DNA of 64,000 bases. Source: an uncultured Acidobacteriota bacterium. GTDB taxonomy: Bacteria; Actinomycetota; Acidimicrobiia; Spongiisociales; ZC4RG35. The stretch lies in the NCBI GenBank assembly GCA_963780755.1, contig CAWACX010000001.1, positions 174,105-238,104 on the forward strand. Reading direction: 5' to 3'. The notes beneath the pieces were generated by a model. The model was not told where the DNA came from. It was given only the letters and a program-made list of their open reading frames with translations, and did no database searches. Shown piece after piece: positions 1-64,000 of the stretch. A program made the position numbers and the translations under genes. Positions within the stretch are counted from its first letter, which is position 1. The number at the start of each line of letters is the position of its first letter.

Positions 1-26
1 GTGATCAGGGCGGCGCGCTCGCTCAT
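1..26 (-). CDS. 5' end of a gene running off the window, possibly an SDR oxidoreductase
   Basis: Reverse strand reads ATG AGC GAG CGC GCC GCC CTG ATC AC (MSERAALIT), like the start of an SDR Rossmann fold. Its ATG overlaps the upstream stop (ATGA). Only 9 codons are visible. Confidence 0.4.
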
Positions 27-115
27 GTGAGGGCCACGAAGAACCAAATTGCTGCCGCACCGACGACCACGAACGCGAGGACGGCGGTGGCGATCAGGAG
101 CCAGCGGGTGGGCAT
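23..115 (-). CDS. 30-aa single-pass membrane peptide
   Basis: Manual translation MPTRWLLIATAVLAFVVVGAAAIWFFVALT*. It is almost entirely hydrophobic and its TGA overlaps the next ATG. Below the ORF-track cutoff. Confidence 0.55.
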   Translation of the reverse strand: MPTRWLLIATAVLAFVVVGAAAIWFFVALT

Positions 116-180
116 GAGGTGTGGGGGAGCGTAACCCCGGGCACAACTAGGCTCGATGCCGCAGGCCCACCGAAAGGCAA

Positions 181-1551
181 GTGTTGTACGACATCGTCAT
201 CGTTGGTGGAGGCCCCGGTGGTTACGCCTCCGCCCTCTACGCCCACAACTTCGGGCTGTCGGTTGCGATGGTGGAACGGGAGCGTCCGGGTGGCACTTGT
301 TTGCTCCGGGGCTGCATACCTGCCAAGCAGTGGCTGCACATCGCGGACGTGTTCACCACTGTCGCCCACTCCGCCGAGTTCGGGGTCCTCACCGAGCAAC
401 CCACACTGGACTGGAAGGCGGCGCTGGCGCGCAAGAACCAGACCGTCGAGGGCGTGGTGCGTGGCCTCGGTGGGCTGCTCAAGCAGAAGGGTGTCGATGT
501 CATCACCGGAGTCGGCAAGCTGGCCGGCCCGGGGAAAGTCGAAGTCACCACCGATTCCGGTACCAAAGCCCTCGAGTCCCGCGCTGTCATCCTCGCCACC
601 GGCTCCTACGCGAGGACCATTCCGGGATACGAGATCGACGGGACCCGAATCGTCACCTCGGATCACGCCCTCGACTGGGCCGAGCGCCCCGATCGGGTGG
701 CCATCATCGGGGGAGGCGTCATCGGCTGTGAGTTCGCCTCATTCCTCGTCGACCTGGGAGCCGAGGTCCACGTGTTCGAGGTCATGGACCAGATCCTCCC
801 CGGCTCGGACCCCGAGGCGGCCCGCCACTTGCAGCGCCAACTCCAGAAACGGGGAGTGAAGTTTCACATCGGGGTCGCGGTGAAGGAGCCGTCCTTGGGC
901 CAGTCGATAACAGTTCCCTTCGGCGAGGAGTCGGTCGAGGTCGATGTCGTGTTGGTCTCCGTCGGACGTGGCCCCAACACCGATGGGGTCGGCCTGGAGT
1001 CGACCAGCGCCACGCTCGACAAGGGCTTCGTAGAGGTGGACCTGACGACGATGCTGACCAAGCAGGAAGGTCTCTATGCGGTCGGTGACATCGTGGCCGG
1101 CACTCCGCAGCTTGCCCATGTCGGCTTCGCCGAGGGCATCGCCGCCGTCACGCATGTCGCTACGGGGCGGGCACAGCCGGTGAACTACCAGGCGATCCCG
1201 AGGGTCACGTACACCCATCCCGAGGTAGCTGAAGTCGGCATCAACGAAGAGCAAGGCGCCGAACAGGGCCTGGAGGTGGTGGCGGCCAAGCATGCCTTCA
1301 ATGGCGTGGGGCGGGCCGTCATCATCGGGCAAAACCAGGGTTTCGCCAAGGTGGTCTCGATCAAGGGAGGCCCGATTGTCGGAGCCACGGTGATCGGGCC
1401 CCAGGCCGGGGAGTTGATCCACGAGTTGATGTTTGCCGTCGGCTGGGAGGCACTTCCGGAAGAAGCAGCGGCTTTCATCCATTCCCATCCCACACTGTCC
1501 GAAACGGTCGGCGAGGCCTTGATGGCCGCCGCCGGCCGCAGCTTGCATTGA
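181..1551 (+). CDS. lpdA: Dihydrolipoamide dehydrogenase (E3)
   Basis: GGGPGG FAD motif, redox disulfide GGTCLLRGCIPAK, NAD motif GGGVIG, C-terminal HSHPTLSE. Directly upstream of E2. Confidence 0.95.
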   Translation: MLYDIVIVGGGPGGYASALYAHNFGLSVAMVERERPGGTCLLRGCIPAKQWLHIADVFTTVAHSAEFGVLTEQPTLDWKAALARKNQTVEGVVRGLGGLLKQKGVDVITGVGKLAGPGKVEVTTDSGTKALESRAVILATGSYARTIPGYEIDGTRIVTSDHALDWAERPDRVAIIGGGVIGCEFASFLVDLGAEVHVFEVMDQILPGSDPEAARHLQRQLQKRGVKFHIGVAVKEPSLGQSITVPFGEESVEVDVVLVSVGRGPNTDGVGLESTSATLDKGFVEVDLTTMLTKQEGLYAVGDIVAGTPQLAHVGFAEGIAAVTHVATGRAQPVNYQAIPRVTYTHPEVAEVGINEEQGAEQGLEVVAAKHAFNGVGRAVIIGQNQGFAKVVSIKGGPIVGATVIGPQAGELIHELMFAVGWEALPEEAAAFIHSHPTLSETVGEALMAAAGRSLH

Positions 1552-1563
1552 GAGGAGCCTGAC

Positions 1564-3012
1564 TTGCCGACAACCGTGACGATGCCCCAACTCGGGGAGA
1601 CCGTTACCGAGGGCACGATCCTGCGCTGGGCGAAGCAGGTGGGTGACACCATCGCCGAGGACGAGGTACTGGTAGAGATCTCGACCGACAAGGTGGACAC
1701 CGAGGTCCCCTCACCGGCAGCCGGCACCGTGCTCGAGATCCTGGTCGGCGAAGGCGACACAGTTGGAGTGGGCACCGCACTGGCGGTCATCGGCGAGGCC
1801 GGCGAACAGCCCGAACCGGCCTCGGCGCCCGAGCCGTCGGCGCCGGTCGAAGCACCCGCTCCCGAGGCCGAGCAGCCCGAGGCACCGGCCCCCGAAGAGG
1901 CTGTGGAACCGGTGGCGGCGGCACCGGCAGAAGAGGCACCGGCGGCACAGGCACCTGCCGCAGAGGAGGGTGGGCAAAAAGAGCCCACCGCCGAGGAAGT
2001 CGACGCCTTCTTTGCCGAGCCCGACGAGACCGAGCGCCAGCCCAACCTGCTGTCACCAGTGGTGCGCAAGCTGATCAGGGAGAATGAGATCGACGTCGCC
2101 AAGCTGAGCGGCACCGGCCAGGGAGGGCGGATCACCCGCAGGGACGTCGAGGCTTACCTGGCGAGCGGCAGTGCGCCGGCCGCCGCTCCAGCGGAGGCTC
2201 CGGCTGCTGCGATCGAAGAAGCGGCGGCACAATCCGAGGCTCCTCAGGAGCCGGCGGCGACTCCTGTACCGGCACAGGTTGCCGATGAAGTCGGAGCGGA
2301 TGTGGTCGGCCTGGACCGGATCCGGCTCCGGATCGCCGAGAACATGATCCTTTCCAAGCAGACCGCTGCCCACGTCTGGACTTCGGTGGAGGTCGACTAC
2401 GAGCGGGTGGAGAGGGTCCGGCAGGCGAACCGGGACCGGTTCAAGAAGGACGAGGGCTTCTCACTCACCTACCTACCTTTCATCTCGAGAGCCACCATCG
2501 ATGCCCTCAAGGCGTACCCGGTGGTCAACAGCTCCTTCGACCTGGAAGCGAAGACGGCCACTTTCCACAAGAAGGTGGATCTCGGGATCGCTATCGACCT
2601 CGATCAAGGGGGGTTGATAGTCGCCCGGGTGCGCAATGCCGATGGGTTGCGGCTCGTGGGCCTGGCCCGGGAGATCCGCGACCTGGCCGACCGAGGGCGT
2701 GCCGGCAAGCTGGGTCTCGACGACCTGACCGGGTCGACATTCACCATCACCAACCCCGGGCCGTTCGGCTCTTTCATGTCGGCGGCGATCATCAACATCC
2801 CCAATGTCGCCATCCTCTCCACCGACACGGTGACCAAGCGGCCGACTGTGATCACGACACCCGACGGCCAGGACATGATCGCGATCCGTCACATCGGCTA
2901 TCTGGGCCTGACCTGGGACCATCGGGCGTTCGACGGGTCCACGGCAGTGCTCTTCCTGCAGCGCATAAAGCAGAACCTGGAGAGTTGGGACTGGGAACAG
3001 GAGCTGGCTTGA
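1564..3012 (+). CDS. dlaT: Dihydrolipoamide acyltransferase (E2), DlaT/SucB-like
   Basis: One lipoyl domain (STDKVDTEVPSP), Ala/Pro/Glu linker, E3-binding domain (LSPVVRKL...GGRITRRDV), catalytic TWDHRAFDG. Confidence 0.92.
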   Translation: MPTTVTMPQLGETVTEGTILRWAKQVGDTIAEDEVLVEISTDKVDTEVPSPAAGTVLEILVGEGDTVGVGTALAVIGEAGEQPEPASAPEPSAPVEAPAPEAEQPEAPAPEEAVEPVAAAPAEEAPAAQAPAAEEGGQKEPTAEEVDAFFAEPDETERQPNLLSPVVRKLIRENEIDVAKLSGTGQGGRITRRDVEAYLASGSAPAAAPAEAPAAAIEEAAAQSEAPQEPAATPVPAQVADEVGADVVGLDRIRLRIAENMILSKQTAAHVWTSVEVDYERVERVRQANRDRFKKDEGFSLTYLPFISRATIDALKAYPVVNSSFDLEAKTATFHKKVDLGIAIDLDQGGLIVARVRNADGLRLVGLAREIRDLADRGRAGKLGLDDLTGSTFTITNPGPFGSFMSAAIINIPNVAILSTDTVTKRPTVITTPDGQDMIAIRHIGYLGLTWDHRAFDGSTAVLFLQRIKQNLESWDWEQELA

Positions 3013-4697
3013 CGGGGGAGGCGGACAGCGCGACCCACCGGCTGCTCCGGACCCGGTGGTTGGGCAGGCTCCCCTACGCCGAAGCCTGGGACCTGCAACG
3101 GGCGTTCCACGAGGGCAAGGCCCTGGGCCGCACCGGTGACGACTATCTCCTGTTGATGGAGCACCCGCCGGTGTTCACCATCGGGCGCAACGGGTCGGTC
3201 AACAACCTGCTCGCCCCTCAGGCAACGGTCGCCGAAGCCGGGGCGGAGCTCCATCACGTCGACCGCGGCGGGGACATCACCTTCCATGGCCCGGGCCAGT
3301 TGGTCGGCTATCCGATCCTCTCCATCGGGGATCCCAAGCAGGTGGTCCCCTATGTCCGTCGACTGGAGGAGACTCTGATCCGGACCCTCGGCGATCTTGG
3401 GGTCGAGGCGTGGTCGGAGCCCGGCTTGACCGGAGTGTGGACCGCCCTGGGGAAGGTGGCCGCCATCGGGGTCAAGGTGGCGAGGCGGGTGACCATGCAC
3501 GGTTTCGCCCTCAACCTCCATCCCGATATGTCCTTCTTCGAGATGATGAACCCGTGCGGGATCACCGACCGAGCCGTGACCGACCTCACCGAGCTGACCG
3601 GTCGCAAGGTCACCATGGAGGAGGCCGTCGAGACCCTGATCCCCAATTTCGAAGCGGTCTTTGGCTACCCACGGAACGAGGTGCAGTTCGCCGCTTTCAT
3701 CCGCGGCCAGGGGAGGGACGAGGATTTCGAGGTCGACCGCCTCCTGGCTTCGGGCACCTTCAGCGCCGACCGTCGCACGCAGGAGCCGATCATGGTCAAC
3801 GGGCGGCTGCCCGGAGAGCCGCCCCGACCGGAGTGGATGAAGGTCACCGCCCGGCTCGATGGTGACTATCTCGAGCTGAAGAAGCTGATGCGGGGCCTGG
3901 AGTTGAACACCGTCTGCGAAGAGGCCAACTGCCCGAACATCTATGAGTGTTGGGGGATGGGTACGGCGACCTTGATGATCCTCGGTGACAAATGCACCCG
4001 GGCCTGCTCGTTCTGCAATGTGACCACCGGTAAGCCAACGGAGCTCGATGTCTTCGAGCCGTTCCGCGCTGCGGAGGCCATCGCCAAAATGGGTCTCAAG
4101 CACGCGGTGATCACCTCGGTCAACCGCGACGACCTCGACGACGGGGGCTCGGAGATCTTCGCCAGGACCATCAGCGAGACCCGGCGCCGGTCGCCGGCGA
4201 CCGAGATCGAGGTGCTGATCCCGGACTTCAAGGGGGATCGGGAGTCGCTGCAGACCGTGATGGACGCCAGACCCGAAGTCTTGAACCACAACACCGAGAC
4301 GGTGCTCCGCCTGCAGCGTGACATCAGGACCTCCGCCAACTACGGGCGGTCGCTGGCGCTGTTGTGGCGGGCCCGGCAGATGGCGGATGGGGGACTGACC
4401 AAGTCCGGCCTGATCGTGGGCATGGGCGAGACCCGGGAAGAGGTGCTCGGAGCGTTGGCCGACATGAGGGCGGTGGGCATCGACATCATCACCATTGGCC
4501 AGTACCTGCGGCCGACAGCGCGACACCGGCCGATTCATCGCTATGTGCACCCGGACGAGTTCGCCGAGTACAAGTCGCATGGGGAGGGTTTGGGGATCCC
4601 CCATGTCGAGTCCGGGCCGCTGGTCCGCTCCAGTTACCACGCCAAAGAGAGCCGTGAAGCCGTTCCGGTGAAGATCGGCACTCGTTCGAGCATCTGA
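3009..4697 (+). CDS. lipA: LipB-LipA fusion: octanoyltransferase plus lipoyl synthase
   Basis: N-half has LipB motifs (EHPPVFTIG, DRGGDITFHGPGQLVGYP, KVAAIG, HGFALN, NPCG). C-half has LipA motifs (CEEANCPNIYEC, CTRACSFC, RSSY). One uninterrupted frame; probable TTG start at 3009 overlaps the E2 stop. Confidence 0.92.
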   Translation: MTGEADSATHRLLRTRWLGRLPYAEAWDLQRAFHEGKALGRTGDDYLLLMEHPPVFTIGRNGSVNNLLAPQATVAEAGAELHHVDRGGDITFHGPGQLVGYPILSIGDPKQVVPYVRRLEETLIRTLGDLGVEAWSEPGLTGVWTALGKVAAIGVKVARRVTMHGFALNLHPDMSFFEMMNPCGITDRAVTDLTELTGRKVTMEEAVETLIPNFEAVFGYPRNEVQFAAFIRGQGRDEDFEVDRLLASGTFSADRRTQEPIMVNGRLPGEPPRPEWMKVTARLDGDYLELKKLMRGLELNTVCEEANCPNIYECWGMGTATLMILGDKCTRACSFCNVTTGKPTELDVFEPFRAAEAIAKMGLKHAVITSVNRDDLDDGGSEIFARTISETRRRSPATEIEVLIPDFKGDRESLQTVMDARPEVLNHNTETVLRLQRDIRTSANYGRSLALLWRARQMADGGLTKSGLIVGMGETREEVLGALADMRAVGIDIITIGQYLRPTARHRPIHRYVHPDEFAEYKSHGEGLGIPHVESGPLVRSSYHAKESREAVPVKIGTRSSI

Positions 4698-4914
4698 TGA
4701 CCGGGCCGCTCCGGCCCAGCTGCTGGGCGGTCGTATGCGATCCCAAATCGAGCCACGCTTTCTGTCTCTACGGCCCGACGAGTGGGGCTTTTCGATCCGG
4801 CTCGCGAACGCCAGAGTGGACGAGGAATCCGAGGATTGCTGTGAGGCGTGGCGGAGAGGCAATCAAGAGACTCTCGATCCGGAAGCGGTGGTCGACTTCT
4901 ACCTATCGGTGGCC

Positions 4915-6322
4915 CTAGTCCCGCTCCTCCGACGGGATGGGAGGCGGATCACCCGGCGGCGGCCAGGAAGGCGGTGGCTCGATCGAAGCCGGAGACAACG
5001 GCGTGAGGCGGTCGGCGACCCTGAGGAAGAAGCTGGCGGCCTCTTCGCGGCTGAGAGTGCGATTGCGGGCAGAAACGCCCGCCGCCACAACCTTCCGTCA
5101 ACCCGGCATCCGCAAACGTGTTGATGGCCGACTCCGCCCAATGCCCGCTGTCGTCGTTGAAAGCATTCCCACCAGAGGCTGGGAGCTTCAGGGCGCGCAC
5201 GGTCATCGTGGCGAACTCGGCGCGGGTCAGCATCCGATCAGGGCAGAAGGAGCCGGGATGACACCCGGTAGTGATCCCGGCGGCTGCCACCTTGTTGATC
5301 GCGCCCTCGAACAGGTGCCCGTTGTCGTCGGAAAAGAAGTCCCTGGGTGCAGGTGGGAGCGCGAGGACTCTGGCGAAGAGGGCGGCTACCTCCCCCCTGG
5401 TCATCAAGCGCTGAGGGCACGCGAGCCGGTAGCCGCATCCGTAGAGGAGCCCCCGGGCGTGGAGCTCGGTGAGCGCCTTCTTGTGAAGGCTGGCGTTGTC
5501 ATCGGTGAAGGGATCGAGGCATCCCACCCGCCCTTCCGTCGACACCACCACTTGGTCCATCGACATGGTGAGGTTGTTCGGTGTCGGCCAATCACCTCCG
5601 AAGTAGACGTTGAGCCACATCTCCCGGATCCCGACGCTGGATTCGGCCGCGCGACGAAACTGAATCCCGGTTCGCGTGAAGCGCTTCGTCCCGTCGAGCC
5701 ATCCTTCGACAACGCCATTGGCCTGACCGGGAGTGTTCAGTTTCACATGGCCCTCGATACATTGCCACCGCCCCTGCTTGAGGCTGGCCCCTGGCCAGTA
5801 CAGGCCCTCTCCACACTCTCCGGGCTGGTCGACGTGATAGAGGTAGATGCCGATGGGAACCGCTCCCGCCGGGGCCCCCTGGGTTCCTGCGGCGCCAAAG
5901 AGGCCTCGCGCCGACCATCCCGGGGAGCTCGGAGTCGACGGAATGCAGCCCCTCGCGCTCGCTGAATACAGGCCAGACAGGCCGGGAAGCTTCCCCGAAC
6001 CGGCAGAGTTCCAGTCGCGCAGCCTGATGTGATAGCGGTACCAGGCCTCGTCTGGAGAGGGCAGCGGCACTCTGTCGAAGGGGCCGAAACCGCGGAAGCC
6101 GCCGGTGGGGATGGTGACGTCCAGGCCGTAGCCGGCGAATCCGGTGCTCACCCGCTTGCCTCTTTGGACGTCGAGTGAGCGGTAGTCGACGAGCCCTTCC
6201 GCCCAGTCCTCGGTCTCGAAATCTCGAACGGCGACCGGCTCGGCGGAGGCGGGGAGCCCGACACCGGCCCCGACCATCAGGGCGGTCAGGACGAGGACGA
6301 TTCCAGATCGGATTGCCGTCAC
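4915..6322 (-). CDS. Secreted polysaccharide lyase (PL14-like) with three C-terminal SLH-like modules; frameshift near the 3' end
   Basis: Signal peptide (MTAIRSGIVLVLTALMVGAGVGLPASA), YHIRL...GKLPGLSG...GWSARGLF and GKWQ-like GRWQCIEGHVKLNTPG motifs, then SLH modules (LMTRGEVAALFARVL, MLTRAEFATMTVRAL, TLSREEAASFFLRV after the shift). Stop TAG reconstructed at 4915-4917. Confidence 0.75.
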
Positions 6323-6408
6323 CCGATGAAACCGTAGTTGCAGAACCGGGCTACGCGGTCACGAGCCGTCGTCTGGGTAACGTTGTGTGGCTTTGCTGGA
6401 AACCCAAG

Positions 6409-7514
6409 TGCCATCACGGCCAGGACGCCGATTCGATCACGCCGGCCGGATCGGCAGGCTTCGGCAATTGATGTCTGAGACCTCGACCGACGTCGTGATG
6501 CTCTCGGTCGGATCGGATCTGCCCTACTTCACCGGCTATGAGGCGATGGCGTCGGAACGCCTCACGATGCTCGTCGTGCGCCAGTCCGGTGACCCGATGC
6601 TGCTCGTGCCCCAACTAGAGGCGCCACGAGTCGGGCCCGGCCCGTACGAGATGGTGGCTTGGGGCTGATACCGAGGATCCGATCGGGATCGTGGCCCGGT
6701 CGGTCGGCAAGCCCACCCGGGTAGCGATCGGCGATCAGACCTGGTCGACGTTCATGGTCGGGCTGCAGCGAGAGCTTCCGGGTGTGAGCTGGCAGCTGGC
6801 GTCGGACCTGACCAAGCAGCTCCGAGCACGAAAGGATCCCGACGAGGTGGCAACCCTGCGATCCGCTGCAGAGGCCGTCGACCGGGTCCTGGCCAGGATC
6901 AGGTCAGAGGTACGGTTCGCCGGTCGATCGGAGAGGCAGGTTGCCCGTGACATTGCGCTGCTCACCGTCGAGGAGGGTCACGACGTGGCCTCCTTCACGA
7001 TCATCGGCTCCGGTCCCAACTCGGCCTCCCCGCACCATGAGCCCGGGCTACGGGTGATCAACGACGGTGATCTGGTGGTCTGTGACTTCGGCGGCCGGAT
7101 CGGTGGCTATTTCTCGGATGTGACCCGAACCTTCTCGGTTGGGGAGCCTGGCCCCGAGGAACTCGAGGTGCATGCCCTGGTCGAGGAGGCGAACCGCGTA
7201 GGCAGATCGGTGGTCGGGCCCGGCGTCGCCTGCCAGGAGGTCGATCGCTGGGCGCGTCGGTCATCGCCGGCGCCGGTTACGGCCGGTACTTCATCCATCG
7301 CACCGGCCACGGCATCGGTCTCGAGGTCCATGAGCACCCCTACATGGTCGAGGGCAACAGTCAGGTTCTCCAGCCGGGGATGGCTTTCTCGGTGGAGCCC
7401 GGCATCTATCTTCCGGGGCGATTCGGGGTGCGAATCGAGGACATCGTGGTCTGTACGGAGAACGGGGTGGATTCACTCAACAAAGCCGAGAGATCCCTCG
7501 TCGTAGTCAGCTAG
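6409..7514 (+). CDS. Xaa-Pro aminopeptidase (M24B), frameshifted at about 6665 and 7260
   Basis: Creatinase-like N-domain ([19 protein letters not shown]), then SASPHH, DFGG...SDVTRT and, after the shift, [24 protein letters not shown]. Confidence 0.88.
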
Positions 7515-8518
7515 TCAGCGCGGACCGTCGCCGTGGTGCGCTGAATCAATGCTCCATTCCATCGCCACTCTCCGACGAGTGTGTGGTTGCCCGGGGAGAA
7601 CACCAATGTCGTGTTCCAGCGTCGCAATGCCTGTGTCGACGATGTTGCGATCGCAAGCCCGGTGATCGACACCGGGTCTCCGTCGAGGATCAGGGTGAAA
7701 GTTGTATTCGAGGCGGTGAACTGAGCCTGCTCGCCTGCTTTGTAAGGCAGGACCTGGAAGAAGCCCTTCTTGAACCAGATGGGTCCGCCCGCTGAATGTC
7801 TCGATCAGCACCGAGCATGTGATTCCACCCTTGCCACAGCTGATCGGGGACCAATTGGCGAGAGGAAGCCGCTGTGGGTTGTGCGGGAGGTTCAGAGCAC
7901 GGGTCAGAAGCGTGGCGGTCTCACCACGGGTCAGTACCCGGTTGGGGCAAAAGCGATTGTTGGTGGGAGGGTTGCAGCCCACAGTGATCCCGGCAGCAGC
8001 GATCCGGTTGATCGGCCCTTCGAGCACGTGGCCGTTGTCATCGATGAAGAAGTCCTGATTGGTGTTCGGCAGGTCGAGGGCGCGGGTGATGAAGGTGGCG
8101 AACTCCGCCCTGGTGAGGTTGCGGTCGGGACAGAAACCGGTTGTTGGTCGGAGGGATTGCACCCAACGGTGAGCCCGGCGCCGCACCTTCGGTTGATCCC
8201 ACCCTCGAGAATGTGCCCGTTGTCGTCGACAAAGAAGTCCGGCTGGTGTTTGGGAGCTTGAGGGCACGAGTGAGGAATGTCGCCGCTTCGGCCCTGGTCA
8301 CGCTGTCGTTGGGGCAGAAGCGGTTGTTGGACGGCGGGTTGCATCCGGACGTGATATCGGCGAGGGCCATCGCCTCGATCCCGTTCTCGTGCGGGCTCCC
8401 GTTGTCGTCGACGAACGTTCCCTGGAGCACAACCGCGTCAGCCTGATCCGGCCAGAGCACTACAACCGTGCCCACCAGCACCGCCCCGGCGACACCGATG
8501 GTCAAGCCAGCGTCTCAT
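7515..8518 (-). CDS. Secreted protein with three SLH-like modules and an unknown C-terminal domain; frameshifted
   Basis: N-terminal signal/TM (TIGVAGAVLVGTVVVLWPDQADA), repeats GCNPPSNNRFCPNDSVTRAEAATFL, NLTRAEFATFITRAL, VLTRGETATLLTRAL. ATG at 8516-8518 overlaps the upstream TGA. Confidence 0.8.
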
Positions 8519-8977
8519 CAGTCGATCTGAAGCGTGTCCAGAACCTCGATTGACCCGGGGCAGCAAGTCGGCGCGGTCGATGTGGGAGCCGAGCACCACA
8601 TAGAGGCAGAAGGCCCGGCCGCGGTGAGTGAAGAACTGCTGTACTGCGCTCTGCTCGGGCAAGGCCTGTTGCAGGGCATCTCCGTCGAACTGGCGAGCCT
8701 GGAGGCCGGTGGGGATGCCTTGAGCAGCGAATAGGGGGGTGTCTGCGCTTTCAGGGCCGTATTCGAACAACGATATGAATATGTCCTGGTTGTTCATCAA
8801 CTCGACAGCGCCGGTTCCGAACGAGCCACGGAAGGGCGGGAGGGGAAAGGTCGAGAGATGCATGACGGTCGGCTCTACCGCTCCATCCGCCATCAGCTCG
8901 AATCCGCCACCGCTGATGGTTCCCTCCCATGCAACGGGAAGCTCCACGGCGACGCCTGATCGCTCGAGCCGGCTCAT
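8518..8977 (-). CDS. Hypothetical protein in the Mau-like operon
   Basis: MSRLERSGVAVELPVAWEG...QFFTHRGRAFCLYVVLGS; protein-like composition, coupled at both ends (ATGA and TGATG). A 1-bp shift near 8550 restores ...EVLDTLQID*. Confidence 0.75.
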
Positions 8978-9676
8978 GACTCGTCCTCGAGCGGGTTCTC
9001 GTAGAGGGACGGGTCGCCGGGGAGGACCCCTGCCGCTCGCAGTTGCCCATCTGGCGGGTTTCGCCGATCGTTGGGGGTCAGCCTGATGGCATTGGCGTCG
9101 GCCGTCGACTGGCGAAGGAGGCCGAGCAGGTGTTTCCAGCTGGCGGCGGCGCCCTCACCGATCACCATGCCGGTCCCGTCGACGAGCATGAAATACGGCG
9201 TCATCGGGACTTTGAACGCCTGCCACACCTCATCGGACATGAGCAAGGGGACACGGTGAAGGCGCGAGCTCCCGGACCCGGGATGGCGACTCCGACTCCG
9301 GTCCCTTGGTGACGATCACGGCCCTGGTGTCCGGAGTCGGGGGTTCGAAGTCGCCGCTGAGCTCCTTCCAGAAGGTCTCACAGCTCAGGCATCCGGAAGA
9401 GAGGAAGGCGAGCATGGTCTTTCCTCGCCCCTGTTCCAGGCTGATGGTCTGAGCACCCCCTGCCAATGTGACCCCGTTGAGCGTGGTCGACGGCGCCCGT
9501 TCGAACCCCGTTGTCTTGGGCTGTGTCTGCGCGGAGCCCACGGTGACGGTGCCTTCCTCGCTGACTCCGAGCGCATGGAGCTGGCGCAGGATCTCAGCGT
9601 GGCTCTTGAGGAGGCCGGCGACCAGGATCGCCAGAACAGGATGACCACGGCCCTCGATGACGATCACGGCGGTCAT
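8974..9676 (-). CDS. MauD-like membrane-anchored thioredoxin (CxxC), frameshifted
   Basis: N-terminal TM followed by LLKSHAEILRQLH, then LAFLSSGCLSCETFW and a cis-Pro region (FKVPMTPYFMLVDGTG). Architecture matches MauD-type proteins. Confidence 0.78.
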
Positions 9677-11010
9677 CAGGCGTTCCTCCCCCAGGTGACA
9701 GGCAGGCCGTTGGGGTTGCCGAAGGTGAAGGTCGATTGCGCCGATCCCGATGACAGGGTGTTCCGGATCGACCAGGTGCCGGCGTTGAACCACCCGATCC
9801 CGGTCACCCCGTCGCCGTTCCAGTCCCCGGTCACCGGCCGGCCCGGTCCGCCTCCGAAGGTGAAGTCGAAGTTGGGATTTCCGGCGGAGAGCGAGTTGCG
9901 GAGCATCCAGCGACTGCCCCGGACCATGCCGATCCCGGTGGAGCCGTCACCGTTCCAGTCACCGACCACCGGCATGTCGCCGGGCTGGCCGAATGTGAAG
10001 TCGTAATCCGGGTCGCCGGCGCGATTCGAGTTGCGGAGCATCCAGCGATTGCCCCGGACCACGCCGATGGTGTGAACTCCGTTGCCGTTCCAGTCGCCGA
10101 TCACCGGGATGTCGCCGGGCCGTCCATACCGGATCACCAGCTCCGGGTCACCCGGGCCCTTCCACCTGACGCAGGTACCAGATGAGGTCGGTGGCTCCCG
10201 CTACGCCGTGGCGGACGTTCTTGACCACGCCAACGGTGCGCACCCCGGAGTTGGAGAAGTCGCCGGCGACCGGGTAGTCGCCGGCGAGCCCCGAAGTCGA
10301 ATGTCTGGTTGGCGCCGGGCCGCTGCTGGCGGCGATTGCGCAGCTGCCAGGTCGTACCCGGTGTAAACGGCCGGCCAGGCCGGATAAGGGCCTTTGGGTG
10401 TGGTGTCCGGTAACAGGCCTGCGGCGTTGTGGGTATACGTCGACTGGGAGACGGCCGAAGTCGTGGAGCACGATGAGTCCCACTCCCACGGCGGCACGCA
10501 GGTGACCACGCGACAGGTGATCGGCCCGATGCACGGCTTGTGGTTGTTGCACTGTCCGTAGCGGAACCTGGTGCAGCAGGTCTTGCGCTCGCTGCAGTTG
10601 TCGTGGTTGCAATGGCAGTTGCAGTCGACGCAGGTGTGCGCACAGGTCCCAGAGCCGCCACAGCTGCACCCGCCGCAGCTCGCCGAGTTGCAGTCCAGGT
10701 AATAGCGGCTGTTGCCGTCGCAATAGGTGTTCCCCTCCGCCCGCCACCAACCGGCGACGATGTTTCCCGGGGGACAGGTGTTGACCCCGGTGATGTTGCA
10801 GCAGAAGTCGGTCCAACCGTCGTTGCACCGGGCGCCGGAACTGCATTGCCCGGGGACCACAGCTGCGTACGCGCTTCCGGGTCGAAGCAGGTAGGTGGTG
10901 GGTGCCGCCACCAAGGCAGTCCCCACCATCGCCGCCCGCCTCAAGAAGCCACGGCGGGATGTCCTGTTGTCGAGAGCCCGGGACGCGGCCTCGACAAGTC
11001 TCGTGCTCAC
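9676..11010 (-). CDS. Tat-exported Cys-rich protein (amine dehydrogenase light-chain-like N-domain) fused to GDWNGDG repeats; frameshifted at about 10130-10360
   Basis: GTG start overlapping the MauE stop, Tat motif TSRRGFL with AYA cleavage site, 23 Cys in about 126 aa (CNDGWTDFCC...CPPG...GWWRAEG...YYLDC), followed by tandem repeats. Confidence 0.8.
9690..10360 (-). repeat. Four to five tandem repeats of about 47 aa (W.LRN...F.FG.PGD.PV.GDWNG.G...IG), probable beta-propeller blades
   Basis: RYGRPGDIPVIGDWNGNGVHTIGVVRGNRWMLRN / TFGQPGDMPVVGDWNGDGSTGIGMVRGSRWMLRN / TFGGGPGRPVTGDWNGDGVTGIGWFNAGTWSIRN, plus the degenerate LAGDYPVAGDFSNSGVRTVGVVK. Confidence 0.85.
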
Positions 11011-11525
11011 GACGTGCCTGCCAGGGACAGAGTGCTTGGAAGTCGCGCGAGCAATAGGTAGGAGAGGTAGGCCCCGACCATCCCAAACCCGAGGAAGAGC
11101 ACGAGATCCTCGACTTGGCTCGACCAGGGAACGGGCTCCGCTCCAGTGACCACCAGCACGGACAGGGCGGTCACGGAGATCACGTTGTAGATCACATGGA
11201 TGACCGAAGGAGGCGTGTCCTCGCGGCCGAAGCACCCGCAGCTCTGTACCGGAATGCGGCGTCGGACCGCTGCCAGGGTGAACCAGGTGAACCCGACATA
11301 GAGGAGTGCGGCGGGAGCGATCCACCAGGCCCCGAGGGCCAGCCCAACGACCGAGGCGATGATCTCGACCGCACCCAGAAGGCGGGCGATCATCGCCGAT
11401 GAGGGGAGCCCGGCGGCCTTCATCGCACCTCGGGTCGGGTTGGGATCGACGACCTTGGCAACGCCGCTGGCCGCCAGGAGGAGGAGGGCGATGGTTGAAA
11501 AGGCTGACGCAACCACCGGTGGCAC
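11007..11525 (-). CDS. mauE: MauE/DoxX-family membrane protein
   Basis: LLLAASGVAKVVDP, GAVEII, and the CGCFG signature (SCGCFGRED); about five TM helices. Confidence 0.85.
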   Translation of the reverse strand: MPPVVASAFSTIALLLLAASGVAKVVDPNPTRGAMKAAGLPSSAMIARLLGAVEIIASVVGLALGAWWIAPAALLYVGFTWFTLAAVRRRIPVQSCGCFGREDTPPSVIHVIYNVISVTALSVLVVTGAEPVPWSSQVEDLVLFLGFGMVGAYLSYLLLARLPSTLSLAGTS

Positions 11526-11580
11526 CTTAACCGGGGACCCATTTCAATCAAACGAACGCCCTGAAGGGGTATGCGGTTAG

Positions 11581-12465
11581 ATGCGGCTTGCCTTGCTCGG
11601 GGTCATACAATCCTGTCCCGTGGCTGTCTCCACCTCCCGAGGGATCACCTACCGCGCCCGAAGGTTGCGGACGTATGCGACCGACCTCTGGGGGCGCCGC
11701 GAGTTTGCCTGGTTCCTGGCGATGGGCAACCTCAAGGCGAGGAACGCTTCCACGGCCTTGGGGCTCTTCTGGTGGGTGCTCAATCCTTTGCTGCTCGGTC
11801 TCGTTTACTTCTTCGTTTTTGGCATTCTGTTTGCTGGTTCCAGCCGCCCAGAGGGATACATCGCATACCTGCTCTCGGGGATGTTCGTGTTCCATTTCAC
11901 CAACCAGTCGATGACGGGTGGGGCCAACGCCATCCTTCAGAACTCGAAGCTGCTGGCGAATTTGAAGTTCCCACGTCTGGTGCTCCTCATCTCGAGCCTC
12001 ATCGAGTCCGGCGTGGGCTTTCTCGCTTCCCTCGTCGTGTTCTATGCGATTGCCTGGCCTGCAGCCGGCGCTCATCCTTCGCGTTACACCCTGTTCCTCT
12101 TGGTGATCTTCCCCATACAGGTGATCTTCAACCTGGGCTTGAGCTCGATCGTGGCTCGGATGGCTGTGCCATTTCGGGACATCAACAACTTCCTCCCCTA
12201 TGTCAACCGACTCTGGCTGTACCTGTCGCCGATCATCTGGCAGCTCTCGTTCCTCGAGGACGCCGACCCGGCGATCCGCACGTTGGTCGAGCTGAACCCG
12301 ATGTTCCACATCATCGAGCTCTATCGAACTGCGTTGATCGGATATCCCGAATATCCGTTCCAGTGGGACAACCTGTGGACCGCACTGGCGTGGGCCGTGG
12401 GCGTATTCCTCCTGGGGGTGGCCGGCTTTGTCCGCTACGAGACGCGAATGGTTCGCTACCTGTGA
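11581..12465 (+). CDS. wzm: ABC-2 polysaccharide export permease (Wzm/TagG-like)
   Basis: LKARNASTALGLFWWVLNPLL, NLKFPR, FRDINNFLPY, LNPMFHIIELYR; multiple TM helices; coupled to the ATPase. Confidence 0.92.
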   Translation: MRLALLGVIQSCPVAVSTSRGITYRARRLRTYATDLWGRREFAWFLAMGNLKARNASTALGLFWWVLNPLLLGLVYFFVFGILFAGSSRPEGYIAYLLSGMFVFHFTNQSMTGGANAILQNSKLLANLKFPRLVLLISSLIESGVGFLASLVVFYAIAWPAAGAHPSRYTLFLLVIFPIQVIFNLGLSSIVARMAVPFRDINNFLPYVNRLWLYLSPIIWQLSFLEDADPAIRTLVELNPMFHIIELYRTALIGYPEYPFQWDNLWTALAWAVGVFLLGVAGFVRYETRMVRYL

Positions 12466-13202
12466 AAGGCTGGGCAATCAAGGCCGAGGAGGTAACGGTC
12501 GCATTCCGCCCCTTCGTGGAACGGAAGCCGACCTTGCGCCGAACGCTGGCCAATTTTCGGAGCAGGCAACGCGAGCTGGTGACCGCGCTCGACCATGTGA
12601 GCTTTGATGTGAAGAAAGGCGAAGCTTTCGGGATCGTCGGCCGCAATGGCGCCGGTAAGAGCACCCTGATGAGGGTCGTTGCCGGGACACTGCGCCCCGA
12701 CGAGGGTCGCGCCGTCAGCTCCGGCCGCACTTCGACGTTGCTTCAACTCGGGGTGGGCTTCAACAACGAGTTGTCCGGGATCCGCAACATCTACCTCGGT
12801 GGGCTCGCCGCCGGCCTTCGAAGGAAGCACATAGACGAGCTATTCGACGACATCGTCGCCTATGCCGAGCTCGAGGAGGCGATCGATCGTCCCATCAAGA
12901 CGTATTCGTCAGGGATGTTGTCCCGTCTCGCTTTCTCGATCGGCATGCACCTCAACCCGGACATCCTGCTCCTCGACGAGATCCTCAGCGTGGGTGACGA
13001 GTCGTTCCGGGTCAAGAGCGAGCAGACGATGCAGGACCTGCTTGGCAGATCGGGGACCATCGTGTTCGTCTCTCACAACTTGAACAAAGTTGCCGAGTTC
13101 TGTGACCGGGCAATGTGGTTGGAGCGGGGCATGGTGCGCCACATCGGTGAGGCTGGCGATGTGGTCGACCACTACCGGGCAGCCGTGGCGTCGGGCTTGT
13201 GA
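12462..13202 (+). CDS. wzt: ABC polysaccharide export ATPase (Wzt/TagH-like) with no C-terminal carbohydrate-binding module
   Basis: GTG start overlapping the wzm stop; Walker A GRNGAGKS, signature YSSGM, Walker B LLLDE, SHN. About 246 aa. Confidence 0.93.
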   Translation: MKGWAIKAEEVTVAFRPFVERKPTLRRTLANFRSRQRELVTALDHVSFDVKKGEAFGIVGRNGAGKSTLMRVVAGTLRPDEGRAVSSGRTSTLLQLGVGFNNELSGIRNIYLGGLAAGLRRKHIDELFDDIVAYAELEEAIDRPIKTYSSGMLSRLAFSIGMHLNPDILLLDEILSVGDESFRVKSEQTMQDLLGRSGTIVFVSHNLNKVAEFCDRAMWLERGMVRHIGEAGDVVDHYRAAVASGL

Positions 13203-14394
13203 TTGTGACGAGTGAATCGTCGGAGCCTCTGGTCGATCCCGCGCTGCTGGCTGCCCGGGCCAGGTTGGCAATGGTCGCCGCCGAGCTCGGCCTCGGAGTC
13301 ACCATTGCCCACAGAGGATCGACCGGAATCAGAAACCCCCTTCATGCCCTTGGTCACCGTCGTGATGCCGGTGTTCAACGACGAGAAGTTCGTAGCTGCT
13401 GCCGTCGACTCGGTCCGGCGACAGACCTATCCCAATTGGGAGTGTGTGATCGTGGACGACGCGTCGGTCGACACCTCGTGGGACATTCTCCGGTCGGTCA
13501 CCGATGGCGACGACCGCTTCCGAGTCGCCCGGCAGCCGAGCAATCAAGGCCCGGCAGCCGCACGCAACCGCGCGATCGAATCATCCAAAGGCGACTTCGT
13601 GGCTTTCCTCGACGGCGACGACCTCATGCTTCCTTACAGTCTCGAGGATCGGGTCGCCGCCTTGATCCCACATCGTGATGACCCGCACATAGCCGGGTCA
13701 TATTCCGGTGCCCGTTTCGGGGCCGAGGAATCGAAGTTGGGAGATTTCCCGGTACGTCAGAGCGCAACCCTGCGGCCCTTTGTCGACTTCGTGATCTCCG
13801 ACGGGGAATGCCCGTTCAGCATCATCGCCCCGCTCGTCGAAGTTGCCGTAATCAGAGGTGTCGGTGGTTTCGACGAGAAGATGCGCTCGGGGGCGGCCGA
13901 TTGGGAGCTTTGGCATCGCATATTGCGCAATGGCCACGTCTTCGTGTCGGCACCGGTCCTCGGTGCCGTGTACCGGCAGAATGGGAGTGGGTTCACCCGG
14001 ACCAATCCGGCGTCGCACACAGCGGTCGCAGCTCGTTTGATCGGCGCCGCACACAAGAGATTCTCGAGGCGCTCATTGCGCGCCCCCACCCCGTTCCCGA
14101 TGCGAGAGCCGATCGGCCACTACCGGATGATCCTCAAAGTCGCCGAGAGGGCGACCCGATTCGCTGCGATGGCCCTGGTTGACGGCAAACCCGACGAGAT
14201 GATCTCGACGTTGTCGGTGCTGCAGCCCGGGTACATGGCCCCTGCTGGAAAGGCACTTGGCTGTCGGCGACTTGGTGAAGGCGGGCGCGGCGAGGTCGCT
14301 CGGAATCCTCCCAGGCCAGCTCGACACCGAGCTCGATGTCTTGTCGCCATTGGTGACCACGGTCAGAGCTGGGATGGCAGAGGCAAGCGCATGA
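13199..14394 (+). CDS. GT2 glycosyltransferase, frameshifted
   Basis: LVTVVMPVFND, VDDASVD, NQGPAAARN, FLDGDD. A shift at about 14230 restores WPLLERHL...MAEASA* ending in ATGA at 14391-14394. Confidence 0.8.
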
Positions 14395-15281
14395 CCGCGC
14401 CACGGGCCTCCATCGTCATTCGGTGCCACAACGAGGCTGACCACATCGGAAAGCTGTTCGCCGAGCTCAAACGGCAGACTTTCACCGACTACGAGATCGT
14501 GGTCGTCGACTCCGGGTCGGATGATGGGACGCTCGACATCGTCGAAGGTGAGGATGTGGTCCTCGAGCACATTCGCAAGGAGGAATTCAGCTTCGGGCGC
14601 TCGCTCAACCTGGGGTGCCAGGCCGCTTCGGGGGAATTCTTGGTGTTCATCTCGGCGCATTGCTATCCAGAGCACGAGTCCTGGCTGGAGAACCTGATAT
14701 CGGCTTTCGACGACGACAAGGTGGCCGTGGCCTACGGCAAGCAAAGGGGCATTCCCGAATCGCACTTCTCGGAGCGCCAGATCTTCCGCCGCTGGTTCCC
14801 CGAGGAGTCGGTCCTTCGCCAGGACGGGCCCTTCTCCAACAATGCCAACGCCGCGATCCGGAAATCGCTGTGGGAGTCCCATCCATACGACGAAGCCGTG
14901 ACCGGGCTCGAAGACGTGGCCTGGGCCCAGCAGGTGATGCGCGAGGGTTGGTGGGTCAGTTATCGCGCCGACGCCGGCGTGATCCACGTCCACAACGAGA
15001 CACCGAGCCAGATCCGCAATCGATACCGTCGTGAGGCGATCACCTTCCAGAAGGTCTTTCCCGGTGAGCACTTCAACGCATGGGACTTCCTGCGGCTCTC
15101 CGCAAGGAACGTGACAGCCGATGCCAGCGCCGCCCGGGCTGAGGGCATGGGACTGGCCGCAATCTGGCCGATCGTTCGCTTTCGGCTGTCGCAGTTCGCC
15201 GGCACCTACCAGGGGTTTCACATGCGACGGCCCCCTTCGAGCGATCTCAAGAAGCGCTTCTATTACCCCGAGGAACCTTGA
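14391..15281 (+). CDS. GT2 glycosyltransferase (rhamnosyltransferase-like)
   Basis: MTAPRASIVIRCHNE, VVDSGSDDGT, FSFGRSLNLG, FSNNANAAIR, LEDVAW, HVHNE. Confidence 0.88.
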   Translation: MTAPRASIVIRCHNEADHIGKLFAELKRQTFTDYEIVVVDSGSDDGTLDIVEGEDVVLEHIRKEEFSFGRSLNLGCQAASGEFLVFISAHCYPEHESWLENLISAFDDDKVAVAYGKQRGIPESHFSERQIFRRWFPEESVLRQDGPFSNNANAAIRKSLWESHPYDEAVTGLEDVAWAQQVMREGWWVSYRADAGVIHVHNETPSQIRNRYRREAITFQKVFPGEHFNAWDFLRLSARNVTADASAARAEGMGLAAIWPIVRFRLSQFAGTYQGFHMRRPPSSDLKKRFYYPEEP

Positions 15282-15282
15282 G

Positions 15283-15945
15283 TTGAGCCTGGCCGGCCTG
15301 ATCCCGATGAAGGGCCATTCCGAGCGTGTGCCGGGCAAGAACTTGAGGCTGATGGCGGGCAGGCCTCTGTTTCATTGGATAACGGAGACCCTGACCCGCG
15401 CAGACAACGTGGACGAGGTCGTGATCGACACCGACAGTGATGAAATCGAGGCCGCCGTCCGTGCTTCCTTTCCGGAAGTCACCATCCATCGCCGCCCCGA
15501 CCACCTACACGGCGATTTCGTGCCGATGCACGACGTGGTCACCGAGGTTGCCAGGGCGCTCGGCCACGACCATCTTCTCCAGACCCATTCCACCAACCCG
15601 CTGCTCCGCACTGAAACCGTGGAAGCCGCGGTCGAGTCCTATCTGGAGCCGGGGGAGCACGATTCGCTGATGTCGGTCACCGCCTTGCAGACCCGGTTCT
15701 TCTTCGAGGACGGCCGCCCGGTGAACCACGATCCGGCAGTGTTGCTTCGAACCCAGGACCTGGCTCCGATCCTCGAAGAGAACTCCTGTCTCTACATTGC
15801 CCCGCGCTCCCAGGTGGTGACGACCGGCAGGCGGGTAGGGCCGAAGCCAAAGTTGTTCGCCATTCCTCGGGAGGAGGCGGTGGACATCGACGAAGAGCTC
15901 GATTTCGCCATCGCCGAGTTCCTGCTGGAGCGTGCTCATGGCTGA
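15283..15945 (+). CDS. Acylneuraminate/ulosonate cytidylyltransferase (NeuA/CMAS family)
   Basis: LIPMKGHSERVPGKNLR, VIDTDS, THSTNPL, EENSCLYI, DIDEELDF. Confidence 0.88.
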   Translation: MSLAGLIPMKGHSERVPGKNLRLMAGRPLFHWITETLTRADNVDEVVIDTDSDEIEAAVRASFPEVTIHRRPDHLHGDFVPMHDVVTEVARALGHDHLLQTHSTNPLLRTETVEAAVESYLEPGEHDSLMSVTALQTRFFFEDGRPVNHDPAVLLRTQDLAPILEENSCLYIAPRSQVVTTGRRVGPKPKLFAIPREEAVDIDEELDFAIAEFLLERAHG

Positions 15946-16873
15946 CCGGGTGTTGATCAGTTGCATCCACGTATGGTCCGACGCCGCCCAGGTCACGGCC
16001 CGGCTCGAGGGACTCGGCCTCGAAGTCGACATCCCGCGGTTCGAAGGACAGCAACTGGACGAAGCGGACTTGCTGCCGATCATCGATCGCTATGCCGGGA
16101 TCCTGGCCGGGGACGACGAGCTCAACCGCAGCGTGCTTCAGGCCGGCACCAACCTCAGGGCGATCTCGAAGTGGGGAGTCGGGGTCGATGCCATCGACAT
16201 GGTGGCTGCCGAGGAGCTGGGAATCGCGGTCCTCAACACGCCGGGAGTCTTCGGTGAGGAGCTAGCCGACTATGCGATGGGCTATCTCCACTTGCTGGCG
16301 CGACGACAGCACGAGGTGAACGAGAAGGTCAAAGCCGGGACCTGGCACAAGGTGAAGGGTCGATCCCTGGCCGGGATGACCCTGGGGATCGTGGGAATGG
16401 GAAGCTCCGGCCGTGCCCTGGCTCGAAGGGCAACGGCGGCGTCGATGCGGGTGGTCGGTTATGACCCGTTCCCGGTGGAGGAAATGGCCGAGTTCGAGTT
16501 GGTTCCCTTCAACCACCTGCTCGCAGAGTCAGATGTGGTCTCGCTTCACATGCCGGCGTCGGATGACACCTATCACATGTTCGAGGCGGCCGCACTGGGG
16601 AAAATGAAGGACGGGGCGTGGCTGATCAACACATCACGCGGCTCGCTGGTCGATGAGGGCGCGCTTCTTTCGGCTCTGGTGGACGGGAAGATCGGCGCTG
16701 CTGCCCTCGATGTGTTCGAGCAGGAGCCAGTGGCCCCGGACAACCCGCTCCTCGGCCTGGATAACGTGATCGCCGGGTCGCACAACGGCTCCAATACGTT
16801 CCAGGCGGTGGCCAGAACTACCCAGGCGGCGCTGGACAACCTGATCCGTGGTCTCGGCTTGGAGGAACAGTGA
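15938..16873 (+). CDS. D-isomer-specific 2-hydroxyacid dehydrogenase (phosphoglycerate dehydrogenase-like)
   Basis: SKWGVGVDAID, NTPG, GIVGMGSSG, LINTSRG, AALDVFEQEP, SHN. Confidence 0.9.
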   Translation: MADRVLISCIHVWSDAAQVTARLEGLGLEVDIPRFEGQQLDEADLLPIIDRYAGILAGDDELNRSVLQAGTNLRAISKWGVGVDAIDMVAAEELGIAVLNTPGVFGEELADYAMGYLHLLARRQHEVNEKVKAGTWHKVKGRSLAGMTLGIVGMGSSGRALARRATAASMRVVGYDPFPVEEMAEFELVPFNHLLAESDVVSLHMPASDDTYHMFEAAALGKMKDGAWLINTSRGSLVDEGALLSALVDGKIGAAALDVFEQEPVAPDNPLLGLDNVIAGSHNGSNTFQAVARTTQAALDNLIRGLGLEEQ

Positions 16874-17571
16874 TCGAATCTGTGATCGTCACCGGAGCCT
16901 GTGGTGGGGTGGGGTCGGCCTGTGTCACCGCTTTCCAAGAGATGGGCGCCTGGGTGCTCGGGGTCGACCGGGAAAAGGAAAGCGGTGCCGACGAGCACCT
17001 GGTGCTCGACCTCGTCGACCCCGATTGTGGGAAGCAATTGCGTGAGCACCTCGCCGACCGGCCGCTGGACGTCCTGATCAACAACGCCGCAGTCGGATTC
17101 GCCCTGGAGGCGACGGAAGCCGATGCCGCTACGTTCGACGAGGTCATCGCGGTGAATCTCCGCGCACCCTTCCTCTTATCCACCGCCCTATATCCCGTAC
17201 TTGTCGAGAGCAGAGGCTCCATCGTCAACGTGGGGTCGGTCCATGCGGTCGCCACCGCAGCCCGAGTGAGCGCATACGCGGCATCGAAGGGTGGGTTGGT
17301 CGCGTTGACCCGAGCACTCGCCATGGAGTGGGCGCCGGAGGTGAGGGTCAACGCTGTCCTCCCAGGAGCGGTCGACACCCCCTTGCTGTCGGACGGGCTG
17401 TCACGGGCCAACATGACACTCGCCGGCTTCGGCGAGCGCCAGCCGGTCGGTCGGGTGGGAATGCCGTCCGAGATTGCGGAAGCCGTAGTCTTCCTCGCCG
17501 CCAACGGCTTCACCACCGGTGCATCCTTGGTGGTCGACGGAGGGGCTTCGGCCCGATTGAGCACCGAGTAG
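16870..17571 (+). CDS. Short-chain dehydrogenase/reductase
   Basis: VTGACGGVG, NNAA, GSV, YAASK, VNAVLPGAVDT, VDGG. Confidence 0.9.
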   Translation: MIESVIVTGACGGVGSACVTAFQEMGAWVLGVDREKESGADEHLVLDLVDPDCGKQLREHLADRPLDVLINNAAVGFALEATEADAATFDEVIAVNLRAPFLLSTALYPVLVESRGSIVNVGSVHAVATAARVSAYAASKGGLVALTRALAMEWAPEVRVNAVLPGAVDTPLLSDGLSRANMTLAGFGERQPVGRVGMPSEIAEAVVFLAANGFTTGASLVVDGGASARLSTE

Positions 17572-17584
17572 AGGGAGGATCGTT

Positions 17585-18136
17585 GTGAACATGACCAACA
17601 CCCTGTTGTCGGCTCGAAGTCGGCGCGTCGCCCTGTTCCTAATGGTTGCGCTGATCGCAGTGGGATTCCTGATCTACCCGGAGAGCCTCGCCGTCAAGGT
17701 CCTCGGTGCCCTACTCACGGCTCTCGTCGGCGTGGTCCTCAAGGCGTTGTCCGAGGTTCAAGGCGAGGTCCGGCGCCGCCTTCGGCGGAGGTCCGGCGAG
17801 TCGATGAGGCGGTGATGCGATCTGGAAAGGAACGCGAGGCGGCGGCTCGGGAGGCCGGGCACCGCCTCGATCGTGTGGCGGCATCCGTTTCCACGATGTC
17901 GGCCGTCGAGCATCCCGTGTCCAAGAAGACATCGGCCGAATCGAGATCAGCGAGAGCCCAGTGAAGAGACCCGAGTAGCCCTCGCCGCCCTGTCGGACCG
18001 AGTCGAGAACGGTGGCGGTTTCGGGCGACGTGGCAGCCGGGTACATGGTGAGGTCGAGGCGGGGCCTCTTCGAGAATTGGGCTTCGAGCGAATCTCTTGG
18101 CGGGATCGGCCTGGTGTCGACTCCGAGCCCGGGTGA
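17585..18136 (+). CDS. Membrane protein with two TM helices and a helical tail; frameshifted, 3' end uncertain
   Basis: VALFLMVALIAVGFLIYP and VLGALLTALVGVVL. The charged helical sequence continues in other frames (AEVRRVDEAVMRSGKEREAAAREAGHRL). Confidence 0.4.
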
Positions 18137-18877
18137 GACGAGAGGGCTGACAGGAGTACTGGGACGAAGGAACCCGGCTTGGGTGGCTCCATGTCGGCGA
18201 ACGGCTGTCGTTGCCAGATGGCGATTCCTGGGGTGTACCAACTGCGAAACGGGAGGTTCACCAGGTTGCCCCCGTGGCGCGCCAGGATCGTGCGGAGTGC
18301 GCCATTGACCCTCGGGTCCTCGGTCCCCTCGGAGATAAGGGCGGTGTTGTCGAAGATCACGACGCCGTCCGGACGCATGCGATGGACGACCATGTCGAAC
18401 TCCTTGACAACATGGTCGTGGAAGTGGTTGCCGTCGAGAAAGGCGATCGCGACCTCGTCCACATCAGCGACGATCTCTGGAAGCACCTCAAGGCATCCCC
18501 GCAGTAGGTCGGTCACACGCCGGAGACGCCGGCAAGCACGAACCGCCGTTTCGCCTCCTCATGGATGTCCGGATCGAGCTCGATGGTGTTGGCACGGTCG
18601 CCTTTCGCCCGGAATCGAGTATCGCCTGGCCGATCAGGATGGCGGTGGAGCCTACGTTGGTCCCGGTCTCGATGATCACGTTAGGGCGATCGGAGTCGAG
18701 GAGCATCAGGACGGTGTGATAAACCCAGCCCCAGCCAGGGTGTCCCAGGCTGCGGCCCGATCTGGTCACCCAGTCGATCTCGTCGATCACTCCGTCGTCG
18801 AGGAAGGCGACGAAGCGGCTGGGGATGATCGACCGGTCGTATTTCGTGATCCGGTAGCGGTAGTCAGGTTCGCGGAC
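17947..18877 (-). CDS. Class I SAM methyltransferase (Methyltransf_24-like), frameshifted; both ends uncertain
   Basis: VIIETGTNVGSTA, IELDP, AFLDGNHFHDHVVKEF, MRPDGVVIFDN. Confidence 0.75.
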
Positions 18878-18897
18878 GCAGTTCTCCCGATCTCTCC

Positions 18898-21550
18898 TCA
18901 GAACAGCTCGGTGTAATCGACTCGCTCGAAGATCTCCAGGCGACCTCCGGCGGTGGCATTGACGATGCGGCGACCGTCGGCCTCGAAGATGCTCTTGGCC
19001 AGGGCGTAATTGGCCAAGACCCTGTCTAGTTTCGGGTCCTTCCAAACCTTGCCCGCACCGAAGTAATCGGGGTGGAAATGATTCGGGTCGGGCCCGGTAG
19101 AGGTGATGACGATCACCTTCGACCTCGTGCTCGGGCGGCACCGTGTAGGAGAAATCCATCCCGATGAGGATCACCTCATCGAACCCCATTTGATAGGCGA
19201 TCTGGAGATTGATGATGGTCACAGATTGCCCGCTGTAGATCCGTTGCGCCGGGTCGAACGAGAACCTCGGGATGCAGTAGTCGGGGGACAACGGTTCATA
19301 GAAGCCACGATTCATCATGAAATAGGTGACGTCGTCGTGCTCGCCGACCATGCTCCTATAGATCGAGGGGAAGAACTTGTGCCCGGCCTGGTACGCCACC
19401 ACCGCCTCCAAGTTGTCCCTCATCACCGCTGTGTCTTCCACCACGTAATACGTGGGGTCGAATCCCATCGTCGATTCCGCGTAGAAGATGGCGTTGACAG
19501 CGATGGTGTTCTCGCCTTTGAGGCGAGTCAGATCGAGCTCGTTTAGCGAGGGCCCGTTCCCGATGATCACGACTCGCTCCCCACGATGGCCGTCCTTGAA
19601 CCGTGCCATGTCCACTGCGTCGAACGTGGTTCTGGGCGCCTCCTCGACGACCCAGGTGGACGCCGGGTCGAGGTCCCTTCCGTCCGGTCCGGGGCCGAGG
19701 CCGATCACAGATCGCCCGAGATTCGCCAGAGTCCCCCGCTGGTTCGACTCGAATCGGTTGCGATGCGCCTCCTCGATCGTCATCAATTCGGAGTACGGCT
19801 GCGGGACCACGATGACCTGGCCGCCTTTGGCGGCGAGGGCATTGGCGATCCCATCGACGACGGCAGTCCTCACCTCGCCGACCACGGCGGTTTGGCATTG
19901 GCCATTGGCGAGGGCCCATTGGTTCAGGGACCAGATGGCAAATGTATCTGGAACTTCCGCGGCGACACCTTGCGCACCCCCCTCGCGCTCGGTCAGTAGC
20001 ACCGCCATGTCAACACGCTCGAACCCCGCAGCGTCAGCGGCCTTGATCAGGTCCTGGAGTTGTCCGGCATGTTGAGGCACCAGCAGCACCTCGATCTCGA
20101 CCGATGGAGGGGGTGGGATCTGTTCCGGCTCGAAACCGGCGAGAGCGGCATAGATCAAGGCCTGCAATCGATCGCGAATCGGCCGTGAAAGAGTCGAGAT
20201 TGCGTCGAGCTCGCTAGCGCCGAGGGCCAGGGCACGCTGCATCCCGCGACCGGCCAGGTCTTCGAGGTCGAGGTGGCGCCTGAGGAGGGCCGGCGGCACC
20301 CCAGATATTGTTGCCAAAGCCCGGTTGGCGGCAACCTCGTCCCCGGCGACCAGGGCCATCGCGGCAAAACGGACCGCCCGATCGGCAACCAGCAGCGCCG
20401 CCTGGTATTCGGCTATGGGCCGGGTCAATGGGGTCGGAGACGGCGAAGTGAGGATGCCGGGCTCGACCGGCCGATGCGCCGCCTGGATCAGCCTTGACGC
20501 CTCGACGACGTGCCCATCGGCCATCGATCGGACCATCGAGTGTCGCTTCTGGCGATATACGGCAGTCCGGAACTTGGAGGGCACGAACACATAGCCGTTC
20601 CGCATTGCCCGATACCAGAGATCCCAGTCTTCTGCTCCAAATCGCATCGACTCGTCGAAGCCCCTGAGGGCCCTGAGCTTTTCGGTCACCAGCAGCGGGG
20701 CATGGGCATTGAACGGGCACTCGGCGTCGGCGGTCACCAGGTCGATCACCTGGTCCGCGTCGAACTCCATGCGGGCGGGGTAGTCCTCGAGGACGGCTTC
20801 CTCGTGGCCAATGGTCACGCCACAGAAGGAGCCGATCACATGGGGATCAGGCTCGGCGTTGACCAGGGTGGCAACGCGGTCCATGAGGCTGTCCCGCATC
20901 AAGAGGTCGTCGGAATCGAGGAAAGTGACATAACGCCCCCGTGCCGCTCTGAGCCCGGTGTTGCGGGACGCGCCCAGACCAGCGTTCTGCTGATGACGTA
21001 ACACCCGAAATCGATCATCCGTCGTGGCGATGGACCAGATCTCACGTAACGACGAGTCGGTGGAGGCGTCATCGACGACAATGCACTCCCAGCTCGCGAA
21101 TGTCTGTGCCGCGATCGACCGCAGGGTGCTGGCGACGAATTGCTCTTCGTTGTGGCAGGGGACAACCACGGTCACCCACGGCCCGTCGCCAGCGGCGGAC
21201 ATCTCACCATCCACCAGGCCCATATCCTCCAAACGGCGGATCGAGGTCTCCAACAGGTCGACGGCGCTCGTCATTCGAACCGCGATCCGGTCGTCGGCGT
21301 CACTCGGCCGTGCAGTGATCGAGGCGACCGGATGGCGCCTCACGTCATATTCGGCTCGTCTCAGTCGGGCGACCAGGTCGCTGAATCGAACGCTCAAGAT
21401 CAGAATCAGTGACCCAAAGCCGAGGATGGCGAGAACTCCAAGAATCGCGGACCACGGCGCGGGGGTGAACAAAGCGGCCACGCCGGCAGCCGTCGCCGAC
21501 ATGAGCAATATGCCCCTCCTCGACTTGAGCAACGCGGTGAGCGCTCTCAT
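18898..21550 (-). CDS. Multidomain transferase: N-terminal TM, GT2, linker, DUF115/GT42-like sialyltransferase-fold domain; frameshift at about 19120
   Basis: GT2 motifs (VVVPCHNE, VDDASTD, GLGASRN, FLDSDD), then VVIIGNGPSLNELDL, IAVNAIFY, YMGF-like QMGFDEVILIGMDFSY and, after the shift, NHFHPDYF...IVNATAGGRLEIFERVD*. Confidence 0.82.
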
Positions 21551-21577
21551 CCAGGCACACCGGGGAGTGAGGCGAAT

Positions 21578-22552
21578 ATGACAGCCCGTGACTGGGTCAT
21601 GGAGGCGCGAACCCTAGCCGGGGCCAAGGAGTCTCCAAGGGCACCTATCCTCGGTCGATTCGACGACCACCTCCCGTCTCACCCGGCGGTGTGTGTCGGG
21701 ACAAAGGAGTGCGGATTGGCCAAGACACCCGGAGAGGTGGGCAGGGACTTCGATGAGTATGCCCGTCGATGGCAATCTGCCGGCTACCGAATGGAGGAGT
21801 CCTGGGACGGCTCCGAGATGACCCGCTCCGACGCCGCAGTTCGCTTCCCGGGCGACGAATGGGGGGAGATCGCCGATCTGATCTCACTCTACGAGCTTTT
21901 GTTCGACCGTCTCCTCCCCGGCACCGAGACCATCGATGTCCTCGAGATCGGTGCCGGTGGCGGGCGATCGACCCAGGCCGTCCTCGAGGTCCTCGGGGAG
22001 AGAATCGGCGAATATCACGTCGTCGACGTGTCCGAAGTGTTCGTCTCCGTTCTAGAGGAGCGAATCGACCGGCCGATCGAGGTGCACGTGTTGGATGACG
22101 TCCGCCTCGACGAATTGCCGACCAACAAATTCCGGCTCTGCCTGGCGCAGTCTTCCTGGTCACACATCAGCCTGTATGACCAATACCTCTATCTCCGCGA
22201 CTTGCGGCGCGTGCTCGCCTATGACTGTCCCCTCGTGGTCAACGGGCAGTTCCTCCTCGGAGTAGCCAATGACTGGACCTGGGACCGATTTCGGCGCCGC
22301 GTGTACCAGCTCGAGCACGGCTTGGAGGGCGTCTTCCATGAATTCACAGGAGTCGGGATCCTTGTCGAGATGCTGCGTCGCCTGGAATGGAGCATCGAAG
22401 TCGTGCACGGATCGGGCTTCGTGGCTCGACGAGGTCAAGCGAACCCCGCGGCCTTCGTCCAGGACCTCGCAGGCCCAATCGGCTTTCCATATCTCCCCAC
22501 CCTCCACGAATACGCCGACGGCGCGGATACTCGCGAAGTCATCCTGCCCTAG
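21578..22552 (+). CDS. Class I SAM-dependent methyltransferase
   Basis: VLEIGAGGGRS, VVDVS, LAQSSWSHISL, YLRDLRRVL. Confidence 0.8.
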   Translation: MTARDWVMEARTLAGAKESPRAPILGRFDDHLPSHPAVCVGTKECGLAKTPGEVGRDFDEYARRWQSAGYRMEESWDGSEMTRSDAAVRFPGDEWGEIADLISLYELLFDRLLPGTETIDVLEIGAGGGRSTQAVLEVLGERIGEYHVVDVSEVFVSVLEERIDRPIEVHVLDDVRLDELPTNKFRLCLAQSSWSHISLYDQYLYLRDLRRVLAYDCPLVVNGQFLLGVANDWTWDRFRRRVYQLEHGLEGVFHEFTGVGILVEMLRRLEWSIEVVHGSGFVARRGQANPAAFVQDLAGPIGFPYLPTLHEYADGADTREVILP

Positions 22553-22570
22553 AGGCGCCTCCCCATGGGC

Positions 22571-24595
22571 TCAGTCGCCGAGATGGGAGAGGACTATCCC
22601 TTCCTGGGCCAGCCGGGCATCGATGATCGGTGCCAGGTGTCGGCTTGCAGTCCCTGTGAAGTGGCCGCCGTCGTACCGCATGACGATGTTGTCGATGGTC
22701 AGCGGGCACGAGGCGCCCGGGCACACCACGTCTTCGAGTGAGATAGACGCCACTGCCTCCAGGTCGGCCGCGATGCTGTCGAAGATCGCGTTGTACGGCA
22801 TCTCGCCACTTTCCGGCGTCACGGGCCGAGCGCATGCCTCCGAAGTCGCGCTTCCCGTCTTCAGGCAGTCGACCGTCTTACCTGGTGGCAGCACGCTCAG
22901 GAATGCCAATTGAGCGCCATCCGCGGTGAGCAGTTCCACTGTCTCTCGTAGGGCGGTCTCGGTCGCATGGAGATGCTCCGGTGTCCCCTTGAGCAGCAGT
23001 TGACCATTTTCGACGTGCTGATTTGTTTCGTTCCACGACGTCGCGATCACGAGGTTCGGGTCGTACTCGTCGAGCACCTTCTGATAGATCCCGGGCATCT
23101 CCTCGTAGCACATGAAATTGGATGGCTTGTGCAACTCGCCGTCCAGGCCGGTGGCAATTAGCCGGTGACTGATCGGGCACCCACCAACCGCGGCCTGCAC
23201 GTAGCGGAACCCGTAGATAGCTGCCAGCTCCTTCAATGCCGGGTCGTAGGCCTGGGCGGTGGAATCTCCGATGAGCACCACGGTCGGTGAGTCCGAAGTG
23301 AGGCCCTCGACCTTGACGCATGGCTGTGGATTGTCCGGGCAGGCCTCGTAGGAAGGGTCGGCGAGCGCGGCAGCAGCGAGGTTGGTCTCGTCGGGCGTGA
23401 GAACGGCGTACGAGATGACCCCGGCGGCCATGAGGGTTGCGATTCCGATGCAGATTGTTCCCATGGGCTTGAGCTTCCCGACCCAGATCTGGCGTTCCCG
23501 GATCGGGTTCTCCACAATCCAGAAGCTCGCTATCGCGACGGCCAATGTCAGGCCGAACTGGGCCAGGTTGACCACCCGTCGTTCCCAGAACCCTACTCCC
23601 ACGGGGACTGCAAGCCAGAGGATGATCGGCCAGTGCCAGAGGTAGAAGCCGTAGGAGATCCTGCCCAACTGGCGCAGCGGGTTCCAGCCGAGGCCGGTCG
23701 ACAGCGAACTCGCAGGGCGACTCTCTAGAGCAAGGATCAGGACCGCGGTGAGCAGGGCGACAACGAGACTCCCGCCCTTGTAATAGCCGGTGGAGTCTCC
23801 ATTGAAGAGCAAGGCTGCCGCGAACAAGGAGAGGACCGCCATGCCACCGACAATCGTGATCGCCGGACCCTCTCGGTCACGGATCCGCTTCACGATCGGG
23901 GTTCCGATGGCGAAAGCGAGCAGGGCCCCGATCAGTGGCTGATGCACCCTGGTGCCAGTCCCGTAGTAGGCGCGAACGATGAACTCAGGGGTGTAGAGCA
24001 GGGCCATCGCCATGGCCGAGGCGAGGGCCATCGCCAGAACGACCATCATTGACCAGCCCTTCCGCCACCGCCCGATGGCGATCACCGGTATCAGCAGCAA
24101 CGGCCACAGCACATAGAACTGCTCCTCGATGCTCAGCGACCAGGCGTGTCTGAGGGGTGAGCGCTTGTCCCTTCCGCGAAGTACTGGTCGGCCTGCGAGA
24201 TCAGGTTCCAGTTCTCGACATAGAACAGGGTTGCGATGGCGTCGCGGAGACGGCTTCCCATCTCCAGGATGTCTCCATAGATGGCCTCGCGGGCCACGAC
24301 TACGAGCACGAGAACGATTACCGCGGGCATCAAACGCCTCATGCGGCGGGCGTAGAAGCCTGGTAAATCGATGCGCCCGGTCTTTTCCTTCTGCACGAGC
24401 AGGATCCGGGTGATCAGATATCCGGAAAGCACGAAGAAGATGTCGACTCCGATGAACCCGCCGGGAAGCCCGGGGCGCAGCGGCGTGGAAGACGAAGACG
24501 AGGAGCACCGCTATTCCCCGGAGACCGTCCAGATACGGGCGGTAGTCGAGGGAGCGATCTCTCATCTCGCGGGTGGTCTCGGTTCGAGTTGCCAT
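22571..24595 (-). CDS. Acyltransferase 3 plus SGNH domain (OafA/OatA-like O-acyltransferase), frameshifted at about 24150-24480
   Basis: [38 protein letters not shown], then GDSTA and DGGH. Confidence 0.9.
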
Positions 24596-24693
24596 GGGCG
24601 TGGTTGGGCTCGGGTGAGGCGCGGATCAGTGGATTCGACGGGATGAATCTATCGACAGGGCGCCGATATCGGCTATCAGCTCGCGAGGCGTGC

Positions 24694-25549
24694 TCAGCGC
24701 AAGGCCAGCAGCACGGACTTCTCCCCGGTGTCGTACATTCGATAGGGAGCTTCGGTGGCGGGTGGGATCGAGATGACCCGCTCGAATCCGGCGCTGAGCA
24801 GCATCTCCACGAGGGCCTTTCGGTCCGGCCGCATCTCGGTGAAATGGCGGACGTTGCCGGCTCTCAGCGTGACCTGGTCACGGTGGAGGTACAACACGCC
24901 GTTGCCCCGAAAACGCTGGTTCTCGGGGAATACCGGTGTGTCGGATTCGATCAACGCTGCGATCTCCGTGATTTCGAGCAGATTCCTGAGGAAGAGCATC
25001 GGGTTCTCCAGGTGATAGATGATCCCCAGCGCCAGTGAGACGTCATAGGTGCGACCGATCGAGGCCGACCAGGCCACGTTCTCCAGGTCGATCAAAGCGA
25101 CTCGACCCGGGTTGATTTCTTTGACATGCCGGACTTGCCAGATTCGCCGCAGGTTGCCCTCGTTGAGATCGACGGCATCGATGTCTCGGGCTCCGTGCTC
25201 GTATAGGTGATTCGTGACATAGCCTTCGGCGGCCGCGATGTCGATGTAGCTGCAAGTCGCCCAATCGAGACCGGCGATGGACATTGCCATGTCCACCTGC
25301 TCCAGCATTGCGTCTACGCGATTCGAATAGGCCTCATAGAGGTCTGACGAGGTCTTCAGCGCCTCGATGTCATGGTGATGGCGCCGAGCGCGGCTCCTCG
25401 AGCATCTCGGCGAGGAGTTCTGCGGGGTCCGAGTCCTGGAACGGGTTGTCGATGCGCCAGTCGAGTGGCGCTGCTTGGCCGACGAACTCATCCAGCGGCC
25501 GCGATGTGTACTTGTCTCCGAACACGTTCTCGCGGGTCCAGGTGGCCAT
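24694..25549 (-). CDS. Class I SAM methyltransferase (DUF1698-like), frameshifted near the 5' end
   Basis: YIDIAAAEGY, AVDLNE, YDVSLALGIIYHLENPMLFLRNL, LIES. Confidence 0.75.
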
Positions 25550-25582
25550 TAGCGGAACCTACTGCCCTCTCTAGCGGGTGGG

Positions 25583-26428
25583 TCAACCGATCAGGTCTGC
25601 CACGACTTTGGTGAGCGAATCTTCCCAAGGGGGCAACTCCTCGATGTCGAGGTGAGCGAGCCGTTCCGAGCCGAGCACCGTGTATCTCGGCCTTTCCGCA
25701 TCACCTGGATTGCGTGTCGACGGACAGGGGCGGAGCGGGGATGGGTCGAGTCCGGCAGCCTCGAACGCGTGGGTGGCCAGGCGGTATCTTGTCGTCGACC
25801 CCCGATTGGCGAGGTGCAGGACCCCGGTCGCCCCACTCCGTATCGCCTCCACGCTCGCTGCGGCCAGGTCAGCAGCGATCGTGGGACTTCCCTGCTGGTC
25901 GTCCACTACATCCACCCTGGGCTCGCCCGCCTTCGCCAGGATTCTGGATACGAAGTTGCGGTGAGACGCCGAGATCACCCATGAAGTGCGGATTACCAGC
26001 GTGCGAGCGTTCGCGTCCAGAGCAAGGCGTTCGCCGTGAAGCTTGCTCCGTCCATATGCGTTGATCGGAGCCGGAACTGCCGACTCGAGATATGGGACGG
26101 TTGCCGTCCCGTCGAAGACATAGTCGGTGGAATAAGTGACAAACGGGAGGTCGGCTTCAGCCGCTGCCGCGGCCAGGGCCCCCACCGCCCAGCCGTTGAC
26201 TGACTCGGCGCTCTCAGTCTCACTCTCGGCGCGGTCGACGGCGGTATAGGCGGCGCAATTGATGACGACGTCCGCCCCACTGTGACGGATCAGCTCCCGT
26301 GCCGACCCCGCATCGATCCGGGCGAGGTCGAACTGCTCGTGGGTCGGGGCGGTCAGTTCATCGAAATGTCGTGCCAGGGCGCTCCCCACTTGGCCGCTGC
26401 CACCGAGGAGCAACACCGACGGCCTCAT
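25583..26428 (-). CDS. rmlD: dTDP-4-dehydrorhamnose reductase
   Basis: [46 protein letters not shown]. Confidence 0.93.
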
Positions 26429-27282
26429 CGGCCTTCGAGCAGCCGTTCAAGGTAATGGCGGTACGAGGATCGGGGAGCGCCTCCACGATGGCGGTGAGCC
26501 GTCCACATTGAGGAACCCGGAGCGCAACGCAACTTCCTCGAGGCAGGCGATCTTGATGGACTGGCGGTGCTCCACCGTGGCCACGAAGTTGGCGGCATCG
26601 AGCAAGCTGTCATGGGTCCCGCTGTCCAGCCAAGCGACCCCACGGTCCGAGACAGATTCACGTGAAGCCGGCCCCGCTCGAGGTAGGCGCGGTTCAGGTC
26701 GGTGATCTCCTTCTCTCCGCGGGAAGACGGTCTAAGCCCCGCGGCAATCTCGACCACGGCGGAGTCGTAGACGTAGAGGCCCGGGACCGCATACCGGGAC
26801 CGGGGCCGGGATGGCTTCTCCTCGAGACCTACGACCAGACCGGCGCCGTCGACCTCGACGACTCCGTATCGCTGCGGATCACGGACCGGATAGCCGAAGA
26901 TCTCGGCTCCTCTCTCATGTGCCTCGACGATTCGGTCGAGCCCGATGTCGCCGTAGAAGATGTTGTCGCCGAGGATCAGAGTGACCGGCGTCTCGCCGAT
27001 GAAGCTTCGGCGATGAGGAAGGCCTCGGCGATGCCGCGGGGCTCGTGCTGACGCGCATATGCCAGCTCGATCCCGAACGCGCTCACCCTGCCCAGGAGGT
27101 CCTGGAATGCGGCAGGTCGTTCGGGGTGGTGATGATGAGGATCTCGCGGATCCCGGCATCCATCAGAGTGGCGAGCGGGTAGTAGATCATCGGCTTGTCG
27201 TAGACCGGCTGCAGCTGCTTGGAGGCGACCCGGGTGATCGGGTCGAGCCGGGTGCCGGCGCCGCCGGCAAGGACGATGCCCT

Positions 27283-27286
<4 letters not shown>
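26425..27286 (-). CDS. rmlA: Glucose-1-phosphate thymidylyltransferase, multiple frameshifts
   Basis: [58 protein letters not shown]. Confidence 0.92.
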
Positions 27287-28280
<994 letters not shown>

Positions 28281-28827
28281 CTAGTGCGAAGAACTCGGCG
28301 TGCCGCAGATGGCGGCGCGCCGGCGTCCTTTGCAGAGAGGAGGGGCTCGCCTGTCGAGGGGCCAGGTGATGGCGAGGTCCGGGTCGTCCCAGCGCAGGGC
28401 GCGCTCGGATGCGGCGAGTAGCAGCCGGTGACCTTGTAGTGGACCTCGGCCCAGTCGGAGGTCGTGAGGAAGCCATGGGCGAAGCCGGGCGGGACCCAGA
28501 TCTGGCGCCGGTTGTCAGCCGACAGCTCGGTTCCGAACCATTGCCCGAATGTGGGAGAGGACTTTCGCAGGTCGACGGCGACGTCGAAGACAGGCCGGGC
28601 GGACTCGCACCAGCTTCCCTTGGGCGTCAGGTGGGAGCTGGTAATGGAGGCCGCGCAGCACACCGCGCTTCGATCCGGAGTGGCCGTCCTGGACGAATTC
28701 GACGTCGACTCCGGTGACCGCCTGAACTCTCCCGACTCCAGCTCTCGAAGAAGAATCCCCTGTCGTCTTGGTGGGCCGGTGGTTCGAGCACGAGAACGCC
28801 ATCGAGCGACGTGGCGAGGGCATCCAT
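28281..28827 (-). CDS. rmlC: dTDP-4-dehydrorhamnose 3,5-epimerase, frameshifted
   Basis: DDRGFFFESW, FVQD, VLRGLHYQ, QGKLVR, VDLRKSSPTFGQW, WVPPGFAHGF. Confidence 0.9.
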
Positions 28828-28934
28828 GGCGGCGGAGGGTACTGCCGGAGCCTGGCGCGGGCAGTGGCGACCTGCGGTGACTCGGCGGATGGCATCGGCC
28901 GCTCGCGGGTTACTGTCTCCTCGACAGTGAGCGG

Positions 28935-30173
28935 ATGACGTGCGCGCGCAGCCGGATCAGGGTGGCGGTGCTCGGGGCCGGGTTGCAGGGAAGCTGTGTG
29001 GCCGATGGATTTGGCCGCCGGCGGTGCATCACGTCGATCTCTACGACCGCAATCCCGACTGCGATGATGGGGGCATCGCTGCACAACGAGGGCAAGGTCC
29101 ACCTCGGTTATGTGTATGCCAACGATCGGACCTTGCGCACCGCGGAGACGATGGTGGAAGGGGCAGCCGACCTTCGGCCCGCTCCTCGAGCGATGGCTGG
29201 AGATCCCGATGTCGCAGCTCCCGATCTCGACCGCTTTCAACTATGCGGTGCACCGTGACAGCCTGCTCTCGGTCGACGAATTCGAGATCCACCTGAAGCG
29301 GACCCATGACGTCGGCGTCGGTCGGATCAGGGGCGGCGAGTATTTCGGGGTCGACCTGGACGCGCGCGCCTGAGAGGCTCTCCCCGCTCGAGCTCGAAGC
29401 CGACTATGACCCGGCGGTCGTCGAGGCGGTATTTCGCACCGACGAGGTCGGGATCGACCCGACGGGCCTCGCCGAATTGGTGCGGGCCCGGGTCAGCGGA
29501 TCCCGGATCATACCCCGATTCGACACCGAGGTGCTGGGGGTGCGGAGTGACGGCGAGAGGTTGGCGGTAGAGAGCACGAGCCAAGGGGAGTCGGCGACGG
29601 TCGACTACGACCACGTGGTCAACGCCCTGTGGGGCGGCCGGCTGGCCGTCGACGCCACGATGGGGATCACCCCGGAGCGGCCATGGCTGTTTCGGGTGAA
29701 GCACTACCTGCGTGGTCGAGTTCACCGGGGCCTCATTTCCCGTCGACGACGATCGTTCTCGGCCCGTTCGGCGACATCCTGGACTATGGCAACGGGACGT
29801 TCTACCTGTCCTGGTATCCGAGCGGGCTTCAGGGGTCCTCGTCAGAGATCGAGGTCCCGGAATGGCTCTTGGACCCTGCCACCGGCCGCCGAGGGCCAGA
29901 TCCAGAAAGGGATAATCTCGTGGCCTGTCCACGATCGTCCCGAGACTTGGCGACCTGTTCGGCTGGAGCGCTGAGCAAGGCTGAGCTGCAGGGAGGGCTG
30001 ATCTTCGCCTGGGGAGCAACCGACATCGACGACCCGGCGAGCGAGCTCCACGACCGTCATGCGATCGGGCCCAAGTCGGTTGGTCGATATCACACCATCG
30101 ACACCGGAAAGCTGACGACCGCTCCTCTTTACGCGCGGATGGTGGGGGAGCAGGATCCGGCGCCGTTCGATGA
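28935..30173 (+). CDS. FAD-dependent oxidoreductase (DAO/LhgO-like), heavily frameshifted
   Basis: VAVLGAGLQG, GASLHNEGKVHLGYVYA, DHVVNALW, DTGKLTTAP, read across frames. Confidence 0.72.
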
Positions 30174-31186
30174 CGCCTCTGGTGACGATCGGCGTCCCTG
30201 TGTACCGGGGAGAGGAGCATCTCGACCGAGGCCGTCGAGTCGATACAGGCCCAGACCATGGACGATTGGCAGGTTGTCTGTCTCCATCGACGGGCCGGAT
30301 CCGGCCTGTGAGCGCATGTGCGGCGGCTTCCTCGACGACCCGCGATTCGAGGTCTCCATTCGACCTCGACGGCTGGGATGGGCGCGCAACATCGAATGGC
30401 TTCAGCAGCAGGCCGACGGCGAGTTCTGGTACTACCACCAGCAGGACGATCTGGTCGATCCCACTTATCTCGAGTGTACTGATCGAGACCGCGACGAGGC
30501 ACGCCCGAAGCAGCGGTGGTCTTCGCCGACATCGACACTTTGGCACCCGTGAATACCATTTCACCCAGCCATCTGTCGTCGGTGGCCCGGTCGCCCGTCA
30601 GTTGGCCCTCCTCGACGACCACTTTGCGGGTGTGGCTTTCCGCGGCCTGACACAGGGTGGCGGCCTTGCGGGACACCGGTGGCGGGATCATTCCCAACGA
30701 TCGCGACGATTTCGCGGTCGACATGGTGTGGATGGCGGTGATGGCCACTTGGGGAGATCTGATCCGGGTGCCCGAGGTCCTCTATCGAAAGCGATACCAC
30801 GAGCAGTAACTCCCATGGCGACTGGTTGAGCTGGGACCGACCGAGGCGTCGTTCAGCTGGGTTGCACACTGTCACGACATGCTGGATGTCGCGATGCGAG
30901 GTCCCGGCCGAGCGAGCGTAACGATGGGAGCTGTGGCAGGCGACGCGTGATCAGCCTGACGGCCTCCAAGCCACTGCGTATCTCCCCTGGGTCCAGAGCT
31001 GACCGATGCAGGAGCGCACGGGAATGGTCGACGGCCTTCTGCAACGTGATCAACCGTTTGGGGCGGGTCGACCTTGCCCGCCTTCTCGGGAGCAGCCTGG
31101 AGGAGGTCCGGAGCATGTCGTTGGATCTCGCCCGGGCACGGCCTGACCGGCTCACAGACGGTCATAGCTCTACCAGTTGGGGGTGA
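30170..31186 (+). CDS. GT2 glycosyltransferase, heavily frameshifted
   Basis: MTPLVTIGVPVYRGEEHL, SIDG, RLGWARN, HQQDD. Confidence 0.68.
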
Positions 31187-32377
31187 GGAAGCGCCCACCC
31201 CGGTCCCGGAACTCCTTCTCGGGCCATGATCTCCTCTGCATGGTTCCATGCGAGCAACAGCAGCACGTCGGGGTCCTCATCGCCAGCGCCGAGGGAGGGC
31301 GGATCAGCTGATGGGTCCCCGGGATGTGGAGGCCCTTGCTTGGCCGGGGTGGAGTCGAGTACCACAGGCAACATGCTGGTGTCGATGTCGGAGTAGTTGA
31401 GACGACGTTCCCTTGGCTGGGGCCCCATAGCCGACCACTTTCGTCCCCGAAGCTCGGAGCTCGGAGAGACGAGATTGGAGGGCGGCGCCTAGCTCGACCA
31501 CTCGAGACGAGACAGGGACGCGACCGCTCGGTCTCCGAGCCTGGAAGTCAGCTCCCTGCAGATCTCCTCCTCGACCTGTGCTGAATGCCCTCGCCATGGA
31601 CCACAGTGCCCCGGATGCTGCCGCCATGAACCGGGACGAACTGGATCCGTTCGAGGCGCATGCCATGCCGATCGAAGAGGTGTGCCAGCGGGCGAATCGC
31701 GAAGTAGGAGAGATGCTCGTGATAGATGGTGTCGTACTCCGACTTCATCAGCAATTCGCCCAGGTACGGCACCTCGAAAACAAAGGCCCCGTGGTCTGCG
31801 AGTAGGGCCCGGATGCCGCGACAGACTTCATCGAGGTCGTCGATGTGCCCGAGAACGTTGCAGCCGACGATCAGGTCGGCCTTACCCCGACTCGGACGAT
31901 CTGCGAGCCACAACCTCGGTGAAGAACTCGGCGATGGTCGGGACTCCTCGGGCCGCCGCCATCACCGAGACGTTTCGCGCAGGGTCGACCCCCAGAATCG
32001 CAGGCCACGGCCCTGCAAGGCGGCGAGAGCAGTGCCGTCGTTGGAGCCGATTTCGACTACCAGGCCATTGGGCCTGGCGAACTCGTCGGCATTCTCCACG
32101 ATCAACCTCGCGAAATGATCGCGGCATGCTCGTCGAACTCGATGTGAAGAACAGATACGAGCGGAACAGAGGACTCGGGAGGCACGACATGGCCCAGCTG
32201 GGCGAGACCGCAGATCTCGCAAAGGCGCAGCGAGAGTGGATATCGGGGTTCTGGGTCGTGGAGGTCGTCCTGGCTCAGGTAGGCGTTGGCAGGCGGGAGG
32301 TCACCGAGAGAGAGGATCTCCCCGGAGGTGCGTCGAGCCGCACACCCGGCACGTTGAGCGCTCCCATGAGTCGACAT
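31162..32377 (-). CDS. NDP-sugar C-methyltransferase-like protein, heavily frameshifted
   Basis: Zn motif TCRVCGS...LRLCEICGLAQL, LGDLPPANA, VEIGSNDG, NVLGH, FEVPY, YHEHLSYF, HGGS, GYGAPAKG, LLLAWN. Confidence 0.85.
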
Positions 32378-32467
32378 CTGCTTGTCCCGGGACGAGTCTC
32401 GGATAGTCCCTCCGGACCCAGTCGGCCAGGGCACGAGCTGGCGACTGGCCGGGGTCGCTGACGATGC

Positions 32468-33146
32468 TCACTGCGACCTCCGTAGGTATCCGCCCGGATT
32501 CCATGTCAACAGGAGCTTTTGCCGCGACAGGTCAGGCGAGAATTCGGGCCGCTCACGTGTGAATTGGGCGACAGCCTCGGCTGGTCCGGGGCCGAAGTCC
32601 GCGTAGACGGGGTGCCCGTTGATGTTGGTGTCCTCGACAATGAGGTAGGACTCAGGCGAGACCACATCGGCCCAGAGCCTCAATTCGGCCAGAACGTGGT
32701 CCTTCGTGTGATCGGAGTCGAGGATGACCATCGCGGTGGCATCGTCGGGAACATCGGCCAGCACGCGGTCCCGCACTTCTGCGTCCGCAGACGACCCGAT
32801 CACTTTCGTGAGCCGTCGGTGAGAGACATCCTCGGCTCGATCGGTGATGTCGATAGTGACCACGTCGGCCTATGCCGATGAACTCACAAATATCCGCCAG
32901 GTAGAGGGCACTCCCCCCGTATGCAGTCCCTGTCTCGATGATCAAGTCGGGCCGCACCTCGTGGATGATCTCTTGATATATCCAAAGGTCAAGAGGGCAC
33001 TTCCATGTCGTAACTCCGCGGTACGTCAGCCGCCTCCAGGTCGAGTCGTCTGTGTAGTAGAGCCTGTGGAACTGATCGATCACCGCAGCCCGAAGTTGCG
33101 GGGGTATGTCGACCTCTCCTGTCGGCGAGTAAGGGAGCCCAGACAG
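32468..33146 (-). CDS. CmcI-family (cephalosporin hydroxylase-like / rhamnosyl O-) methyltransferase, frameshift at about 32870; start uncertain
   Basis: GVTTWKCPLDLWIYQEII, IIETGTAYGGSA, ILDSDHTKDHV, YLIVEDT, TWNPGGYLR. Confidence 0.87.
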
Positions 33147-33163
33147 AGTCCGGGTCGCCGTCC

Positions 33164-34774
33164 TTACACGGCGGTCGTTGAGCCAACCCGTGTCACACCT
33201 CCGCTTCGCTGGGCAGCGCCCGAAGTCCTGCAAAGAAACGGTCTGCGTCTGTCGAAACCGCGGTGCCGAGACGCTGGTCCATGTCGGCATCTATGGCACG
33301 GTTGCGGGTCACCCACTGGACGAGGGGCAGTTCCGACATGAGGTGTTCGGGCATCGTTGCGATCGCCTCGTATCCGATCGCACCACTGTCGATCAGCCGT
33401 TGCAGTGAGGCGGCCAGGGCCGTTCCGAAGTACCGGGATCGACAGGGCAAGGCCGCCCTGCATGAACTCCTCTTCAGGTCGGCTCAACGCCTCGGCGTTC
33501 TTCTCGGCCTGGGTGGGGGTGCGGTGGATCACGACCTGTGTATTCCGATAGAGAACGGGCTGGTCGGCGAACGATTCGATTAGCACACAGGTGCGGGCAT
33601 ACATCGAGAGGTCGAGATATGGGGTGGGATCGACAGCCACGAACGCTGTCCGTCTGAGCACGATCGGACCGGCAAAGCCAAAGGTCGACAACAGCCCTTG
33701 CCTGCTCGCGGCCTCCACGAGGGTAGAGAACAAATGGTGCCCTTCAGGGGGAAGGTCGATCGGGATCGATCCCGCGACCTCTGGGCTTGGCGACCCGTCG
33801 AGTCGCATGCGTCGCTTGGAGTACAGGAGTACTGGCGCGCGGGCGGCACGGACATCATCAAGGACCGTCTCCAAGGATCCGGAGATCAGACAGTCGTCAT
33901 TGCCGACCAGCCACATGTATTCGCCGCGGCAGGGCTCACTTGCAGCCAACACATTTCGTTCCAACCCGATGTTGGATGGCTGGACCCGGAGGGAGGCGAA
34001 CCGATGTTTTTCGACGAAAGTCAATGCCACCTCCACGGTTTCTGGGTCGGGCGAGGCATCGTCGGTGATGCAGAGTTCGACCATGCCCGACGGGCATGCC
34101 GCGACTTCGCCGGCGATGCTTTTCAGTAGTTCGGAGAGAGCATCGGGCCGGTTATACGAGGGAATCGCGATGCTCAGCAGCGGAGAGTCGACCTGGTTGT
34201 GCGCGGCCGCACGGAGGCGGGGGCTGGCTAGCAGGGCCTGGCGACCCTGGTGGGCAAGCTTGTCAGTCATCGCCCGAGTCGCAGTTAGGCCGATCCGTGT
34301 CACCTCGTGTGCGCCGGCAAGGGCTTCGAGCCGGGAGTGCATGTCACCCATGGCCGCGGACTGGGAGGCGGTGTCGGTTGTGTGGGAGCGCTCGACGCCG
34401 CGCACCCGCTCGACCAACCGCTCCTCTAGTGACGCGGCCTCAGAGCGGAGACGCTCGAGGGCCTGTTCTTGGTGGACGTCGACCTCCTGCAACCTTTCGT
34501 CCACGGCCCGCAGTCCCTCTATTTCCATCAAGGCTTTGGCAGTCACGCGGTCGGTATGACGTGAGGCTCGACCAATCGTCAGCGTGGTAGATCGCAACTC
34601 CAGAAAGGCCTTGGCCAGCAACAAGTTTCCCAGTCCGACCAATGCCACACCGACGACGCCTAGCGAGGAGCTTTCGCTCGCGATTGCAATTGCGATGAGG
34701 GCCCATCCCACGACCATCCCGGCCAGCAAAGAGATCCGCAACCAGCGGTTGGCGACTACCCGGTCCGCTCTCAT
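33164..34774 (-). CDS. GT2 glycosyltransferase with two N-terminal TM helices and a predicted coiled coil
   Basis: TM helices, then a heptad-like stretch (LMEIEGLRAVDERLQEVDVHQEQALERLRSEAASLEERL), then LSIAIPSYNR, ITDDAS, NIGLERN, VGNDD. Confidence 0.82.
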   Translation of the reverse strand: MRADRVVANRWLRISLLAGMVVGWALIAIAIASESSSLGVVGVALVGLGNLLLAKAFLELRSTTLTIGRASRHTDRVTAKALMEIEGLRAVDERLQEVDVHQEQALERLRSEAASLEERLVERVRGVERSHTTDTASQSAAMGDMHSRLEALAGAHEVTRIGLTATRAMTDKLAHQGRQALLASPRLRAAAHNQVDSPLLSIAIPSYNRPDALSELLKSIAGEVAACPSGMVELCITDDASPDPETVEVALTFVEKHRFASLRVQPSNIGLERNVLAASEPCRGEYMWLVGNDDCLISGSLETVLDDVRAARAPVLLYSKRRMRLDGSPSPEVAGSIPIDLPPEGHHLFSTLVEAASRQGLLSTFGFAGPIVLRRTAFVAVDPTPYLDLSMYARTCVLIESFADQPVLYRNTQVVIHRTPTQAEKNAEALSRPEEEFMQGGLALSIPVLRNGPGRLTATADRQWCDRIRGDRNDARTPHVGTAPRPVGDPQPCHRCRHGPASRHRGFDRRRPFLCRTSGAAQRSGGVTRVGSTTAV

Positions 34775-36021
34775 GTCTGCCGCCTACGATCCAATATGCC
34801 GAGCAGGGCCTGAGCCGAGCGCTGCTCGCTGGGGTTCACCGGATCGATTGACACGTGGTGGGCGAAAAAGCTCTCGGTGCGAGACCTCGTGTAGCCCCCA
34901 TTGTCGAGGGCTCGGACCGCATGGGCTAGCTCATCTCTCGACCTGGAAGTCTCGAACGCGCCCATCGGCTCGGTGAAGGTCCGCACCTCTTCCCCATGTG
35001 GGTTGTGATAGATGAAGGGCACCCCTCGCGCCATGGCTTCGAACGGCATGGTGCTGAACCGGCTGATCAGGACAGTGGAATGGGGGAGGAGCCGTGAAGC
35101 CGAGATGGAGGTGACTCGACTCGACTTGATCCGCGACTTCTCAGCGGGGTGTGTGGAGATCACATAGGGGATCCCGGCCTGCTCGCACCCCGAGATGGCA
35201 GTTTCCAGCCAAAGTCTGCGGTCCTCGGTCCGCACGCCGTAGACGAAATTGAGGTTGATCACCGCCAACGACTCGGCAGGAGCGACCGGGGGAGCCCACC
35301 AGAGGCGTTCCAGCCGAGTGCTACCAACGATCGTGGTCTCTCGATCGCCCAGGGCATCGGCGTCGAATTGGCCCTGACACAACACCAGATCGATGTTCCG
35401 GTACGGCCGGCGCTCTTGCGGAGTGTCGGCATCCCAGAAGTCCTGAGCCCCCTCGACCTTTCCGACGACAGGGATCCCCAACTGGCGACAGCGCTCGACG
35501 AAGGGACCGAGACTGCCGGTGTCCTTCATCACGAACACCGCCGACACATGACCCGTGAGTTCGTCCGGTTCGGGGAGGGCGTGGACCTCGAGGCCTGGAT
35601 AGCTGGAGAGCGCCTGCCAGGTCCGGGACCAAGGGGAGGGACCGATTGCGATCCTGGCTGGGATGCCCATCCGCTCCAGCTCGGAAGCCAGGGGCACCAC
35701 CTCGGCCAGGTGGTAGTCGGCCGCGGGGACCAACAGGACCGACTTGGTCGGGTGAGGTACCCAGGGGAGAGTCGTCGGGTTCCAGGGGCGACGGGTCTCA
35801 TCTGCAACCACCAGGTCCAGGATCCCGGGCCCGATGTCCGGCTCTCCGCCACCTCGATCGGGCCGGGCTCGGAGCAAGAACACCGCACCGAGAAAGACGA
35901 TCACCGCCACCAGCACCGCTCGCAGGAGCGGATCGAGATCGTCCCAAACCCACGCCAAGACCCCCGCTCCGGCGGCAACGAGAGCGGCAGTCAAGATGCG
36001 GGTTCTGGTCGGTGATGCCAT
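34771..36021 (-). CDS. Membrane-anchored GT-B-like transferase (KpsS/capsule-synthesis-like)
   Basis: Two N-terminal TM helices; VEG and HP motifs (GKVEGAQD, ISTHPAEK); C-terminal ISRFSTMPFEAMARGVP. Confidence 0.6.
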   Translation of the reverse strand: MASPTRTRILTAALVAAGAGVLAWVWDDLDPLLRAVLVAVIVFLGAVFLLRARPDRGGGEPDIGPGILDLVVADETRRPWNPTTLPWVPHPTKSVLLVPAADYHLAEVVPLASELERMGIPARIAIGPSPWSRTWQALSSYPGLEVHALPEPDELTGHVSAVFVMKDTGSLGPFVERCRQLGIPVVGKVEGAQDFWDADTPQERRPYRNIDLVLCQGQFDADALGDRETTIVGSTRLERLWWAPPVAPAESLAVINLNFVYGVRTEDRRLWLETAISGCEQAGIPYVISTHPAEKSRIKSSRVTSISASRLLPHSTVLISRFSTMPFEAMARGVPFIYHNPHGEEVRTFTEPMGAFETSRSRDELAHAVRALDNGGYTRSRTESFFAHHVSIDPVNPSEQRSAQALLGILDRRRQT

Positions 36022-36123
36022 GGTGAGGGGCGAAACGGTACCTGTGCCTCGGTGGCGCGGTCAGGTTTAGAAGTTCAAGTGCCCGGGGTAGGGGGCCGAT
36101 ACGGATGGTCTGTTGCTGAGTCA

Positions 36124-37218
36124 ATGCAAGCGGGAGAGTCAGTGCGAAGGGTGACCGCGCTGTTGGCGACGCTGTTCGTCGTCGTTGGCTTTGCTCTGCC
36201 CGCAGCGGCAGCTTTCGACCCGCTGCAGATCGACTTTCCGCTCGATGGGCCGCATCGCATCACTGACAGCTTCGGTGATTGCCGGGGCGCCAATTGCGCC
36301 CGAGCCCACGAAGGTGTCGACATCATGTCCACCGGGGGGAAGGGGATACCTGTAGTCGCTGCTGCCGACGGGGTGGTGGATTGGGTACCGACCCAGTGTT
36401 GCGGTCTCGGCATCGATCATGGTGACGGCTGGCAGACCCGCTATATCCACCTCAACAACGACACCCAGGCCGCCAACGGGTCGTATACCGACGATGGCAA
36501 GGGCTGGGGTATCGCCCCCGGGATCGTCGACGGCACCGTGGTGACCAAAGGCCAGCTCATTGGTTGGTCCGGCGACTCGGGCAATGCCGAGAGCACCTCA
36601 CCACACCTCCACTTCGAGATCCGGAGGAACGGGACTGCCATCGACCCCTATCCCTACCTGCTCAAGGCTGCCGGTGCTTGGCAGGGATATTTCATCGATG
36701 ATGACGGGTCGGTCCACCAGAACAACATCGACAAGATCTACGTCGCCAAGATCACATTGGGATGCAATCCACCGCTGAACACGATGTTCTGCCCGCAGCG
36801 GAACATCACCAGGGGGGAGATGGCTGCGTTCATTGCAAGGGCCCTGCATCTGACAGAAATGAGTGGCGTTCCGGCCTACAACGACGTCGACGGTCACCTC
36901 TTCGAAATTGCGATCGACAAGATCCAGACTGCCGGGATCGGCTTCGGCTGCGACGCAGACAGCTTCTGTCCCGATCGACCGCTCGAGCGCGACGAGATGG
37001 CGGAGCTATTGGTTCGAGCCTTCGGCTACCAGAACGAAGCCGGGACCAACTTCTTCACCGATGACGAAGGCAACCCGTTCGAGGAGTCGATCAACAAGCT
37101 GGCGAGTGCCGGGATCACCGTTGGCTGCAACCCCCCGACCAACGACCAGTTCTGCCCCGACCGCAACCTGTCACGCGGAGAGATGGCGACGTTCTTCGTG
37201 AGGTCGCTCGGTCTCTAG
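36124..37218 (+). CDS. Secreted M23 peptidase with three SLH-like modules
   Basis: Signal peptide, HEGVDI, YIHL, PHLHFEI, then NITRGEMAAF, LERDEMAEL, LSRGEMATF. Confidence 0.9.
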   Translation: MQAGESVRRVTALLATLFVVVGFALPAAAAFDPLQIDFPLDGPHRITDSFGDCRGANCARAHEGVDIMSTGGKGIPVVAAADGVVDWVPTQCCGLGIDHGDGWQTRYIHLNNDTQAANGSYTDDGKGWGIAPGIVDGTVVTKGQLIGWSGDSGNAESTSPHLHFEIRRNGTAIDPYPYLLKAAGAWQGYFIDDDGSVHQNNIDKIYVAKITLGCNPPLNTMFCPQRNITRGEMAAFIARALHLTEMSGVPAYNDVDGHLFEIAIDKIQTAGIGFGCDADSFCPDRPLERDEMAELLVRAFGYQNEAGTNFFTDDEGNPFEESINKLASAGITVGCNPPTNDQFCPDRNLSRGEMATFFVRSLGL

Positions 37219-38634
37219 TCGACCACGTCGTAATACTCGGAGACCACTTCCAGGCGGCGCTTCCGATATTCCTCGCTCGAGTCGGGGAGCAGATGCTCGA
37301 AGGGGGCGCCCAGGTCGAGATCAGACCGGCTCAACTCGGTGGTGATCGCCAGCGGCAATGGGCCTCCGCCAATTGGAGTCTCAGGGACGTCGACCAATCG
37401 CACCTCGGTTCTCTTCCCTCTCGCCGCCGGCTCCCTTCCCAGCATCCGCTTCAGCGAGTCGGTGCGCTCCTCACCGATGGCGACCTTGACCGAGTCTTTC
37501 GCCCTTTGCACCGTGTCTGCGATCGCCACCGACGGTTTGCGCCGGCGGGTATCGAAGCCCGTAGCCAATGCGACCACGGTGGATGCCGTCTGTTCTGCGC
37601 CGACAACCTCCGAACGGGTGGCGGCTGCGGCTGCGGCGAGCTCGGCGCGTTTCCCGGGTACTAAGAGCTGCTGCAGAGCCGTGACAACAGCCTCCGGCTG
37701 GTCGTCCGCGGCGTTCACCCCGATCCCGAGCTCGGTGAGTCTGCGGGCCCTCGCGACCTGGTCGTCGGTTCGGGTGGATGTGTTGGCGACGAACAACGAA
37801 GGCACCCCTGATGGCACGAGCTCGTGAACGGCGTTGTACCCGGCGGAGCTGACCGCCAAGTCGAATGCCGACAGGTAGGCCACCAGCGGATAGATCCCTT
37901 CGAGGTGGGTGATCCGGTCGGCGGTTGCGAAATCGAGGCGGTTCCGAGCAACGGCCGGCGAGGTCACGGCGAGGTGGAAGTCGGTATTCGACAACAGGGT
38001 TTCGATTGCCACCGATCCCGGGCCGGCCACGTCACCGAGCATCCCGGATCCCAGGGTTATCAAGGCGATCTCGGCGTCGAGGGGGAGACCGAGTGCCGCG
38101 CGGGCGTCGGCACACGGCAGAGGGTCGAGGACCTCGATCAGGCTCACCGGCGCCACACGCTCGACATTGCGGGCGCCTGCAGTGGGACCACGGTCCATAC
38201 CGGCGAGGTCCCCGGGCTCGATCACGAGGTCAAAATGGCCGGCTCGGCGCAACTGGCCGGTGTTGGTCCCCTCCTGCCACATCCCCCGCCGCAGCCAGGA
38301 AAAGGCGACGTCACGAAGCCGCGGCCGATGCCATCGCGATTCCCGGATAGACCGCGACGCCGTCGAACAGGACCACCTCGGCTCCGATCTCCTCGACGAT
38401 TGCGATGAGGCGGTCGCGCAAGTAGCCGTGCCATTCCCGGCCGGCGATCCATGGCTTGTCATAACTGGGGGCGTATTCGCCTCGTAATCCGAGGCCCAGC
38501 GCAAGCGGCAGCCCGACCGAGAGCGAGAAGAGTGTCGGATGATCCTCGCTTCCCAGTGAGAGCCCGATGGCGGCCTGTCGGGTGAGGTGGCCCATGCCGG
38601 TCCCGTTGCTGGTGACGAGGAGGACGCTGGTCAT
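37215..38634 (-). CDS. GT-B glycosyltransferase (GT28/MurG-like), frameshift at about 38330
   Basis: LVTSNGTGMGHLTR, LITLGSG, AVSSAGYNAVHE. Confidence 0.78.
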
Positions 38635-41123
38635 GCCTTGAGTGCGGCCCCAAGGAGATCGCTGGCGTTGGCGAGACGCTCCCGGTAGAGCGACACCGAG
38701 CTCACCATCTCTGGTGGGGCCGCATCGCCCATGGCATCGGCCAGGTCCAGCACTTTCGCCGAGCTGAGCTCGTCCGAACGGACCACGAAGTCTCCCATCT
38801 CGACCGAGAAGGCGAAGTCGCGGACCTTGGGCCGGTACTCGATGGCGATGAAGGGCCGGCCGGCAGCGGCAGCCAGGACGCAGGCGTGGAGCCTCTCACC
38901 GACCACGAGGGAAGCCCCCGCAAGCAGGTCGAGGCTCTCTTGGACGTCCGTGTACCCGGCGTGGTAGCCAACGGGGACCTCGCCGAGCATCTCCTTGATC
39001 TGGAGGATCGGGCGATCGTCGCTGGGATGACACGACATCAGCGTCACCTCACGTCCCAGGTCACGCCATGCCTGTATCGCTCCCGCCAGCTCGCGAAAGA
39101 CGTCGAGGTCCGAGCCACCCCACAACTCGCCATTGGTCCACGCGGGGGCCACGACTATTGGCCCGCCGCCGCTTGATACCTCCCGAGACGGCGTTAGCGC
39201 GAGGGCGGAGTCCCCGCAGATCTCCAACTCGCCCTTGTAGCCCCAGTTCTGGAGTGTCTGTGCCGAGTTGGGCCCTCTAACCCCGACGTATGCGCAGGTC
39301 CCCAGCCAGCGGAGCCATTCAGTGGTGTCCTCGGTGAGCCCCCAGAAGCCGGGGCTGGCGACACCGGTCCCAAACACTGCTCGCTCGATTCGTGGCGAGT
39401 CGCGCTCGGTCAGCCAGCGCAGGTACTGGTTGCGATTGATGAGGGTGCCGCCGCCGAGCAGGAGGAGGTCCCTCGCCTCGCCCCGCGCCTCGACGTCGCC
39501 CCACGCCATGAGCTCGCGGACCGCCTCGAGCATTGCATCGTCGCCCAGGTTGTCTTTGCCCACCCAGCCCACATAGCGAACGCCGGGCCGGCGCTCCGCA
39601 TCGGTCCTTGGCCTGGCAGACGGGGGCCGGGCGGGTCGGAATCGAGCCTTTGCGATCTGGAGCCCGGTCCTGAGAGTGGCTCCCGCCCCCATTTGCGTGG
39701 CCTCGTAGAGCTGGCGTGATCGGCTGGTGGCAAACGAGAAACCGTCCGGGCGTTCGGTTGGTTCCGAGCCGGGCAGTGCGATGAGTGGGTGGGAGTGATG
39801 GATCAGGTCCGCTCCATTTCGCACATCGGCGAGCGCCGCTTCGACCTCGACCCCGGAATCGAGCCGGAGAACGAGAGCACGGCGGCGCATTGCCAGCGCC
39901 AGCGGGAGGTCGCGGCCCCACGACGTCTCGAGATATCTCAGGTCCTCTTCTCTGGTGTAGGGGCCTTCCGGGACATCGATCCCGAAGGTGAGAGCCTCAG
40001 CCGTCGGGCGGGCGTCCAGCCGCTTGCGGAGGTTTTGGAGCAGTGTCGGGCCAGGGGCGGCATGTCCGTTGACGAACACCAGATATTCGCCCCGGGATGC
40101 CCGCACTGCTTCCTCCACCACCGGGATGAATGAGATCCTCCGCTCACCATCCGCCGCTCCGGCGAAGGGATCGTGATCGCCGCCGTCGGCGAGCACGACC
40201 ATCTCGAAGTCGGGAAGGCTTTGGCCGCCGAGGGCACGCCACCAGGCGACCGGCGCACCGTCAGGGGTGTCATGGATCAGCACCGAGAACTTCGGTACCT
40301 CCGGTGGCGGCTCCGGCATCCCCTTCCGATAGAAACGCTGGGGCACCAGGCTGGTCAACAAGCCCCGGTTCAGGTTGCGAGCCTGATTCCTCCCTTCGGT
40401 GCCTCCGGCGGTATCGGAGTCGAGTTGGTGGTAGATCCTGGCTTCCGGATCCTCGACGAACTTCGCGCCCGCTTGCCAGAGACGCCATCCGAGCTCGGAG
40501 TCCTCGCTGCCCCACCAGCGGAATCGCTCGTCGAAGCCACCGACGCTCTCGAATAGTGCGCTCGGTAGCGAGACATTGGAGGAGACGAAGGCCCGGTACC
40601 CCTCGTCGGTCGCCTGCAAGCCCGATGTGCGGCGGGTGAGGACAACCCGGAAGTCCTCATGCTCTTCGAACTCGAGGGCAGCGAGGTCGACTGCCCCGGA
40701 AGCGAGATCGCTCGCCTCGAGGCCGGCGGCGCTGAGATGGACGCGTCCACCTATGACGACGCTGTTCGCCCCGTCCCGATGCCATCCCGCATGCCTCGCC
40801 ACGAAGTCAGGCCCGACGATGGCATCGGAGTCGAGGAAGATCACGACATCGGAGGAGACGGACCGCGCTCCCAGGTTGCGAGCGCGGGCGGCTCCGAAGC
40901 CTTCGTGCTCCTGTCGCACATAGCGTCGGTCGAACGGGGGGTTCCATCCCTCGACCAGGGAAGCGATGTCTTCGCTTGAGCCATCGTCGGCCACGACAAC
41001 CGTCAGCAGTTGAGTCGGGTAATCCTGGGCGCTCAACGATCCGAGGGTCCGTTCCAACACCGGCGATCGGTTGAAAGTGGGGATCACCACAGCAACCCGG
41101 ATCCCGGCTCCCTGTTCACTCAT
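38631..41123 (-). CDS. GT2 glycosyltransferase fused to a C-terminal polysaccharide pyruvyltransferase domain
   Basis: GT2 motifs (VVIPTFNR, ADDGSS, GAARARNLG, FLDSD, WGSEDSE), then GKDNLGDDAM, LLGGGTLI, FGTGV, VGVRGPNS, GDSAL, GERLHACV, YRPKV. Single open frame. Confidence 0.88.
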   Translation of the reverse strand: MSEQGAGIRVAVVIPTFNRSPVLERTLGSLSAQDYPTQLLTVVVADDGSSEDIASLVEGWNPPFDRRYVRQEHEGFGAARARNLGARSVSSDVVIFLDSDAIVGPDFVARHAGWHRDGANSVVIGGRVHLSAAGLEASDLASGAVDLAALEFEEHEDFRVVLTRRTSGLQATDEGYRAFVSSNVSLPSALFESVGGFDERFRWWGSEDSELGWRLWQAGAKFVEDPEARIYHQLDSDTAGGTEGRNQARNLNRGLLTSLVPQRFYRKGMPEPPPEVPKFSVLIHDTPDGAPVAWWRALGGQSLPDFEMVVLADGGDHDPFAGAADGERRISFIPVVEEAVRASRGEYLVFVNGHAAPGPTLLQNLRKRLDARPTAEALTFGIDVPEGPYTREEDLRYLETSWGRDLPLALAMRRRALVLRLDSGVEVEAALADVRNGADLIHHSHPLIALPGSEPTERPDGFSFATSRSRQLYEATQMGAGATLRTGLQIAKARFRPARPPSARPRTDAERRPGVRYVGWVGKDNLGDDAMLEAVRELMAWGDVEARGEARDLLLLGGGTLINRNQYLRWLTERDSPRIERAVFGTGVASPGFWGLTEDTTEWLRWLGTCAYVGVRGPNSAQTLQNWGYKGELEICGDSALALTPSREVSSGGGPIVVAPAWTNGELWGGSDLDVFRELAGAIQAWRDLGREVTLMSCHPSDDRPILQIKEMLGEVPVGYHAGYTDVQESLDLLAGASLVVGERLHACVLAAAAGRPFIAIEYRPKVRDFAFSVEMGDFVVRSDELSSAKVLDLADAMGDAAPPEMVSSVSLYRERLANASDLLGAALKA

Positions 41124-42860
41124 GATCTCTCGACCTCGAAAGGCATGATCCGGTAGCTCGGCGCCATGAGGTCGACTCTGGTGATCCCGTCGCGCTCCTC
41201 GACCTTCGCTTGGGGGGCCTCGGAGGCGAGGAATCTGCGGAGCCCGCGGGCCGATCCCTCGATATAGATGTAGCGCCGGGCAGCCAACAGGAAGTCCTCG
41301 AGGCCATCGAGATCCTCGGCCCGGGTCGCCACCGTTTCCATTCGGCCCCGACCGAGGCGTTCCTTGGTCAAGGCGGCTGCATCCCAGACCTCGCGGTCGG
41401 GTAGTTCTTCCACCAGATCAGGCGCGGCCAGGTGGGCGACTCTCTGCACCTCCACATCGTCGTCGATGGCCCTCGCCAGGGTGGATGTTGGGTCGGCTCG
41501 GGAGATGGAGCGCTTCTCGGTCCGGATTGCGATCTCGAACAACTCGTCGACTCGATGGTCGTAAGTGTGAAGCCCCATGGCGCGTTCCAGAGCGGAGTCG
41601 GCGATGTCCTGAAGCGAAGACGGATCCCCGAGGAGTCGATTCACATCGCGAACCACGTCGTCGGTCAACACGGCGTACTGCGACCCTTCGTCGAGGATCA
41701 TCTCCATGCCGGGGAGCCGGTCCGACAACAAGACCGCTCCGGAACCAACCGCTTCGAGCACCCGCATCGTGATCGGATAGTGGCGGGTACCGCCCTCGTT
41801 GATCACGATCCTGGAGTCACCGTACAAAGTCGGCCATCTCCTGCGCCGAAACTGCCTCTTTGAACCCGAGATGGTCAGCGGGCAGCGCGTTGTCCAACTC
41901 GCTCACCAACTGCTGGCGCCGCCCGTAGGGCCCGCCGCCGCGGATCTTGGCCCCAACCATCGCCACGTCGTAGCGGCGTTCGGCAAGCGGGCGCCGTGCG
42001 TCGAGCAACTCGGTGGCCACCCCGAACGGAAAGCGGTGCACTGGGGCCGAAAGCCAATAGGCGAGGTGCCATGAGTGAGCCATCAGCACCGCATCGGCTC
42101 GGTAGCGATCGGCGAGACGGGAATTTGCGTGGAGATGGTGCTCTCCGTGGTGAAACCAGAACAGGACGGGCACTTGGGTATCGCCGGTCACCTTCAACGC
42201 CGGATAGGGGCCTTCGACGAACATCACGAAGTCGGTGTTGGGGTCGACTGCCGAGAGATCGATCCCTTCGGTCTCCACGCGAACGTCGGCACCACTGCGA
42301 GTCAGCCCGGCCTCCAGGTACTTGCCCGGGTTGATCTCGCTCTTGCGGTAACAGAGCACGACCTTGCGGCCTCGAAAGCGCCCGGGCTCAGGGAGGTACG
42401 GTCGTCGCTGGTCTTGGGGAGTGTGAAAGGAGCCAAACCCGGCGACCGGCGCAGCCAACTCCGGTCTCGTCGGCGCCAGGTCGATGAGATCTACTTCCGG
42501 CACCGGATCCATTTTGGGGGTACGGGCAACGGCCCCGCCGGTCTCTTTGGCGGCCTCGACGGCCGCAGCGAGAGCCCGCAGGTCGGTCGGGACATAGATG
42601 TCTGCGCCAGTAGAGGCGGCGGATGCCGCCAGCGCACGGGTCAGCCGCGCTGCCTTCTCGTCGGCCGAAATGCCCCTTCCCTGGATCCGGTCCCATAACC
42701 CGACCCCGTCGACTTTGACGCGGGTCACGCCTGGCAGAACGGGTCCCGCTACGGGAAGGACTGTGTCGACGGTGTGGCCCGCCTTCCCAAGCAGATATCG
42801 GGTGACGCGGGCCCTGGGGTCGGTGAGGGCGTCGTTGGGCGCCACGAGGCAGATATGCAC
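41120..42860 (-). CDS. Glycosyltransferase (GT4-like N-part plus CgeB/Glyco_trans_1_2-like C-part), frameshift at about 41830
   Basis: DPRARVTR N-terminus; YDVAMVG, IVINE, ITMRVLEAVGSGAVLL, HTYDHRV. Confidence 0.75.
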
Positions 42861-42901
42861 GGCGGAATCGTAGGTATCCCCCTGACCTGCGGGCAGTCAG
42901 G

Positions 42902-44707
42902 TCAATCGAACTCCACCGCTCGCTTGATGAATGCTGCCATCTGGCCGCGCGTCACCAGATCGGTGGGGCAATACCGGTTATTGGTCGGGGGATTGCATCC
43001 CTGCGTGATCCCGGCGACCGCGATCTTGTTGATCGCGTGCTCGAAAACCGAGCCCTCGTCGTCTACGAACCGATCGGCTCTGTGTTGGGGGGAGCGACAA
43101 GGCTCTGGCCAACATCGCCGCCATCTCGTCACGCCTGATGTCGTCACCACCGCAGAAGCGCCTTGTCCCGCAGCCCACGGTCAGGCCGGCCGCGGCCAGG
43201 CGGTTGGCCGCCCCTTCATAGAACTGGCCCTCGTCGTCGTTGAAGTAGTCCGTTCCCGACTCCGGGAGCCCAAAGGCGCGGGAGAGAAACACCGCCATTT
43301 CGCCGCGGGTCACTCTCTGCGTGGGGCAGTAATTGGTGTTTGCAGGCGGGTTGCAGCCCTGGGTGATGTTGGCGTCGGCGAGCCAGTCGATGGCATCGAC
43401 GAAGACGGAGCCCAGCGGTGTCCACGAAGCGGTTGGTGATGCTGCGCCCGATGTTGAGACGACCGCTCTGGACGGTTCCGCTCGATGCCGGCGGTCGGTC
43501 GGCGAATGCCTTTAGTCGGGCTATGACCTCCTGATGGCCGATCCCCGGGTCGTGGGCGAGGAGCAGCGCCGCGGCACCAGCAACGATGGGGGAGGCAGAA
43601 AGAAGTCCCGTCGGCCAGTATGTATGGGTCGATCGAGGATGAGCCCGGTGGTCAGAATGGCCTGGCCGGGAGCCGCTATGTCGACCCAGTGTCGGCCGTA
43701 ATTGCTGAAGAAGCGACAGTTGTCCAGGTCGTTGCGTGGCGCCGACTGCGATGATGTTCGAGAAGGGCAGTCCGCCGGGATGAAGGTCTCGCCGGAGGGT
43801 GGCAGGGCGTCGAGGTCGATGCCCTCGTTGCCGGCGGCCGCCACGACAACGACATTTCTGGACCTCGCATAGGAGATGGCCTCCCTGAGCAAGGGATCGT
43901 CGTCGGTGACGCCCCCAAACGAGAGATTGATCACATCTGCGCCCTCGTCGGCGGCGTAGAAGATCGATTCTGCTGCGGGGAGGCTCCAGCAACCGTCGGA
44001 GTCGCAGGCTCGAAGGGCCATGATTCTCGCTGCCGGAGCGACCCCAGCGATCCCAATCCATTGCGGCCGCGGCGACCAATCCGGCGACTGCGGTCCCGTG
44101 GTTCGCAGCGGATCCCGATCCCACCGGGCTCGGATTGTTGTCATCGCTGATGAAGTCCCATCCTTGGAGTCGTCCAGAAGCCCACTGCCATCCTGGTCTC
44201 CGCCCCCGGACGGGTCGTTGTTCGTCCAGATCTGGGCCGCAGGTCGGGGTGGCACAGCTCGACCCCTGAGTCGATCACGGCGACCATCACACCGGCGCCG
44301 AGAGTCGACTCCCAGGCCGTTGGCGAGTCGATGTCGGCGTCGGGGCGGCCGCCGGTCTGCCCGGTGTTGTGGTGATACCACTGGTCCCCGAAACCGGGCT
44401 CATCGGTCGGGGCCGCAGGATGGTCGTAGCGATTCTCGACGATCACCTCGACTCCCAGCTCGTCGGAGAGGGCGTCGGCTGCGTCCTGGGCGTTCTCCGT
44501 GGTCTGTCACCTCGACCCGCTCCCAGCCAGATCGATGGCCGTCCGCGTCCGGCTCTGCCTGGGCCGCAAATCTCGTCGGCGATGGCAAGCGATGTGCCTG
44601 CCGGGACGAGCAGTCGGACAGTCTTCGCCTCTCCCTCGGCGGCGGTTTGCTGGGTGAAGAGGCTCGGCCACGAGGAGCAGCGAGAGGACGAGCGGACATC
44701 GGGCCAT
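42902..44707 (-). CDS. Secreted S8 subtilase with three C-terminal SLH-like modules; many frameshifts
   Basis: VAVIDSG, NHGTAVAG, VINLSFG, AAAGN, GTS(F)ASPIVAG, then VTRGEMAVFL, IRRDEMAAML, VTRGQMAAFI. Confidence 0.85.
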
Positions 44708-44747
44708 GCTCCCAGACTTTGTGGCTTTGTCGACAAGAGCGGTTACC

Positions 44748-44761
44748 TTGACCCGGGTCAA
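44748..44761. promoter_or_regulatory. Perfect 14-bp palindrome TTGACCCGGGTCAA between divergent SLH genes, possible operator
   Basis: Read directly from the sequence. A second palindrome, TTGTCGACAA, lies at 44727-44736. Confidence 0.3.
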
Positions 44762-46465
44762 TGTCGTTCCTTGCCACCCTTGCTTTGGTGGCTGCGCTGC
44801 TCCCCACAGCGGCGCTGGCACCCGGTGGGACGTTCACCGACGACGATCAAATCGTCCACGAGGGCGGCATCGAAGCCATCGCCGCGGACGGGATAACGGT
44901 CGGGTGCAACCCGCCATTCAACGACCGTTTCTGCCCGAGTCGCCTGCTGACCAGAGCGGAGATGGCGACGATGGTCGCTCGTGCCCTCTCCCTCCCGGCG
45001 CCGCAAAGCGACCATTTCATCGATGACGAGGGTCACATCCTCGAAGGGAGCGATCAACCGAATCGCCGACGCCGGGATCACGCAGGGCTGCAATCCACCG
45101 AGCAACAATCGGTTCTGCCCGAACCGTGACCTGACCAGGGCAGAGGCCGCAGCGTTCATCGCCCGCGCGTTTGGATTGCCCGGATCTGGGCAGAACTTCT
45201 TCGTAGATGACAACGGCCATGTCCTCGAGGGCGCGATCAACCGCCTTGCAGCCGCCGGGATCACGGTTGGGTGCAACCCGCCTACCAACAACCGGTTCTG
45301 CCCCAACCGCGTGCTCACCCGAGGTGAGATGGCGACCATGTTGACCCGGGCGATGGGCTTGACCTCGATGAAGCCCCCACCCCGGCCACCACTTGGCCTG
45401 GCAGCTGGTGGTCAGCGGCCTTAGCTGCCCGATCCAGGTCGCTCAACCCCCGGCGAAGACCCGCCTCCTGATCGCTGAGCAGGGTGGGCTGGTCAGGGTC
45501 TTCGAGAACGGGGCGCTGCGCACCCAACCGTTCCTCGACCTGACGGACAAGTGGTGTTCGGTGGAGAACGAGGGCTGCTCTCGATCGCGCTCCATCCCGA
45601 TTACCCAGCCGACCGTCGCCTCTTCGCCTGGTACTCGGCTCCGCTTGCGCTCCGGTGGAGCGGGGAATCACACCACATACATTGGTGGAATTCGACATCT
45701 CCGCCGACCTCCAAGTCGGCGTCGTCCCACGCGTCAACTGCTGGCGTCGACCAGCCGTCCAACAACCACAACGGCGGGTTCCTCGACTTCGGCGCGGATG
45801 GCTATCTCTATCTCAGCCTGGGTGACGGTGGGGGGGCCAACGACCCGGGCAACCGGGCGCGAAACCTGAACACGCTTTTCGGCAAGATGATCCGAATCGG
45901 CGTCGATGGCGCTGCAGCCGTACTCCATTCCCTCGGACAATCCATATGTGGGAGAGCCGGGACGCGATGAGATCTGGGCCTCGGGCTTGCGCAACCCATG
46001 GCGGTGGTCCATGGACAACGGGTTCCTTACATCGGCGACGTCGGGCAGGGAGCCCGGGAGGAAGTCGACGTGGTGCGGGTCAACCCTGTCGGATACGACT
46101 TCGGGTGGTCCCGCTACGAGGGAACGCTTGTGCAACCCCAACGACAGCGATCCCAGTTGCGCCACGTCCGGCCTGACGATGCCGGTTTACGAGTACGGCC
46201 GCTCGGGGGGGAGGACCGTGACCGGCGGGATGGTCTACCGGGGCCCCACTGTGCGTTCCTTGAGCCGTTACTACATCTTCGCCGATTTCGGGTCCGGGCA
46301 TGGTGCGCGGGTTCCGCCTGCTCAACGGCCGTCCGGTCGAAGCCCGTGACCTCATCGGCCGGCTTCGTGCGCCCGGCCTGGTTTCCTTTGCCGCCGACGC
46401 CGATGGCGAATTGCTCGCCGTTTCGCTGTATCGACGGCGCTGTCTACCGTCTCACCGGGGGTTGA
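44761..46465 (+). CDS. Secreted protein with three N-terminal SLH-like modules and a PQQ-dependent sugar dehydrogenase (GSDH) propeller; frameshifted
   Basis: LTRAEMATM, LTRAEAAAF, LTRGEMATM, then ERGLLSIALHPDY, NHNGGFLDFGADGYLY, GDGGGANDP, GLRNPWR. Confidence 0.85.
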
Positions 46466-46507
46466 TATCTGCTTCAGAGGCATGGGCCGCCGACCGATGG
46501 ACGAGGA

Positions 46508-48327
46508 GTGAGGCTTCGTCATCCGATTGCGGTTTTGGCCATTGGCCTGGCCCTTCTCACCATCGCCGCGCCCGCCTTCGCTGCCGATGAGGAGTGGGAA
46601 TTCGACGGCGGGGGATGGGGCCACGGCGTTGGGCTCTCCCAGTTCGGGGCGTTGGGACAGGCCCAGGATGGCCGAAACTCCACCCAGATCCTCCAGCACT
46701 ACTACGCCGGGACCTCGGTCGTCGAGATGCCCTCCCATTGGAGCACCGCGGCCAACGGTCTTTGGGTCGGACTGGTGCTCGAACGCCGACCGTTGTCAGC
46801 CTCACGGCCGGTCGGTGGGCCACTGACCATCTGTCAGCCCGCTGCGGTCTGCCCGCCGGCGAACGGGTCGGGTTTCACCGACGTCACCATCGATCCCGGC
46901 GAGTCATGGGTGTTCGAGTCCGTTGGCACCGGGGTGTGCCGTTTTCGCAAAGGGACCGAGGGAAATCTCGGGGCCGGGCCCGTGTGACGGCCGTCTCGCC
47001 AAGTCGACGAGCACGAATGTCCGGTTCCGGGTGAATGGCAAGGAGTACGCACGGGGGTCGATTCGCTTCACTCCCTCGTCGGGCGGATTCCACACCAATG
47101 TCACGTTGAGCCTCCAGGAGTACCTCTGTACGGGTCTGGCCGAGGTCCCGTCGTCATGGCCAACACATGCGCTCCGGGCCCAGGCGATCATCGGGCGCAG
47201 CTACGCAGTGGCCACCGCCGTGGAGCGGGGGGGCAGCGACGGGTCCGGGAAGCTGTCGAGTTGTGGGTGTCACCTGCGAAGCACTCCGGCGGACCAGGCC
47301 TACGCCGGATGGAGCAAGGAGGACCCGGCCAACGGTGGCAGCACCTTGGGTCGCGGCTGTGAACGACTCCGCAGGGGACATCCTGACCCATCCCCAGTCC
47401 ACTTATGCCTTCGATATCGCCAAGGCCTTCTACTCGTCGTCGAATGGGGGAGCTAGCGAGAACGTCGAGTTCGTGTGGGGTGGCGCTGCCTTACCGTGGC
47501 TTCGATCCGTGGCCGATCCTTGGTCCTCCGATCCGGACATAAACCCGCTCGCCCGCTGGACCGTGGTGGTGAAAGCCCCCAAGATCGCAGCGGCCTTTGG
47601 TTGGGAACGAGTGACGATGGTCGAGGTGACGAGCGGGCCTCCGGGCGCTGTGGTTCGATTCACCGGTCGAAATGCAGGGGCAGTTGTCACGAAAGACCTC
47701 TGGGGCGACAGCCTCCGACTCTTCCTCGGGGCAAACGCTTTCCGAAGAGACGGTGACCCGGTCCGGGTGTCCCCCTACGTGATCGGTATCCGCTACCAAG
47801 GCCCCTTCCTGGACATATCGGGCCATCTCTTCGAAGACGCCATCATCTGGATGGGCCAGGAGAAGATCAGCGAGGGTTGCAACCCACCCGTCAACTCCAA
47901 CTACTGCCCCGATGACAAAGTGACCCGTGGTGAGATGGCGGTCTTCCTTTCCCGCATCCTCAACCTTCCGATCCCCTCCGGAGACCACTTCAGTGACGAC
48001 GACGGGCGGTTCTACGAATCTGCGGCCAACCGCTTGTTCGAGGCGGGGATCACCGAGGGCTGTGGGGCGAATCGGTACTGCGGCGACCAGTTCATTCCCA
48101 GGGAGCAGATGGCCGCCTTCCTGGCGCGCACGCTTTCGCTACCGGCGAGCGGCGTCGATCATTTCATCGACGACGAGGGCTCGATGTTCGAAGGGGCAAT
48201 CGACAAGATCGCTCAGGCAAAGATCACCCTGGGGTGTAATCCGCCAACCAACAACCGATTCTGCCCCAAAGACCATGTGACCAGGGGCCAGATGGCGGCG
48301 TTCTTCAAGCGTGCCTGGGGATCCTGA
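46508..48327 (+). CDS. Secreted SpoIID/LytB-domain protein with three SLH-like modules; frameshifted at about 46985 and 47340
   Basis: Signal peptide, GGGWGHGVGLSQFGA, LQEYL...AEVPSSWP...ALRAQAIIGRSYA, FYSSSNGG, then VTRGEMAVFL, IPREQMAAFL, VTRGQMAAFF. Confidence 0.87.
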
Positions 48328-48349
48328 GCCCTCCTACCATCCGGTCGCA

Positions 48350-49641
48350 GTGACAGATAGAGCGAGGTTCTTCGCCGAGGAGCCGTGGACCGCGGGCATT
48401 GTCGGATTGGGCTATGTCGGCCTTCCACTCTTGGTGACCTCGGTGAACAGCGGCCTGTCGGGGATCGGGTTCGATGTTTCGCCGGCCAGGGTTGCGGCCC
48501 TGGAGTCAGGCACCTCACACATTGGTGACGTTTCCGATGAAGCATTGCGCTCGGCGGTTGCCAGCGGAGCAAGGTTCACCTCCGATGCCGCGGCATTGTC
48601 CGAGGCAGATGCGATCTTCATCTGCGTTCCCAGCCCCCTTGGTCGTAACCGGGAGCCGGATCTCTCCTACATCGGCGCCGCTGCGGAGACAGTGGCCCGG
48701 GTGGCCCGCCCCGGCCAATTGATCTCCCTCGAGTCGACCACTTATCCGGGCACAACCGAGGACTACCTGATACCGGCAGTGGAGAAAGCCGGTCTCACTC
48801 TGGACAAAGACGTCTGGGTCGCCTTCTCACCGGAGCGCGTCTCGCCGGGTGACGACATGAAGACCGCGGACATCCCCAAGGTGGTGGGAGGGGTCACGGT
48901 CGACTCGGGACTGGTGGCAGCCGCCGCCTACAAGAGGATCGTCCCATCTGTGCACCTCGTGAGCTCGGCGCGAGCCGCCGAGCTGGCGAAGCTCCTCGAG
49001 AACACATATCGGGCGGTCAACATCGGCCTGATCAACGAGGTCGCCCAGCTCAGCCACGAGCTCGACATCGATATCTGGGAGGTGGTGGACGCCGCGGCGA
49101 CCAAGCCCTTCGGGTTCCAGGCCTTCTATCCCGGCCCCGGCGTTGGGGGGCACTGCATCCCTCTCGACCCCCAATACCTCGCCTGGCGGGCCAGGGAGGC
49201 CAACTTCGCGACTCGTTTCATCGAGATCGCCGATCAGGTGAATTCCGGCATGCCGGAGTACACAGCACAGAGGATCGCCGACCTTCTCAACTCGGCCGGC
49301 CGGGCGGTCCAGGGCAGCAACATCCTGGTGGTTGGAATCGCCTACAAGCCCAATGTCTCTGATGATCGTGAATCCGCCTCCGTCGATGTTGCGAGTCGCC
49401 TGGCGGCCAGGGGAGCCAACATCGCGATCCTGGACACCCACGTCGCCGCCATCAGATCGAAGCCCACGGGTTCGAGGTGGCTGATGGGAGCGACCTCTCG
49501 GGATACGACCTGGCGGCGATCCTCACCGATCACTCCGACCTCCCTTACGAGGTCATCGCTGCAGAGATCCCACAGGTCTTCGACGCCCGGGGCGTCTATC
49601 GGCGGCGAGGCATCGAGGCGTCAAACGTAGAAGCTCTATGA
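48350..49641 (+). CDS. UDP-N-acetylhexosamine 6-dehydrogenase (WecC/WbpO/TviB family); 3' frameshift
   Basis: GIVGLGYVG, ICVPSP, LESTTYPGTT, FSPER, KLLENTYR, GVGGHCIPLDP, GIAYKPN. Confidence 0.9.
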
Positions 49642-50688
49642 GCGGGGCCCTGGTCCTCACCACGGTCCATTCGCCAGATGACACAAGGATCCGGGAGCGA
49701 TTGATCAAGACCCTGGTCGAAGTGACTCCGGTGACTTATGCGAGCCGGGAGCCCGGGCCGACGGATCACACGGGACTGACCTGGGCACCGTTGCCGGGAG
49801 GCCGGATGCGCCGCAATCTTGGGGCGTTCAGGACCATGCTCCGCGGCGGGTGGGAGGTGGTGGTCCTCCACGACCCGGAGACGATCCCCGCGGGTGTGTT
49901 GGCTCGTCTGGTCCGGAGACGGCCGGTGGTATTCGATGTCCATGAAGACCTCGAGGCTCAGGTTCGCTACAAGGAGTGGGCCCCATGGTGGGCAAAGCCG
50001 TTTCTTCGCATCCTGGCCCGCGGGCTCTTTTGGTTGGCCGAGCGATTCTTGATCCTCACCCTGGCGGAGCCCGGCTATCAGAGGCTGTTTCGCAACCAAC
50101 ACCCGGTTTTTGTCAACTACCCGCGTGCGCAGGGCTTTCCGAGCCCGCTCGAAGCGAGGAGATGGCTCTGCGATATATCTCGGCGACGTGACTGTCGCAC
50201 GTGGTGTCGTCGACGGTGTCGCTGCCTGTGGCCTCGTCGGGGTGCCCTTCGTCGTGGTCGGTCGCGTCGACCCTGAGCTTGCTGCCGACCTGAAAGCGGC
50301 CGGGGATGGGACGCTCCACTTGGTCGGCCCTCTCCCCAACCCGAGTGCCCTTGAGCTGGTGGCCAAGGCCTCGATCGGCCTGTCGCCGCTCAAAGACCTG
50401 GCCAACTATCGGGAGTCCCTGCCGACCAAGACCCTCGAGTACCTGGCAATGGGGGTACCGGTGGTTGCCACCGACCTGCCCGGGACCCGTTCGGTCCTGG
50501 AAGGCCTCGATGCTGTGCGGCTGGTCACGCCCGGGGATGTCGAAGCATTGAGCAAGGCGATAGTCGATTCCCTGGCGTCGGCGACCAAGCAAGCGGCATA
50601 CGACCAGGCCGAGAGGGTGAGAGAGCGTTTTCGGTGGCCGGAGGCCGAGGTCAGGTCGTTCTATCTCGACCTGATCGGCCGAGGATGA
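49638..50688 (+). CDS. GT4 glycosyltransferase, frameshift at about 50150
   Basis: TTVHSPDDTRI, LHDPE, FDVHED, PTKTLEYLAMGVPVVATDLP. Confidence 0.85.
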
Positions 50689-51603
50689 ATCCCGATCCCC
50701 AAGCGAGGTGCATCGTCGCAAGGGCAGCGAGGAATTCCGAAGGCTGGAATCCCGAGTTTGGGGAGTCGGGCCAGGCCAATGAGCGCCAGCGCGAGTAGAT
50801 AGGCGAGGGGTGCGAGCAGGGCCGGCCGCCACCAGATAGCTGCGGGCAAAGACAACGCCAGGGCAAGTACCGCCAAGGGTGGCGCCAGCTGTCGCCAGCG
50901 CAACGACCCCGGATGACGGCGGGCGAACTCCCGCTTCCAGGCCCCGTACTGGAAGTACTGGCTTGCCAGGGCCGCAAGTGAGCCGCGGGGTCGGTAGACG
51001 ACCTGGAGCGAAGGCTCGAACCAGACCAGCCCTCCCGACTGCCGAATTCGATGATTGAGCTCGTAGTCCTGGTTGCGAGCGAAATGCTCGTCGTAGCCCC
51101 CGAGGCGCTCCAGGGTCGACCTCTTGAACACACCCAAGTACACGGTTTCGGCCGGTCCCGCGTCGCCGCCGATGCGGTATCGAGCGTCGCCGGCCCCGAA
51201 CCGGGACGACATGGCGGCGGCGATCGCCCGTTCCCATCCGGATACCCCTACCGGCACCTGCATGCCTCCTACGTTGTCCGCTCCGGTGTGGAGCAGGGTC
51301 TGAACTGCGTGCGTCGAGGTAGCCGGGAGGGATCGTTGCGTGCGCGTCGACCCTGGCCACGATCTCCGCGGAGCCGGCGGCAAGCGCGAGGTTGAGCCCG
51401 GCCGGAGTGCTCCCTGTGGGGTTTGCCACAACCCGGGCTCCGTGCCGCACTGCGGCTTCTGATGTCTCGGGGTCGGAGCTGGCAACCACGATCGACTCCA
51501 ACGCCGGATACTCCTGGGAGAGGACGGATTCGATTGCCTGCCCGATCGTGTCGGGGGCGCGTGCCGCCGGAAGGATCACGTCGAGGCCTGGGGCTTGGGT
51601 CAC
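50651..51603 (-). CDS. GT2 glycosyltransferase (ExoA-like), frameshifted
   Basis: VILPAR, GLNLAL, ARVDAH, NVGG, AETVYLGVF, RNQDYELN, LASQYFQYG, MHLAWGSG. Confidence 0.85.
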
Positions 51604-51654
51604 AACCTCATCTTCCCAGGGCCGGGCCTCGCGGAGTGCGAATGCAACCGTAAG

Positions 51655-53401
51655 GTGGCCGCCGTGGCCAGGGTCAGGTCATTCTCTCGTGGAGCAGCGC
51701 TCGGGATCATCGGCGCCCTATTGGTGTTGGGCGTAGCGCTTGTTCTCGGACTTGTCGACTCGGCCTCGCCCTGGGTGTTCCTCGTCGGTGCGGGCCTCGG
51801 CGTTGTGGCCGGCCTGATCCCGCGAGGCTCGACCCGACTGGAAGCCATGGGGGCTGCGAGCACTGGCTTGGTCGCCCTGGCCTCCGGGCTGGTCTCAGGT
51901 TGGGGGTGGCTCGAGACGGCAGGACTCGTCGGCGCCGTGGCAGCAGTCGTGTGGATAGTCACCGGGCAGGCGTTGCCGCGGGGGAGATGGGCTCTGCTGC
52001 GTTGGGGAGGGGTGCTCGTCCCATTGGCGATCTTCCTCATACTGCCTCTCGTCTTGGACGGCGGCACTCTCGGTCACGACGAATCGGCGTACGGGGTCAA
52101 GGCCAAGAGCTGGCTGGAGGGGACGCCCGACACCGGTTGGTCCCCGCATCGGGCTACCGGCATGTCCGTTTACGGCTACCTGGTCCTGGCGGTTGGGGGA
52201 GCAGAAGGCGGGTTGCGCTTGATCGGCCTGGCGGGGTTGTTGGCGATGATCGTGGGGGTTTGGGTTCTCGGCAACAAGATGGCGAATCCCAGAGTGGCGA
52301 GTCTCGCGGCAATCGGGATCGTCGCAGGCCCGGCGATACTCCGGAGGAGCACGGAGTACCTGAGCGACGTGCCCTCTGCCGCCCTTCTCGTGTTCGGGAT
52401 GGTGATCGTCTGGCGGGAGTTCGCCATGCGCGACCTCCCGACGTTTCGGCTGCTCTGGTTTCTCCCGCTGGCATGGACTGCCTTCTACCTGCGCTACCAA
52501 AGCCTGCTCAGCCTTGGTCTGATCGCTGTTGTGACGCTGATCCTTTGGTGGCCGAAGGTCAAGGCTCGGCCGGGACCTTTGGCAACGCTCGTGGTTGTCG
52601 GAGCGCTCGGCCTGATTCCCCATGCTCTAGAAGCCGTTGGCTTCGAGGGAACCCCTTGGGCGATCATTGCCTACACCAGCGGGATCGCGGAGCGGGCCTA
52701 TGTCGGCGAGGGTCTCGTCGACTACGCAAAAATGATGGCATGGCCGTTGGCCGGTTTTGTCGGGCCGGTGGCTTCGATCGCTGCGCTCGGAGGATTCATC
52801 GGGCAGTGGCGTGAGCCGAAAGCTCGGGAGAGGTTACCTCTTCCTCCTCTTCCCCGCCATCCTGCAGGTGCTGGCGCTTGGATTGCTGTCTCATGGCGAA
52901 CCTCGGTTCGTCTTCTTTCCCCTGGCCCTGGTCATGGTCGCTGGGGCGATGTCGATTGACTCGTGGCTCAAGGAGCGAGAAAGCAGGTGGGTCTCGGCCG
53001 GCGCGATCGGCCTCGGCCTTCTCCTAATTGGCTCGCTCGCCTTGGCGACCGGCTCGGTGCGACGGGGAGTCGAGAATCGAGCCGCAGTCAATCTCCCGGT
53101 CGAGCTCGCTGCGGAGGAAGCCCGAATGATCAGTGGCGAAGCCACATGCGGGGTGATGGCGACCCCTGCTCCGCAGGTGACCTTCTACTCCGAATGCTCG
53201 TCGCAAATCTTCCAGCCCGGGCGCGATCCCGCCCAGGCTGTCGAGGCCCTGGATGGTGAGGAGAAGTTCATGATCCTCATCGAGGGCGGGAGGCGGCAAC
53301 CAGGCGAGGCAGACCTGGCGGCGTTGATCGAGCTCACGGACGGTGATCCAGTCTTTATCGAAGGCGCCCGGGTTGCGGCGGTGTACTCGTTCGAGGACTG
53401 A
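51655..53401 (+). CDS. Polytopic GT-C-like membrane glycosyltransferase (PMT/ArnT-like), frameshift at about 52830
   Basis: More than 12 TM helices; HDESAY motif in the first large loop; LSDVPSA; PRFVF in the later frame. Confidence 0.65.
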
Positions 53402-53428
53402 CGGCCTTCTGCCATATCATGCCGACAC

Positions 53429-54109
53429 GTGCCCCAGGACCTCAATGCGCTTCCCGAGCTCTTACTCGTGGGTTGGGCCGCAGGGCTGGCGGTCGCCTCA
53501 GGCCTCATTGCCCTGTCCGGGTTGGTCGGTCCTGGGTTCACATGGCTCACCGGGTCGGTAGCGATGGTTCTCGGGCTGGTCACCGCGTTCGGTGAGAGCG
53601 CCTGGTGGGGAAGACTCGGCCTGCTCCTTTTGGTGCTCAGCTCCATCTGGGCGCGCAATCGACGGCTTGGCGGCTCGCTCCAAGTCGCGGCCGGCGCCGC
53701 ACTCTTGATAGGCGCAGCAGCTCAGGGCGGCGTGATGCCGGCCGCTCTCTCTGCGCTGGCGCTGGGGGGAGTGACCGGGGAGATGATGCTCGGGCACTGG
53801 TACCTGATCGACCCCAGCCTCCCCCGATGGTCCCTGCGCGCTCTCGCCGTGGTCGCCATCGTGGGGATCGTCGCCGACTCCACCGCCATGGCTATTTTGG
53901 GATTGCCTGAAGGTGGGGCCACGATCGCGTTCTGGGTCTTGATGGGGACTTCGGCGGTCCTGATGGTTGCCGTCATCGCTGCTTTGCGTTACCCGGCATA
54001 CTCCGGCGTGATGTCAGCCACCGGCTTGTCCTACCTGGCGCTGATTACGACGGCCGGAGGGGTCTTCCTTGGCTGGTTCCTGGCCGGCGGGCTGCTTCCG
54101 AACGACTGA
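53429..54109 (+). CDS. Multi-pass membrane protein of unknown function
   Basis: 226-aa intact ORF with about seven TM helices; MMLGHWYL and VMSATGLSYLA segments. Confidence 0.75.
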   Translation: MPQDLNALPELLLVGWAAGLAVASGLIALSGLVGPGFTWLTGSVAMVLGLVTAFGESAWWGRLGLLLLVLSSIWARNRRLGGSLQVAAGAALLIGAAAQGGVMPAALSALALGGVTGEMMLGHWYLIDPSLPRWSLRALAVVAIVGIVADSTAMAILGLPEGGATIAFWVLMGTSAVLMVAVIAALRYPAYSGVMSATGLSYLALITTAGGVFLGWFLAGGLLPND

Positions 54110-54121
54110 CAAGGAGAGAAT

Positions 54122-55559
54122 GTGGACATAAGAACGGCGAGCGCCGACACGGACCTCGAGCGACGCGACACTGGTTCTCGGGATGCTCGTCGAACGGGCT
54201 CCGTTGCCGGGCGCTGACGGTTGGACTGGCGGATGTCGACGAAGCCCTGCTGGACCTCGCGCAGTTTCGAAGGAAAGGCGGGCCAGGTGATGACGCTACC
54301 CCATCCCGATGCGGCGGCAGTGGTGATCGTTGGACTTGGTGACGAGGCGACGTTTCGAGACGATTAGGGCGGGGATCGGCAACGCAGTTCGGGCTGTGAA
54401 GACCGAGCGGGCGGTGACCTCATTGGGCCTGTCCCGGTGGACGGCGCGACTCGCGCAGTGGTCGAAGGAGCGGTGCTCGGGGGGCTACGAGTTCCGCGGA
54501 TACAAGACGAACGGCGACGATCTTTCGTATGAGGCGCCTCGATATGGTGGGAGCCACGACCGAGGCCATCGCTGATGCCTTGATCGGGGCTGAGGCCACG
54601 AACCAGGCCCGGGATTGGGTGAACACTCCTGCTCTCGACAAGGCGCCACTCGATCTCGCAGACGCACATCGGTGAGGCCGCTGGGCCTGCCGGGGTCGTC
54701 GGTGGAGATCTGGGACTGTCGAACGGATCAAAGAGGAAGGCCTTGGTGCATTGCTCGGTGTCGCGGCGGGCTCGGATCGCGATCCTCGCCTCGTCATTCT
54801 CAGGTACGAGCCGAAGTCGGCGGTGGCACATCTCGGGCTGGTTGGCAAAGGGATCACCTTTGACAGCGGCGGCCTATCGATAAAGCAGGCCAACTTCATG
54901 GAGGAGATGAAGGATGACATGTCGGGGGCGGCAGCGGTGGCGGCGGCAACAATTGCGATTGCCCGTCACGCGCTCCCGGTGACAGTCACTGCAGTGCTCC
55001 CACTCACCGACAACACAATCGGGGGAAAGGCAACTCGACCCGGAGACGTGCTCCGACCGGTGCAAGGTCCGACTATCGAGGTGCTGAACACCGATGCCGA
55101 GGGCCGCCTGATCCTGGCCGATGGACTGGGAGTGGTCTCTCGGTTCGAGCCCGATATCACCATCGACGTCGCCACACTCACCGGCGCCGCCCGTGTCGCA
55201 CTCGGTGATCGGATCGGTGCCGTGTTCGCGAATCCGATCCCGATGTCGCTTCCCGGGTGCTGGTGGCCGCCTCCCGCGCCGGAGAACCGTTCTGGGAGCT
55301 GCCCCTGTTCAAGGAGTACCGGAAGACGATCGATTCCGACATCGCGGACCTCAAGAACATCTCGGGCGGCCGATACGGAGGAGCCATCGTCGCCGCTCTC
55401 TTCCTCGCGGAGTACGCCGGCGAACGAGCCTGGGCCCATCTCGATATCGCCGGCCCGGCTCGAGCACGCGAGACGATGGGGGAGCAGGTGAAGGGCGCGT
55501 CCGGAGTGGCGGTGCGCACCTTGATCGAGGTGGCGCGAGCGATGGCGGAGCCCACTTAA
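54122..55559 (+). CDS. pepA: Leucyl aminopeptidase (M17), multiple frameshifts
   Basis: RBS AAGGAGA; GLVGKGITFDSGG, MKDDMSGAA, NTDAEGRL, DVATLTG, WAHLDIAG. Confidence 0.9.
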
Positions 55560-55588
55560 GGCGCCGACCGCTACCTAGCATCCTCACC

Positions 55589-56874
55589 ATGCGCAGCCGG
55601 TTTCTGATTTCGTCGAGCTTGACGGATCTCGCCGCCTGGGCAGTTGCGGCCAGCCTGGCCTCTCTGTCGGTGTACGGCGTGTGGCTTCCCTGGAATTCGC
55701 TGTTGGGGAACCAGGTGTTCCCAATGTTGGCGGTGCAGGCGGTGTCGATCACCATCATGTCGATCGCCACGGCTCGCATGTCCGGCTATGGGGTGCCTCG
55801 GCCGACCTACGGGCGCATGTTCGCCATCTTCTTCGGGACCACCGCACTCACGGCATTGTTCCTGGTCCTGTTCCGCGATGTGTACTTCTCGCGGCGCTTC
55901 CTGATCTTCACTTCGATCGGATGGCTGGTCCTGGCCACCGCCCATCGCATGGTGCGTCGTCGCCGTCCCTGGACTGAGCGCATTGGCCTCATCACCGGTG
56001 AGAAGCAGCTCGCCGAGGACCTGGCGGAGTCGCCTCACACCGACGTCGTATGGGTCCTCGACCCATCCTTCGATGGCCCGATCGAGACGCCCGACCGTGA
56101 CCTCACCCTGGCAGTGGACCTGAGGGCCACGTTGTCGGAGAAGGTGGCCCAATTCCTGTCTTCGTGTGACATAGCGGGCTACACGATCAGGCCGCTCACC
56201 TCCATTTACGAGGAGCACACCGGGCGGGTGCCGTTTGTCCACCTCGCCGAGGGCTGGGAGATCTCGGCGCCTCTGCTCGCAGTTGCGCCATGGCTACCCG
56301 GTAAGAGAGTCTTCGACGTCCTCATAACAGCGGTGACGGCGCCACTCTGGCTGTCTGGTCGCCGGCCTGACCTGGATCTACGTCCGTCTGGCATCACCGG
56401 GCCCGGCCATCTTCCGGCAGCTGCGAGTGGGCCACGGTGGAGATTCGTTCACCATGCTACAAGTTCCGGACCATGGCTCTCGACGCCGAGAAGGACGGCC
56501 CTCAATTCGCGACCGAGGACGACGTCCGCCTTGTTCGAGGAGGCCGCTTTCTGAGGAAGTCCCGCCTCGACGAGGTGCCCCAGCTTTGGAATGTCCTCAA
56601 GGGCGAGATGAGCTTGGTCGGCCCCCGAGCCGAGCAGGTTCCGTTTGCCGAGGCGTTCCGAAAAGAGATCCCTTTCTACGGGCATCGTCATTTGGTGAGG
56701 CCCGGGATCACAGGCTGGGCTCAGGTGCACTATCGATATGCCGATGATCAAGCGGACACCATCGAGAAGCTGACCTATGACCTCTATTACATCAAGCACA
56801 TGTCGCCGGTGATGGACATCAGCGTGCTCTGGAGGAGTGTCTGGACTGTCCTCACCGGGGCAGGTGCCAGGTGA
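55589..56874 (+). CDS. Polyprenyl-phosphate glycosylphosphotransferase (WcaJ/CpsE-like priming transferase), frameshift at about 56360-56430
   Basis: N-terminal TM helices, KRVFD, KFRTM, LRKSRLDEVPQLWNVLKGEMSLVGPR, RPGITGWAQV, DLYYI. Confidence 0.9.
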
Positions 56875-58091
56875 ATGGGTCGGTGATCGAGGCAGAGCGC
56901 AGGGGCTTCAAGGCACCGGGCACGACCTTCATGCTCGCCGGTGCCCTCATCGGCGCCGTCGGCGCTTATGTGTTCCAGGTTTATGGGGGCCGACAGCTCG
57001 GCACCGAGGCCTTCGCACCAATCGCCCAGCTCTGGACCATCTTCTTCATCCTGGCCACGGTGCTCCTCGTGCCGGTGGAGCAGTACGTGACCCGAGAGGT
57101 CGCCTCCGGCCGCAAGGCGATACCTCACGACCTGGTGCCGGCTGGTGTCGTAGCCGGTATCGGTGCCGTCTTGGGTGGAGGGTTCGTTGTGGTGACCCTT
57201 GACCGCTTGTTCACAGGCAGCTGGCAGTACGTCGCCCAGATCGTCCTGCTCATGGTCGGGTACGGGCTGCTCTTCGTCGGAAAGGGCGTGCTCGCTGGAC
57301 GCAGGCGCTTCGCAGGGGTGGGGTGGGTGCTGGTGCTCGAGACCGTGGTCCGGCTCGCGGCGGGGATCGTGGCCATCCAGCTCTTTGCCACCGCGGAGTC
57401 GCTGGGATGGGCGATGGTGCTCGGGGGGTTTGCGGTCCTCGGCCTTGGTTGGTGGCGTCACGACAAGGGCCAGTCCAGGGCACCCGCCGCCCCCGCGCCC
57501 CCGTTCCTCGGCGGATACGTCGCCGGGACTGCCTCGTCTCAGGTCCTGCTCGGCGCGGCTCCAATCGCGGTTGCCTTGCTCGGCGGAGACCAGGCGATCC
57601 AATCGGTGGTGTTTGCCACCTTCACCCTGTATCGGGCTCCGCTGACCCTGATCTTCGCGGTGCAGGGGAGGATCCTGCCCTTCTTGGTAGGTCTCGCCGG
57701 GACCAACGACACCAAGAAGCTGGGGCGGTTTGCAAGGAACGTCGTGGTCGTAGGCGTCGCCCTCGCCGTGTTGGGTGGTCTCGTCGGGTGGCTGGTCGGC
57801 CCCCAGGTAGTGGCCTTTCTCTTCGAGCCCGACTTTGCCCCGAGCCAAACGGTGGCCATGCTCGCCGCGGCCGGGGTGATGGCCGCGGCCGCCGCCCAGA
57901 TTGCCGGTCAAGTCCTGGTTGCGGAGGCCCGAACCTCCCGCCTGGCGTTGGCCTGGTTCGGAGGTCTGGTCGTGGGGGTCACCGTCCTACTGCTCCTCGG
58001 CGGGGAGCCGGGCACGAGAGTCGCGCTGGCATTCGCCATCGGGGAGTTCGTGGCCCTACTCCTGATGGCGGCCCTCGCCGTTCGTCGATAG
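56871..58091 (+). CDS. Oligosaccharide flippase-like (Wzx/MOP) membrane protein
   Basis: About 12 TM helices, coupled to the priming transferase; EQYVTREVA, ETVVRL, TLYRAPL. Confidence 0.72.
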   Translation: MNGSVIEAERRGFKAPGTTFMLAGALIGAVGAYVFQVYGGRQLGTEAFAPIAQLWTIFFILATVLLVPVEQYVTREVASGRKAIPHDLVPAGVVAGIGAVLGGGFVVVTLDRLFTGSWQYVAQIVLLMVGYGLLFVGKGVLAGRRRFAGVGWVLVLETVVRLAAGIVAIQLFATAESLGWAMVLGGFAVLGLGWWRHDKGQSRAPAAPAPPFLGGYVAGTASSQVLLGAAPIAVALLGGDQAIQSVVFATFTLYRAPLTLIFAVQGRILPFLVGLAGTNDTKKLGRFARNVVVVGVALAVLGGLVGWLVGPQVVAFLFEPDFAPSQTVAMLAAAGVMAAAAAQIAGQVLVAEARTSRLALAWFGGLVVGVTVLLLLGGEPGTRVALAFAIGEFVALLLMAALAVRR

Positions 58092-58499
58092 GCCGATCCA
58101 CTGGCTGTGCTCGGCGGCCAAGCTCGGTGGGAATCGCCAGCGCATAGTCCTTGGGACCTCGGGTACCCGGTCGACGACGATCAGCCATCCGTCCTCGACC
58201 CGGACCAAGTCGGCCCGCATCAAGGTCGGAAGGTATCTGGGTAGCCGCACCCCCTCCCCCTTCTCGGCGGCACGCACCAGGCGGAGCAGCTCGGCAACTG
58301 CCGCCGATCCGATGGCGGCTACCCAGAACCGGCGCACATAGGCATCTGTGGGTCGAAAGGTGTCAGTTGAGTGTCGGATGCGGACCGGGACCACGGGTCG
58401 AACTCGGGCTGTCGGACGGACCGAAGCGCCCGGGGAGGTATCGATCGTTCGATGCGGAGGACGAGCACCCCGACCACTCCCGGGCACTTCGGCTGTCAT
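58056..58499 (-). CDS. Hypothetical protein, possibly winged-helix-like
   Basis: MTAEVPG...PTDAYVRRFWVAAIGSAAVAELLRL...RFPPSLAAEH; ordinary composition and fills the gap between the flippase and PBP genes. Confidence 0.55.
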   Translation of the reverse strand: MTAEVPGSGRGARPPHRTIDTSPGASVRPTARVRPVVPVRIRHSTDTFRPTDAYVRRFWVAAIGSAAVAELLRLVRAAEKGEGVRLPRYLPTLMRADLVRVEDGWLIVVDRVPEVPRTMRWRFPPSLAAEHSQWIGLSTNGEGRHQE

Positions 58500-58584
58500 G
58501 TGTCGAGTTCTACAGAACAACGTCAAATAACGTCAAGAGGCGTAGACGGGGGTCGCGAAAGAAACCGTTGATCGACGGGCTTGT

Positions 58585-61131
58585 TCAGCCCAGTTCGCCG
58601 ACGAACACGGTCAGCTGCGCCGTTCCCTCGACCGTTGCCCCCGGAGGTGGGTTGGTGGTGACGATCCGGCCAACCAGCGACGAATCGGTGACGACAGTCG
58701 GTTGCTGGACCAGGCTCAGCTTCACGCCCGTCTCTTCCTCGAAGTCACGAATCGAATCCAACGCCTCCTCGACGGTTAGCCCGATGAGAGCCGGGATTTG
58801 GCCGACCGGGATCTCCCCGCTCGACACTGAGATGGTGATGGTGCTGCCCTGTCGCACGGTGGCTCCGGGCTCCACGCTCTGGCTCACGACCATTCCCTCC
58901 GGCTCGAGTGACGGGACCTCGACCACGGCAGCGTTGAGCTTGGCCTCGCGGAGCCTTGCAACTGCCTCGCCACTGGTCAGGCCGACCACCGACGGGACAG
59001 TTGTCGGCGGTGGGATCAGGTACTTCTCGATGTTGGACGGCTCGGCTGGGAACTCGGTCACCGGTAGGTCGGCCGTGACATAGCTCATGAATTCGCCCCA
59101 GATGGGTGCTGGGACCGACCCGCCGAAGACTCGTCGATAGTTCTGGCCGTTGATGACGACGTTGGTGAGAGGGACCTGCTGGGCCTCATAGCCGACCCAA
59201 ACCGCGGTGCTGAACTCTGGGGTGTAGCCGACGTACCAGGCGTCGAGGTAGCTCTGATGGGTCCCCGTCTTCCCACCCTGGGGGCGCCCGATGTTGGCCA
59301 ACGGAGCCGTGCCCGACCCGGTGGGGACCTTGGAGAGTGCACGGCGGGCGGCGGCGAAGATCGCCGGGTCGGAGACCTGAGTCTGCTCCAGCTCGTGCTC
59401 GTAGATCACGTCGCCCGCGCTGTCCACGATTCTGGAGACGATGTAGTCGTTGGCATGGAGGCCGTTGGTCGCGAAGTTGGAGTAGGCGTTCGCCATCTCG
59501 AGCGTGCTCACCGCCGAGCTCCCGAGGACGATCGAGAGCACGGGGTCGAGTGATGACTCATCGATCCCCATCCGCCTCGCCACGTCGACCACGTTCTCCG
59601 GGCCTACCTCCAGGGAGAGTTGGGCGTACACCGCATTCACCGAGTTGTAGGTCGCTTGCTCGAGAGTGATCACGCCGTAGGAATTGCCGGCGTTGTGGAC
59701 GGTCCAAATGTTGGAGCCGTTGGGCGCGCAGGGGAAGGGGCACTCGATCTCGATCGGGCTCTTGCCGCTCCAGGTGTGGCCCATGGTGTATCCCTGCTCC
59801 AGGGCGGCCACCAGGCCGAACGGCTTGAACGAGGATCCCGGGTTTCGTCGGCCTTGAACCGCAAGGTCGAACTGGGAGAACTCGAAGGGAAGGCCCGAAG
59901 CCATGACCTTCACCGCGCCGGTGTGGTTGTCGACCATGGTCATCGCCCCGGTGGGGACGCAGGAGTGTGTCTCTGCGTAGCTGGCGAGGAAATCATCGGT
60001 CTCGTTGGGGAGGATGTCTCGGCACTTGGCGAGGTTCTCTTCGTAAACGGGAAGGGGGAGCCACGAGGCCAGGATCTCATTGGCCTTCTTCTGGAGGCCG
60101 AGATCGATCGTGGTGAAGACCTGAAGGCCGCCGCCTCCCTCGCAGGCCACGTCGTCGGCGGGGCAACCGAAGACGGCCTTCTTTCGCTCTTCCGGAGTGT
60201 CGCCGAGGAACGCGAACTTGGGATCGTTGAGCAGTTGCCGCTTCACCTCTGCCACCACGTGATCGGCCTCGCCGCGTCGCAGCGGCGCCTCGATCACGCC
60301 GAGGGGCTGGGTGATGGCCAATTCGGCCTGCTCGCTCGTGATCCAACCCTCTTCGGCCATCTCCCTGATGACGTCGTCCCTTCGCTCCAGGGTGATCTCC
60401 GGGCGGGTCCGCGGGTTGTAGAGCGACGGGTTTCGCACCAGGACTGCAAGGGCGGCGGACTCGTGGACTTCGAGTTGATCGAGCTCCTTGCCAAAGAACT
60501 CCTCCGCAGCCGTCTTCACCCCGTAGGCGCCGGCCCCGAAATAGACCGAGTTCATGTAGAACTCGAGGATCCGCTCTTTGGGGAACCTGCGTTCCACCTC
60601 GGCGGAGACGAACGCCTCGTTGATCTTGCGACGGATGCTGACCTCGGTACCCACGAAGGCGTTCTTGACCACCTGCTGCGTGATCGTCGATCCACCGCGG
60701 GTCGTGTCGTAGATCAGGTTGTCGATCGCCGCAGAGACGATGGCCGAGAAGTCGACTCCGGAGTGCTCGAAGAATTCGGCATCCTCGGCAGCGAGGATGG
60801 CGTGGACCAGGTCCGGGGGCACCGAGTCGTACGGCACCGGCTCGGAGTTGCGCCCATCGTGCAGCTCGGCGAGGACTTCGCCCGATTCGGCATATATCCG
60901 GCTCACCCGGCTCAAGTCGGGAAGCGTGAGCTCCATCGAGCGGGTGTCCGGCACCCAGTCGTCCTTGATCCCTTCGAATGTGCCATATGCCGAGTTCGTC
61001 CCCAGGAACGCGAACAAGCCCACCCAACCTGCAAGGAGGAGTGACATCGAGAGCAAGGTGGCGAGGGCGCCGAACCAACGGCCCCTGCGCTCCCGCGCCT
61101 CTATCTGGTGAATGAGCGCTTTTCTGGCCAT
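58585..61131 (-). CDS. Class A penicillin-binding protein (transglycosylase/transpeptidase) with two PASTA domains
   Basis: [30 protein letters not shown] (SxxK), SVN, KTG, and two PASTA repeats ([16 protein letters not shown]). Confidence 0.95.
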
Positions 61132-61210
61132 CTGGAGGGATTGGACGTCTCGGGACCCACCGGAGTTCCCGACCTACGATCCACGAGAAGGCTGTCAGGA
61201 TACCCCGGCT

Positions 61211-62773
61211 ATGAAAGAAACCAGGAGCACGTCGAGCGACATCGAGGTCGAAGTCGTTTACGAGGGCCCTGCCGACGCCTCTCGAATCGGGGCTCCAGGG
61301 GCCTACCCGTTCACCCGGGGCCCCCATCCCACCATGTATCGGGGACGGCTGTGGACGATGCGCCAGTACGCCGGTTTCGGCACCGCAGAGGAGACCAATC
61401 GCAGGTTCCGCGACCTCCTCGACGCGGGCCAGAATGGGTTGAGCGTCGCATTCGACCTGCCCACCCAGATGGGGCTCGATTCCGATCACCCACTCGCCGT
61501 CGGTGAGGTGGGCAAGGTCGGGGTGGCGATCGACTCGATCGACGACATGAGGCGGCTGTTCGAAGGCATCCCGTTGGATTCGGTGTCGACCTCGATGACC
61601 ATCAACGCCACGGCCCCGATCCTTCTTCTCCTCTATCAGCTGGTCGCCGAAGAGAGTGGGATCCCACCGTCCCGTCTCAGAGGAACAGTCCAGAACGACA
61701 TCCTCAAGGAATACGTGGCGAGGGGCACCTACATCTACCCGCCTCGGCCCTCGATGCGGCTCGTCACCGACGTCTTCGAGTACGCGGGGAGCGAGCTTCC
61801 GGAATGGAACTCGATCTCGGTCAGCGGGTATCACATCAGGGAAGCCGGAGCGACAGCCGTCCAGGAGCTCGCGTTCACGATCGCCAACGGCCTGGCGTAC
61901 GTCCGGGCTGCTATCGAGGACGGCTTGAGCGCCGACCAGGTGGCGCCCCGTCTCTCCTTCTTTTGGAACGGGCACAGCAACTTCTTCGAGGAGGTGGCCA
62001 AATACCGGGCCGCGCGCCGAATCTGGGCGCGGTTGATGCGGGATGTGATTGGCGCTGTTGATCCCAGGTCCTGGGCGATGCGCTTCCACACCCAGACCGC
62101 GGGCTCCACCCTCACCGCGCAACAACCGCTGAACAATGTGGTCCGCACCACGATGCAGGCGCTGAGCGCGGTCCTTGGCGGGACCCAGTCATTGCACACC
62201 AACTCGTACGACGAGGCCCTCGGGCTCCCAACCGACGAGGCGGCGCTGCTCGCCCTTCGCACCCAACAGGTGATCGCGTTCGAGACCGGGGTAGCCGACA
62301 CCGTCGATCCTCTTGCCGGCTCTTATTTCGTCGAGGCGCTCACTGACGAGGTGGAAGCCCGGGCGGAGGCGATCTTGAGTCAGATCGAGGAAATGGGTGG
62401 GGCGGTGGCCGCGATCGAAGCCGGCTGGATGCAAGCCCAGATCGAAGAGTCCGCCTATCGGGAGGCGCGCCGACAATCAAGCGGCGAGTCGATCCTGGTC
62501 GGGGTGAACCGGTTCCAGGAAGGCCCCGGTGGCCCGGTCCCGGTGTCCGATATCGAACCGGCGCTCGAGGAATCCCAGAAGTCGCGGCTTGCTCTCTGGA
62601 AGGCGCAGCGTGACGGGCAGCGCCTGACGTCGGCTCTCGATGAAGTCGAGGCGACAGCGCGAACCGAGTCCAATCTCCTGCATCCGATGAAGGTGGCGCT
62701 GGCAGCCGGAGCGACGGTTGGCGAGGTCTCCGATCGGCTCCGCGCCGTCTTCGGGTCCCATCGCAGCGGTTGA
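61211..62773 (+). CDS. Methylmalonyl-CoA mutase-family catalytic subunit without a B12-binding domain
   Basis: [67 protein letters not shown]. Confidence 0.93.
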
Positions 62774-62820
62774 TCTCCGCTCCGGGTTTTCGTCCCAGTT
62801 ACCGTCCCACCTCGAGAGAC

Positions 62821-64000
62821 ATGGCAGAGACCAAACCGCACCTTCTGATAATCGGTGGAGGCCCGGCCGGGACCCAGGCGGCTACGACGGCCGCATCCAA
62901 GGGCGCCCAGGTGACGATCGTCGAGAAGGACATCGTCGGTGGCGCAGCACACCTCTGGGACTGCATCCCTTCCAAGACCATGGCGGCGAGCGCCTTGCGC
63001 CACACATCGATACGCAACGCGGCAAAGCTGGGATTCGTCACCGATCCAGGCAAGGTCGATCCCAAGGTCCTCGCCGAGCGGATCGAGGTGATCACCGGCG
63101 ACATCAATCGCAACTGGGTGTCGCTCCTCCAGTCACAAGGTGTGGCGATTGTCGACGGCACTGGGCGCTTCCGATCCGATCACGAAGTCGTGGTGGAGAC
63201 CACGGCAGGGGAGCGGGTGATTGCGTTCGACAAGGCGATGATCTCGACCGGGTCTTCCCCTCGGGTCCCGGACTGGGCGCCGGTCGACCGAAAGCAAGTG
63301 CTCACGACCCGTGACTGTTACTTCCTCGACGATGTTCCGGAGCACATGGTCGTGATCGGCTCCGGTGTGACGGGGGTCGAGTTCACCCACATCTTCGAGA
63401 GCCTGGGTGCTCGGGTCAGCCTGGTGGTCTCCCGACAACAGATCCTCCCGCATCGCGATGCCGAAGTCGCCGCGGTCCTCGAAGAGGACTTCCTGGAGCG
63501 GGGTGTGCGCCTCGTGATCGGAGCGCGCGCCGAGGCGATCGATCTCGACGGCGCGGAGGTGGCCGTCAAGTGCGACGACGGGCGAGTAATCCGCGGATCG
63601 CATGCCCTGCTGGCGGTGGGCTCGTTCCCCCTGAGCGAGGGCCTGGGGCTGGAGGCGGCAGGCGTCGAGACCGAGGACGGGTACGTGATCGTCGACGAGC
63701 ATCAGCGGAGCTCGGTCCCTCACATCTACGCGGCGGGTGATGTCACCGGTCAGATGCCGCTGAGCTCGGTCGCTTCGATGCAAGGGAGGAAGATCGCAAG
63801 CCATGCCCTCGGGTTGCCGGTGGCCCCGATCGACTATTCGAAGGTCGCCGAAGCCATCTTCACCGAGCCGGAGATCGCGTCGGTTGGCCTCGTCGACGTC
63901 GAGGCTGCAGCCGAAGGGCGGAAAGTGAGGACCACCAAGGTCCCATTTGCCGCCAACGCGCGGTCCGTGCTGCAGCACGTCACCAGAGGCTTCGTCAAGC
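62821..64000 (+). CDS. Flavoprotein disulfide reductase, NAD(P)H:quinone dehydrogenase type (mycobacterial LpdA-like); runs off the window
   Basis: IIGGGPAG, GGAAHLWDCIPSK (only one Cys), ISTGSSP, IGSGVTG, YAAGD. Confidence 0.85.
   Translation, partial: MAETKPHLLIIGGGPAGTQAATTAASKGAQVTIVEKDIVGGAAHLWDCIPSKTMAASALRHTSIRNAAKLGFVTDPGKVDPKVLAERIEVITGDINRNWVSLLQSQGVAIVDGTGRFRSDHEVVVETTAGERVIAFDKAMISTGSSPRVPDWAPVDRKQVLTTRDCYFLDDVPEHMVVIGSGVTGVEFTHIFESLGARVSLVVSRQQILPHRDAEVAAVLEEDFLERGVRLVIGARAEAIDLDGAEVAVKCDDGRVIRGSHALLAVGSFPLSEGLGLEAAGVETEDGYVIVDEHQRSSVPHIYAAGDVTGQMPLSSVASMQGRKIASHALGLPVAPIDYSKVAEAIFTEPEIASVGLVDVEAAAEGRKVRTTKVPFAANARSVLQHVTRGFVK

Follow-up and report, generated by a model that had tools for sequence, protein, structure and literature searches.

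What holds secreted proteins on the cell surface of the Acidimicrobiia is a question raised by a 64,000-nt stretch of DNA (hereafter, the window) from an uncultured member of this class (GCA_963780755.1, contig CAWACX010000001.1, positions 174,105 to 238,104; genome size, 2.2 Mb; completeness, 89%), in which genes for triple-SLH proteins lie among genes for glycan synthesis. The Acidimicrobiia occur widely in soil, in freshwater, and in the sea, and to our knowledge almost nothing is known of their envelope; the only groups in which SLH anchoring to pyruvylated polymers has been characterized are, so far as we are aware, the Firmicutes and a few diderm Terrabacteria. A first-pass annotation proposed that this locus encodes both a pyruvylated receptor glycan and the SLH proteins that bind it, a pairing supported by HMM matches, predicted fold, co-occurrence, and synteny. 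From sequence comparisons and structural models, we estimate at roughly 75% the probability that the locus is a noncovalent cell wall display system built on a pyruvylated wall glycan.

The six separate triple-SLH genes described in the first-pass annotation are indeed present in the window, and the genome contains about 15. SLH domains are recognized as three tandem modules of about 55 to 60 residues each, and a profile HMM derived from the SLH modules of the window itself (the lineage HMM) detects exactly three tandem modules in all six loci, as well as in 166 frames of related loci. Pfam SLH (PF00395; gathering cutoff, 20.8 bits) matches above cutoff (33.9 to 47.8 bits) in four of the six (4949–6322 on the minus strand and 36052–37218, 44981–45424, and 47167–48327 on the plus strand), falls just short in a fifth (7515–8267, minus strand; 19.8 bits), and has no match on the fragment of the remaining locus; all intact orthologues of the window's SLH genes pass.

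These genes share their SLH triples but differ in what is attached to them. The gene at 4915–6322 (minus strand) encodes a polysaccharide lyase 14 (PL14)-like secreted protein (Polysacc_lyase_14, 49 bits) with a C-terminal triple (modules at 5057–5515; SLH, 47.8 bits); one frame break falls within module 3, whose continuation (LSREEAASFFLRV) lies in another frame, with the true stop at 4915–4917. At 7515–8505 (minus strand), a secreted protein has an N-terminal triple (7881–8421) spread across three frames, with at least two frame breaks (34 to 110 bits with the lineage HMM; 19.8 and 15.4 bits with Pfam SLH on pieces). The sole intact SLH gene in the window, at 36124–37218 (plus strand), specifies an M23 peptidase (Peptidase_M23, 62 bits) with a signal peptide ending in AAA/F and a C-terminal triple (36685–37215; SLH, 42 bits), all in one frame and with 90.5% identity to its same-genus orthologue. 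A subtilase (S8) with a C-terminal triple (42908–43412) occupies 42905–44846 (minus strand); it has at least three frame breaks and is collinear over several frames (tblastn) with intact orthologues (Peptidase_S8, 178 bits, plus SLH). The secreted product of 44761–46430 (plus strand) begins with its triple (44827–45367) and continues as a glucose/sorbosone dehydrogenase (GSDH)-like beta-propeller, again with at least three frame breaks (Pfam SLH, 36 bits on one piece) and collinear in tblastn with orthologues that carry GSDH (114 to 124 bits) and SLH. Finally, 46508–48327 (plus strand) encodes a SpoIID/LytB-domain protein (SpoIID_LytB match, NCBIfam) with a signal peptide ending in AFA/AD and a C-terminal triple (47803–48318; SLH, 33.9 bits); it has two frame breaks and shows 78 to 89% identity over three frames to a same-genus orthologue that has SpoIID (52 bits) plus SLH. 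Signal-like N-terminal peptides can be read by eye in four of the six proteins, and the partner domains of the SLH proteins are mostly associated with wall remodeling (M23, M15, Amidase_2, SpoIID, S8, PL14-like, and GSDH-like). The 4.9-kb and 42.9-kb SLH genes lie on the minus strand.

Both sequence and modeled structure make the SLH identity of these modules firm. The triple of the M23 gene aligns in register with that of Bacillus anthracis Sap (3PYW and 6BT4; phmmer E value, 2e-9), and its AlphaFold2 (AF2) model (pLDDT, 96.1; pTM, 0.90) retrieves as its 15 best Foldseek matches only Sap and SpaA SLH trimers (3PYW, 6BT4, and 6CW*/7SV* entries, some of them pyruvyl-ManNAc complexes; TM score, 0.66 to 0.84), the first unrelated match having an E value of 0.23. 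The predicted fold is the three-module pseudotrimer of the B. anthracis Sap/EA1/BSL proteins (TM score, 0.77 to 0.84; root mean square deviation, 1.9 to 2.2 Å) and resembles that of Paenibacillus alvei SpaA/SlhA (6CWC, 6CWH, and 7SV3; TM score, 0.70 to 0.78) at 18 to 19% identity, so that likeness to the Sap/SpaA pyruvate complexes, with TM scores of 0.70 to 0.84, is borne out.

Across an alignment of 106 triples, the equivalents of SLH-Arg43 (R48, R107, and R169) are invariant, as are two equivalents of SLH-Gly29 (G93 and G152), the third (G31) being at least 90% conserved; the motifs around them align with Sap TRAE, DRVS, and TKAE. Arg43, which binds the pyruvate, and Gly29, the flip Gly, are the residues with pyruvate ketal contact roles (PMC6081394). 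The TRAE, TRGE, and TRGQ motifs first noted in the window all occur, but the window's modules also display SRGE, SREE, PREQ, ERDE, and RRDE. In SpaA, SLH-Trp13 packs against the sugar ring, but no Trp is conserved at this position in these triples: the consensus is His in module 1 and Phe in modules 2 and 3, one residue off the Sap Trp. Every module of the 106 triples has an invariant Cys pair.

The candidate enzyme for the receptor is an 830-aa fusion (38631–41123, minus strand) of a GT2 domain (residues 9 to 235; 95 bits) and a polysaccharide pyruvyltransferase domain (residues 525 to 763), with a conserved middle region between them. The latter assignment is confirmed by PS_pyruv_trans (PF04230) at 38835–39551 on the minus strand (78.7 bits against a cutoff of 25.3; profile positions 1 to 278 of 280), by a genome profile search the only copy in the genome, with an AF2 model (pLDDT, 96) of GT-B-like fold. 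Full-length orthologues of the fusion, 41 to 77% identical, occur in at least 12 genera. On one side of it lies an ~580-aa glycosyltransferase (41120–42860, minus strand; Glyco_trans_1_2 in the C-terminal part), present as two open reading frames in this assembly, a split that is probably a frame break: one frame spans both parts in a relative (L017), and both parts adjoin the fusion in 33 to 34 of 37 large orthologous loci. Directly downstream is a glycosyltransferase with a GT28 C-terminal-like (MurG-like) domain (37215–38504, minus strand; Glyco_tran_28_C, E value of 1e-6), which adjoins the fusion in 20 of the 37.

As in B. anthracis, where the pyruvyltransferase CsaB is encoded among SLH genes, a pyruvyltransferase domain sits among the SLH genes here; this part of the parallel drawn in the first-pass annotation stands, but the window enzyme, being GT2 fused, is not CsaB-like. 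It scores 88.1 bits on the CsaB model TIGR03609 (cutoff, 213.1), over model positions 119 to 291 only, similar to the pyruvyltransferases of SLH-negative genomes (79 to 80 bits). In a phylogenetic tree of pyruvyltransferases that contained no Firmicute CsaB, the CsaB-like enzymes form a clade with 100/100 support, and the window domain falls across that split on a separate deep branch, within a clade of 63 Acidimicrobiia sequences (92/89) that are full-length fusions wherever the contig allows. CsaB orthology is ruled out by this placement together with the partial 88-bit score. Other Acidimicrobiia (families f3, f5, f8, and f38) have CsaB-like enzymes within 10 kb of SLH genes whose modules carry the same Cys pair; these match TIGR03609 over its full length (134 to 201 bits) on long branches from the window type, that of genus g6 being itself an 888-aa fusion, and in three genomes (G038, G066, and G182) a UDP-GlcNAc 2-epimerase gene lies within a few kilobases of the CsaB-like gene.

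The SLH genes are interleaved with an ABC exporter, numerous glycosyltransferases (at least eight such domains by Pfam), and the pyruvyltransferase domain, as originally described, but they form a single unit only in part: the region from 36 to 49.6 kb is conserved as such among relatives, whereas the exporter block is variable. The conserved part ends with a nucleotide-sugar 6-dehydrogenase (48311–49630, plus strand; TIGR03026, 355 bits) resembling UDP-ManNAc/UDP-GlcNAc dehydrogenases, which scores under the cutoffs of the WecC and TviB models (NCBIfam) and is found in 23 of the 37 large loci. A Wzm/Wzt-type ABC-2 permease and ATPase (11581–13202, plus strand; PF01061 and PF00005) have homologues downstream of the fusion, no more than 10 kb away, in 5 of the 37, which is at most suggestive of a tie to the pyruvylated glycan. 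The glycan synthesis block that follows (13212–27159; Pfam) encodes a double GT2, a CMP-sugar cytidylyltransferase with two dehydrogenases, a GT2+MptE-like protein, two methyltransferases, an AT3-SGNH O-acyltransferase, RmlD, and an RmlA fragment, and it seldom lies beside the conserved core in relatives. Of four LCP ligases in the genome, the nearest is encoded 5.4 kb outside the window.

Comparison across genomes leaves the link between SLH proteins and pyruvyltransferases well supported. Among 301 Acidimicrobiia genomes, PF04230 occurs in 28 of 41 SLH-positive but 42 of 260 SLH-negative genomes (odds ratio, 11; P = 3e-11), and in the home family, a pyruvyltransferase is present in 15 of 18 SLH-positive versus 0 of 18 SLH-negative genomes (P = 3e-7). 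Within each of three genera (g3, g5, and g10), genomes possess both or neither, never one alone, which amounts to a clean natural experiment. Synteny is conserved as well: in 39 of 45 loci with at least 15 kb around fusion orthologues, triple-SLH genes are found no farther than 10 kb away, ordered and oriented as they are in the window, an arrangement kept down to 40% enzyme identity. SLH-rich relatives that lack the enzyme would speak against the link, and 13 SLH-positive MAGs are without any pyruvyltransferase (four of them with 8 to 15 SLH matches), but all 13 are fragmented assemblies, and all eight SLH-positive genomes of 20 or fewer contigs carry one.

One expectation carried over from Bacillus and Paenibacillus, the ManNAc route, fails: neither TagA (PF03808) nor UDP-GlcNAc 2-epimerase (PF02350) was found in this genome, at its 89% completeness, and the canonical pyruvyl-ManNAc epitope is therefore unsupported. 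Nor is TagA tied to the joint presence of SLH and pyruvyltransferase across the class (8 of 28 versus 102 of 273 genomes).

The SLH genes and the operon might be mere neighbors, the operon making a pyruvylated exopolysaccharide or capsule and the Cys-stapled trimers binding peptidoglycan or a nonpyruvylated polymer. PF04230 is a broad family, present in 42 SLH-negative genomes of the class; the window enzyme lies outside the CsaB-like clade; similar GT2-pyruvyltransferase fusions occur without SLH neighbors in Planctomycetota and one betaproteobacterium; and the 13 enzyme-free MAGs and the unconserved Trp13 position fit such a reading as well. Against it, the co-presence and co-absence seen in the family and genera hardly arise by chance, the synteny outlasts considerable divergence of the enzyme, the near-complete, low-contig SLH-positive genomes all encode the enzyme, and the pyruvate-binding Arg and Gly persist in all three modules of the 106 triples. 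We consider independent functions for the two gene sets improbable.

Less probable still is that the window preserves the pseudogenized remnant of a decaying system, although five of its six SLH genes can each be read only by combining two to four frames, with at least 10 breaks among them and another in the ~580-aa glycosyltransferase. The breaks fall at G/C homopolymer runs. They are not confined to the window's SLH genes: two unrelated genes of the window (a pepP-like gene at 6691–7506 and rmlA) are also hit, as are SLH genes located outside it. Across the breaks, the proteins remain 78 to 90% identical to unbroken orthologues of the same genus. Another long-read MAG from the same project (L077) is similarly fragmented, whereas short-read relatives are intact. 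Intact orthologues occur in L015, L017, L018, L025, L027, and L034. Because the breaks coincide with homopolymers and relatives have intact orthologues, they are most likely long-read assembly indels and not gene decay. A further role for SLH modules, tethering an outer membrane in the manner of OmpM, is known from diderm Terrabacteria: in Thermus, Deinococcus, cyanobacteria, and Thermotogae, the outer membrane is tethered by SLH together with a pyruvylated polymer, and the same survey scores Actinobacteria as monoderm (bioRxiv 10.1101/2021.05.31.446380). No porin domain appears in the SLH proteins scanned (the window's six together with their orthologues, plus 10 others encoded in the genome), and the assignable SLH partners are soluble enzymes; an outer membrane tether here strikes us as exceedingly unlikely.

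Under the favored reading, a display system on a pyruvylated wall glycan, about 15 secreted enzymes that begin or end with three SLH modules would each present a three-pronged pseudotrimer, as modeled, whose grooves, by alignment, retain the two residues (Arg and Gly) with which Sap and SpaA bind the pyruvate ketal; through the trimer, the enzymes would be held to a wall glycan bearing ketal-linked pyruvate. Its epitope would be made by the three-gene operon amid the SLH genes (the ~580-aa glycosyltransferase, the fusion, and the GT28-like glycosyltransferase), the GT2 half of the fusion attaching an acceptor sugar to a lipid-linked intermediate, while the C-terminal half pyruvylates that sugar with PEP as the donor. 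Export might, more speculatively, proceed through the window's Wzm/Wzt transporter, and one of the four LCP ligases may attach the product to peptidoglycan.

Much of this has counterparts in B. anthracis, whose BSL proteins include wall hydrolases, as do the SLH proteins here, and whose modules have in common with those of the window an Arg of the TRAE type and the Gly of GIIxG. Differences from that system include the invariant Cys pair, His or Phe for Trp13, a conserved Arg in all three modules and not just some, the undetected TagA and 2-epimerase, and the lack of any obvious S-layer protein among the SLH proteins of this genome scanned with Pfam. In P. alvei (CsaB/TagA/TagO), a pyruvyl-sugar epitope is likewise read via Arg43 and Gly29, but that epitope is 4,6-Pyr-beta-D-ManNAc, made on a lipid-linked disaccharide by TagA and then CsaB (PMC6081394, PMC6030368); here, unlike in P. 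alvei, the sugar-adding step probably comes from the fused GT2. Propionibacterium freudenreichii, in the same phylum but a different class, has secreted surface proteins with SLH domains (SlpA, InlA, and others), for which no link to a pyruvyltransferase or pyruvylated polymer is drawn (PMC5902329), and "a few examples within Actinobacteria" of SLH/CsaB have been mentioned (bioRxiv 10.1101/2021.05.31.446380). The remark in the first-pass annotation that no characterized SLH anchoring was known to it from this lineage should be read alongside these two reports; the locus is probably a lineage-specific version of known Gram-positive anchoring and not a new kind.

The general principle is textbook, and specialists may be only moderately surprised; still, the fusion, the missing TagA and 2-epimerase, the Cys-stapled modules, and the three conserved Arg residues point to a variant chemistry. 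We tentatively combine these into a larger scenario, which in its entirety we think rather less likely to hold than to fail: that two Acidimicrobiia families swapped CsaB for a nonorthologous, GT2-fused pyruvyltransferase, a single "add-and-pyruvylate" enzyme making a non-ManNAc epitope for disulfide-stapled SLH trimers with three active grooves, so that the SLH-pyruvate partnership was rebuilt with a different enzyme and sugar as the main route for displaying wall-remodeling enzymes in a class that is abundant and largely uncultured. If true, it would offer a compact bifunctional enzyme for pyruvylated glycan synthesis and a stable, disulfide-locked binding module, and it would mean that the SLH-pyruvate recognition code was kept while both the enzyme and the sugar were exchanged.

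The first-pass annotation had proposed that the locus encodes both a receptor glycan and the SLH-anchored proteins that bind it, and this reading is supported computationally by fold, conserved residues, co-occurrence, and synteny; we put the probability of SLH anchoring on a pyruvylated wall glycan as the mechanism at roughly 0.75. The assembly holding the window (C1:174105-238104; G+C content, ~65%) comprises 2.2 Mb in two contigs and is 89% complete. A six-frame search of this genome with Pfam SLH yielded 12 matches above the cut-off, 2 of them inside the window, and hmmscan of the ORF pieces of the window placed SLH above the cut-off at four loci and just under it at one further locus. The window modules are a divergent SLH variant, and a lineage HMM was therefore built from 11 of them and run against the six-frame translation. 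This model recovers exactly three tandem modules at each of six loci (4.9, 7.5, 36.1, 42.9, 44.8, and 46.5 kb), which, along with the Pfam SLH scores, bears out the initial count of triple-module proteins, and it brings the number of triple-SLH genes in the genome to ~15.

The pyruvyltransferase domain and the ABC exporter and glycosyltransferases (GTs) described among the SLH genes were likewise detected. PS_pyruv_trans is present as a single genome copy at 38835-39551 (-), where it forms the C-terminal domain of an 830-aa protein (38631..41123, -) with an N-terminal GT2 domain. Other glycan genes of the window encode a Wzm/Wzt pair, a double GT2, a CMP-sugar cytidylyltransferase with two dehydrogenases, a GT2+MptE-like protein, methyltransferases, an AT3-SGNH acyltransferase, RmlD, RmlA, additional GT2, GT28-like, and GT1-like proteins, and a nucleotide-sugar dehydrogenase. 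The CMP-sugar genes (15121-21550) consist of the cytidylyltransferase, a 2-hydroxyacid dehydrogenase, and an SDR, with no NeuB/KdsA-type synthase recognized there, and adjoin a gene for a 1,020-aa GT2 fused to an MptE-like (DUF115/Maf-like) domain. Ten kilobases from the SLH cluster, a class A penicillin-binding protein (58585-61131, -) combines transglycosylase and transpeptidase domains with two C-terminal PASTA domains.

The SLH triple of the M23 protein (36.1 kb), whose gene is intact, aligns with that of Bacillus anthracis Sap (3PYW, 6BT4) at an E value of 2e-9, each module falling in register and the motifs paired as TRGE/TRAE, ERDE/DRVS, and SRGE/TKAE. An AlphaFold2 model of this triple, built from 106 related triples (pLDDT, 96.1; pTM, 0.90), has as its best 15 PDB matches exclusively Sap or SpaA SLH trimers (TM, 0.66 to 0.84), several of which are complexes with 4,6-pyruvyl-ManNAc ligands; the first match after these has an E value of 0.23. 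The comparison with the Sap and SpaA SLH-pyruvate complexes that had been called for thus yields a fold match. Ligand binding by SLH domains depends on SLH-Arg43, SLH-Gly29, and SLH-Trp13 (PMC6081394). Across the alignment of the 106 triples, the equivalent of SLH-Arg43 is invariant in all three modules and that of SLH-Gly29 is invariant or almost so, and the SLH-Trp13 position is occupied by His or Phe instead of Trp. Also invariant in modules 1 to 3 is a pair of cysteines (GC...FCP), which neither the aligned Sap sequence nor the SLH consensus motifs given by PMC6081394 contain; from this invariance, we take each pair to form a putative loop-stapling disulfide. One frame (G000:C2:510046-510918) combines a collagen-like triple-helix repeat with a single SLH-like module, which scores 58.6 bits against the lineage HMM; the frame has no Pfam SLH match.

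When 301 genomes of the class were each searched with both Pfam families, the pyruvyltransferase was present in 28 of 41 SLH-positive versus 42 of 260 SLH-negative genomes (odds ratio, 11; p 3e-11). The contrast within the window organism's own family is the stronger result: here, the enzyme scores above the cut-off in 15 of 18 SLH-positive genomes and in none of 18 SLH-negative genomes (p 3e-7), and three genera containing genomes of both kinds (g3, g5, and g10) have SLH and the enzyme either jointly present or jointly absent. Synteny, proposed as a check together with co-occurrence, points the same way. An alignment of the fusion orthologues retrieved 80 related loci, almost all from Acidimicrobiia MAGs, which supports the class assignment; the closest derive from a long-read soil MAG project. 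Triple-SLH genes lie within 10 kb in 39 of the 45 loci that have at least 15 kb around the fusion orthologue, most loci maintaining the gene order of the window: SpoIID-SLH, SLH-GSDH, S8-SLH, GT, GT2-pyruvyltransferase, GT28-like, and M23-SLH. The six exceptions comprise four distant matches (three from other phyla and one from Acidimicrobiia) and two Acidimicrobiia loci.

The pattern named at the outset as contrary to the link, that of genomes with many SLH proteins and no pyruvyltransferase, is touched on by 13 SLH-positive genomes, in which the enzyme was not found, even with the CsaB model at an E value of 0.1. All 13 are in at least 50 contigs, five have enzyme-bearing congeners (G070 and G206 in genus g6, G114 in g27, and G291 and G297 in g24), and SLH-positive genomes in 20 or fewer contigs have the enzyme in eight of eight cases. 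Assembly gaps are the probable cause of these absences, which nevertheless constitute the main caveat to the link. Assembly errors probably also explain, in the form of indels, why five of the six SLH genes of the window, together with the gene for the ~580-aa GT that precedes the fusion, are each broken into two to four reading frames. Many relatives carry intact orthologues with SpoIID-SLH, SLH-GSDH, S8-SLH, and M23-SLH architectures, with which the window pieces are collinear (the same-genus copy being 78 to 90% identical). The frame switch points fall on G or C runs, breaks also hit unrelated window genes as well as SLH genes at other genomic sites, and a related locus in a further long-read MAG from the same project (L077) displays a like pattern of fragmentation.

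Positions 26400-33200 of the window are probably dense in assembly indels: the region has no clean long ORF of typical codon usage, its rmlA gene is present as a fragment, and Pfam gives no match for three long ORFs. Directly behind 2-oxoacid dehydrogenase E3 and E2 genes, a single 570-aa frame (2985-4697, +) contains both a lipoate-protein ligase B-type catalytic domain (LplA-B_cat) and a radical-SAM lipoyl synthase (LIAS_N plus Radical_SAM). The frame may reflect either a LipB-LipA fusion or the indel proneness of the assembly. A Cys-rich secreted protein and a run of GDWNGDG-type repeats (9676-11325, -), located between a membrane protein and the second SLH gene, are interrupted by frameshifts.

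The sole pyruvyltransferase-type NCBIfam match of the fusion is to CsaB (TIGR03609), at 88 bits (cut-off, 213) and confined to model positions 119 to 291. Standalone enzymes of SLH-positive genomes from other Acidimicrobiia families score 134 to 201 bits over the full model, and enzymes of SLH-negative genomes score 33 to 80 bits. A maximum-likelihood tree of 76 pyruvyltransferase domains groups the CsaB-like enzymes in one clade (100/100 support), and the window domain falls across that split (also 100/100), within a clade of 63 Acidimicrobiia sequences (92/89), each a full-length fusion wherever its contig is long enough. Between the two clades branch six sequences that lack SLH neighbors, two of them from Acidimicrobiia and the others from Planctomycetota and a betaproteobacterium. 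The score and the tree position therefore rule out CsaB orthology, and the fusion is predicted to act in CsaB's place. Its pyruvyltransferase domain is modeled with a GT-B-like fold (pLDDT, 96); a PDB sequence search with the domain gave no match, and the fold search returned only generic GT-B proteins (2-epimerases, WaaA, and WaaC; TM, ~0.5), with no close solved relative. The full-length fusion is kept in at least 12 genera at 41 to 77% identity, with invariant motifs in either half. A second kind of fusion, with frames of 888 to 900 aa whose CsaB-like domain is full-length and matches TIGR03609 at 198 bits, adjoins SLH genes in genera g6 and g9 of the same family (G234:C43:5951-6907, G086:C16, and G258:C122), and the SLH clusters of this family therefore contain two types of pyruvyltransferase.

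In characterized systems, the pyruvate acceptor is ManNAc, made via TagA (PF03808) and UDP-GlcNAc 2-epimerase (PF02350). Both are present in all SLH/CsaB-bearing control genomes, and neither was detected in the window's genome, which is 89% complete. Across the class, TagA has no association with SLH plus pyruvyltransferase, leaving the canonical pyruvyl-ManNAc epitope unsupported; the 2-epimerase is widespread across the order and not tied to the fused pyruvyltransferase type. The fused GT2 would supply the acceptor sugar, which need not be ManNAc, and the nucleotide-sugar 6-dehydrogenase, which is adjacent and often co-conserved, suggests that the polymer may contain a uronic acid. Three Acidimicrobiia genomes carry a 2-epimerase-like gene a few kilobases from a CsaB-like enzyme (G038:C4:5764-9919, G066:C123:8158-11061, and G182:C27:85245-88151); TagA was not found in them.

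Reviews describe SLH matches as frequent in Actinobacteria (PMC6801904, PMC6081394), SLH surface proteins are already known from Propionibacterium freudenreichii (PMC5902329), and a phylum-wide survey found SLH/CsaB retained "in a few examples within Actinobacteria" (bioRxiv 10.1101/2021.05.31.446380). Our literature search returned no paper joining Acidimicrobiia with S-layer homology. The system is of a known kind, in an uncharacterized lineage, and differs from known SLH/pyruvylated-polymer systems in its fused non-CsaB enzyme, the lack of a detected ManNAc route, its Cys-pair modules, and its three conserved Arg residues.

The exporter (11581-13202) and the 13- to 27-kb glycan block are seldom within 10 kb of the SLH-pyruvyltransferase core in relatives, with Wzm/Wzt homologues on the matching side in 5 of 37 large loci; we accordingly dropped this block from the conserved unit, and the exporter may serve the putative pyruvylated polymer or another one. 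The genome encodes four LCP ligases, the top-scoring copy lying 5.4 kb beyond the window end. Triple-SLH proteins outside the window carry an M15 peptidase with FG-GAP, Amidase_2, or a second PL14-like domain, several have no recognized domain, and there is no obvious S-layer protein among the SLH proteins scanned. The system resembles a rack on which wall-remodeling enzymes and exo-enzymes are displayed, comparable with the S-layer-associated proteins in B. anthracis.

Follow-up and report, generated by a model that had tools for sequence, protein, structure and literature searches.

A probable Mau-type oxidative-folding cassette for a wall-anchored, cysteine-rich Tat protein of Actinomycetota

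Introduction

For 30 years, MauE, MauD, and MauF have been known solely as poorly understood requirements for the methylamine dehydrogenase (MADH) small subunit, MauA, a Tat-signal protein that contains disulfides. Recently, MauE has been recast as a general DsbB-like oxidase in a 2026 preprint (bioRxiv 10.64898/2026.03.05.709764). In that work, MauE is able to serve as a generalist replacement for DsbB, an activity for which a CXC-FG loop together with a conserved Lys in TM1 and a conserved Glu in TM2 is essential, and MauA is present in only ~10% of the species that carry MauE (bioRxiv 10.64898/2026.03.05.709764). The occurrence of MauE without MauA is thus common in itself.

The locus described here lies within a window of 64,000 nucleotides, the whole stretch of DNA that was analyzed, from an uncultured bacterium. 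In its cassette, homologues of MauE, MauD, and MauF travel with a different client, which has retained a Tat leader of the peculiar MauA type. Taken together, the findings below argue that the locus is probably a Mau-type oxidative-folding cassette dedicated to one wall-anchored client, distantly related to MauA, rather than an amine dehydrogenase.

Organization and conservation of the locus

An initial annotation of the window described a five-gene operon in which every junction is an overlapping stop/start. The five minus-strand genes are indeed present, and all four junctions were found in the DNA where that annotation had placed them: GTGA at 11010-11007, TGATG at 9678-9674, ATGA at 8977-8974, and TGATG at 8520-8516, each read on the minus strand. 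The frames themselves, however, are not open as described; mauE alone is intact, and the frameshifts that break the other four of the five went unmentioned. In addition, the last gene, which had been ended at 7515, has its true stop at 7513-7511. In relatives, the orthologues (169, 439, 233, 152, and 332 aa, in gene order) have intact frames and the same overlapping junctions.

The gene set and its order are kept in 80 species loci whose flanks differ, and the module of MauE, the Tat Cys-rich protein, the MauD-like thioredoxin, and a small protein, to which an SLH protein is added, is found in about 75 of these 80 related loci. A gene-neighborhood survey, which the initial annotation had proposed, places MauE near the Cys-rich gene in 76 of the 80, the thioredoxin in 77, and the small protein in 74. 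The cassette, small protein included, also occurs in the cultured Nakamurella alba, and it is present in about one quarter of the sampled genomes of the class.

The helper proteins

The intact first gene (11007..11525, minus strand) encodes a membrane protein of 172 aa that matches the MauE family (Pfam PF07291, E 1.7e-17, 64 bits versus a cut-off of 27) and is the sole MauE of the genome. It carries the CGC-FG loop (SCGCFG), a Lys in TM1 (GVAKV), and a Glu in TM2 (AVEI), all of which are kept in the family consensus, and it is a putative DsbB-like, quinone-linked thiol oxidase with the CGC-FG loop as its active site.

MauE and the thioredoxin could together constitute the general extracytoplasmic disulfide system of the lineage, with the Cys-rich protein merely one client among many. 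MauE can replace DsbB as a generalist, and most MauE-bearing species are without MauA (bioRxiv 10.64898/2026.03.05.709764); furthermore, in the wider class MauE copies are also found without the Cys-rich client, and many members are of this kind. This reading nevertheless appears unlikely. A DsbB and thioredoxin pair for general use is encoded separately, on C2 of the same genome, and consequently the MauE of the window looks dedicated to the Cys-rich client. Within the window's order, moreover, MauE occurs almost only alongside the Cys-rich gene (both in 25, discordant 1 and 1, neither in at least 19), and the linkage, the overlapping junctions, and the MauA-like leader all point to a dedicated relationship.

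The third gene (8974..9676, minus strand) specifies a membrane-anchored thioredoxin-fold protein. It had been annotated as a MauD-like CxxC thioredoxin; the CxxC motif (CLSC) is there, but the likeness to MauD is weak, since the MauD model TIGR02661 gives only 16.5-21.1 bits (E 1.7e-4 to 4e-3), far below the equivalog cut-off of 188.6. The NCBIfam matches to this protein are few and all weak, MauD being the sole thioredoxin-type one among them. When the family is compared with Paracoccus MauD, hhalign returns a probability of 95.6% (E 1.2e-8), a result that any thioredoxin fold would give. The family consensus (orthologues of ~233 aa) has C..C..FW and a cis-Pro loop as well as a TM helix, which forms the N-terminal anchor. 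Positive residues follow this helix, and an extracytoplasmic placement of the thioredoxin domain is accordingly tentative.

A homologue of MauF also belongs to the helper set. Its family aligns with Paracoccus MauF over 166 columns (hhalign probability 97.6%, E 2.9e-12), and it lies within the cluster in 52 of the 80 loci and in Nakamurella. In the present genome it is absent from the window's cluster and is encoded unlinked, at C1:764367-765071 (HMM E 1.6e-42; tblastn E 1.3e-4 at C1:764496-764933). The analogy with Mau is, then, stronger than initially drawn, given that the client's leader is MauA-like and the set contains a MauF homologue.

The fourth gene (8518..8977, minus strand), a core member of the module, encodes a conserved small protein that has neither a signal peptide nor a TM segment in its 152-aa orthologues and that finds no Pfam, NCBIfam, or PDB-sequence match. 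Its AF2 model (pLDDT 91) has a weak PsbP/Tsi3/EagT6/MTC28-like fold (E 0.02-0.1, TM ~0.4), and a cytoplasmic chaperone is possible. The last gene (7511..8518, minus strand) encodes an SLH-type cell-wall-binding protein. An intact orthologue of ~332 aa begins with a signal peptide (MRRWL...) and matches Pfam SLH (PF00395) with E 5.1e-10 and 39.6 bits versus a cut-off of 20.8; because of the frameshifts, the fragment in the window scores 19.8 bits, just under that cut-off. An SLH-type ORF is present in 42 of the 80 loci, a count made with an HMM that also catches unrelated SLH genes in the flanks, and the SLH gene is therefore a lineage-specific member.

The Cys-rich client and its leader

The second gene, with its frame broken, extends over 9676..11010 (minus strand) by tblastn and alignment to orthologues, which are intact at 438-443 aa. 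It starts with a long twin-arginine leader of 49 aa (10864..11010, minus strand) that scores 18.5 bits with the Tat model TIGR01409 (cut-off 16.7). The leader contains ...LVEAASRALDNRTSRRGFLRR...AYA, and an SRRxFL-type motif followed by a hydrophobic stretch is present as TSRRGFLRRAAMVGTALVAAP; the client would thus be exported via Tat.

As judged by profile comparison, this leader specifically resembles the leader of the MauA precursor. The two align with an hhalign E of 1.7e-9 (probability 96%), a score that none of 300 column shuffles reaches. When a MauA-leader HMM was run against 25,386 six-frame ORFs from the whole genome, the Cys-rich gene alone was significant (E 2.3e-6; the next, 0.16), and other Tat-like signals gave at most 4 bits. 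In the reciprocal search MauA is the top match, if weakly (E 0.043). Tat export of a protein before its oxidation outside the cell is unusual, and MauA poses the same paradox.

Behind the leader lies a head domain of 156 aa (10396..10863, minus strand). The count of 23 Cys given in the initial annotation is exact for this domain. In an alignment of the family, which comprises 395 clusters at 50% identity, ~16 of the 23 are invariant, as are the non-Cys motifs GWW, RY.DC, FRYGQC, and CRxxxC. The head has no match in Pfam, among PDB sequences (by sequence or profile), or with Foldseek; its AF2 model has a pLDDT of 85 and a pTM of 0.82, and as modeled it defines a domain family that is new, its fold being predicted with confidence and without structural relatives. 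The tail (9679..10395, minus strand) consists of four to five visible FG-GAP-like repeats of the GDWNGDG type, with a weak FG-GAP_3 match. Other family members instead bear LGFP (34 of 88), CWB2, SLH, or DUF4214 modules, and the tail is likely a wall-binding or anchoring module.

The head was compared with the MADH and AADH light chains, as had been suggested for a check. PF02975 does not match the Cys-rich protein at E<=0.01, and its sole match genome-wide is an unrelated one of 14 bits on C2; Foldseek with the pLDDT-85 model retrieves no MADH or AADH chain; and hhalign of the mature domain against MauA gives a probability of 4-5% (E 0.007-0.011) over only 13-22 columns around CPPGT, which is not significant. 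In a shuffle test, the score of the mature domain against MauA is 22.0 versus 13.8±2.8, a value reached by 2 of 300 shuffles. A greedy alignment, itself weak, is collinear with MauA through C..DG, CPPGT, Trp57, Asp76-Cys77, and CxC; it sets the invariant GWW against the TTQ residue Trp57, and the column of Trp108 varies across the family. The mature domain thus appears weakly but non-randomly similar to MauA, with collinear motifs, and a very distant relationship of the head to the TTQ light chain is probable. An assignment as a TTQ light chain proper is not supported by PF02975, and in the weak alignment the second TTQ tryptophan is lacking.

The initial annotation reported no MauB, MauG, or amicyanin in the window, and this holds for both the window and the 2.2 Mb genome. 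In the genome-wide search for mauG and mauB that it had also suggested, neither PF06433 (MauB) nor PF03150 (MauG) found a match, an absence that is not absolute in a genome that is 88.9% complete. The PF06433 model matched 0 of 14 control genomes, and tblastn with Paracoccus MauB was the working test for this protein; the best E values in the genome with Paracoccus MauB, MauG, and MauJ were 6.1, 0.25, and 1.7, respectively. The claim that the window has no CxxCH cytochrome needs a small amendment, as one CxxCH was seen, although the ORF that contains it (54877-55308) is probably spurious. The client was also considered as an amine dehydrogenase and rejected, there being no heavy chain, MauG, amicyanin, or second TTQ tryptophan.

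A different role for the head would be that of a new enzyme with a protein-derived cofactor. In this proposal, the head would be related to the TTQ light chain but stand-alone and anchored to the wall; its invariant GWW Trp would become a quinone or a Cys cross-link without MauG, and MauE, MauD, and MauF would assist in its maturation. The MauA-like leader and the three Mau helpers would fit such an enzyme, as would the greedy alignment, in which the invariant W falls on Trp57 of MADH and an invariant D-C on Asp76-Cys77; in addition, many polar and aromatic residues besides Cys are invariant, hinting at a functional site. However, the mature-domain alignment is weak statistically and the position aligned with Trp108 varies; the cluster is without MauG, a flavoprotein, a radical-SAM maturase, or a redox partner; and the wall-binding tails would be just as fitting for a protein with a structural or binding role. 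Such an enzyme is accordingly regarded as improbable. In its fullest form, which is just as doubtful, the head would descend from the TTQ light chain or be its cousin, diverged and self-contained, with a MauG-independent protein-derived cofactor or Trp/Cys cross-link, and would be a redox enzyme of the actinobacterial cell wall; the shared leader would be a tag that couples Tat export to MauE, MauD, and MauF. If true, this would also explain the roles of the three helpers and of the odd MauA leader in classical MADH biogenesis.

Frame-breaking indels in the window

At least 10 single-base indels, nearly all of them insertions in short homopolymer runs, break four of the five frames. An in-frame stop (10201) interrupts the Cys-rich gene, which also has three +1 insertions (an extra G in G-runs) near 10357, 10290, and 10152; the thioredoxin gene, besides a compensated pair of indels at ~9650/9637, changes frame near 9258; and the small gene has a frameshift near 8549. 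In the SLH gene there are at least four, at ~8505, 8156, 8137, and 7770, and its tblastn pieces are spread over three frames. Because the orthologues are intact and the neighboring but unrelated M24 peptidase gene, gltX, and an E2 gene are equally frame-split, these frameshifts are probably long-read assembly errors rather than decay. The number of frame-breaking indels, falling in four of five genes within 4 kb, might otherwise suggest a decaying pseudogene cluster with real mutations, yet this is very unlikely: the indels are nearly all 1-nt insertions, mostly in short homopolymers, with no nonsense or large deletions; the Cys-rich gene still has 80-88% protein identity to intact orthologues; other SLH genes and the essential gltX are broken in the same way as the M24 and E2 genes; and the very long contigs of the nearest relatives, 'MFD...bin' MAGs, are taken to be those of long-read assemblies.

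A model for the cassette

The initial annotation had read the locus as a disulfide-folding machine dedicated to an exported Cys-rich protein, and the linkage, the co-distribution, the separate DsbB pair, and the lack of MauB, MauG, and MauJ support it. In this model, the client would be synthesized with its long MauA-like twin-arginine leader, with the small cytoplasmic protein, more speculatively, handling the precursor or the leader before export. Once the client is outside the membrane, its ~16 conserved Cys would be joined in disulfides by the MauD-like, membrane-anchored CxxC thioredoxin. MauE, by analogy with its family, would re-oxidize the thioredoxin and pass electrons from the CGC loop to quinone, and the MauF homologue, although unlinked here, would be part of the same set. 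The mature client would then be a disulfide-knotted head held at the cell envelope by its repeat tail, beside the SLH protein, and might act at the wall by binding or by catalysis. Alternatively, metal or Fe-S clusters might be put together in the cytoplasm and bound by the head, which would account for the Tat export, with the Mau-like proteins serving otherwise. This reading would suit a Tat signal joined to extreme Cys content but deserves hardly any credence, as the invariant Cys are without ferredoxin-type CxxCxxCxxxC spacings, conservation is lowest where Cys are densest, the partner proteins are of the thiol oxidase type, and the nearest analogue, MauA, has both a Tat signal and disulfides.

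The dedicated cassette suggests that the Mau helpers are a general kit for the maturation of very Cys-rich exported proteins, and the leader together with MauE, MauD, and MauF may be an ancient, portable module that exports and oxidizes such extremely Cys-rich proteins. It offers a tractable second system in which to study the roles of each helper and of the leader, and it introduces a new family of head domains, which Actinomycetota abundant in soil and water would display on their cell envelope.

Comparison with known systems

The closest described system is the mau cluster (mauF-B-E-D-A-C-J-G-M-N), for example that of Paracoccus. Tight gene coupling is found in both, and MauE, MauD (weakly), and MauF have homologues here. 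The client resembles MauA (PF02975) in its small size and extreme Cys content, in a long Tat leader of the same n-region pattern (LVE..SR..A.RTSRR), and in a weakly collinear motif order (C..DG / CPPGT / W / DC / CxC / [FY]R..N..I.C.G). However, the cassette is without the MauB heavy chain, MauG, amicyanin, MauJ, and MauM/N; it has an extra conserved cytoplasmic protein of 152 aa; and its order is E-A'-D'-(F')-hyp. Unlike MauA, the client has a head that fails PF02975 and is not matched to MADH light chains by Foldseek, is larger (~156 versus 125 aa, with ~16-23 versus 12 Cys), does not conserve the Trp108 position, and is fused to wall-binding repeats.

With the generalist MauE (bioRxiv 10.64898/2026.03.05.709764), the MauE of the window shares the CGC-FG loop, the conserved Lys and Glu, a thioredoxin-family partner, and the lack of MauA, MauB, and MauG. 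In contrast to the generalist, it coexists with a DsbB system and is tied, genetically and phyletically, to a single family of clients with a MauA-like leader; it therefore looks specialized. Finally, the proposed logic is that of DsbB-DsbA, VKOR-Trx, and BdbC-BdbD, in which a quinone-linked membrane oxidase re-oxidizes an extracytoplasmic CxxC oxidant of thioredoxin fold that acts on exported substrates. The cassette differs from these pairs in that its membrane protein belongs to the MauE/DoxX fold family, that a MauF-like protein and a small cytoplasmic protein are added, and that it apparently serves a single, Tat-routed client.

Integrity of the cassette

All five genes of the mau-like cassette can be found by three-frame translation of the minus strand, and the four overlapping junctions described in the initial annotation lie where it placed them: GTG/TGA at 11010-11007, TGA/ATG at 9678-9674, ATG/TGA at 8977-8974, and TGA/ATG at 8520-8516. 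The count of 23 Cys residues in the head domain of the second gene is likewise exact. The description as a five-gene operon needs amending in one respect, since only the mauE-like gene (11525..11007) is an open frame, and the other four genes contain frameshifts. The Cys-rich gene, which stops at 10201, runs from frame 2 to 0 to 1 and back to 2 between ~10360 and 10150 when compared with intact orthologues of 438-443 aa, and every change is one extra G within a G-run. Comparison with relatives also reveals frame changes near 9258 in the thioredoxin gene, near 8549 in the small gene, and near 8505, 8156, 8137, and 7770 in the SLH gene, whose true end is at 7513-7511. The indels reported are the recurrent, uncompensated ones only, as nucleotide alignment to relatives (71-81% identity) is too noisy for placing them all.

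These breaks are read as probable indel errors of long-read assembly. In relatives, the orthologues have unbroken frames and share the overlapping junctions, and unrelated genes of this genome are broken in the same way. These include other SLH genes in the window, the M24 Xaa-Pro peptidase gene beside the cassette (6387-7506, plus strand), the glutamyl-tRNA synthetase gene gltX (99-1233 of L088, a stretch of the second contig, C2, at ~937 kb), and a 2-oxoacid dehydrogenase E2 gene (777-2245 of L090, a stretch of the window's own contig, C1, at ~761 kb). Very long contigs also characterize the MAGs of the nearest relatives, which are named 'MFD...bin'. The peptidase, gltX, and E2 genes each extend over more than one frame, a pattern pointing to widespread indel errors in the assembly, which comprises 2.2 Mb in two contigs at ~65% G+C, with the window at C1:174105-238104; consequently, 'pseudogene' or 'fusion' calls in this genome need comparison with relatives.

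The surrounding region looks like a cell-envelope island. At least five more SLH-type repeat proteins, several of them frame-split, are encoded in the window, at 42785-43412 (minus), 44770-45421 (plus), 47800-48357 (plus), 36685-37230 (plus), and 5066-5515 (minus). A 457-aa secreted protein (4949-6322, minus) ends in SLH-like 'FxDDxGxxxExxINxxAAAGITxGC' repeats, as in the SLH proteins of the window, and its orthologue in a relative (locus L002) is annotated Polysacc_lyase_14 + SLH.

A conserved gene module

Close homologues all come from Acidimicrobiia MAGs. A search for contigs encoding them yielded three relatives with the arrangement MauE (169 aa), Cys-rich protein (439), thioredoxin (233), hypothetical protein (152), and SLH protein (332), as well as a more distant relative in which the cluster includes an additional 194-aa membrane protein and the flanking genes are quite different. 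To survey the gene neighborhood, six-frame ORFs from the 80 best species-representative loci were searched with HMMs. Of these 80 loci, 76 have MauE beside the Cys-rich gene, 77 the thioredoxin, 74 the small protein, and 52 a membrane protein of the 194-aa type; contig ends explain most of the missing partners. Almost without exception, these loci are ordered MauE-Cys-Trx-(membrane protein)-hyp-(SLH). Outside the class, the cultured actinomycete Nakamurella alba (L091, WLYK01000019.1, 5118-9588) likewise has the complete set as an operon, which begins with MauE, the thioredoxin, and the small protein and continues with the Cys-rich protein, here bearing an LGFP tail, and the membrane protein (HMM E values of 7e-32 to 3e-80). 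The cassette is a real, conserved module.

The proposed Cys-rich client

The 156-aa head domain of the Cys-rich protein, the presumed client, defines a family of 395 clusters at 50% identity, found in more than 583 species genomes. It has ~16 invariant Cys and the motifs GWW, RY.DC, FRYGQC, and CRxxxC. The domain is always preceded by a long Tat leader, and the tails that follow it vary, with LGFP in 34 of 88, then CWB2, FG-GAP, DUF4214, and SLH. Such an arrangement, in which the leader and head are constant and the tails vary, is typical of wall-anchored heads and makes the domain a candidate for one. The idea that the repeat tail serves as a built-in 'heavy chain' propeller was rejected; it is not a defining feature, as other members have LGFP, CWB2, SLH, or DUF4214 modules instead.

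The head domain matches nothing in Pfam, NCBIfam, or the PDB sequences (phmmer and profile HMM). An AlphaFold2 model from a 37-sequence alignment (pLDDT 85, pTM 0.82) likewise has no Foldseek match in the PDB (best E 3.9), and no annotation or paper found gives a function for the family.

Proposed Mau-like maturation proteins

The MauE of the cassette scores above the Pfam threshold, and the CGC-FG loop is present in it, as are the Lys of TM1 and the Glu of TM2. MauE has been reported to be able to replace DsbB in E. coli, with its CXC cysteines essential, and MauA, the TTQ light chain, to be present in only ~10% of MauE-bearing species (bioRxiv 10.64898/2026.03.05.709764). Thus, a MauE without methylamine dehydrogenase (MADH) is not odd in itself.

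Several lines of evidence argue that this MauE would be dedicated to the Cys-rich client. It is the sole MauE in the genome, which has no VKOR. Elsewhere, on C2, a DsbB homologue (C2:938163-938528, plus strand) is followed directly by a gene for a 256-aa thioredoxin/redoxin-like protein (the two together at L088 1426-2546), presumably a second, general disulfide-forming pair. In a sample of 201 genomes from the class, 51 encode the Cys-rich domain and 117 a MauE; 49 of those 51 have MauE, usually within ~1 kb of the Cys-rich gene. Within the window's order, the two genes occur together in 25 genomes and are both absent from at least 19, with 1 discordant genome of each kind. In a class-wide search, the Cys-linked MauE copies score ~36-65 bits against Pfam MauE and the other copies 70-110 bits; the former appear to be a divergent, client-linked subfamily.

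The thioredoxin is anchored by a TM segment and contains a CxxC motif. Among NCBIfam models of thioredoxin type, MauD alone matches it, far under the cut-off, and the family of this protein aligns with Paracoccus MauD at a probability of 95.6% (hhalign, E 1.2e-8). The 194-aa membrane protein of the relatives is named DsbD_2 by Pfam. It is not taken to be a CcdA-type electron conduit, since Cys is absent from 36 of 52 members and canonical MauF is a homologue (97.6%, E 2.9e-12). The N. alba version keeps an N-terminal 'WSPCG(L/Y)S' common to Paracoccus MauF; the shorter Acidimicrobiia versions are without this motif. In the window's clade, the MauF homologue is not in the cluster, but this genome retains one copy, unlinked, at C1:764367-765071 (L090 4365-4988, minus strand), flanked by ftsK on one side and by the E1alpha/E1beta/E2 genes on the other. 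In the more distant relative (locus L005), it is the whole mau-like cluster that adjoins E1alpha/E1beta, so the cluster seems to have moved in the window's lineage without mauF.

The small protein, a core member of the module, has no signal peptide, no TM segment, and no Pfam, NCBIfam, or PDB-sequence match. Its model is very confident (pLDDT 91), with weak fold matches (E 0.02-0.1, TM ~0.4) to Tsi3, PsbP/CyanoP, MTC28, LpqN, and the EagT6 chaperone. It is not MauJ, to which it has no similarity, its only likeness being this weak PsbP/DUF1795-like fold; our guess is that it could be a cytoplasmic handler of the client precursor or leader.

Comparison with the methylamine dehydrogenase system

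MauB, MauG, and MauJ were undetectable throughout the genome by Pfam HMM and by tblastn with the Paracoccus proteins, extending to the whole assembly the absence of MauB and MauG noted for the window. The client itself was compared with MADH light chains, using a Paracoccus sequence checked against the PDB and a MauA precursor profile of 30 members. Mature domain against mature domain (1mg2_B or the 30-sequence profile), hhalign aligns 13-22 columns around CPPGT with a probability of 4-5%. As Pfam, NCBIfam, phmmer, profile HMM, hhalign, and Foldseek are all non-significant for the mature domain, the client is not filed as a member of the MADH light-chain family.

When the leaders are included, the probability is 95.6% (E 1.3e-8), and the signal sits in 26 leader columns (E 1.7e-9). 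This likeness is not generic to Tat signals: among 25,386 six-frame ORFs of the genome, an HMM of the MauA leader finds only the Cys-rich gene (27.5 bits, E 2.3e-6; next E 0.16), other Tat-like signals score at most 4 bits, and in the reciprocal search of the Paracoccus locus, MauA is the top match, if a weak one. After column shuffling, none of 300 trials attain the real score for the leader (45.0 vs 10.0±2.3) and 2 of 300 attain that for the mature domain (22.0 vs 13.8±2.8). A greedy alignment is collinear through C..DG, CC/CxC, CPPGT, the Trp57 position (an invariant W), Asp76-Cys77 (an invariant D-C), and a CxC pair, ending with YRP..NDIIWCFG in MauA against FRYGQCNQxIxCxG in the client; the column of Trp108, the other TTQ tryptophan, is variable in the client family.

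Taken together, the alignments make it probable that the client and MauA are distantly homologous or, failing that, have a maturation tag in common; on this reading, the client is not a TTQ enzyme. The original proposal of a dedicated Mau-like disulfide-folding set for an exported Cys-rich protein holds and is strengthened by the linkage, the co-distribution, the MauA-like leader, and the MauF homologue. What the cassette presents, next to the MADH system, is the Mau helper kit coupled to a new client family.

Follow-up and report, generated by a model that had tools for sequence, protein, structure and literature searches.

To our knowledge, all described bacterial CMP-activated sugars (Kdo, sialic, legionaminic, pseudaminic and related acids) stem from PEP-dependent condensation of the NeuB or KdsA type. 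The substrate of CMP-Kdn synthetase, for example, is 3-deoxy. We know of no CMP-activated 3-hydroxy-2-ulosonic acid and of no GT2 enzyme that uses a CMP-sugar; characterized Maf/MptE-like domains transfer nonulosonates from CMP donors. Oxidation at C2 by D-2-hydroxyacid dehydrogenases is known from PdxB acting on 4-phosphoerythronate and from SerA acting on 3-phosphoglycerate, and GhrB/TkrA catalyze the same chemistry in reverse on 2-ketogluconate. Here we analyze three coupled genes that bring a cytidylyltransferase together with two oxidoreductases. In our estimate, it is an even question whether this trio forms the biosynthetic core of a cassette (type I, defined below) that supplies an acidic keto-sugar to a wall glycopolymer without a NeuB- or KdsA-type synthase.

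The trio lies on the plus strand of a 64,000-nucleotide stretch of DNA (the window) from the 2.2-Mb Acidimicrobiia genome (G000; two contigs, 88.9% marker completeness) of an actinobacterium from freshwater or soil. Its surroundings are those of a wall-glycopolymer island, with many GT2 genes on either side and a gene for a TagH-like ABC transporter (ABC ATPase) just upstream. The three products, all small and soluble, are a cytidylyltransferase of the CTP_transf_3 family (CTase; 15283-15945, 220 aa, TTG start), a NAD-type D-2-hydroxyacid dehydrogenase (HADH; 15938-16873, 311 aa, PF02826 and PF00389) and a NAD-type classical SDR (16870-17571, 233 aa, PF13561 and PF00106). The TTG start of the CTase lies one base past the TGA of the upstream GT2 gene. 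The most likely start of HADH is ATG 15938, which makes for an 8-nt ATGGCTGA overlap with the CTase stop, and the junction between HADH and SDR is a GTGA overlap. The original prediction, made from the sequence of the window, had described a coupled trio of these families, and we indeed find three intact, translationally coupled frames with their catalytic motifs in place.

Membership of the CTase in the CMAS/KdsB superfamily, also part of that prediction, is borne out by a Pfam profile search (PF02348, 77.8 bits) and by a CMAS fold. Among the NCBIfam models the CTase reaches no curated equivalog cut-off: the best curated match, TIGR03584 (PseF), gives 72.3 bits, below its cut-off of 205.7, and KdsB models give at most 46.1 bits, below cut-offs of 155-281. 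The ESM Atlas returned only generic clusters labeled 'acylneuraminate cytidylyltransferase family'. The P-loop (...SERVPGKN) and the C-terminal DIDxE motif can be aligned with murine CMAS. The top structural matches of an AlphaFold model (pLDDT 89.4) are CMP-Kdn synthetase (9t4z, TM 0.84) and murine CMAS (1qwj, TM 0.81), and the CMP-Kdn, CMP-Neu5Ac and CMP-Pse synthetases together span TM 0.76-0.84. Presumably, the product of the CTase is a CMP-2-O-ketoside of an alpha-keto sugar acid.

The CTase is encoded by the only CTP_transf_3 gene in the source genome. In a phylogeny that included NeuB-linked CTases the cassette enzymes did not cluster with them: 73 cassette CTases form one clade, a long branch away from the NeuB-linked CTases and KdsB. 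The branch between this clade and the NeuB-linked rows L023, L024, L026 and L125 has a length of 2.5 and an SH-aLRT of 95 in a quick tree. One NeuB-linked CTase from an E. coli plasmid (n = 1) appears as the long-branch sister of the cassette clade. In genus g48, genomes of 1 Mb contain a cassette CTase as well as a separate NeuB-linked CTase.

The original prediction further stated that no NeuB, NeuC or KdsA is recognizable in the window. This absence extends to the entire source genome at its 88.9% completeness, where the search for a standard nonulosonate synthase pathway found none and no Epimerase_2 match, hence no NeuC, was detected. The only PF03102 matches are two DAHP synthases of the aromatic pathway, both outside the window. 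Neither was accepted as NeuB: one has a ferredoxin-like domain and sits beside trpA, and the other is fused to chorismate mutase, prephenate dehydratase and ACT. Since this genome holds no third DAHP_synth_1 member, it has no KdsA. Likewise, neither NeuB nor KdsA was found in nine relatives with 94-100% complete genomes and orthologous CTases (47-83% identity), four of which (G110, G227, G099 and G235) lack DAHP_synth_1 genes altogether.

The two oxidoreductases carry the defining motifs of their families. HADH (PF02826, 190.9 bits; PF00389, 61.3 bits) contains the GxGxxG motif and the catalytic triad Arg234/Glu263/His282. At least 90% of 84 orthologues retain each of these three residues, and Asp176, where beta-2 ends, is present in 84 of 84. 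It is most similar to phosphoglycerate dehydrogenase (PGDH; 216.2 bits against a cut-off of 454), the glyoxylate/hydroxypyruvate reductase GhrB (195.6 against 492), PdxB (132.6 against 434) and 2-ketogluconate reductase, and stays below the cut-off for all of them. Judging from its sequence, we propose that HADH may oxidize an aldonate to a 2-keto-aldonate. The SDR contains the motifs TGxxxGxG, NNAA, Ser and YxxxK at positions that are invariant or nearly so (12 and 49 orthologues compared). Its Asp33 occurs in 94% of 49 orthologues, and both HADH and SDR carry a NAD-type Asp after beta-2. Models of aldose dehydrogenase (155.9 bits, cut-off 341) and glucose 1-dehydrogenase (149.8 bits, cut-off 215) score about as well on the SDR as those of FabG and BudC. 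Placement in one specific family was given up because 12 orthologues score equally on the glucose/aldose dehydrogenase, FabG, BudC and KduD models. Among the PDB neighbors named for this protein are archaeal glucose/aldohexose 1-dehydrogenases, including glucose 1-dehydrogenase 3vtz and the AldT-related 2dtd.

The proposed role of the SDR as an aldose 1-dehydrogenase draws mainly on adjacency to a lactonase. In three orthologous cassettes (loci L041, L043 and L100) the SDR is paired with an SMP-30/gluconolactonase, encoded close by in Sulfitobacter and by overlapping genes in Thalassovita and in a Phycisphaerae locus. These pairs lend added support to an oxidative origin of the acid. Of the 80 best GTDB loci, a single one gave a lactonase match, and no SMP-30 lactonase was found in the source genome.

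The notion that the locus is peculiar to this organism did not survive comparison with other genomes. We use 'type I' as a working name, not that of a published family, for cassettes with the order GT2-CTase-HADH-SDR, with or without an MptE-like gene. The source locus has the orthologous genes in this order and a CTase in the cassette clade. Other Acidimicrobiia share this order at protein identities of 44-88%, and Rhodobacterales plasmids do so at 33-46%. Relatives of the CTase are encoded in no fewer than 439 stretches of species-representative genomes from many phyla, and also on Rhodobacterales plasmids and viral contigs. A survey of co-occurrence in the 80 best GTDB loci found HADH beside the CTase in 74, SDR in 51, GT2c in 42, an MptE-like gene in 42, a NeuB-like gene in six and KdsA in none. 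The conserved gene order shows that the trio is associated by more than chance. The trio is the core of the cassette; the complete unit is larger, with a dedicated GT2 domain, usually a Maf/MptE-like transferase and sometimes an SMP-30 lactonase. Plasmids of Sulfitobacter and Thalassovita carry the full set of GT2, CTase, HADH, SDR and MptE-like parts; the Gemmobacter plasmid gave no SDR match. The Thalassovita cassette, which has its own CTase, adjoins a complete KpsF-KdsB-KdsA set and is hence distinct from a Kdo pathway.

No published description of the cassette was found in full-text literature searches. The sole related lead is 4-deoxy-2-hexulosonic acid, a substituent found on the E. coli K3 rhamnan (Dengler 1988, cited in PMC10433991; bioRxiv 10.1101/2025.01.29.635457), where the corresponding locus is left unassigned.

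The gene directly upstream of the trio codes for a double-GT2 protein of 689 aa (13212-15281). Its second GT2 domain (aa ~393-688; 14388..15281, plus strand), with Pfam Glyco_tranf_2_3 at aa 397-609, is the part kept directly upstream of the CTase in relatives and is here called the cassette glycosyltransferase. This half is 62-90% identical in close Acidimicrobiia loci, 47-49% in other families and 40-41% on Rhodobacterales plasmids. In G099 the GT2 domain is fused in frame to the CTase, which we count as support for a link between the cassette and sugar transfer.

Downstream of the SDR follows a gene for a small membrane protein (17585..18133, plus strand) with an in-frame stop about 80 codons in. 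It is 47% identical to the 180-aa product of L004:12303-12845, gave no Pfam match and is kept at this place in the same genus; its membership in the cassette is doubtful. On the minus strand, the gene at 18901..21550 encodes a GT2 plus MptE/Maf-like (DUF115) transferase (PF00535 and PF01973). In the frame 18488-21550, PF00535 matches aa 127-230 and PF01973 matches aa 650-803 (58 bits). The MptE-like domain occupies approximately 19142-19603, an apparent frameshift falls between 19031 and 19110, and the final 70 residues are read in a different frame; an intact 883-aa orthologue is found at L004:13605-16256. The MptE-like domain is the only one in the source genome and is 50-51% identical to the MptE-like proteins of the plasmid cassettes. 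Three cassette genomes are without any MptE-like domain. By its domain content, the GT2-MptE protein is a candidate CMP-sugar-acid transferase.

How might such a cassette work? The chemistry that follows, including the substrate, the order of steps, the redox direction and the transferase that uses the CMP-sugar, is what we infer. The SDR would oxidize C1 of a free aldose, and the resulting aldonolactone would open spontaneously in the source organism and by the action of the SMP-30 lactonase in some relatives. HADH would then oxidize the aldonate at C2. The product, a 2-keto-aldonic (2-ulosonic) acid, would retain its 3-OH, and the CMAS-like CTase would join the anomeric 2-OH of this acid to CMP. 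Finally, the residue could be placed onto the polymer by the cassette GT2 and/or the MptE/Maf-like domain, and the TagH-like ABC transporter may export the polymer. The most economical reading is that the acid arises by oxidation, independently of a synthase. Several points count against it: the unspecific model scores of the SDR and the rarity of lactonase genes in the surveyed loci, the lack of a known CMP-activated 3-hydroxy-2-ulosonic acid, the three cassette genomes without an MptE-like domain (GT2 enzymes are not known to use CMP-sugars), the 88.9% completeness of the source genome, and indel-type frame breaks near the cassette.

The original prediction had proposed that two oxidoreductases may provide a synthase-independent route. 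The absence of NeuB, KdsA and NeuC, the separate position of the CTase and the lactonase pairs all speak for this proposal, but it would apply to type I cassettes only. In a sister cassette (type II) an HpcH/HpaI class II (pyruvate) aldolase and a HAD phosphatase replace the SDR and GT2. Given this carbon-carbon-bond-forming enzyme, the lack of a synthase is a property of the cassette type and not of the CTase family. The type II CTases belong to the same clade as the type I enzymes and are intermixed with them, which hints that the substrate of the family could be a keto-deoxy acid. HpcH and SDR occur together in only 1 of the 80 best GTDB loci, suggesting that the two are alternatives rather than partners. 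An HpcH-like aldolase is also found on related viral contigs. An apparent aldolase-CTase fusion in L036 was discarded: the 435-aa frame matches only CTP_transf_3, so that the N-terminal extension is spurious.

The type II cassettes bring up the possibility, unlikely in our judgment, that the acid of the source organism also comes from an unrecognized or non-classical carbon-carbon-bond-forming enzyme. In that case, the substrate of the CTase would be a 3-deoxy-2-ulosonic acid, and HADH and SDR would serve only to tailor this acid or to supply its precursor. The source could be an HpaI/GarL-like aldolase (G000:C2:338268-339017) or dephosphorylated DAHP from the aromatic pathway. This idea is consistent with the HpcH/HpaI aldolase and HAD phosphatase genes right beside CTases of the same clade, with the viral aldolases, with the single HpcH-family gene and two DAHP synthases of the source genome, and with CMP-Kdn synthetase, an enzyme with a 3-deoxy substrate, as the top fold match. 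On the other hand, the aldolase of the source genome is only 32% identical to the cassette aldolases, which are 48-52% identical to each other, and its gene adjoins that of a cystathionine gamma-synthase. This aldolase was set aside as a candidate for the missing synthase: the paralogue sits in an unrelated context, and the cassette carrier G050 (96% complete) yielded neither an orthologue nor any HpcH/HpaI aldolase above cut-off. The presence of such a distant paralogue elsewhere in the genome nevertheless counts against an oxidative route. A second DHDPS-family gene was rejected as well, because it occurs in 27 of 40 family genomes and is therefore not cassette-linked; most of these 27 genomes are probably without the cassette, which is present in 3 of 35 genomes of a class sample. 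KDPG aldolase was not found in the source genome. The rarity of loci with both HpcH and SDR also argues against a carbon-carbon-bond-forming origin, and it is not obvious how a D-2-hydroxyacid dehydrogenase would tailor a 3-deoxy-ulosonate.

A non-ulosonic product appears improbable. Following the logic of TarI/TarJ or Gtp1-3, the oxidoreductases would make a small hydroxy acid or polyol (phosphate), for instance one derived from glycerate or hydroxypyruvate, and the CTase would activate it as a CMP- or CDP-linked substituent of a teichoic-acid-like polymer. That HADH scores best on phosphoglycerate dehydrogenase and glyoxylate/hydroxypyruvate reductase models would fit such a product, as would the TagH-like ABC ATPase and the many GT2 genes around the trio, and one L006-type locus has an LtaS-like sulfatase-family gene adjoining the cassette. 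However, the CTase shares its fold with CMAS and KdsB and has the DxD two-metal motif of enzymes that activate a sugar hydroxyl. IspD/TarI-type structures reach only TM 0.63-0.69 to the CTase model, below every CMAS and KdsB structure, and neither Pfam nor NCBIfam gave an IspD-family match. In addition, MptE/Maf-like domains recur with the cassette (42 of 80 loci), and type I cassettes contain no kinase or phosphatase. That the locus is a decaying remnant without a product is very improbable: the neighboring GT2-MptE, methyltransferase and small membrane-protein genes do have frame breaks, including those at 18.2-19.1 kb, and the rmlA and rmlC ORFs only partially match their Pfam models, but GT2, CTase, HADH and SDR are each encoded by a full-length frame in which no catalytic residue is missing and the junctions are coupled, and in a two-contig genome of such completeness whose close relatives are metagenome bins, indel errors would be the likelier cause of the breaks.

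If the oxidative route is correct, it would be a second, purely oxidative entry into CMP-ulosonates and thus a new branch of nucleotide-sugar metabolism. The corresponding product would be an unrecognized acidic surface sugar on abundant environmental Acidimicrobiia, Anaerolineae, Nitrospirota, roseobacters and cyanobacteria, and an additional type of donor for Maf/DUF115 transferases and possibly for a GT2. Our broadest proposal, which we put forward with somewhat less than even confidence, is that the NeuB/KdsA-free oxidative route leads to an undescribed class of CMP-activated, 3-hydroxylated 2-ulosonic acids, installed by a dedicated GT2 and/or Maf-like transferases in the envelopes of more than 10 bacterial phyla and encoded also on marine plasmids and in viruses, with the type II aldolase route converging on the same or a close sugar. 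Since the cassette resides on plasmids of cultured, non-pathogenic marine bacteria (Sulfitobacter sp. D7 with p4SUD7, Thalassovita gelatinovora with pAge77, and Gemmobacter fulvus) and its enzymes are small and soluble, this hypothesis is testable.

With the Kdo pathway (KdsD-KdsA-KdsC-KdsB) the cassette shares the logic of making a 2-ulosonic acid, activating it with CTP and transferring it, and the type II cassette with its aldolase, HAD phosphatase and CTase mirrors KdsA-KdsC-KdsB step by step. The type I cassette differs in that KdsA was not found in the source genome or its relatives, and in the low KdsB scores of its CTase. TarI/TarJ (CDP-ribitol) and other CDP-polyol modules also combine a reductase or dehydrogenase with a cytidylyltransferase that feeds a wall polymer, near a TagH-like gene; unlike in those modules, the CTase is of the CMAS type and not of the IspD/TarI type, and a step that forms a sugar phosphate is not evident. 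Non-phosphorylative aldose oxidation (XylB/XylC; archaeal AldT) has in common with three orthologous cassettes the pairing of an SDR with an SMP-30 lactonase. In those pathways the aldonate is dehydrated and catabolized, whereas here there is no dehydratase and the neighbors are a CTase and transferases. PdxB, SerA and GhrB/TkrA share the family, the catalytic triad and the NAD-type cofactor site with HADH, and the reaction proposed for it would be the same chemistry; the setting of HADH is biosynthetic and glycan-related, and its scores fall under every equivalog cut-off. The MptE-like domain is that of the Maf/DUF115/MptE-like transferases (PF01973) and likely uses a CMP-sugar, but here it is fused to a GT2 and encoded in a wall-polymer island, not in a flagellin glycosylation locus. 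Finally, the CMP-Kdn and CMP-sialic acid synthetases (PpNeuA 9t4z, murine CMAS 1qwj, N. meningitidis CNS 1eyr) share their fold with the CTase (TM 0.80-0.84) at 20-30% sequence identity. The alignment with 1qwj is full length, and the P-loop ending in KN (PMKGHSERVPGKN in the CTase, ARGGSKGIPLKN in 1qwj), QTxxTxP and the C-terminal DIDxxxD metal motif are kept in the CTase. Unlike these synthetases, the CTase is never coupled to NeuB or NeuC in this setting; its partners are HADH and SDR.

The original prediction of a coupled trio at positions 15283–17571, consisting of a cytidylyltransferase (CTase), a D-2-hydroxyacid dehydrogenase (HADH) and a classical short-chain dehydrogenase (SDR), was confirmed: the three genes lie on the forward strand with tight junctions, and the catalytic residues of all three products are intact. 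The CTase gene (15283–15945, CTP_transf_3, 220 aa) starts with TTG one base past the TGA of the upstream glycosyltransferase gene. The ATG of the HADH gene (15938–16873, 311 aa) overlaps the CTase stop (ATGGCTGA), and the GTG of the SDR gene (16870–17571, 233 aa) overlaps the HADH stop (GTGA). The window lies on contig 1 of a 2.2 Mb genome in two contigs (65% GC, 88.9% marker completeness), and close homologues of its proteins carry Acidimicrobiia or Actinomycetota labels.

The trio sits within a large envelope-glycopolymer island containing a TagH-like ABC-transporter gene (ATPase domain, 11571–13202), a double GT2 gene (13212–15281) and, on the reverse strand, a gene joining a GT2 to an MptE/Maf-like (DUF115) domain (~18901–21550). 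Further genes code for methyltransferases, an AT3-SGNH acyltransferase, dTDP-rhamnose enzymes, a rhamnosyl O-methyltransferase-like protein, additional GT2s, a GT2-pyruvyltransferase fusion, a member of the UDP-glucose/GDP-mannose dehydrogenase family and several SLH-domain proteins. The occurrence of these SLH-domain proteins (4949–6322, 7515–8267, 36052–37218, 38631–41123 and 47167–48327; one with a PL14 lyase and one with an M23 peptidase domain) together with the GT2-pyruvyltransferase fusion suggests that this Acidimicrobiia lineage has an anchoring system of the SLH/pyruvylated secondary-cell-wall-polymer type.

By comparison with a same-genus locus (L004), the reverse strand is interrupted by frame breaks at 18166–19110: the GT2-MptE protein changes frame for its final 70 residues, and the 241-aa methyltransferase that follows is spread across three frames. 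Therefore, the 1020-aa ORF at 18488–21550 is an artefactual read-through. Given the completeness of this two-contig genome, the breaks suggest indel errors of long-read assembly rather than decay. The same problem, or a wrong choice of ORF, is probably why an rmlA-like ORF (26425–27159, reverse) matches only positions 95–221 of the NTP_transferase Pfam model, and an rmlC-like ORF (28515–29240, reverse) only positions 34–71 of dTDP_sugar_isom. A single 570-aa frame at 2985–4697 (forward) links the catalytic domain of an LplA/B lipoyl(octanoyl) transferase with a radical-SAM lipoyl synthase; this fusion looks real, since gene calling in a same-genus genome gives the same arrangement (561 aa). 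Approximately 10 kb at 51595–61100 contain long ORFs without Pfam match and with a strongly negative AT skew (minimum -0.23), which may encode novel surface proteins or reflect a misread strand.

The CTase aligns over its full length with murine CMP-Neu5Ac synthetase (E = 1e-16) and keeps the C-terminal DIDxxxD metal motif, with an altered P-loop (PMKGHSERVPGKN). Its top curated family score is 72 bits for PseF (cut-off 206), and KdsB models give at most 46 bits. Among known structures, the AlphaFold model (pLDDT 89.4) best matches PpNeuA, a CMP-Kdn synthetase (TM 0.84), followed by the murine, meningococcal and Vibrio CMP-sialate synthetases and CMP-Pse synthetase, with KdsB (TM 0.70–0.77) and IspD (TM 0.63–0.69) ranking lower. 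A quick maximum likelihood tree was built from 81 CTases, each labelled with its genomic neighborhood. Those with an HADH neighbor form one clade, set apart by a branch of 2.5 (SH-aLRT 95) from four NeuB-linked CTases and from a KdsA-linked KdsB; a single NeuB-linked CTase, from an E. coli plasmid, joins this clade as a long-branch sister. The window enzyme is predicted to act like a CMAS and falls outside the NeuA, PseF, LegF and KdsB groups.

A capsule-like cluster on an E. coli plasmid (L127, NZ_CP145673, 7989–10899) encodes a 32%-related CTase annotated as hypothetical, an inositol-monophosphatase-family protein and a 514-aa NeuB-family synthase, with a methyltransferase and a large GT2 next to it; its pathway depends on NeuB and is a different one. 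Acidimicrobiia of genus g48 (~1 Mb) contain a divergent cassette copy (CTase 35–37% identical to that of the window) and a separate NeuB-linked CTase (28–30%). A streamlined ~1-Mb Acidimicrobiia genome, G032 (loci L125/L126), has a divergent copy of the type I cassette described below side by side with a NeuB-linked CTase and two genes of the NeuB family, all within ~20 kb.

The reported lack of a NeuB, NeuC or KdsA homolog holds genome-wide, as far as profile searches reach. The NeuB model matched two loci only (32–35 bits), both of which are DAHP synthases of aromatic biosynthesis: one adjoins trpA, and the other carries fused chorismate mutase, prephenate dehydratase and ACT domains. Since a third DAHP_synth_1 gene is absent from this genome, it encodes no KdsA; Epimerase_2 (NeuC) and a second CTP_transf_3 gene are also absent from it. 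Orthologous CTases (47–83% identity) occur in nine other Acidimicrobiia genomes. Because none of these 94–100% complete relatives contains a true NeuB, incompleteness does not explain the missing synthase; four of the nine (G110, G227, G099 and G235) lack DAHP_synth_1 genes entirely.

The only pyruvate aldolase of the HpaI/GarL type in the window's genome is a distant gene on contig 2 that adjoins a cystathionine gamma-synthase gene and is 32% identical to cassette-type aldolases; in cassette-bearing G050 we found neither an orthologue nor an HpcH match above cut-off. A second DHDPS paralogue was ruled out as the missing synthase, since 27 of the 40 family genomes sampled have it and it is thus unrelated to the cassette. 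One unpublished genome each enters the tally of CTase-bearing relatives (G212) and that of DHDPS paralogues (G319); neither is the basis of an individual claim. No KDPG aldolase was found in the genome.

The conserved unit is a cassette larger than the trio. Other Acidimicrobiia share a block GT2-CTase-HADH-SDR (type I), whose GT2 is the counterpart of the C-terminal half (aa ~393–688) of the double GT2 in the window; G099 encodes GT2 and CTase in a single 614-aa frame (L034, 8287–10131). A GTDB pattern scan with one genome per species returned at least 439 stretches encoding a CTase relative. The best 80, from which neighborhoods were read, are mostly labelled Anaerolineales or other Chloroflexota, the remainder including Nitrospirota, Desulfobacterota, Alphaproteobacteria, Planctomycetota, Cyanobacteria, Spirochaetia, Aminicenantes and Bacteroidota. 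Among these 80 of at least 439, tblastn within ~10 kb of the CTase detected HADH in 74, SDR in 51, the cassette GT2 and an MptE-like domain in 42 each, a NeuB-like gene in six and KdsA in none. Plasmids of the cultured Rhodobacterales Sulfitobacter sp. D7, Thalassovita gelatinovora and Gemmobacter fulvus carry GT-CTase-HADH(-GalE)-MptE-like sets with 40–51% identity to the window GT2, CTase, HADH and MptE-like domain; those of Sulfitobacter and Thalassovita also encode an SDR (33% identical).

The proposal that two oxidoreductases supply an unusual ulosonic acid without a synthase is partly supported: it agrees with the failure to find a classical synthase and with the separate position of the CTase; as to its chemistry, we infer an oxidative route from four observations. 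First, the genes for the SDR and for an SMP-30/gluconolactonase overlap in Thalassovita and at a Phycisphaerae locus, and are close neighbors in Sulfitobacter; an SDR and a lactonase are the classic opening of non-phosphorylative aldose oxidation. Second, archaeal glucose/aldohexose 1-dehydrogenases are among the named PDB neighbors of the SDR, which family models do not separate from FabG or BudC. Third, the enzymes that HADH most resembles are phosphoglycerate dehydrogenase, glyoxylate/hydroxypyruvate reductase, 2-ketogluconate reductase and PdxB, all of which interconvert aldonic and 2-keto-aldonic acids. Fourth, an Asp after beta-2, the mark of NAD rather than NADP enzymes, is present in 100% of 84 HADH and 94% of 49 SDR orthologues, consistent with two oxidations. 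An aldose would thus be converted via its lactone to the aldonate, then to the 2-keto-aldonate, which would be activated as a CMP-ulosonate and transferred to a glycan. The MptE/Maf-like domain may be the user of this CMP-sugar. Since PF01973 is found nowhere in G099, G235 or G325 (the genome of L049), all with the four-gene block, the cassette GT2 is also a candidate. To our knowledge, CMP-sugar use is unusual for a GT2, but the GT2-CTase fusion and the MptE-less genomes raise this possibility.

Alternatively, an unrecognized synthase could provide a keto-deoxy acid as the substrate of this CTase family. A sister cassette (type II) keeps this explanation alive: it combines CTase and HADH with a HAD phosphatase and a class II pyruvate aldolase of the HpcH/HpaI family, without SDR and cassette GT2, and may point to a keto-deoxy substrate. 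Type II sets occupy 12 of the best 80 of at least 439 loci and are also present in L036, L037, L039 (Acidimicrobiia of another family, f3) and L040 (Acuticoccus plasmid NZ_CP094833, CTase 57.5% identical); the two annotated loci also encode an extended SDR and, variably, a cyclase-family hydrolase. HpcH and SDR occur together in only one of the 80. The CTase tree interleaves both types with at least 3–6 switches, whereas the HADH tree places 12 of its 13 type II members in a single clade, which suggests from phylogeny that the CTase substrates are similar and the HADH roles different. Speculatively, type II HADH and HAD could convert 3-phosphoglycerate to hydroxypyruvate as aldol donor, in which case this route and the oxidative one would both lead to a 3-hydroxylated 2-ulosonic acid. 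Type II loci include L074, L077 and the viral loci L134–L156; an MptE-like domain or a GFO/IDH/MocA oxidoreductase are variable extras of this cassette type. A CTase relative and an HpcH-like aldolase are encoded together in many viral contigs of low GC content; in one giant-virus bin, weak HADH and SDR matches were found instead.

All parts of the window cassette are of known kinds (CMAS-like CTase, D-2-hydroxyacid dehydrogenase, SDR, GT2 and Maf-like transferase), and the full-text literature searched contains no description of their combination without a NeuB/KdsA-type synthase. We consider it an Acidimicrobiia member of a putative CMP-ulosonate biosynthesis and transfer system. This system differs from the Kdo pathway: in Thalassovita, a complete KpsF-KdsB-KdsA set adjoins the cassette, which has its own CTase. 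Precedent for an ulosonic acid on rhamnan that is neither Kdo nor a nonulosonate is the 4-deoxy-2-hexulosonic acid of the E. coli K3 capsule (Dengler 1988, as cited in PMC10433991; bioRxiv 10.1101/2025.01.29.635457).
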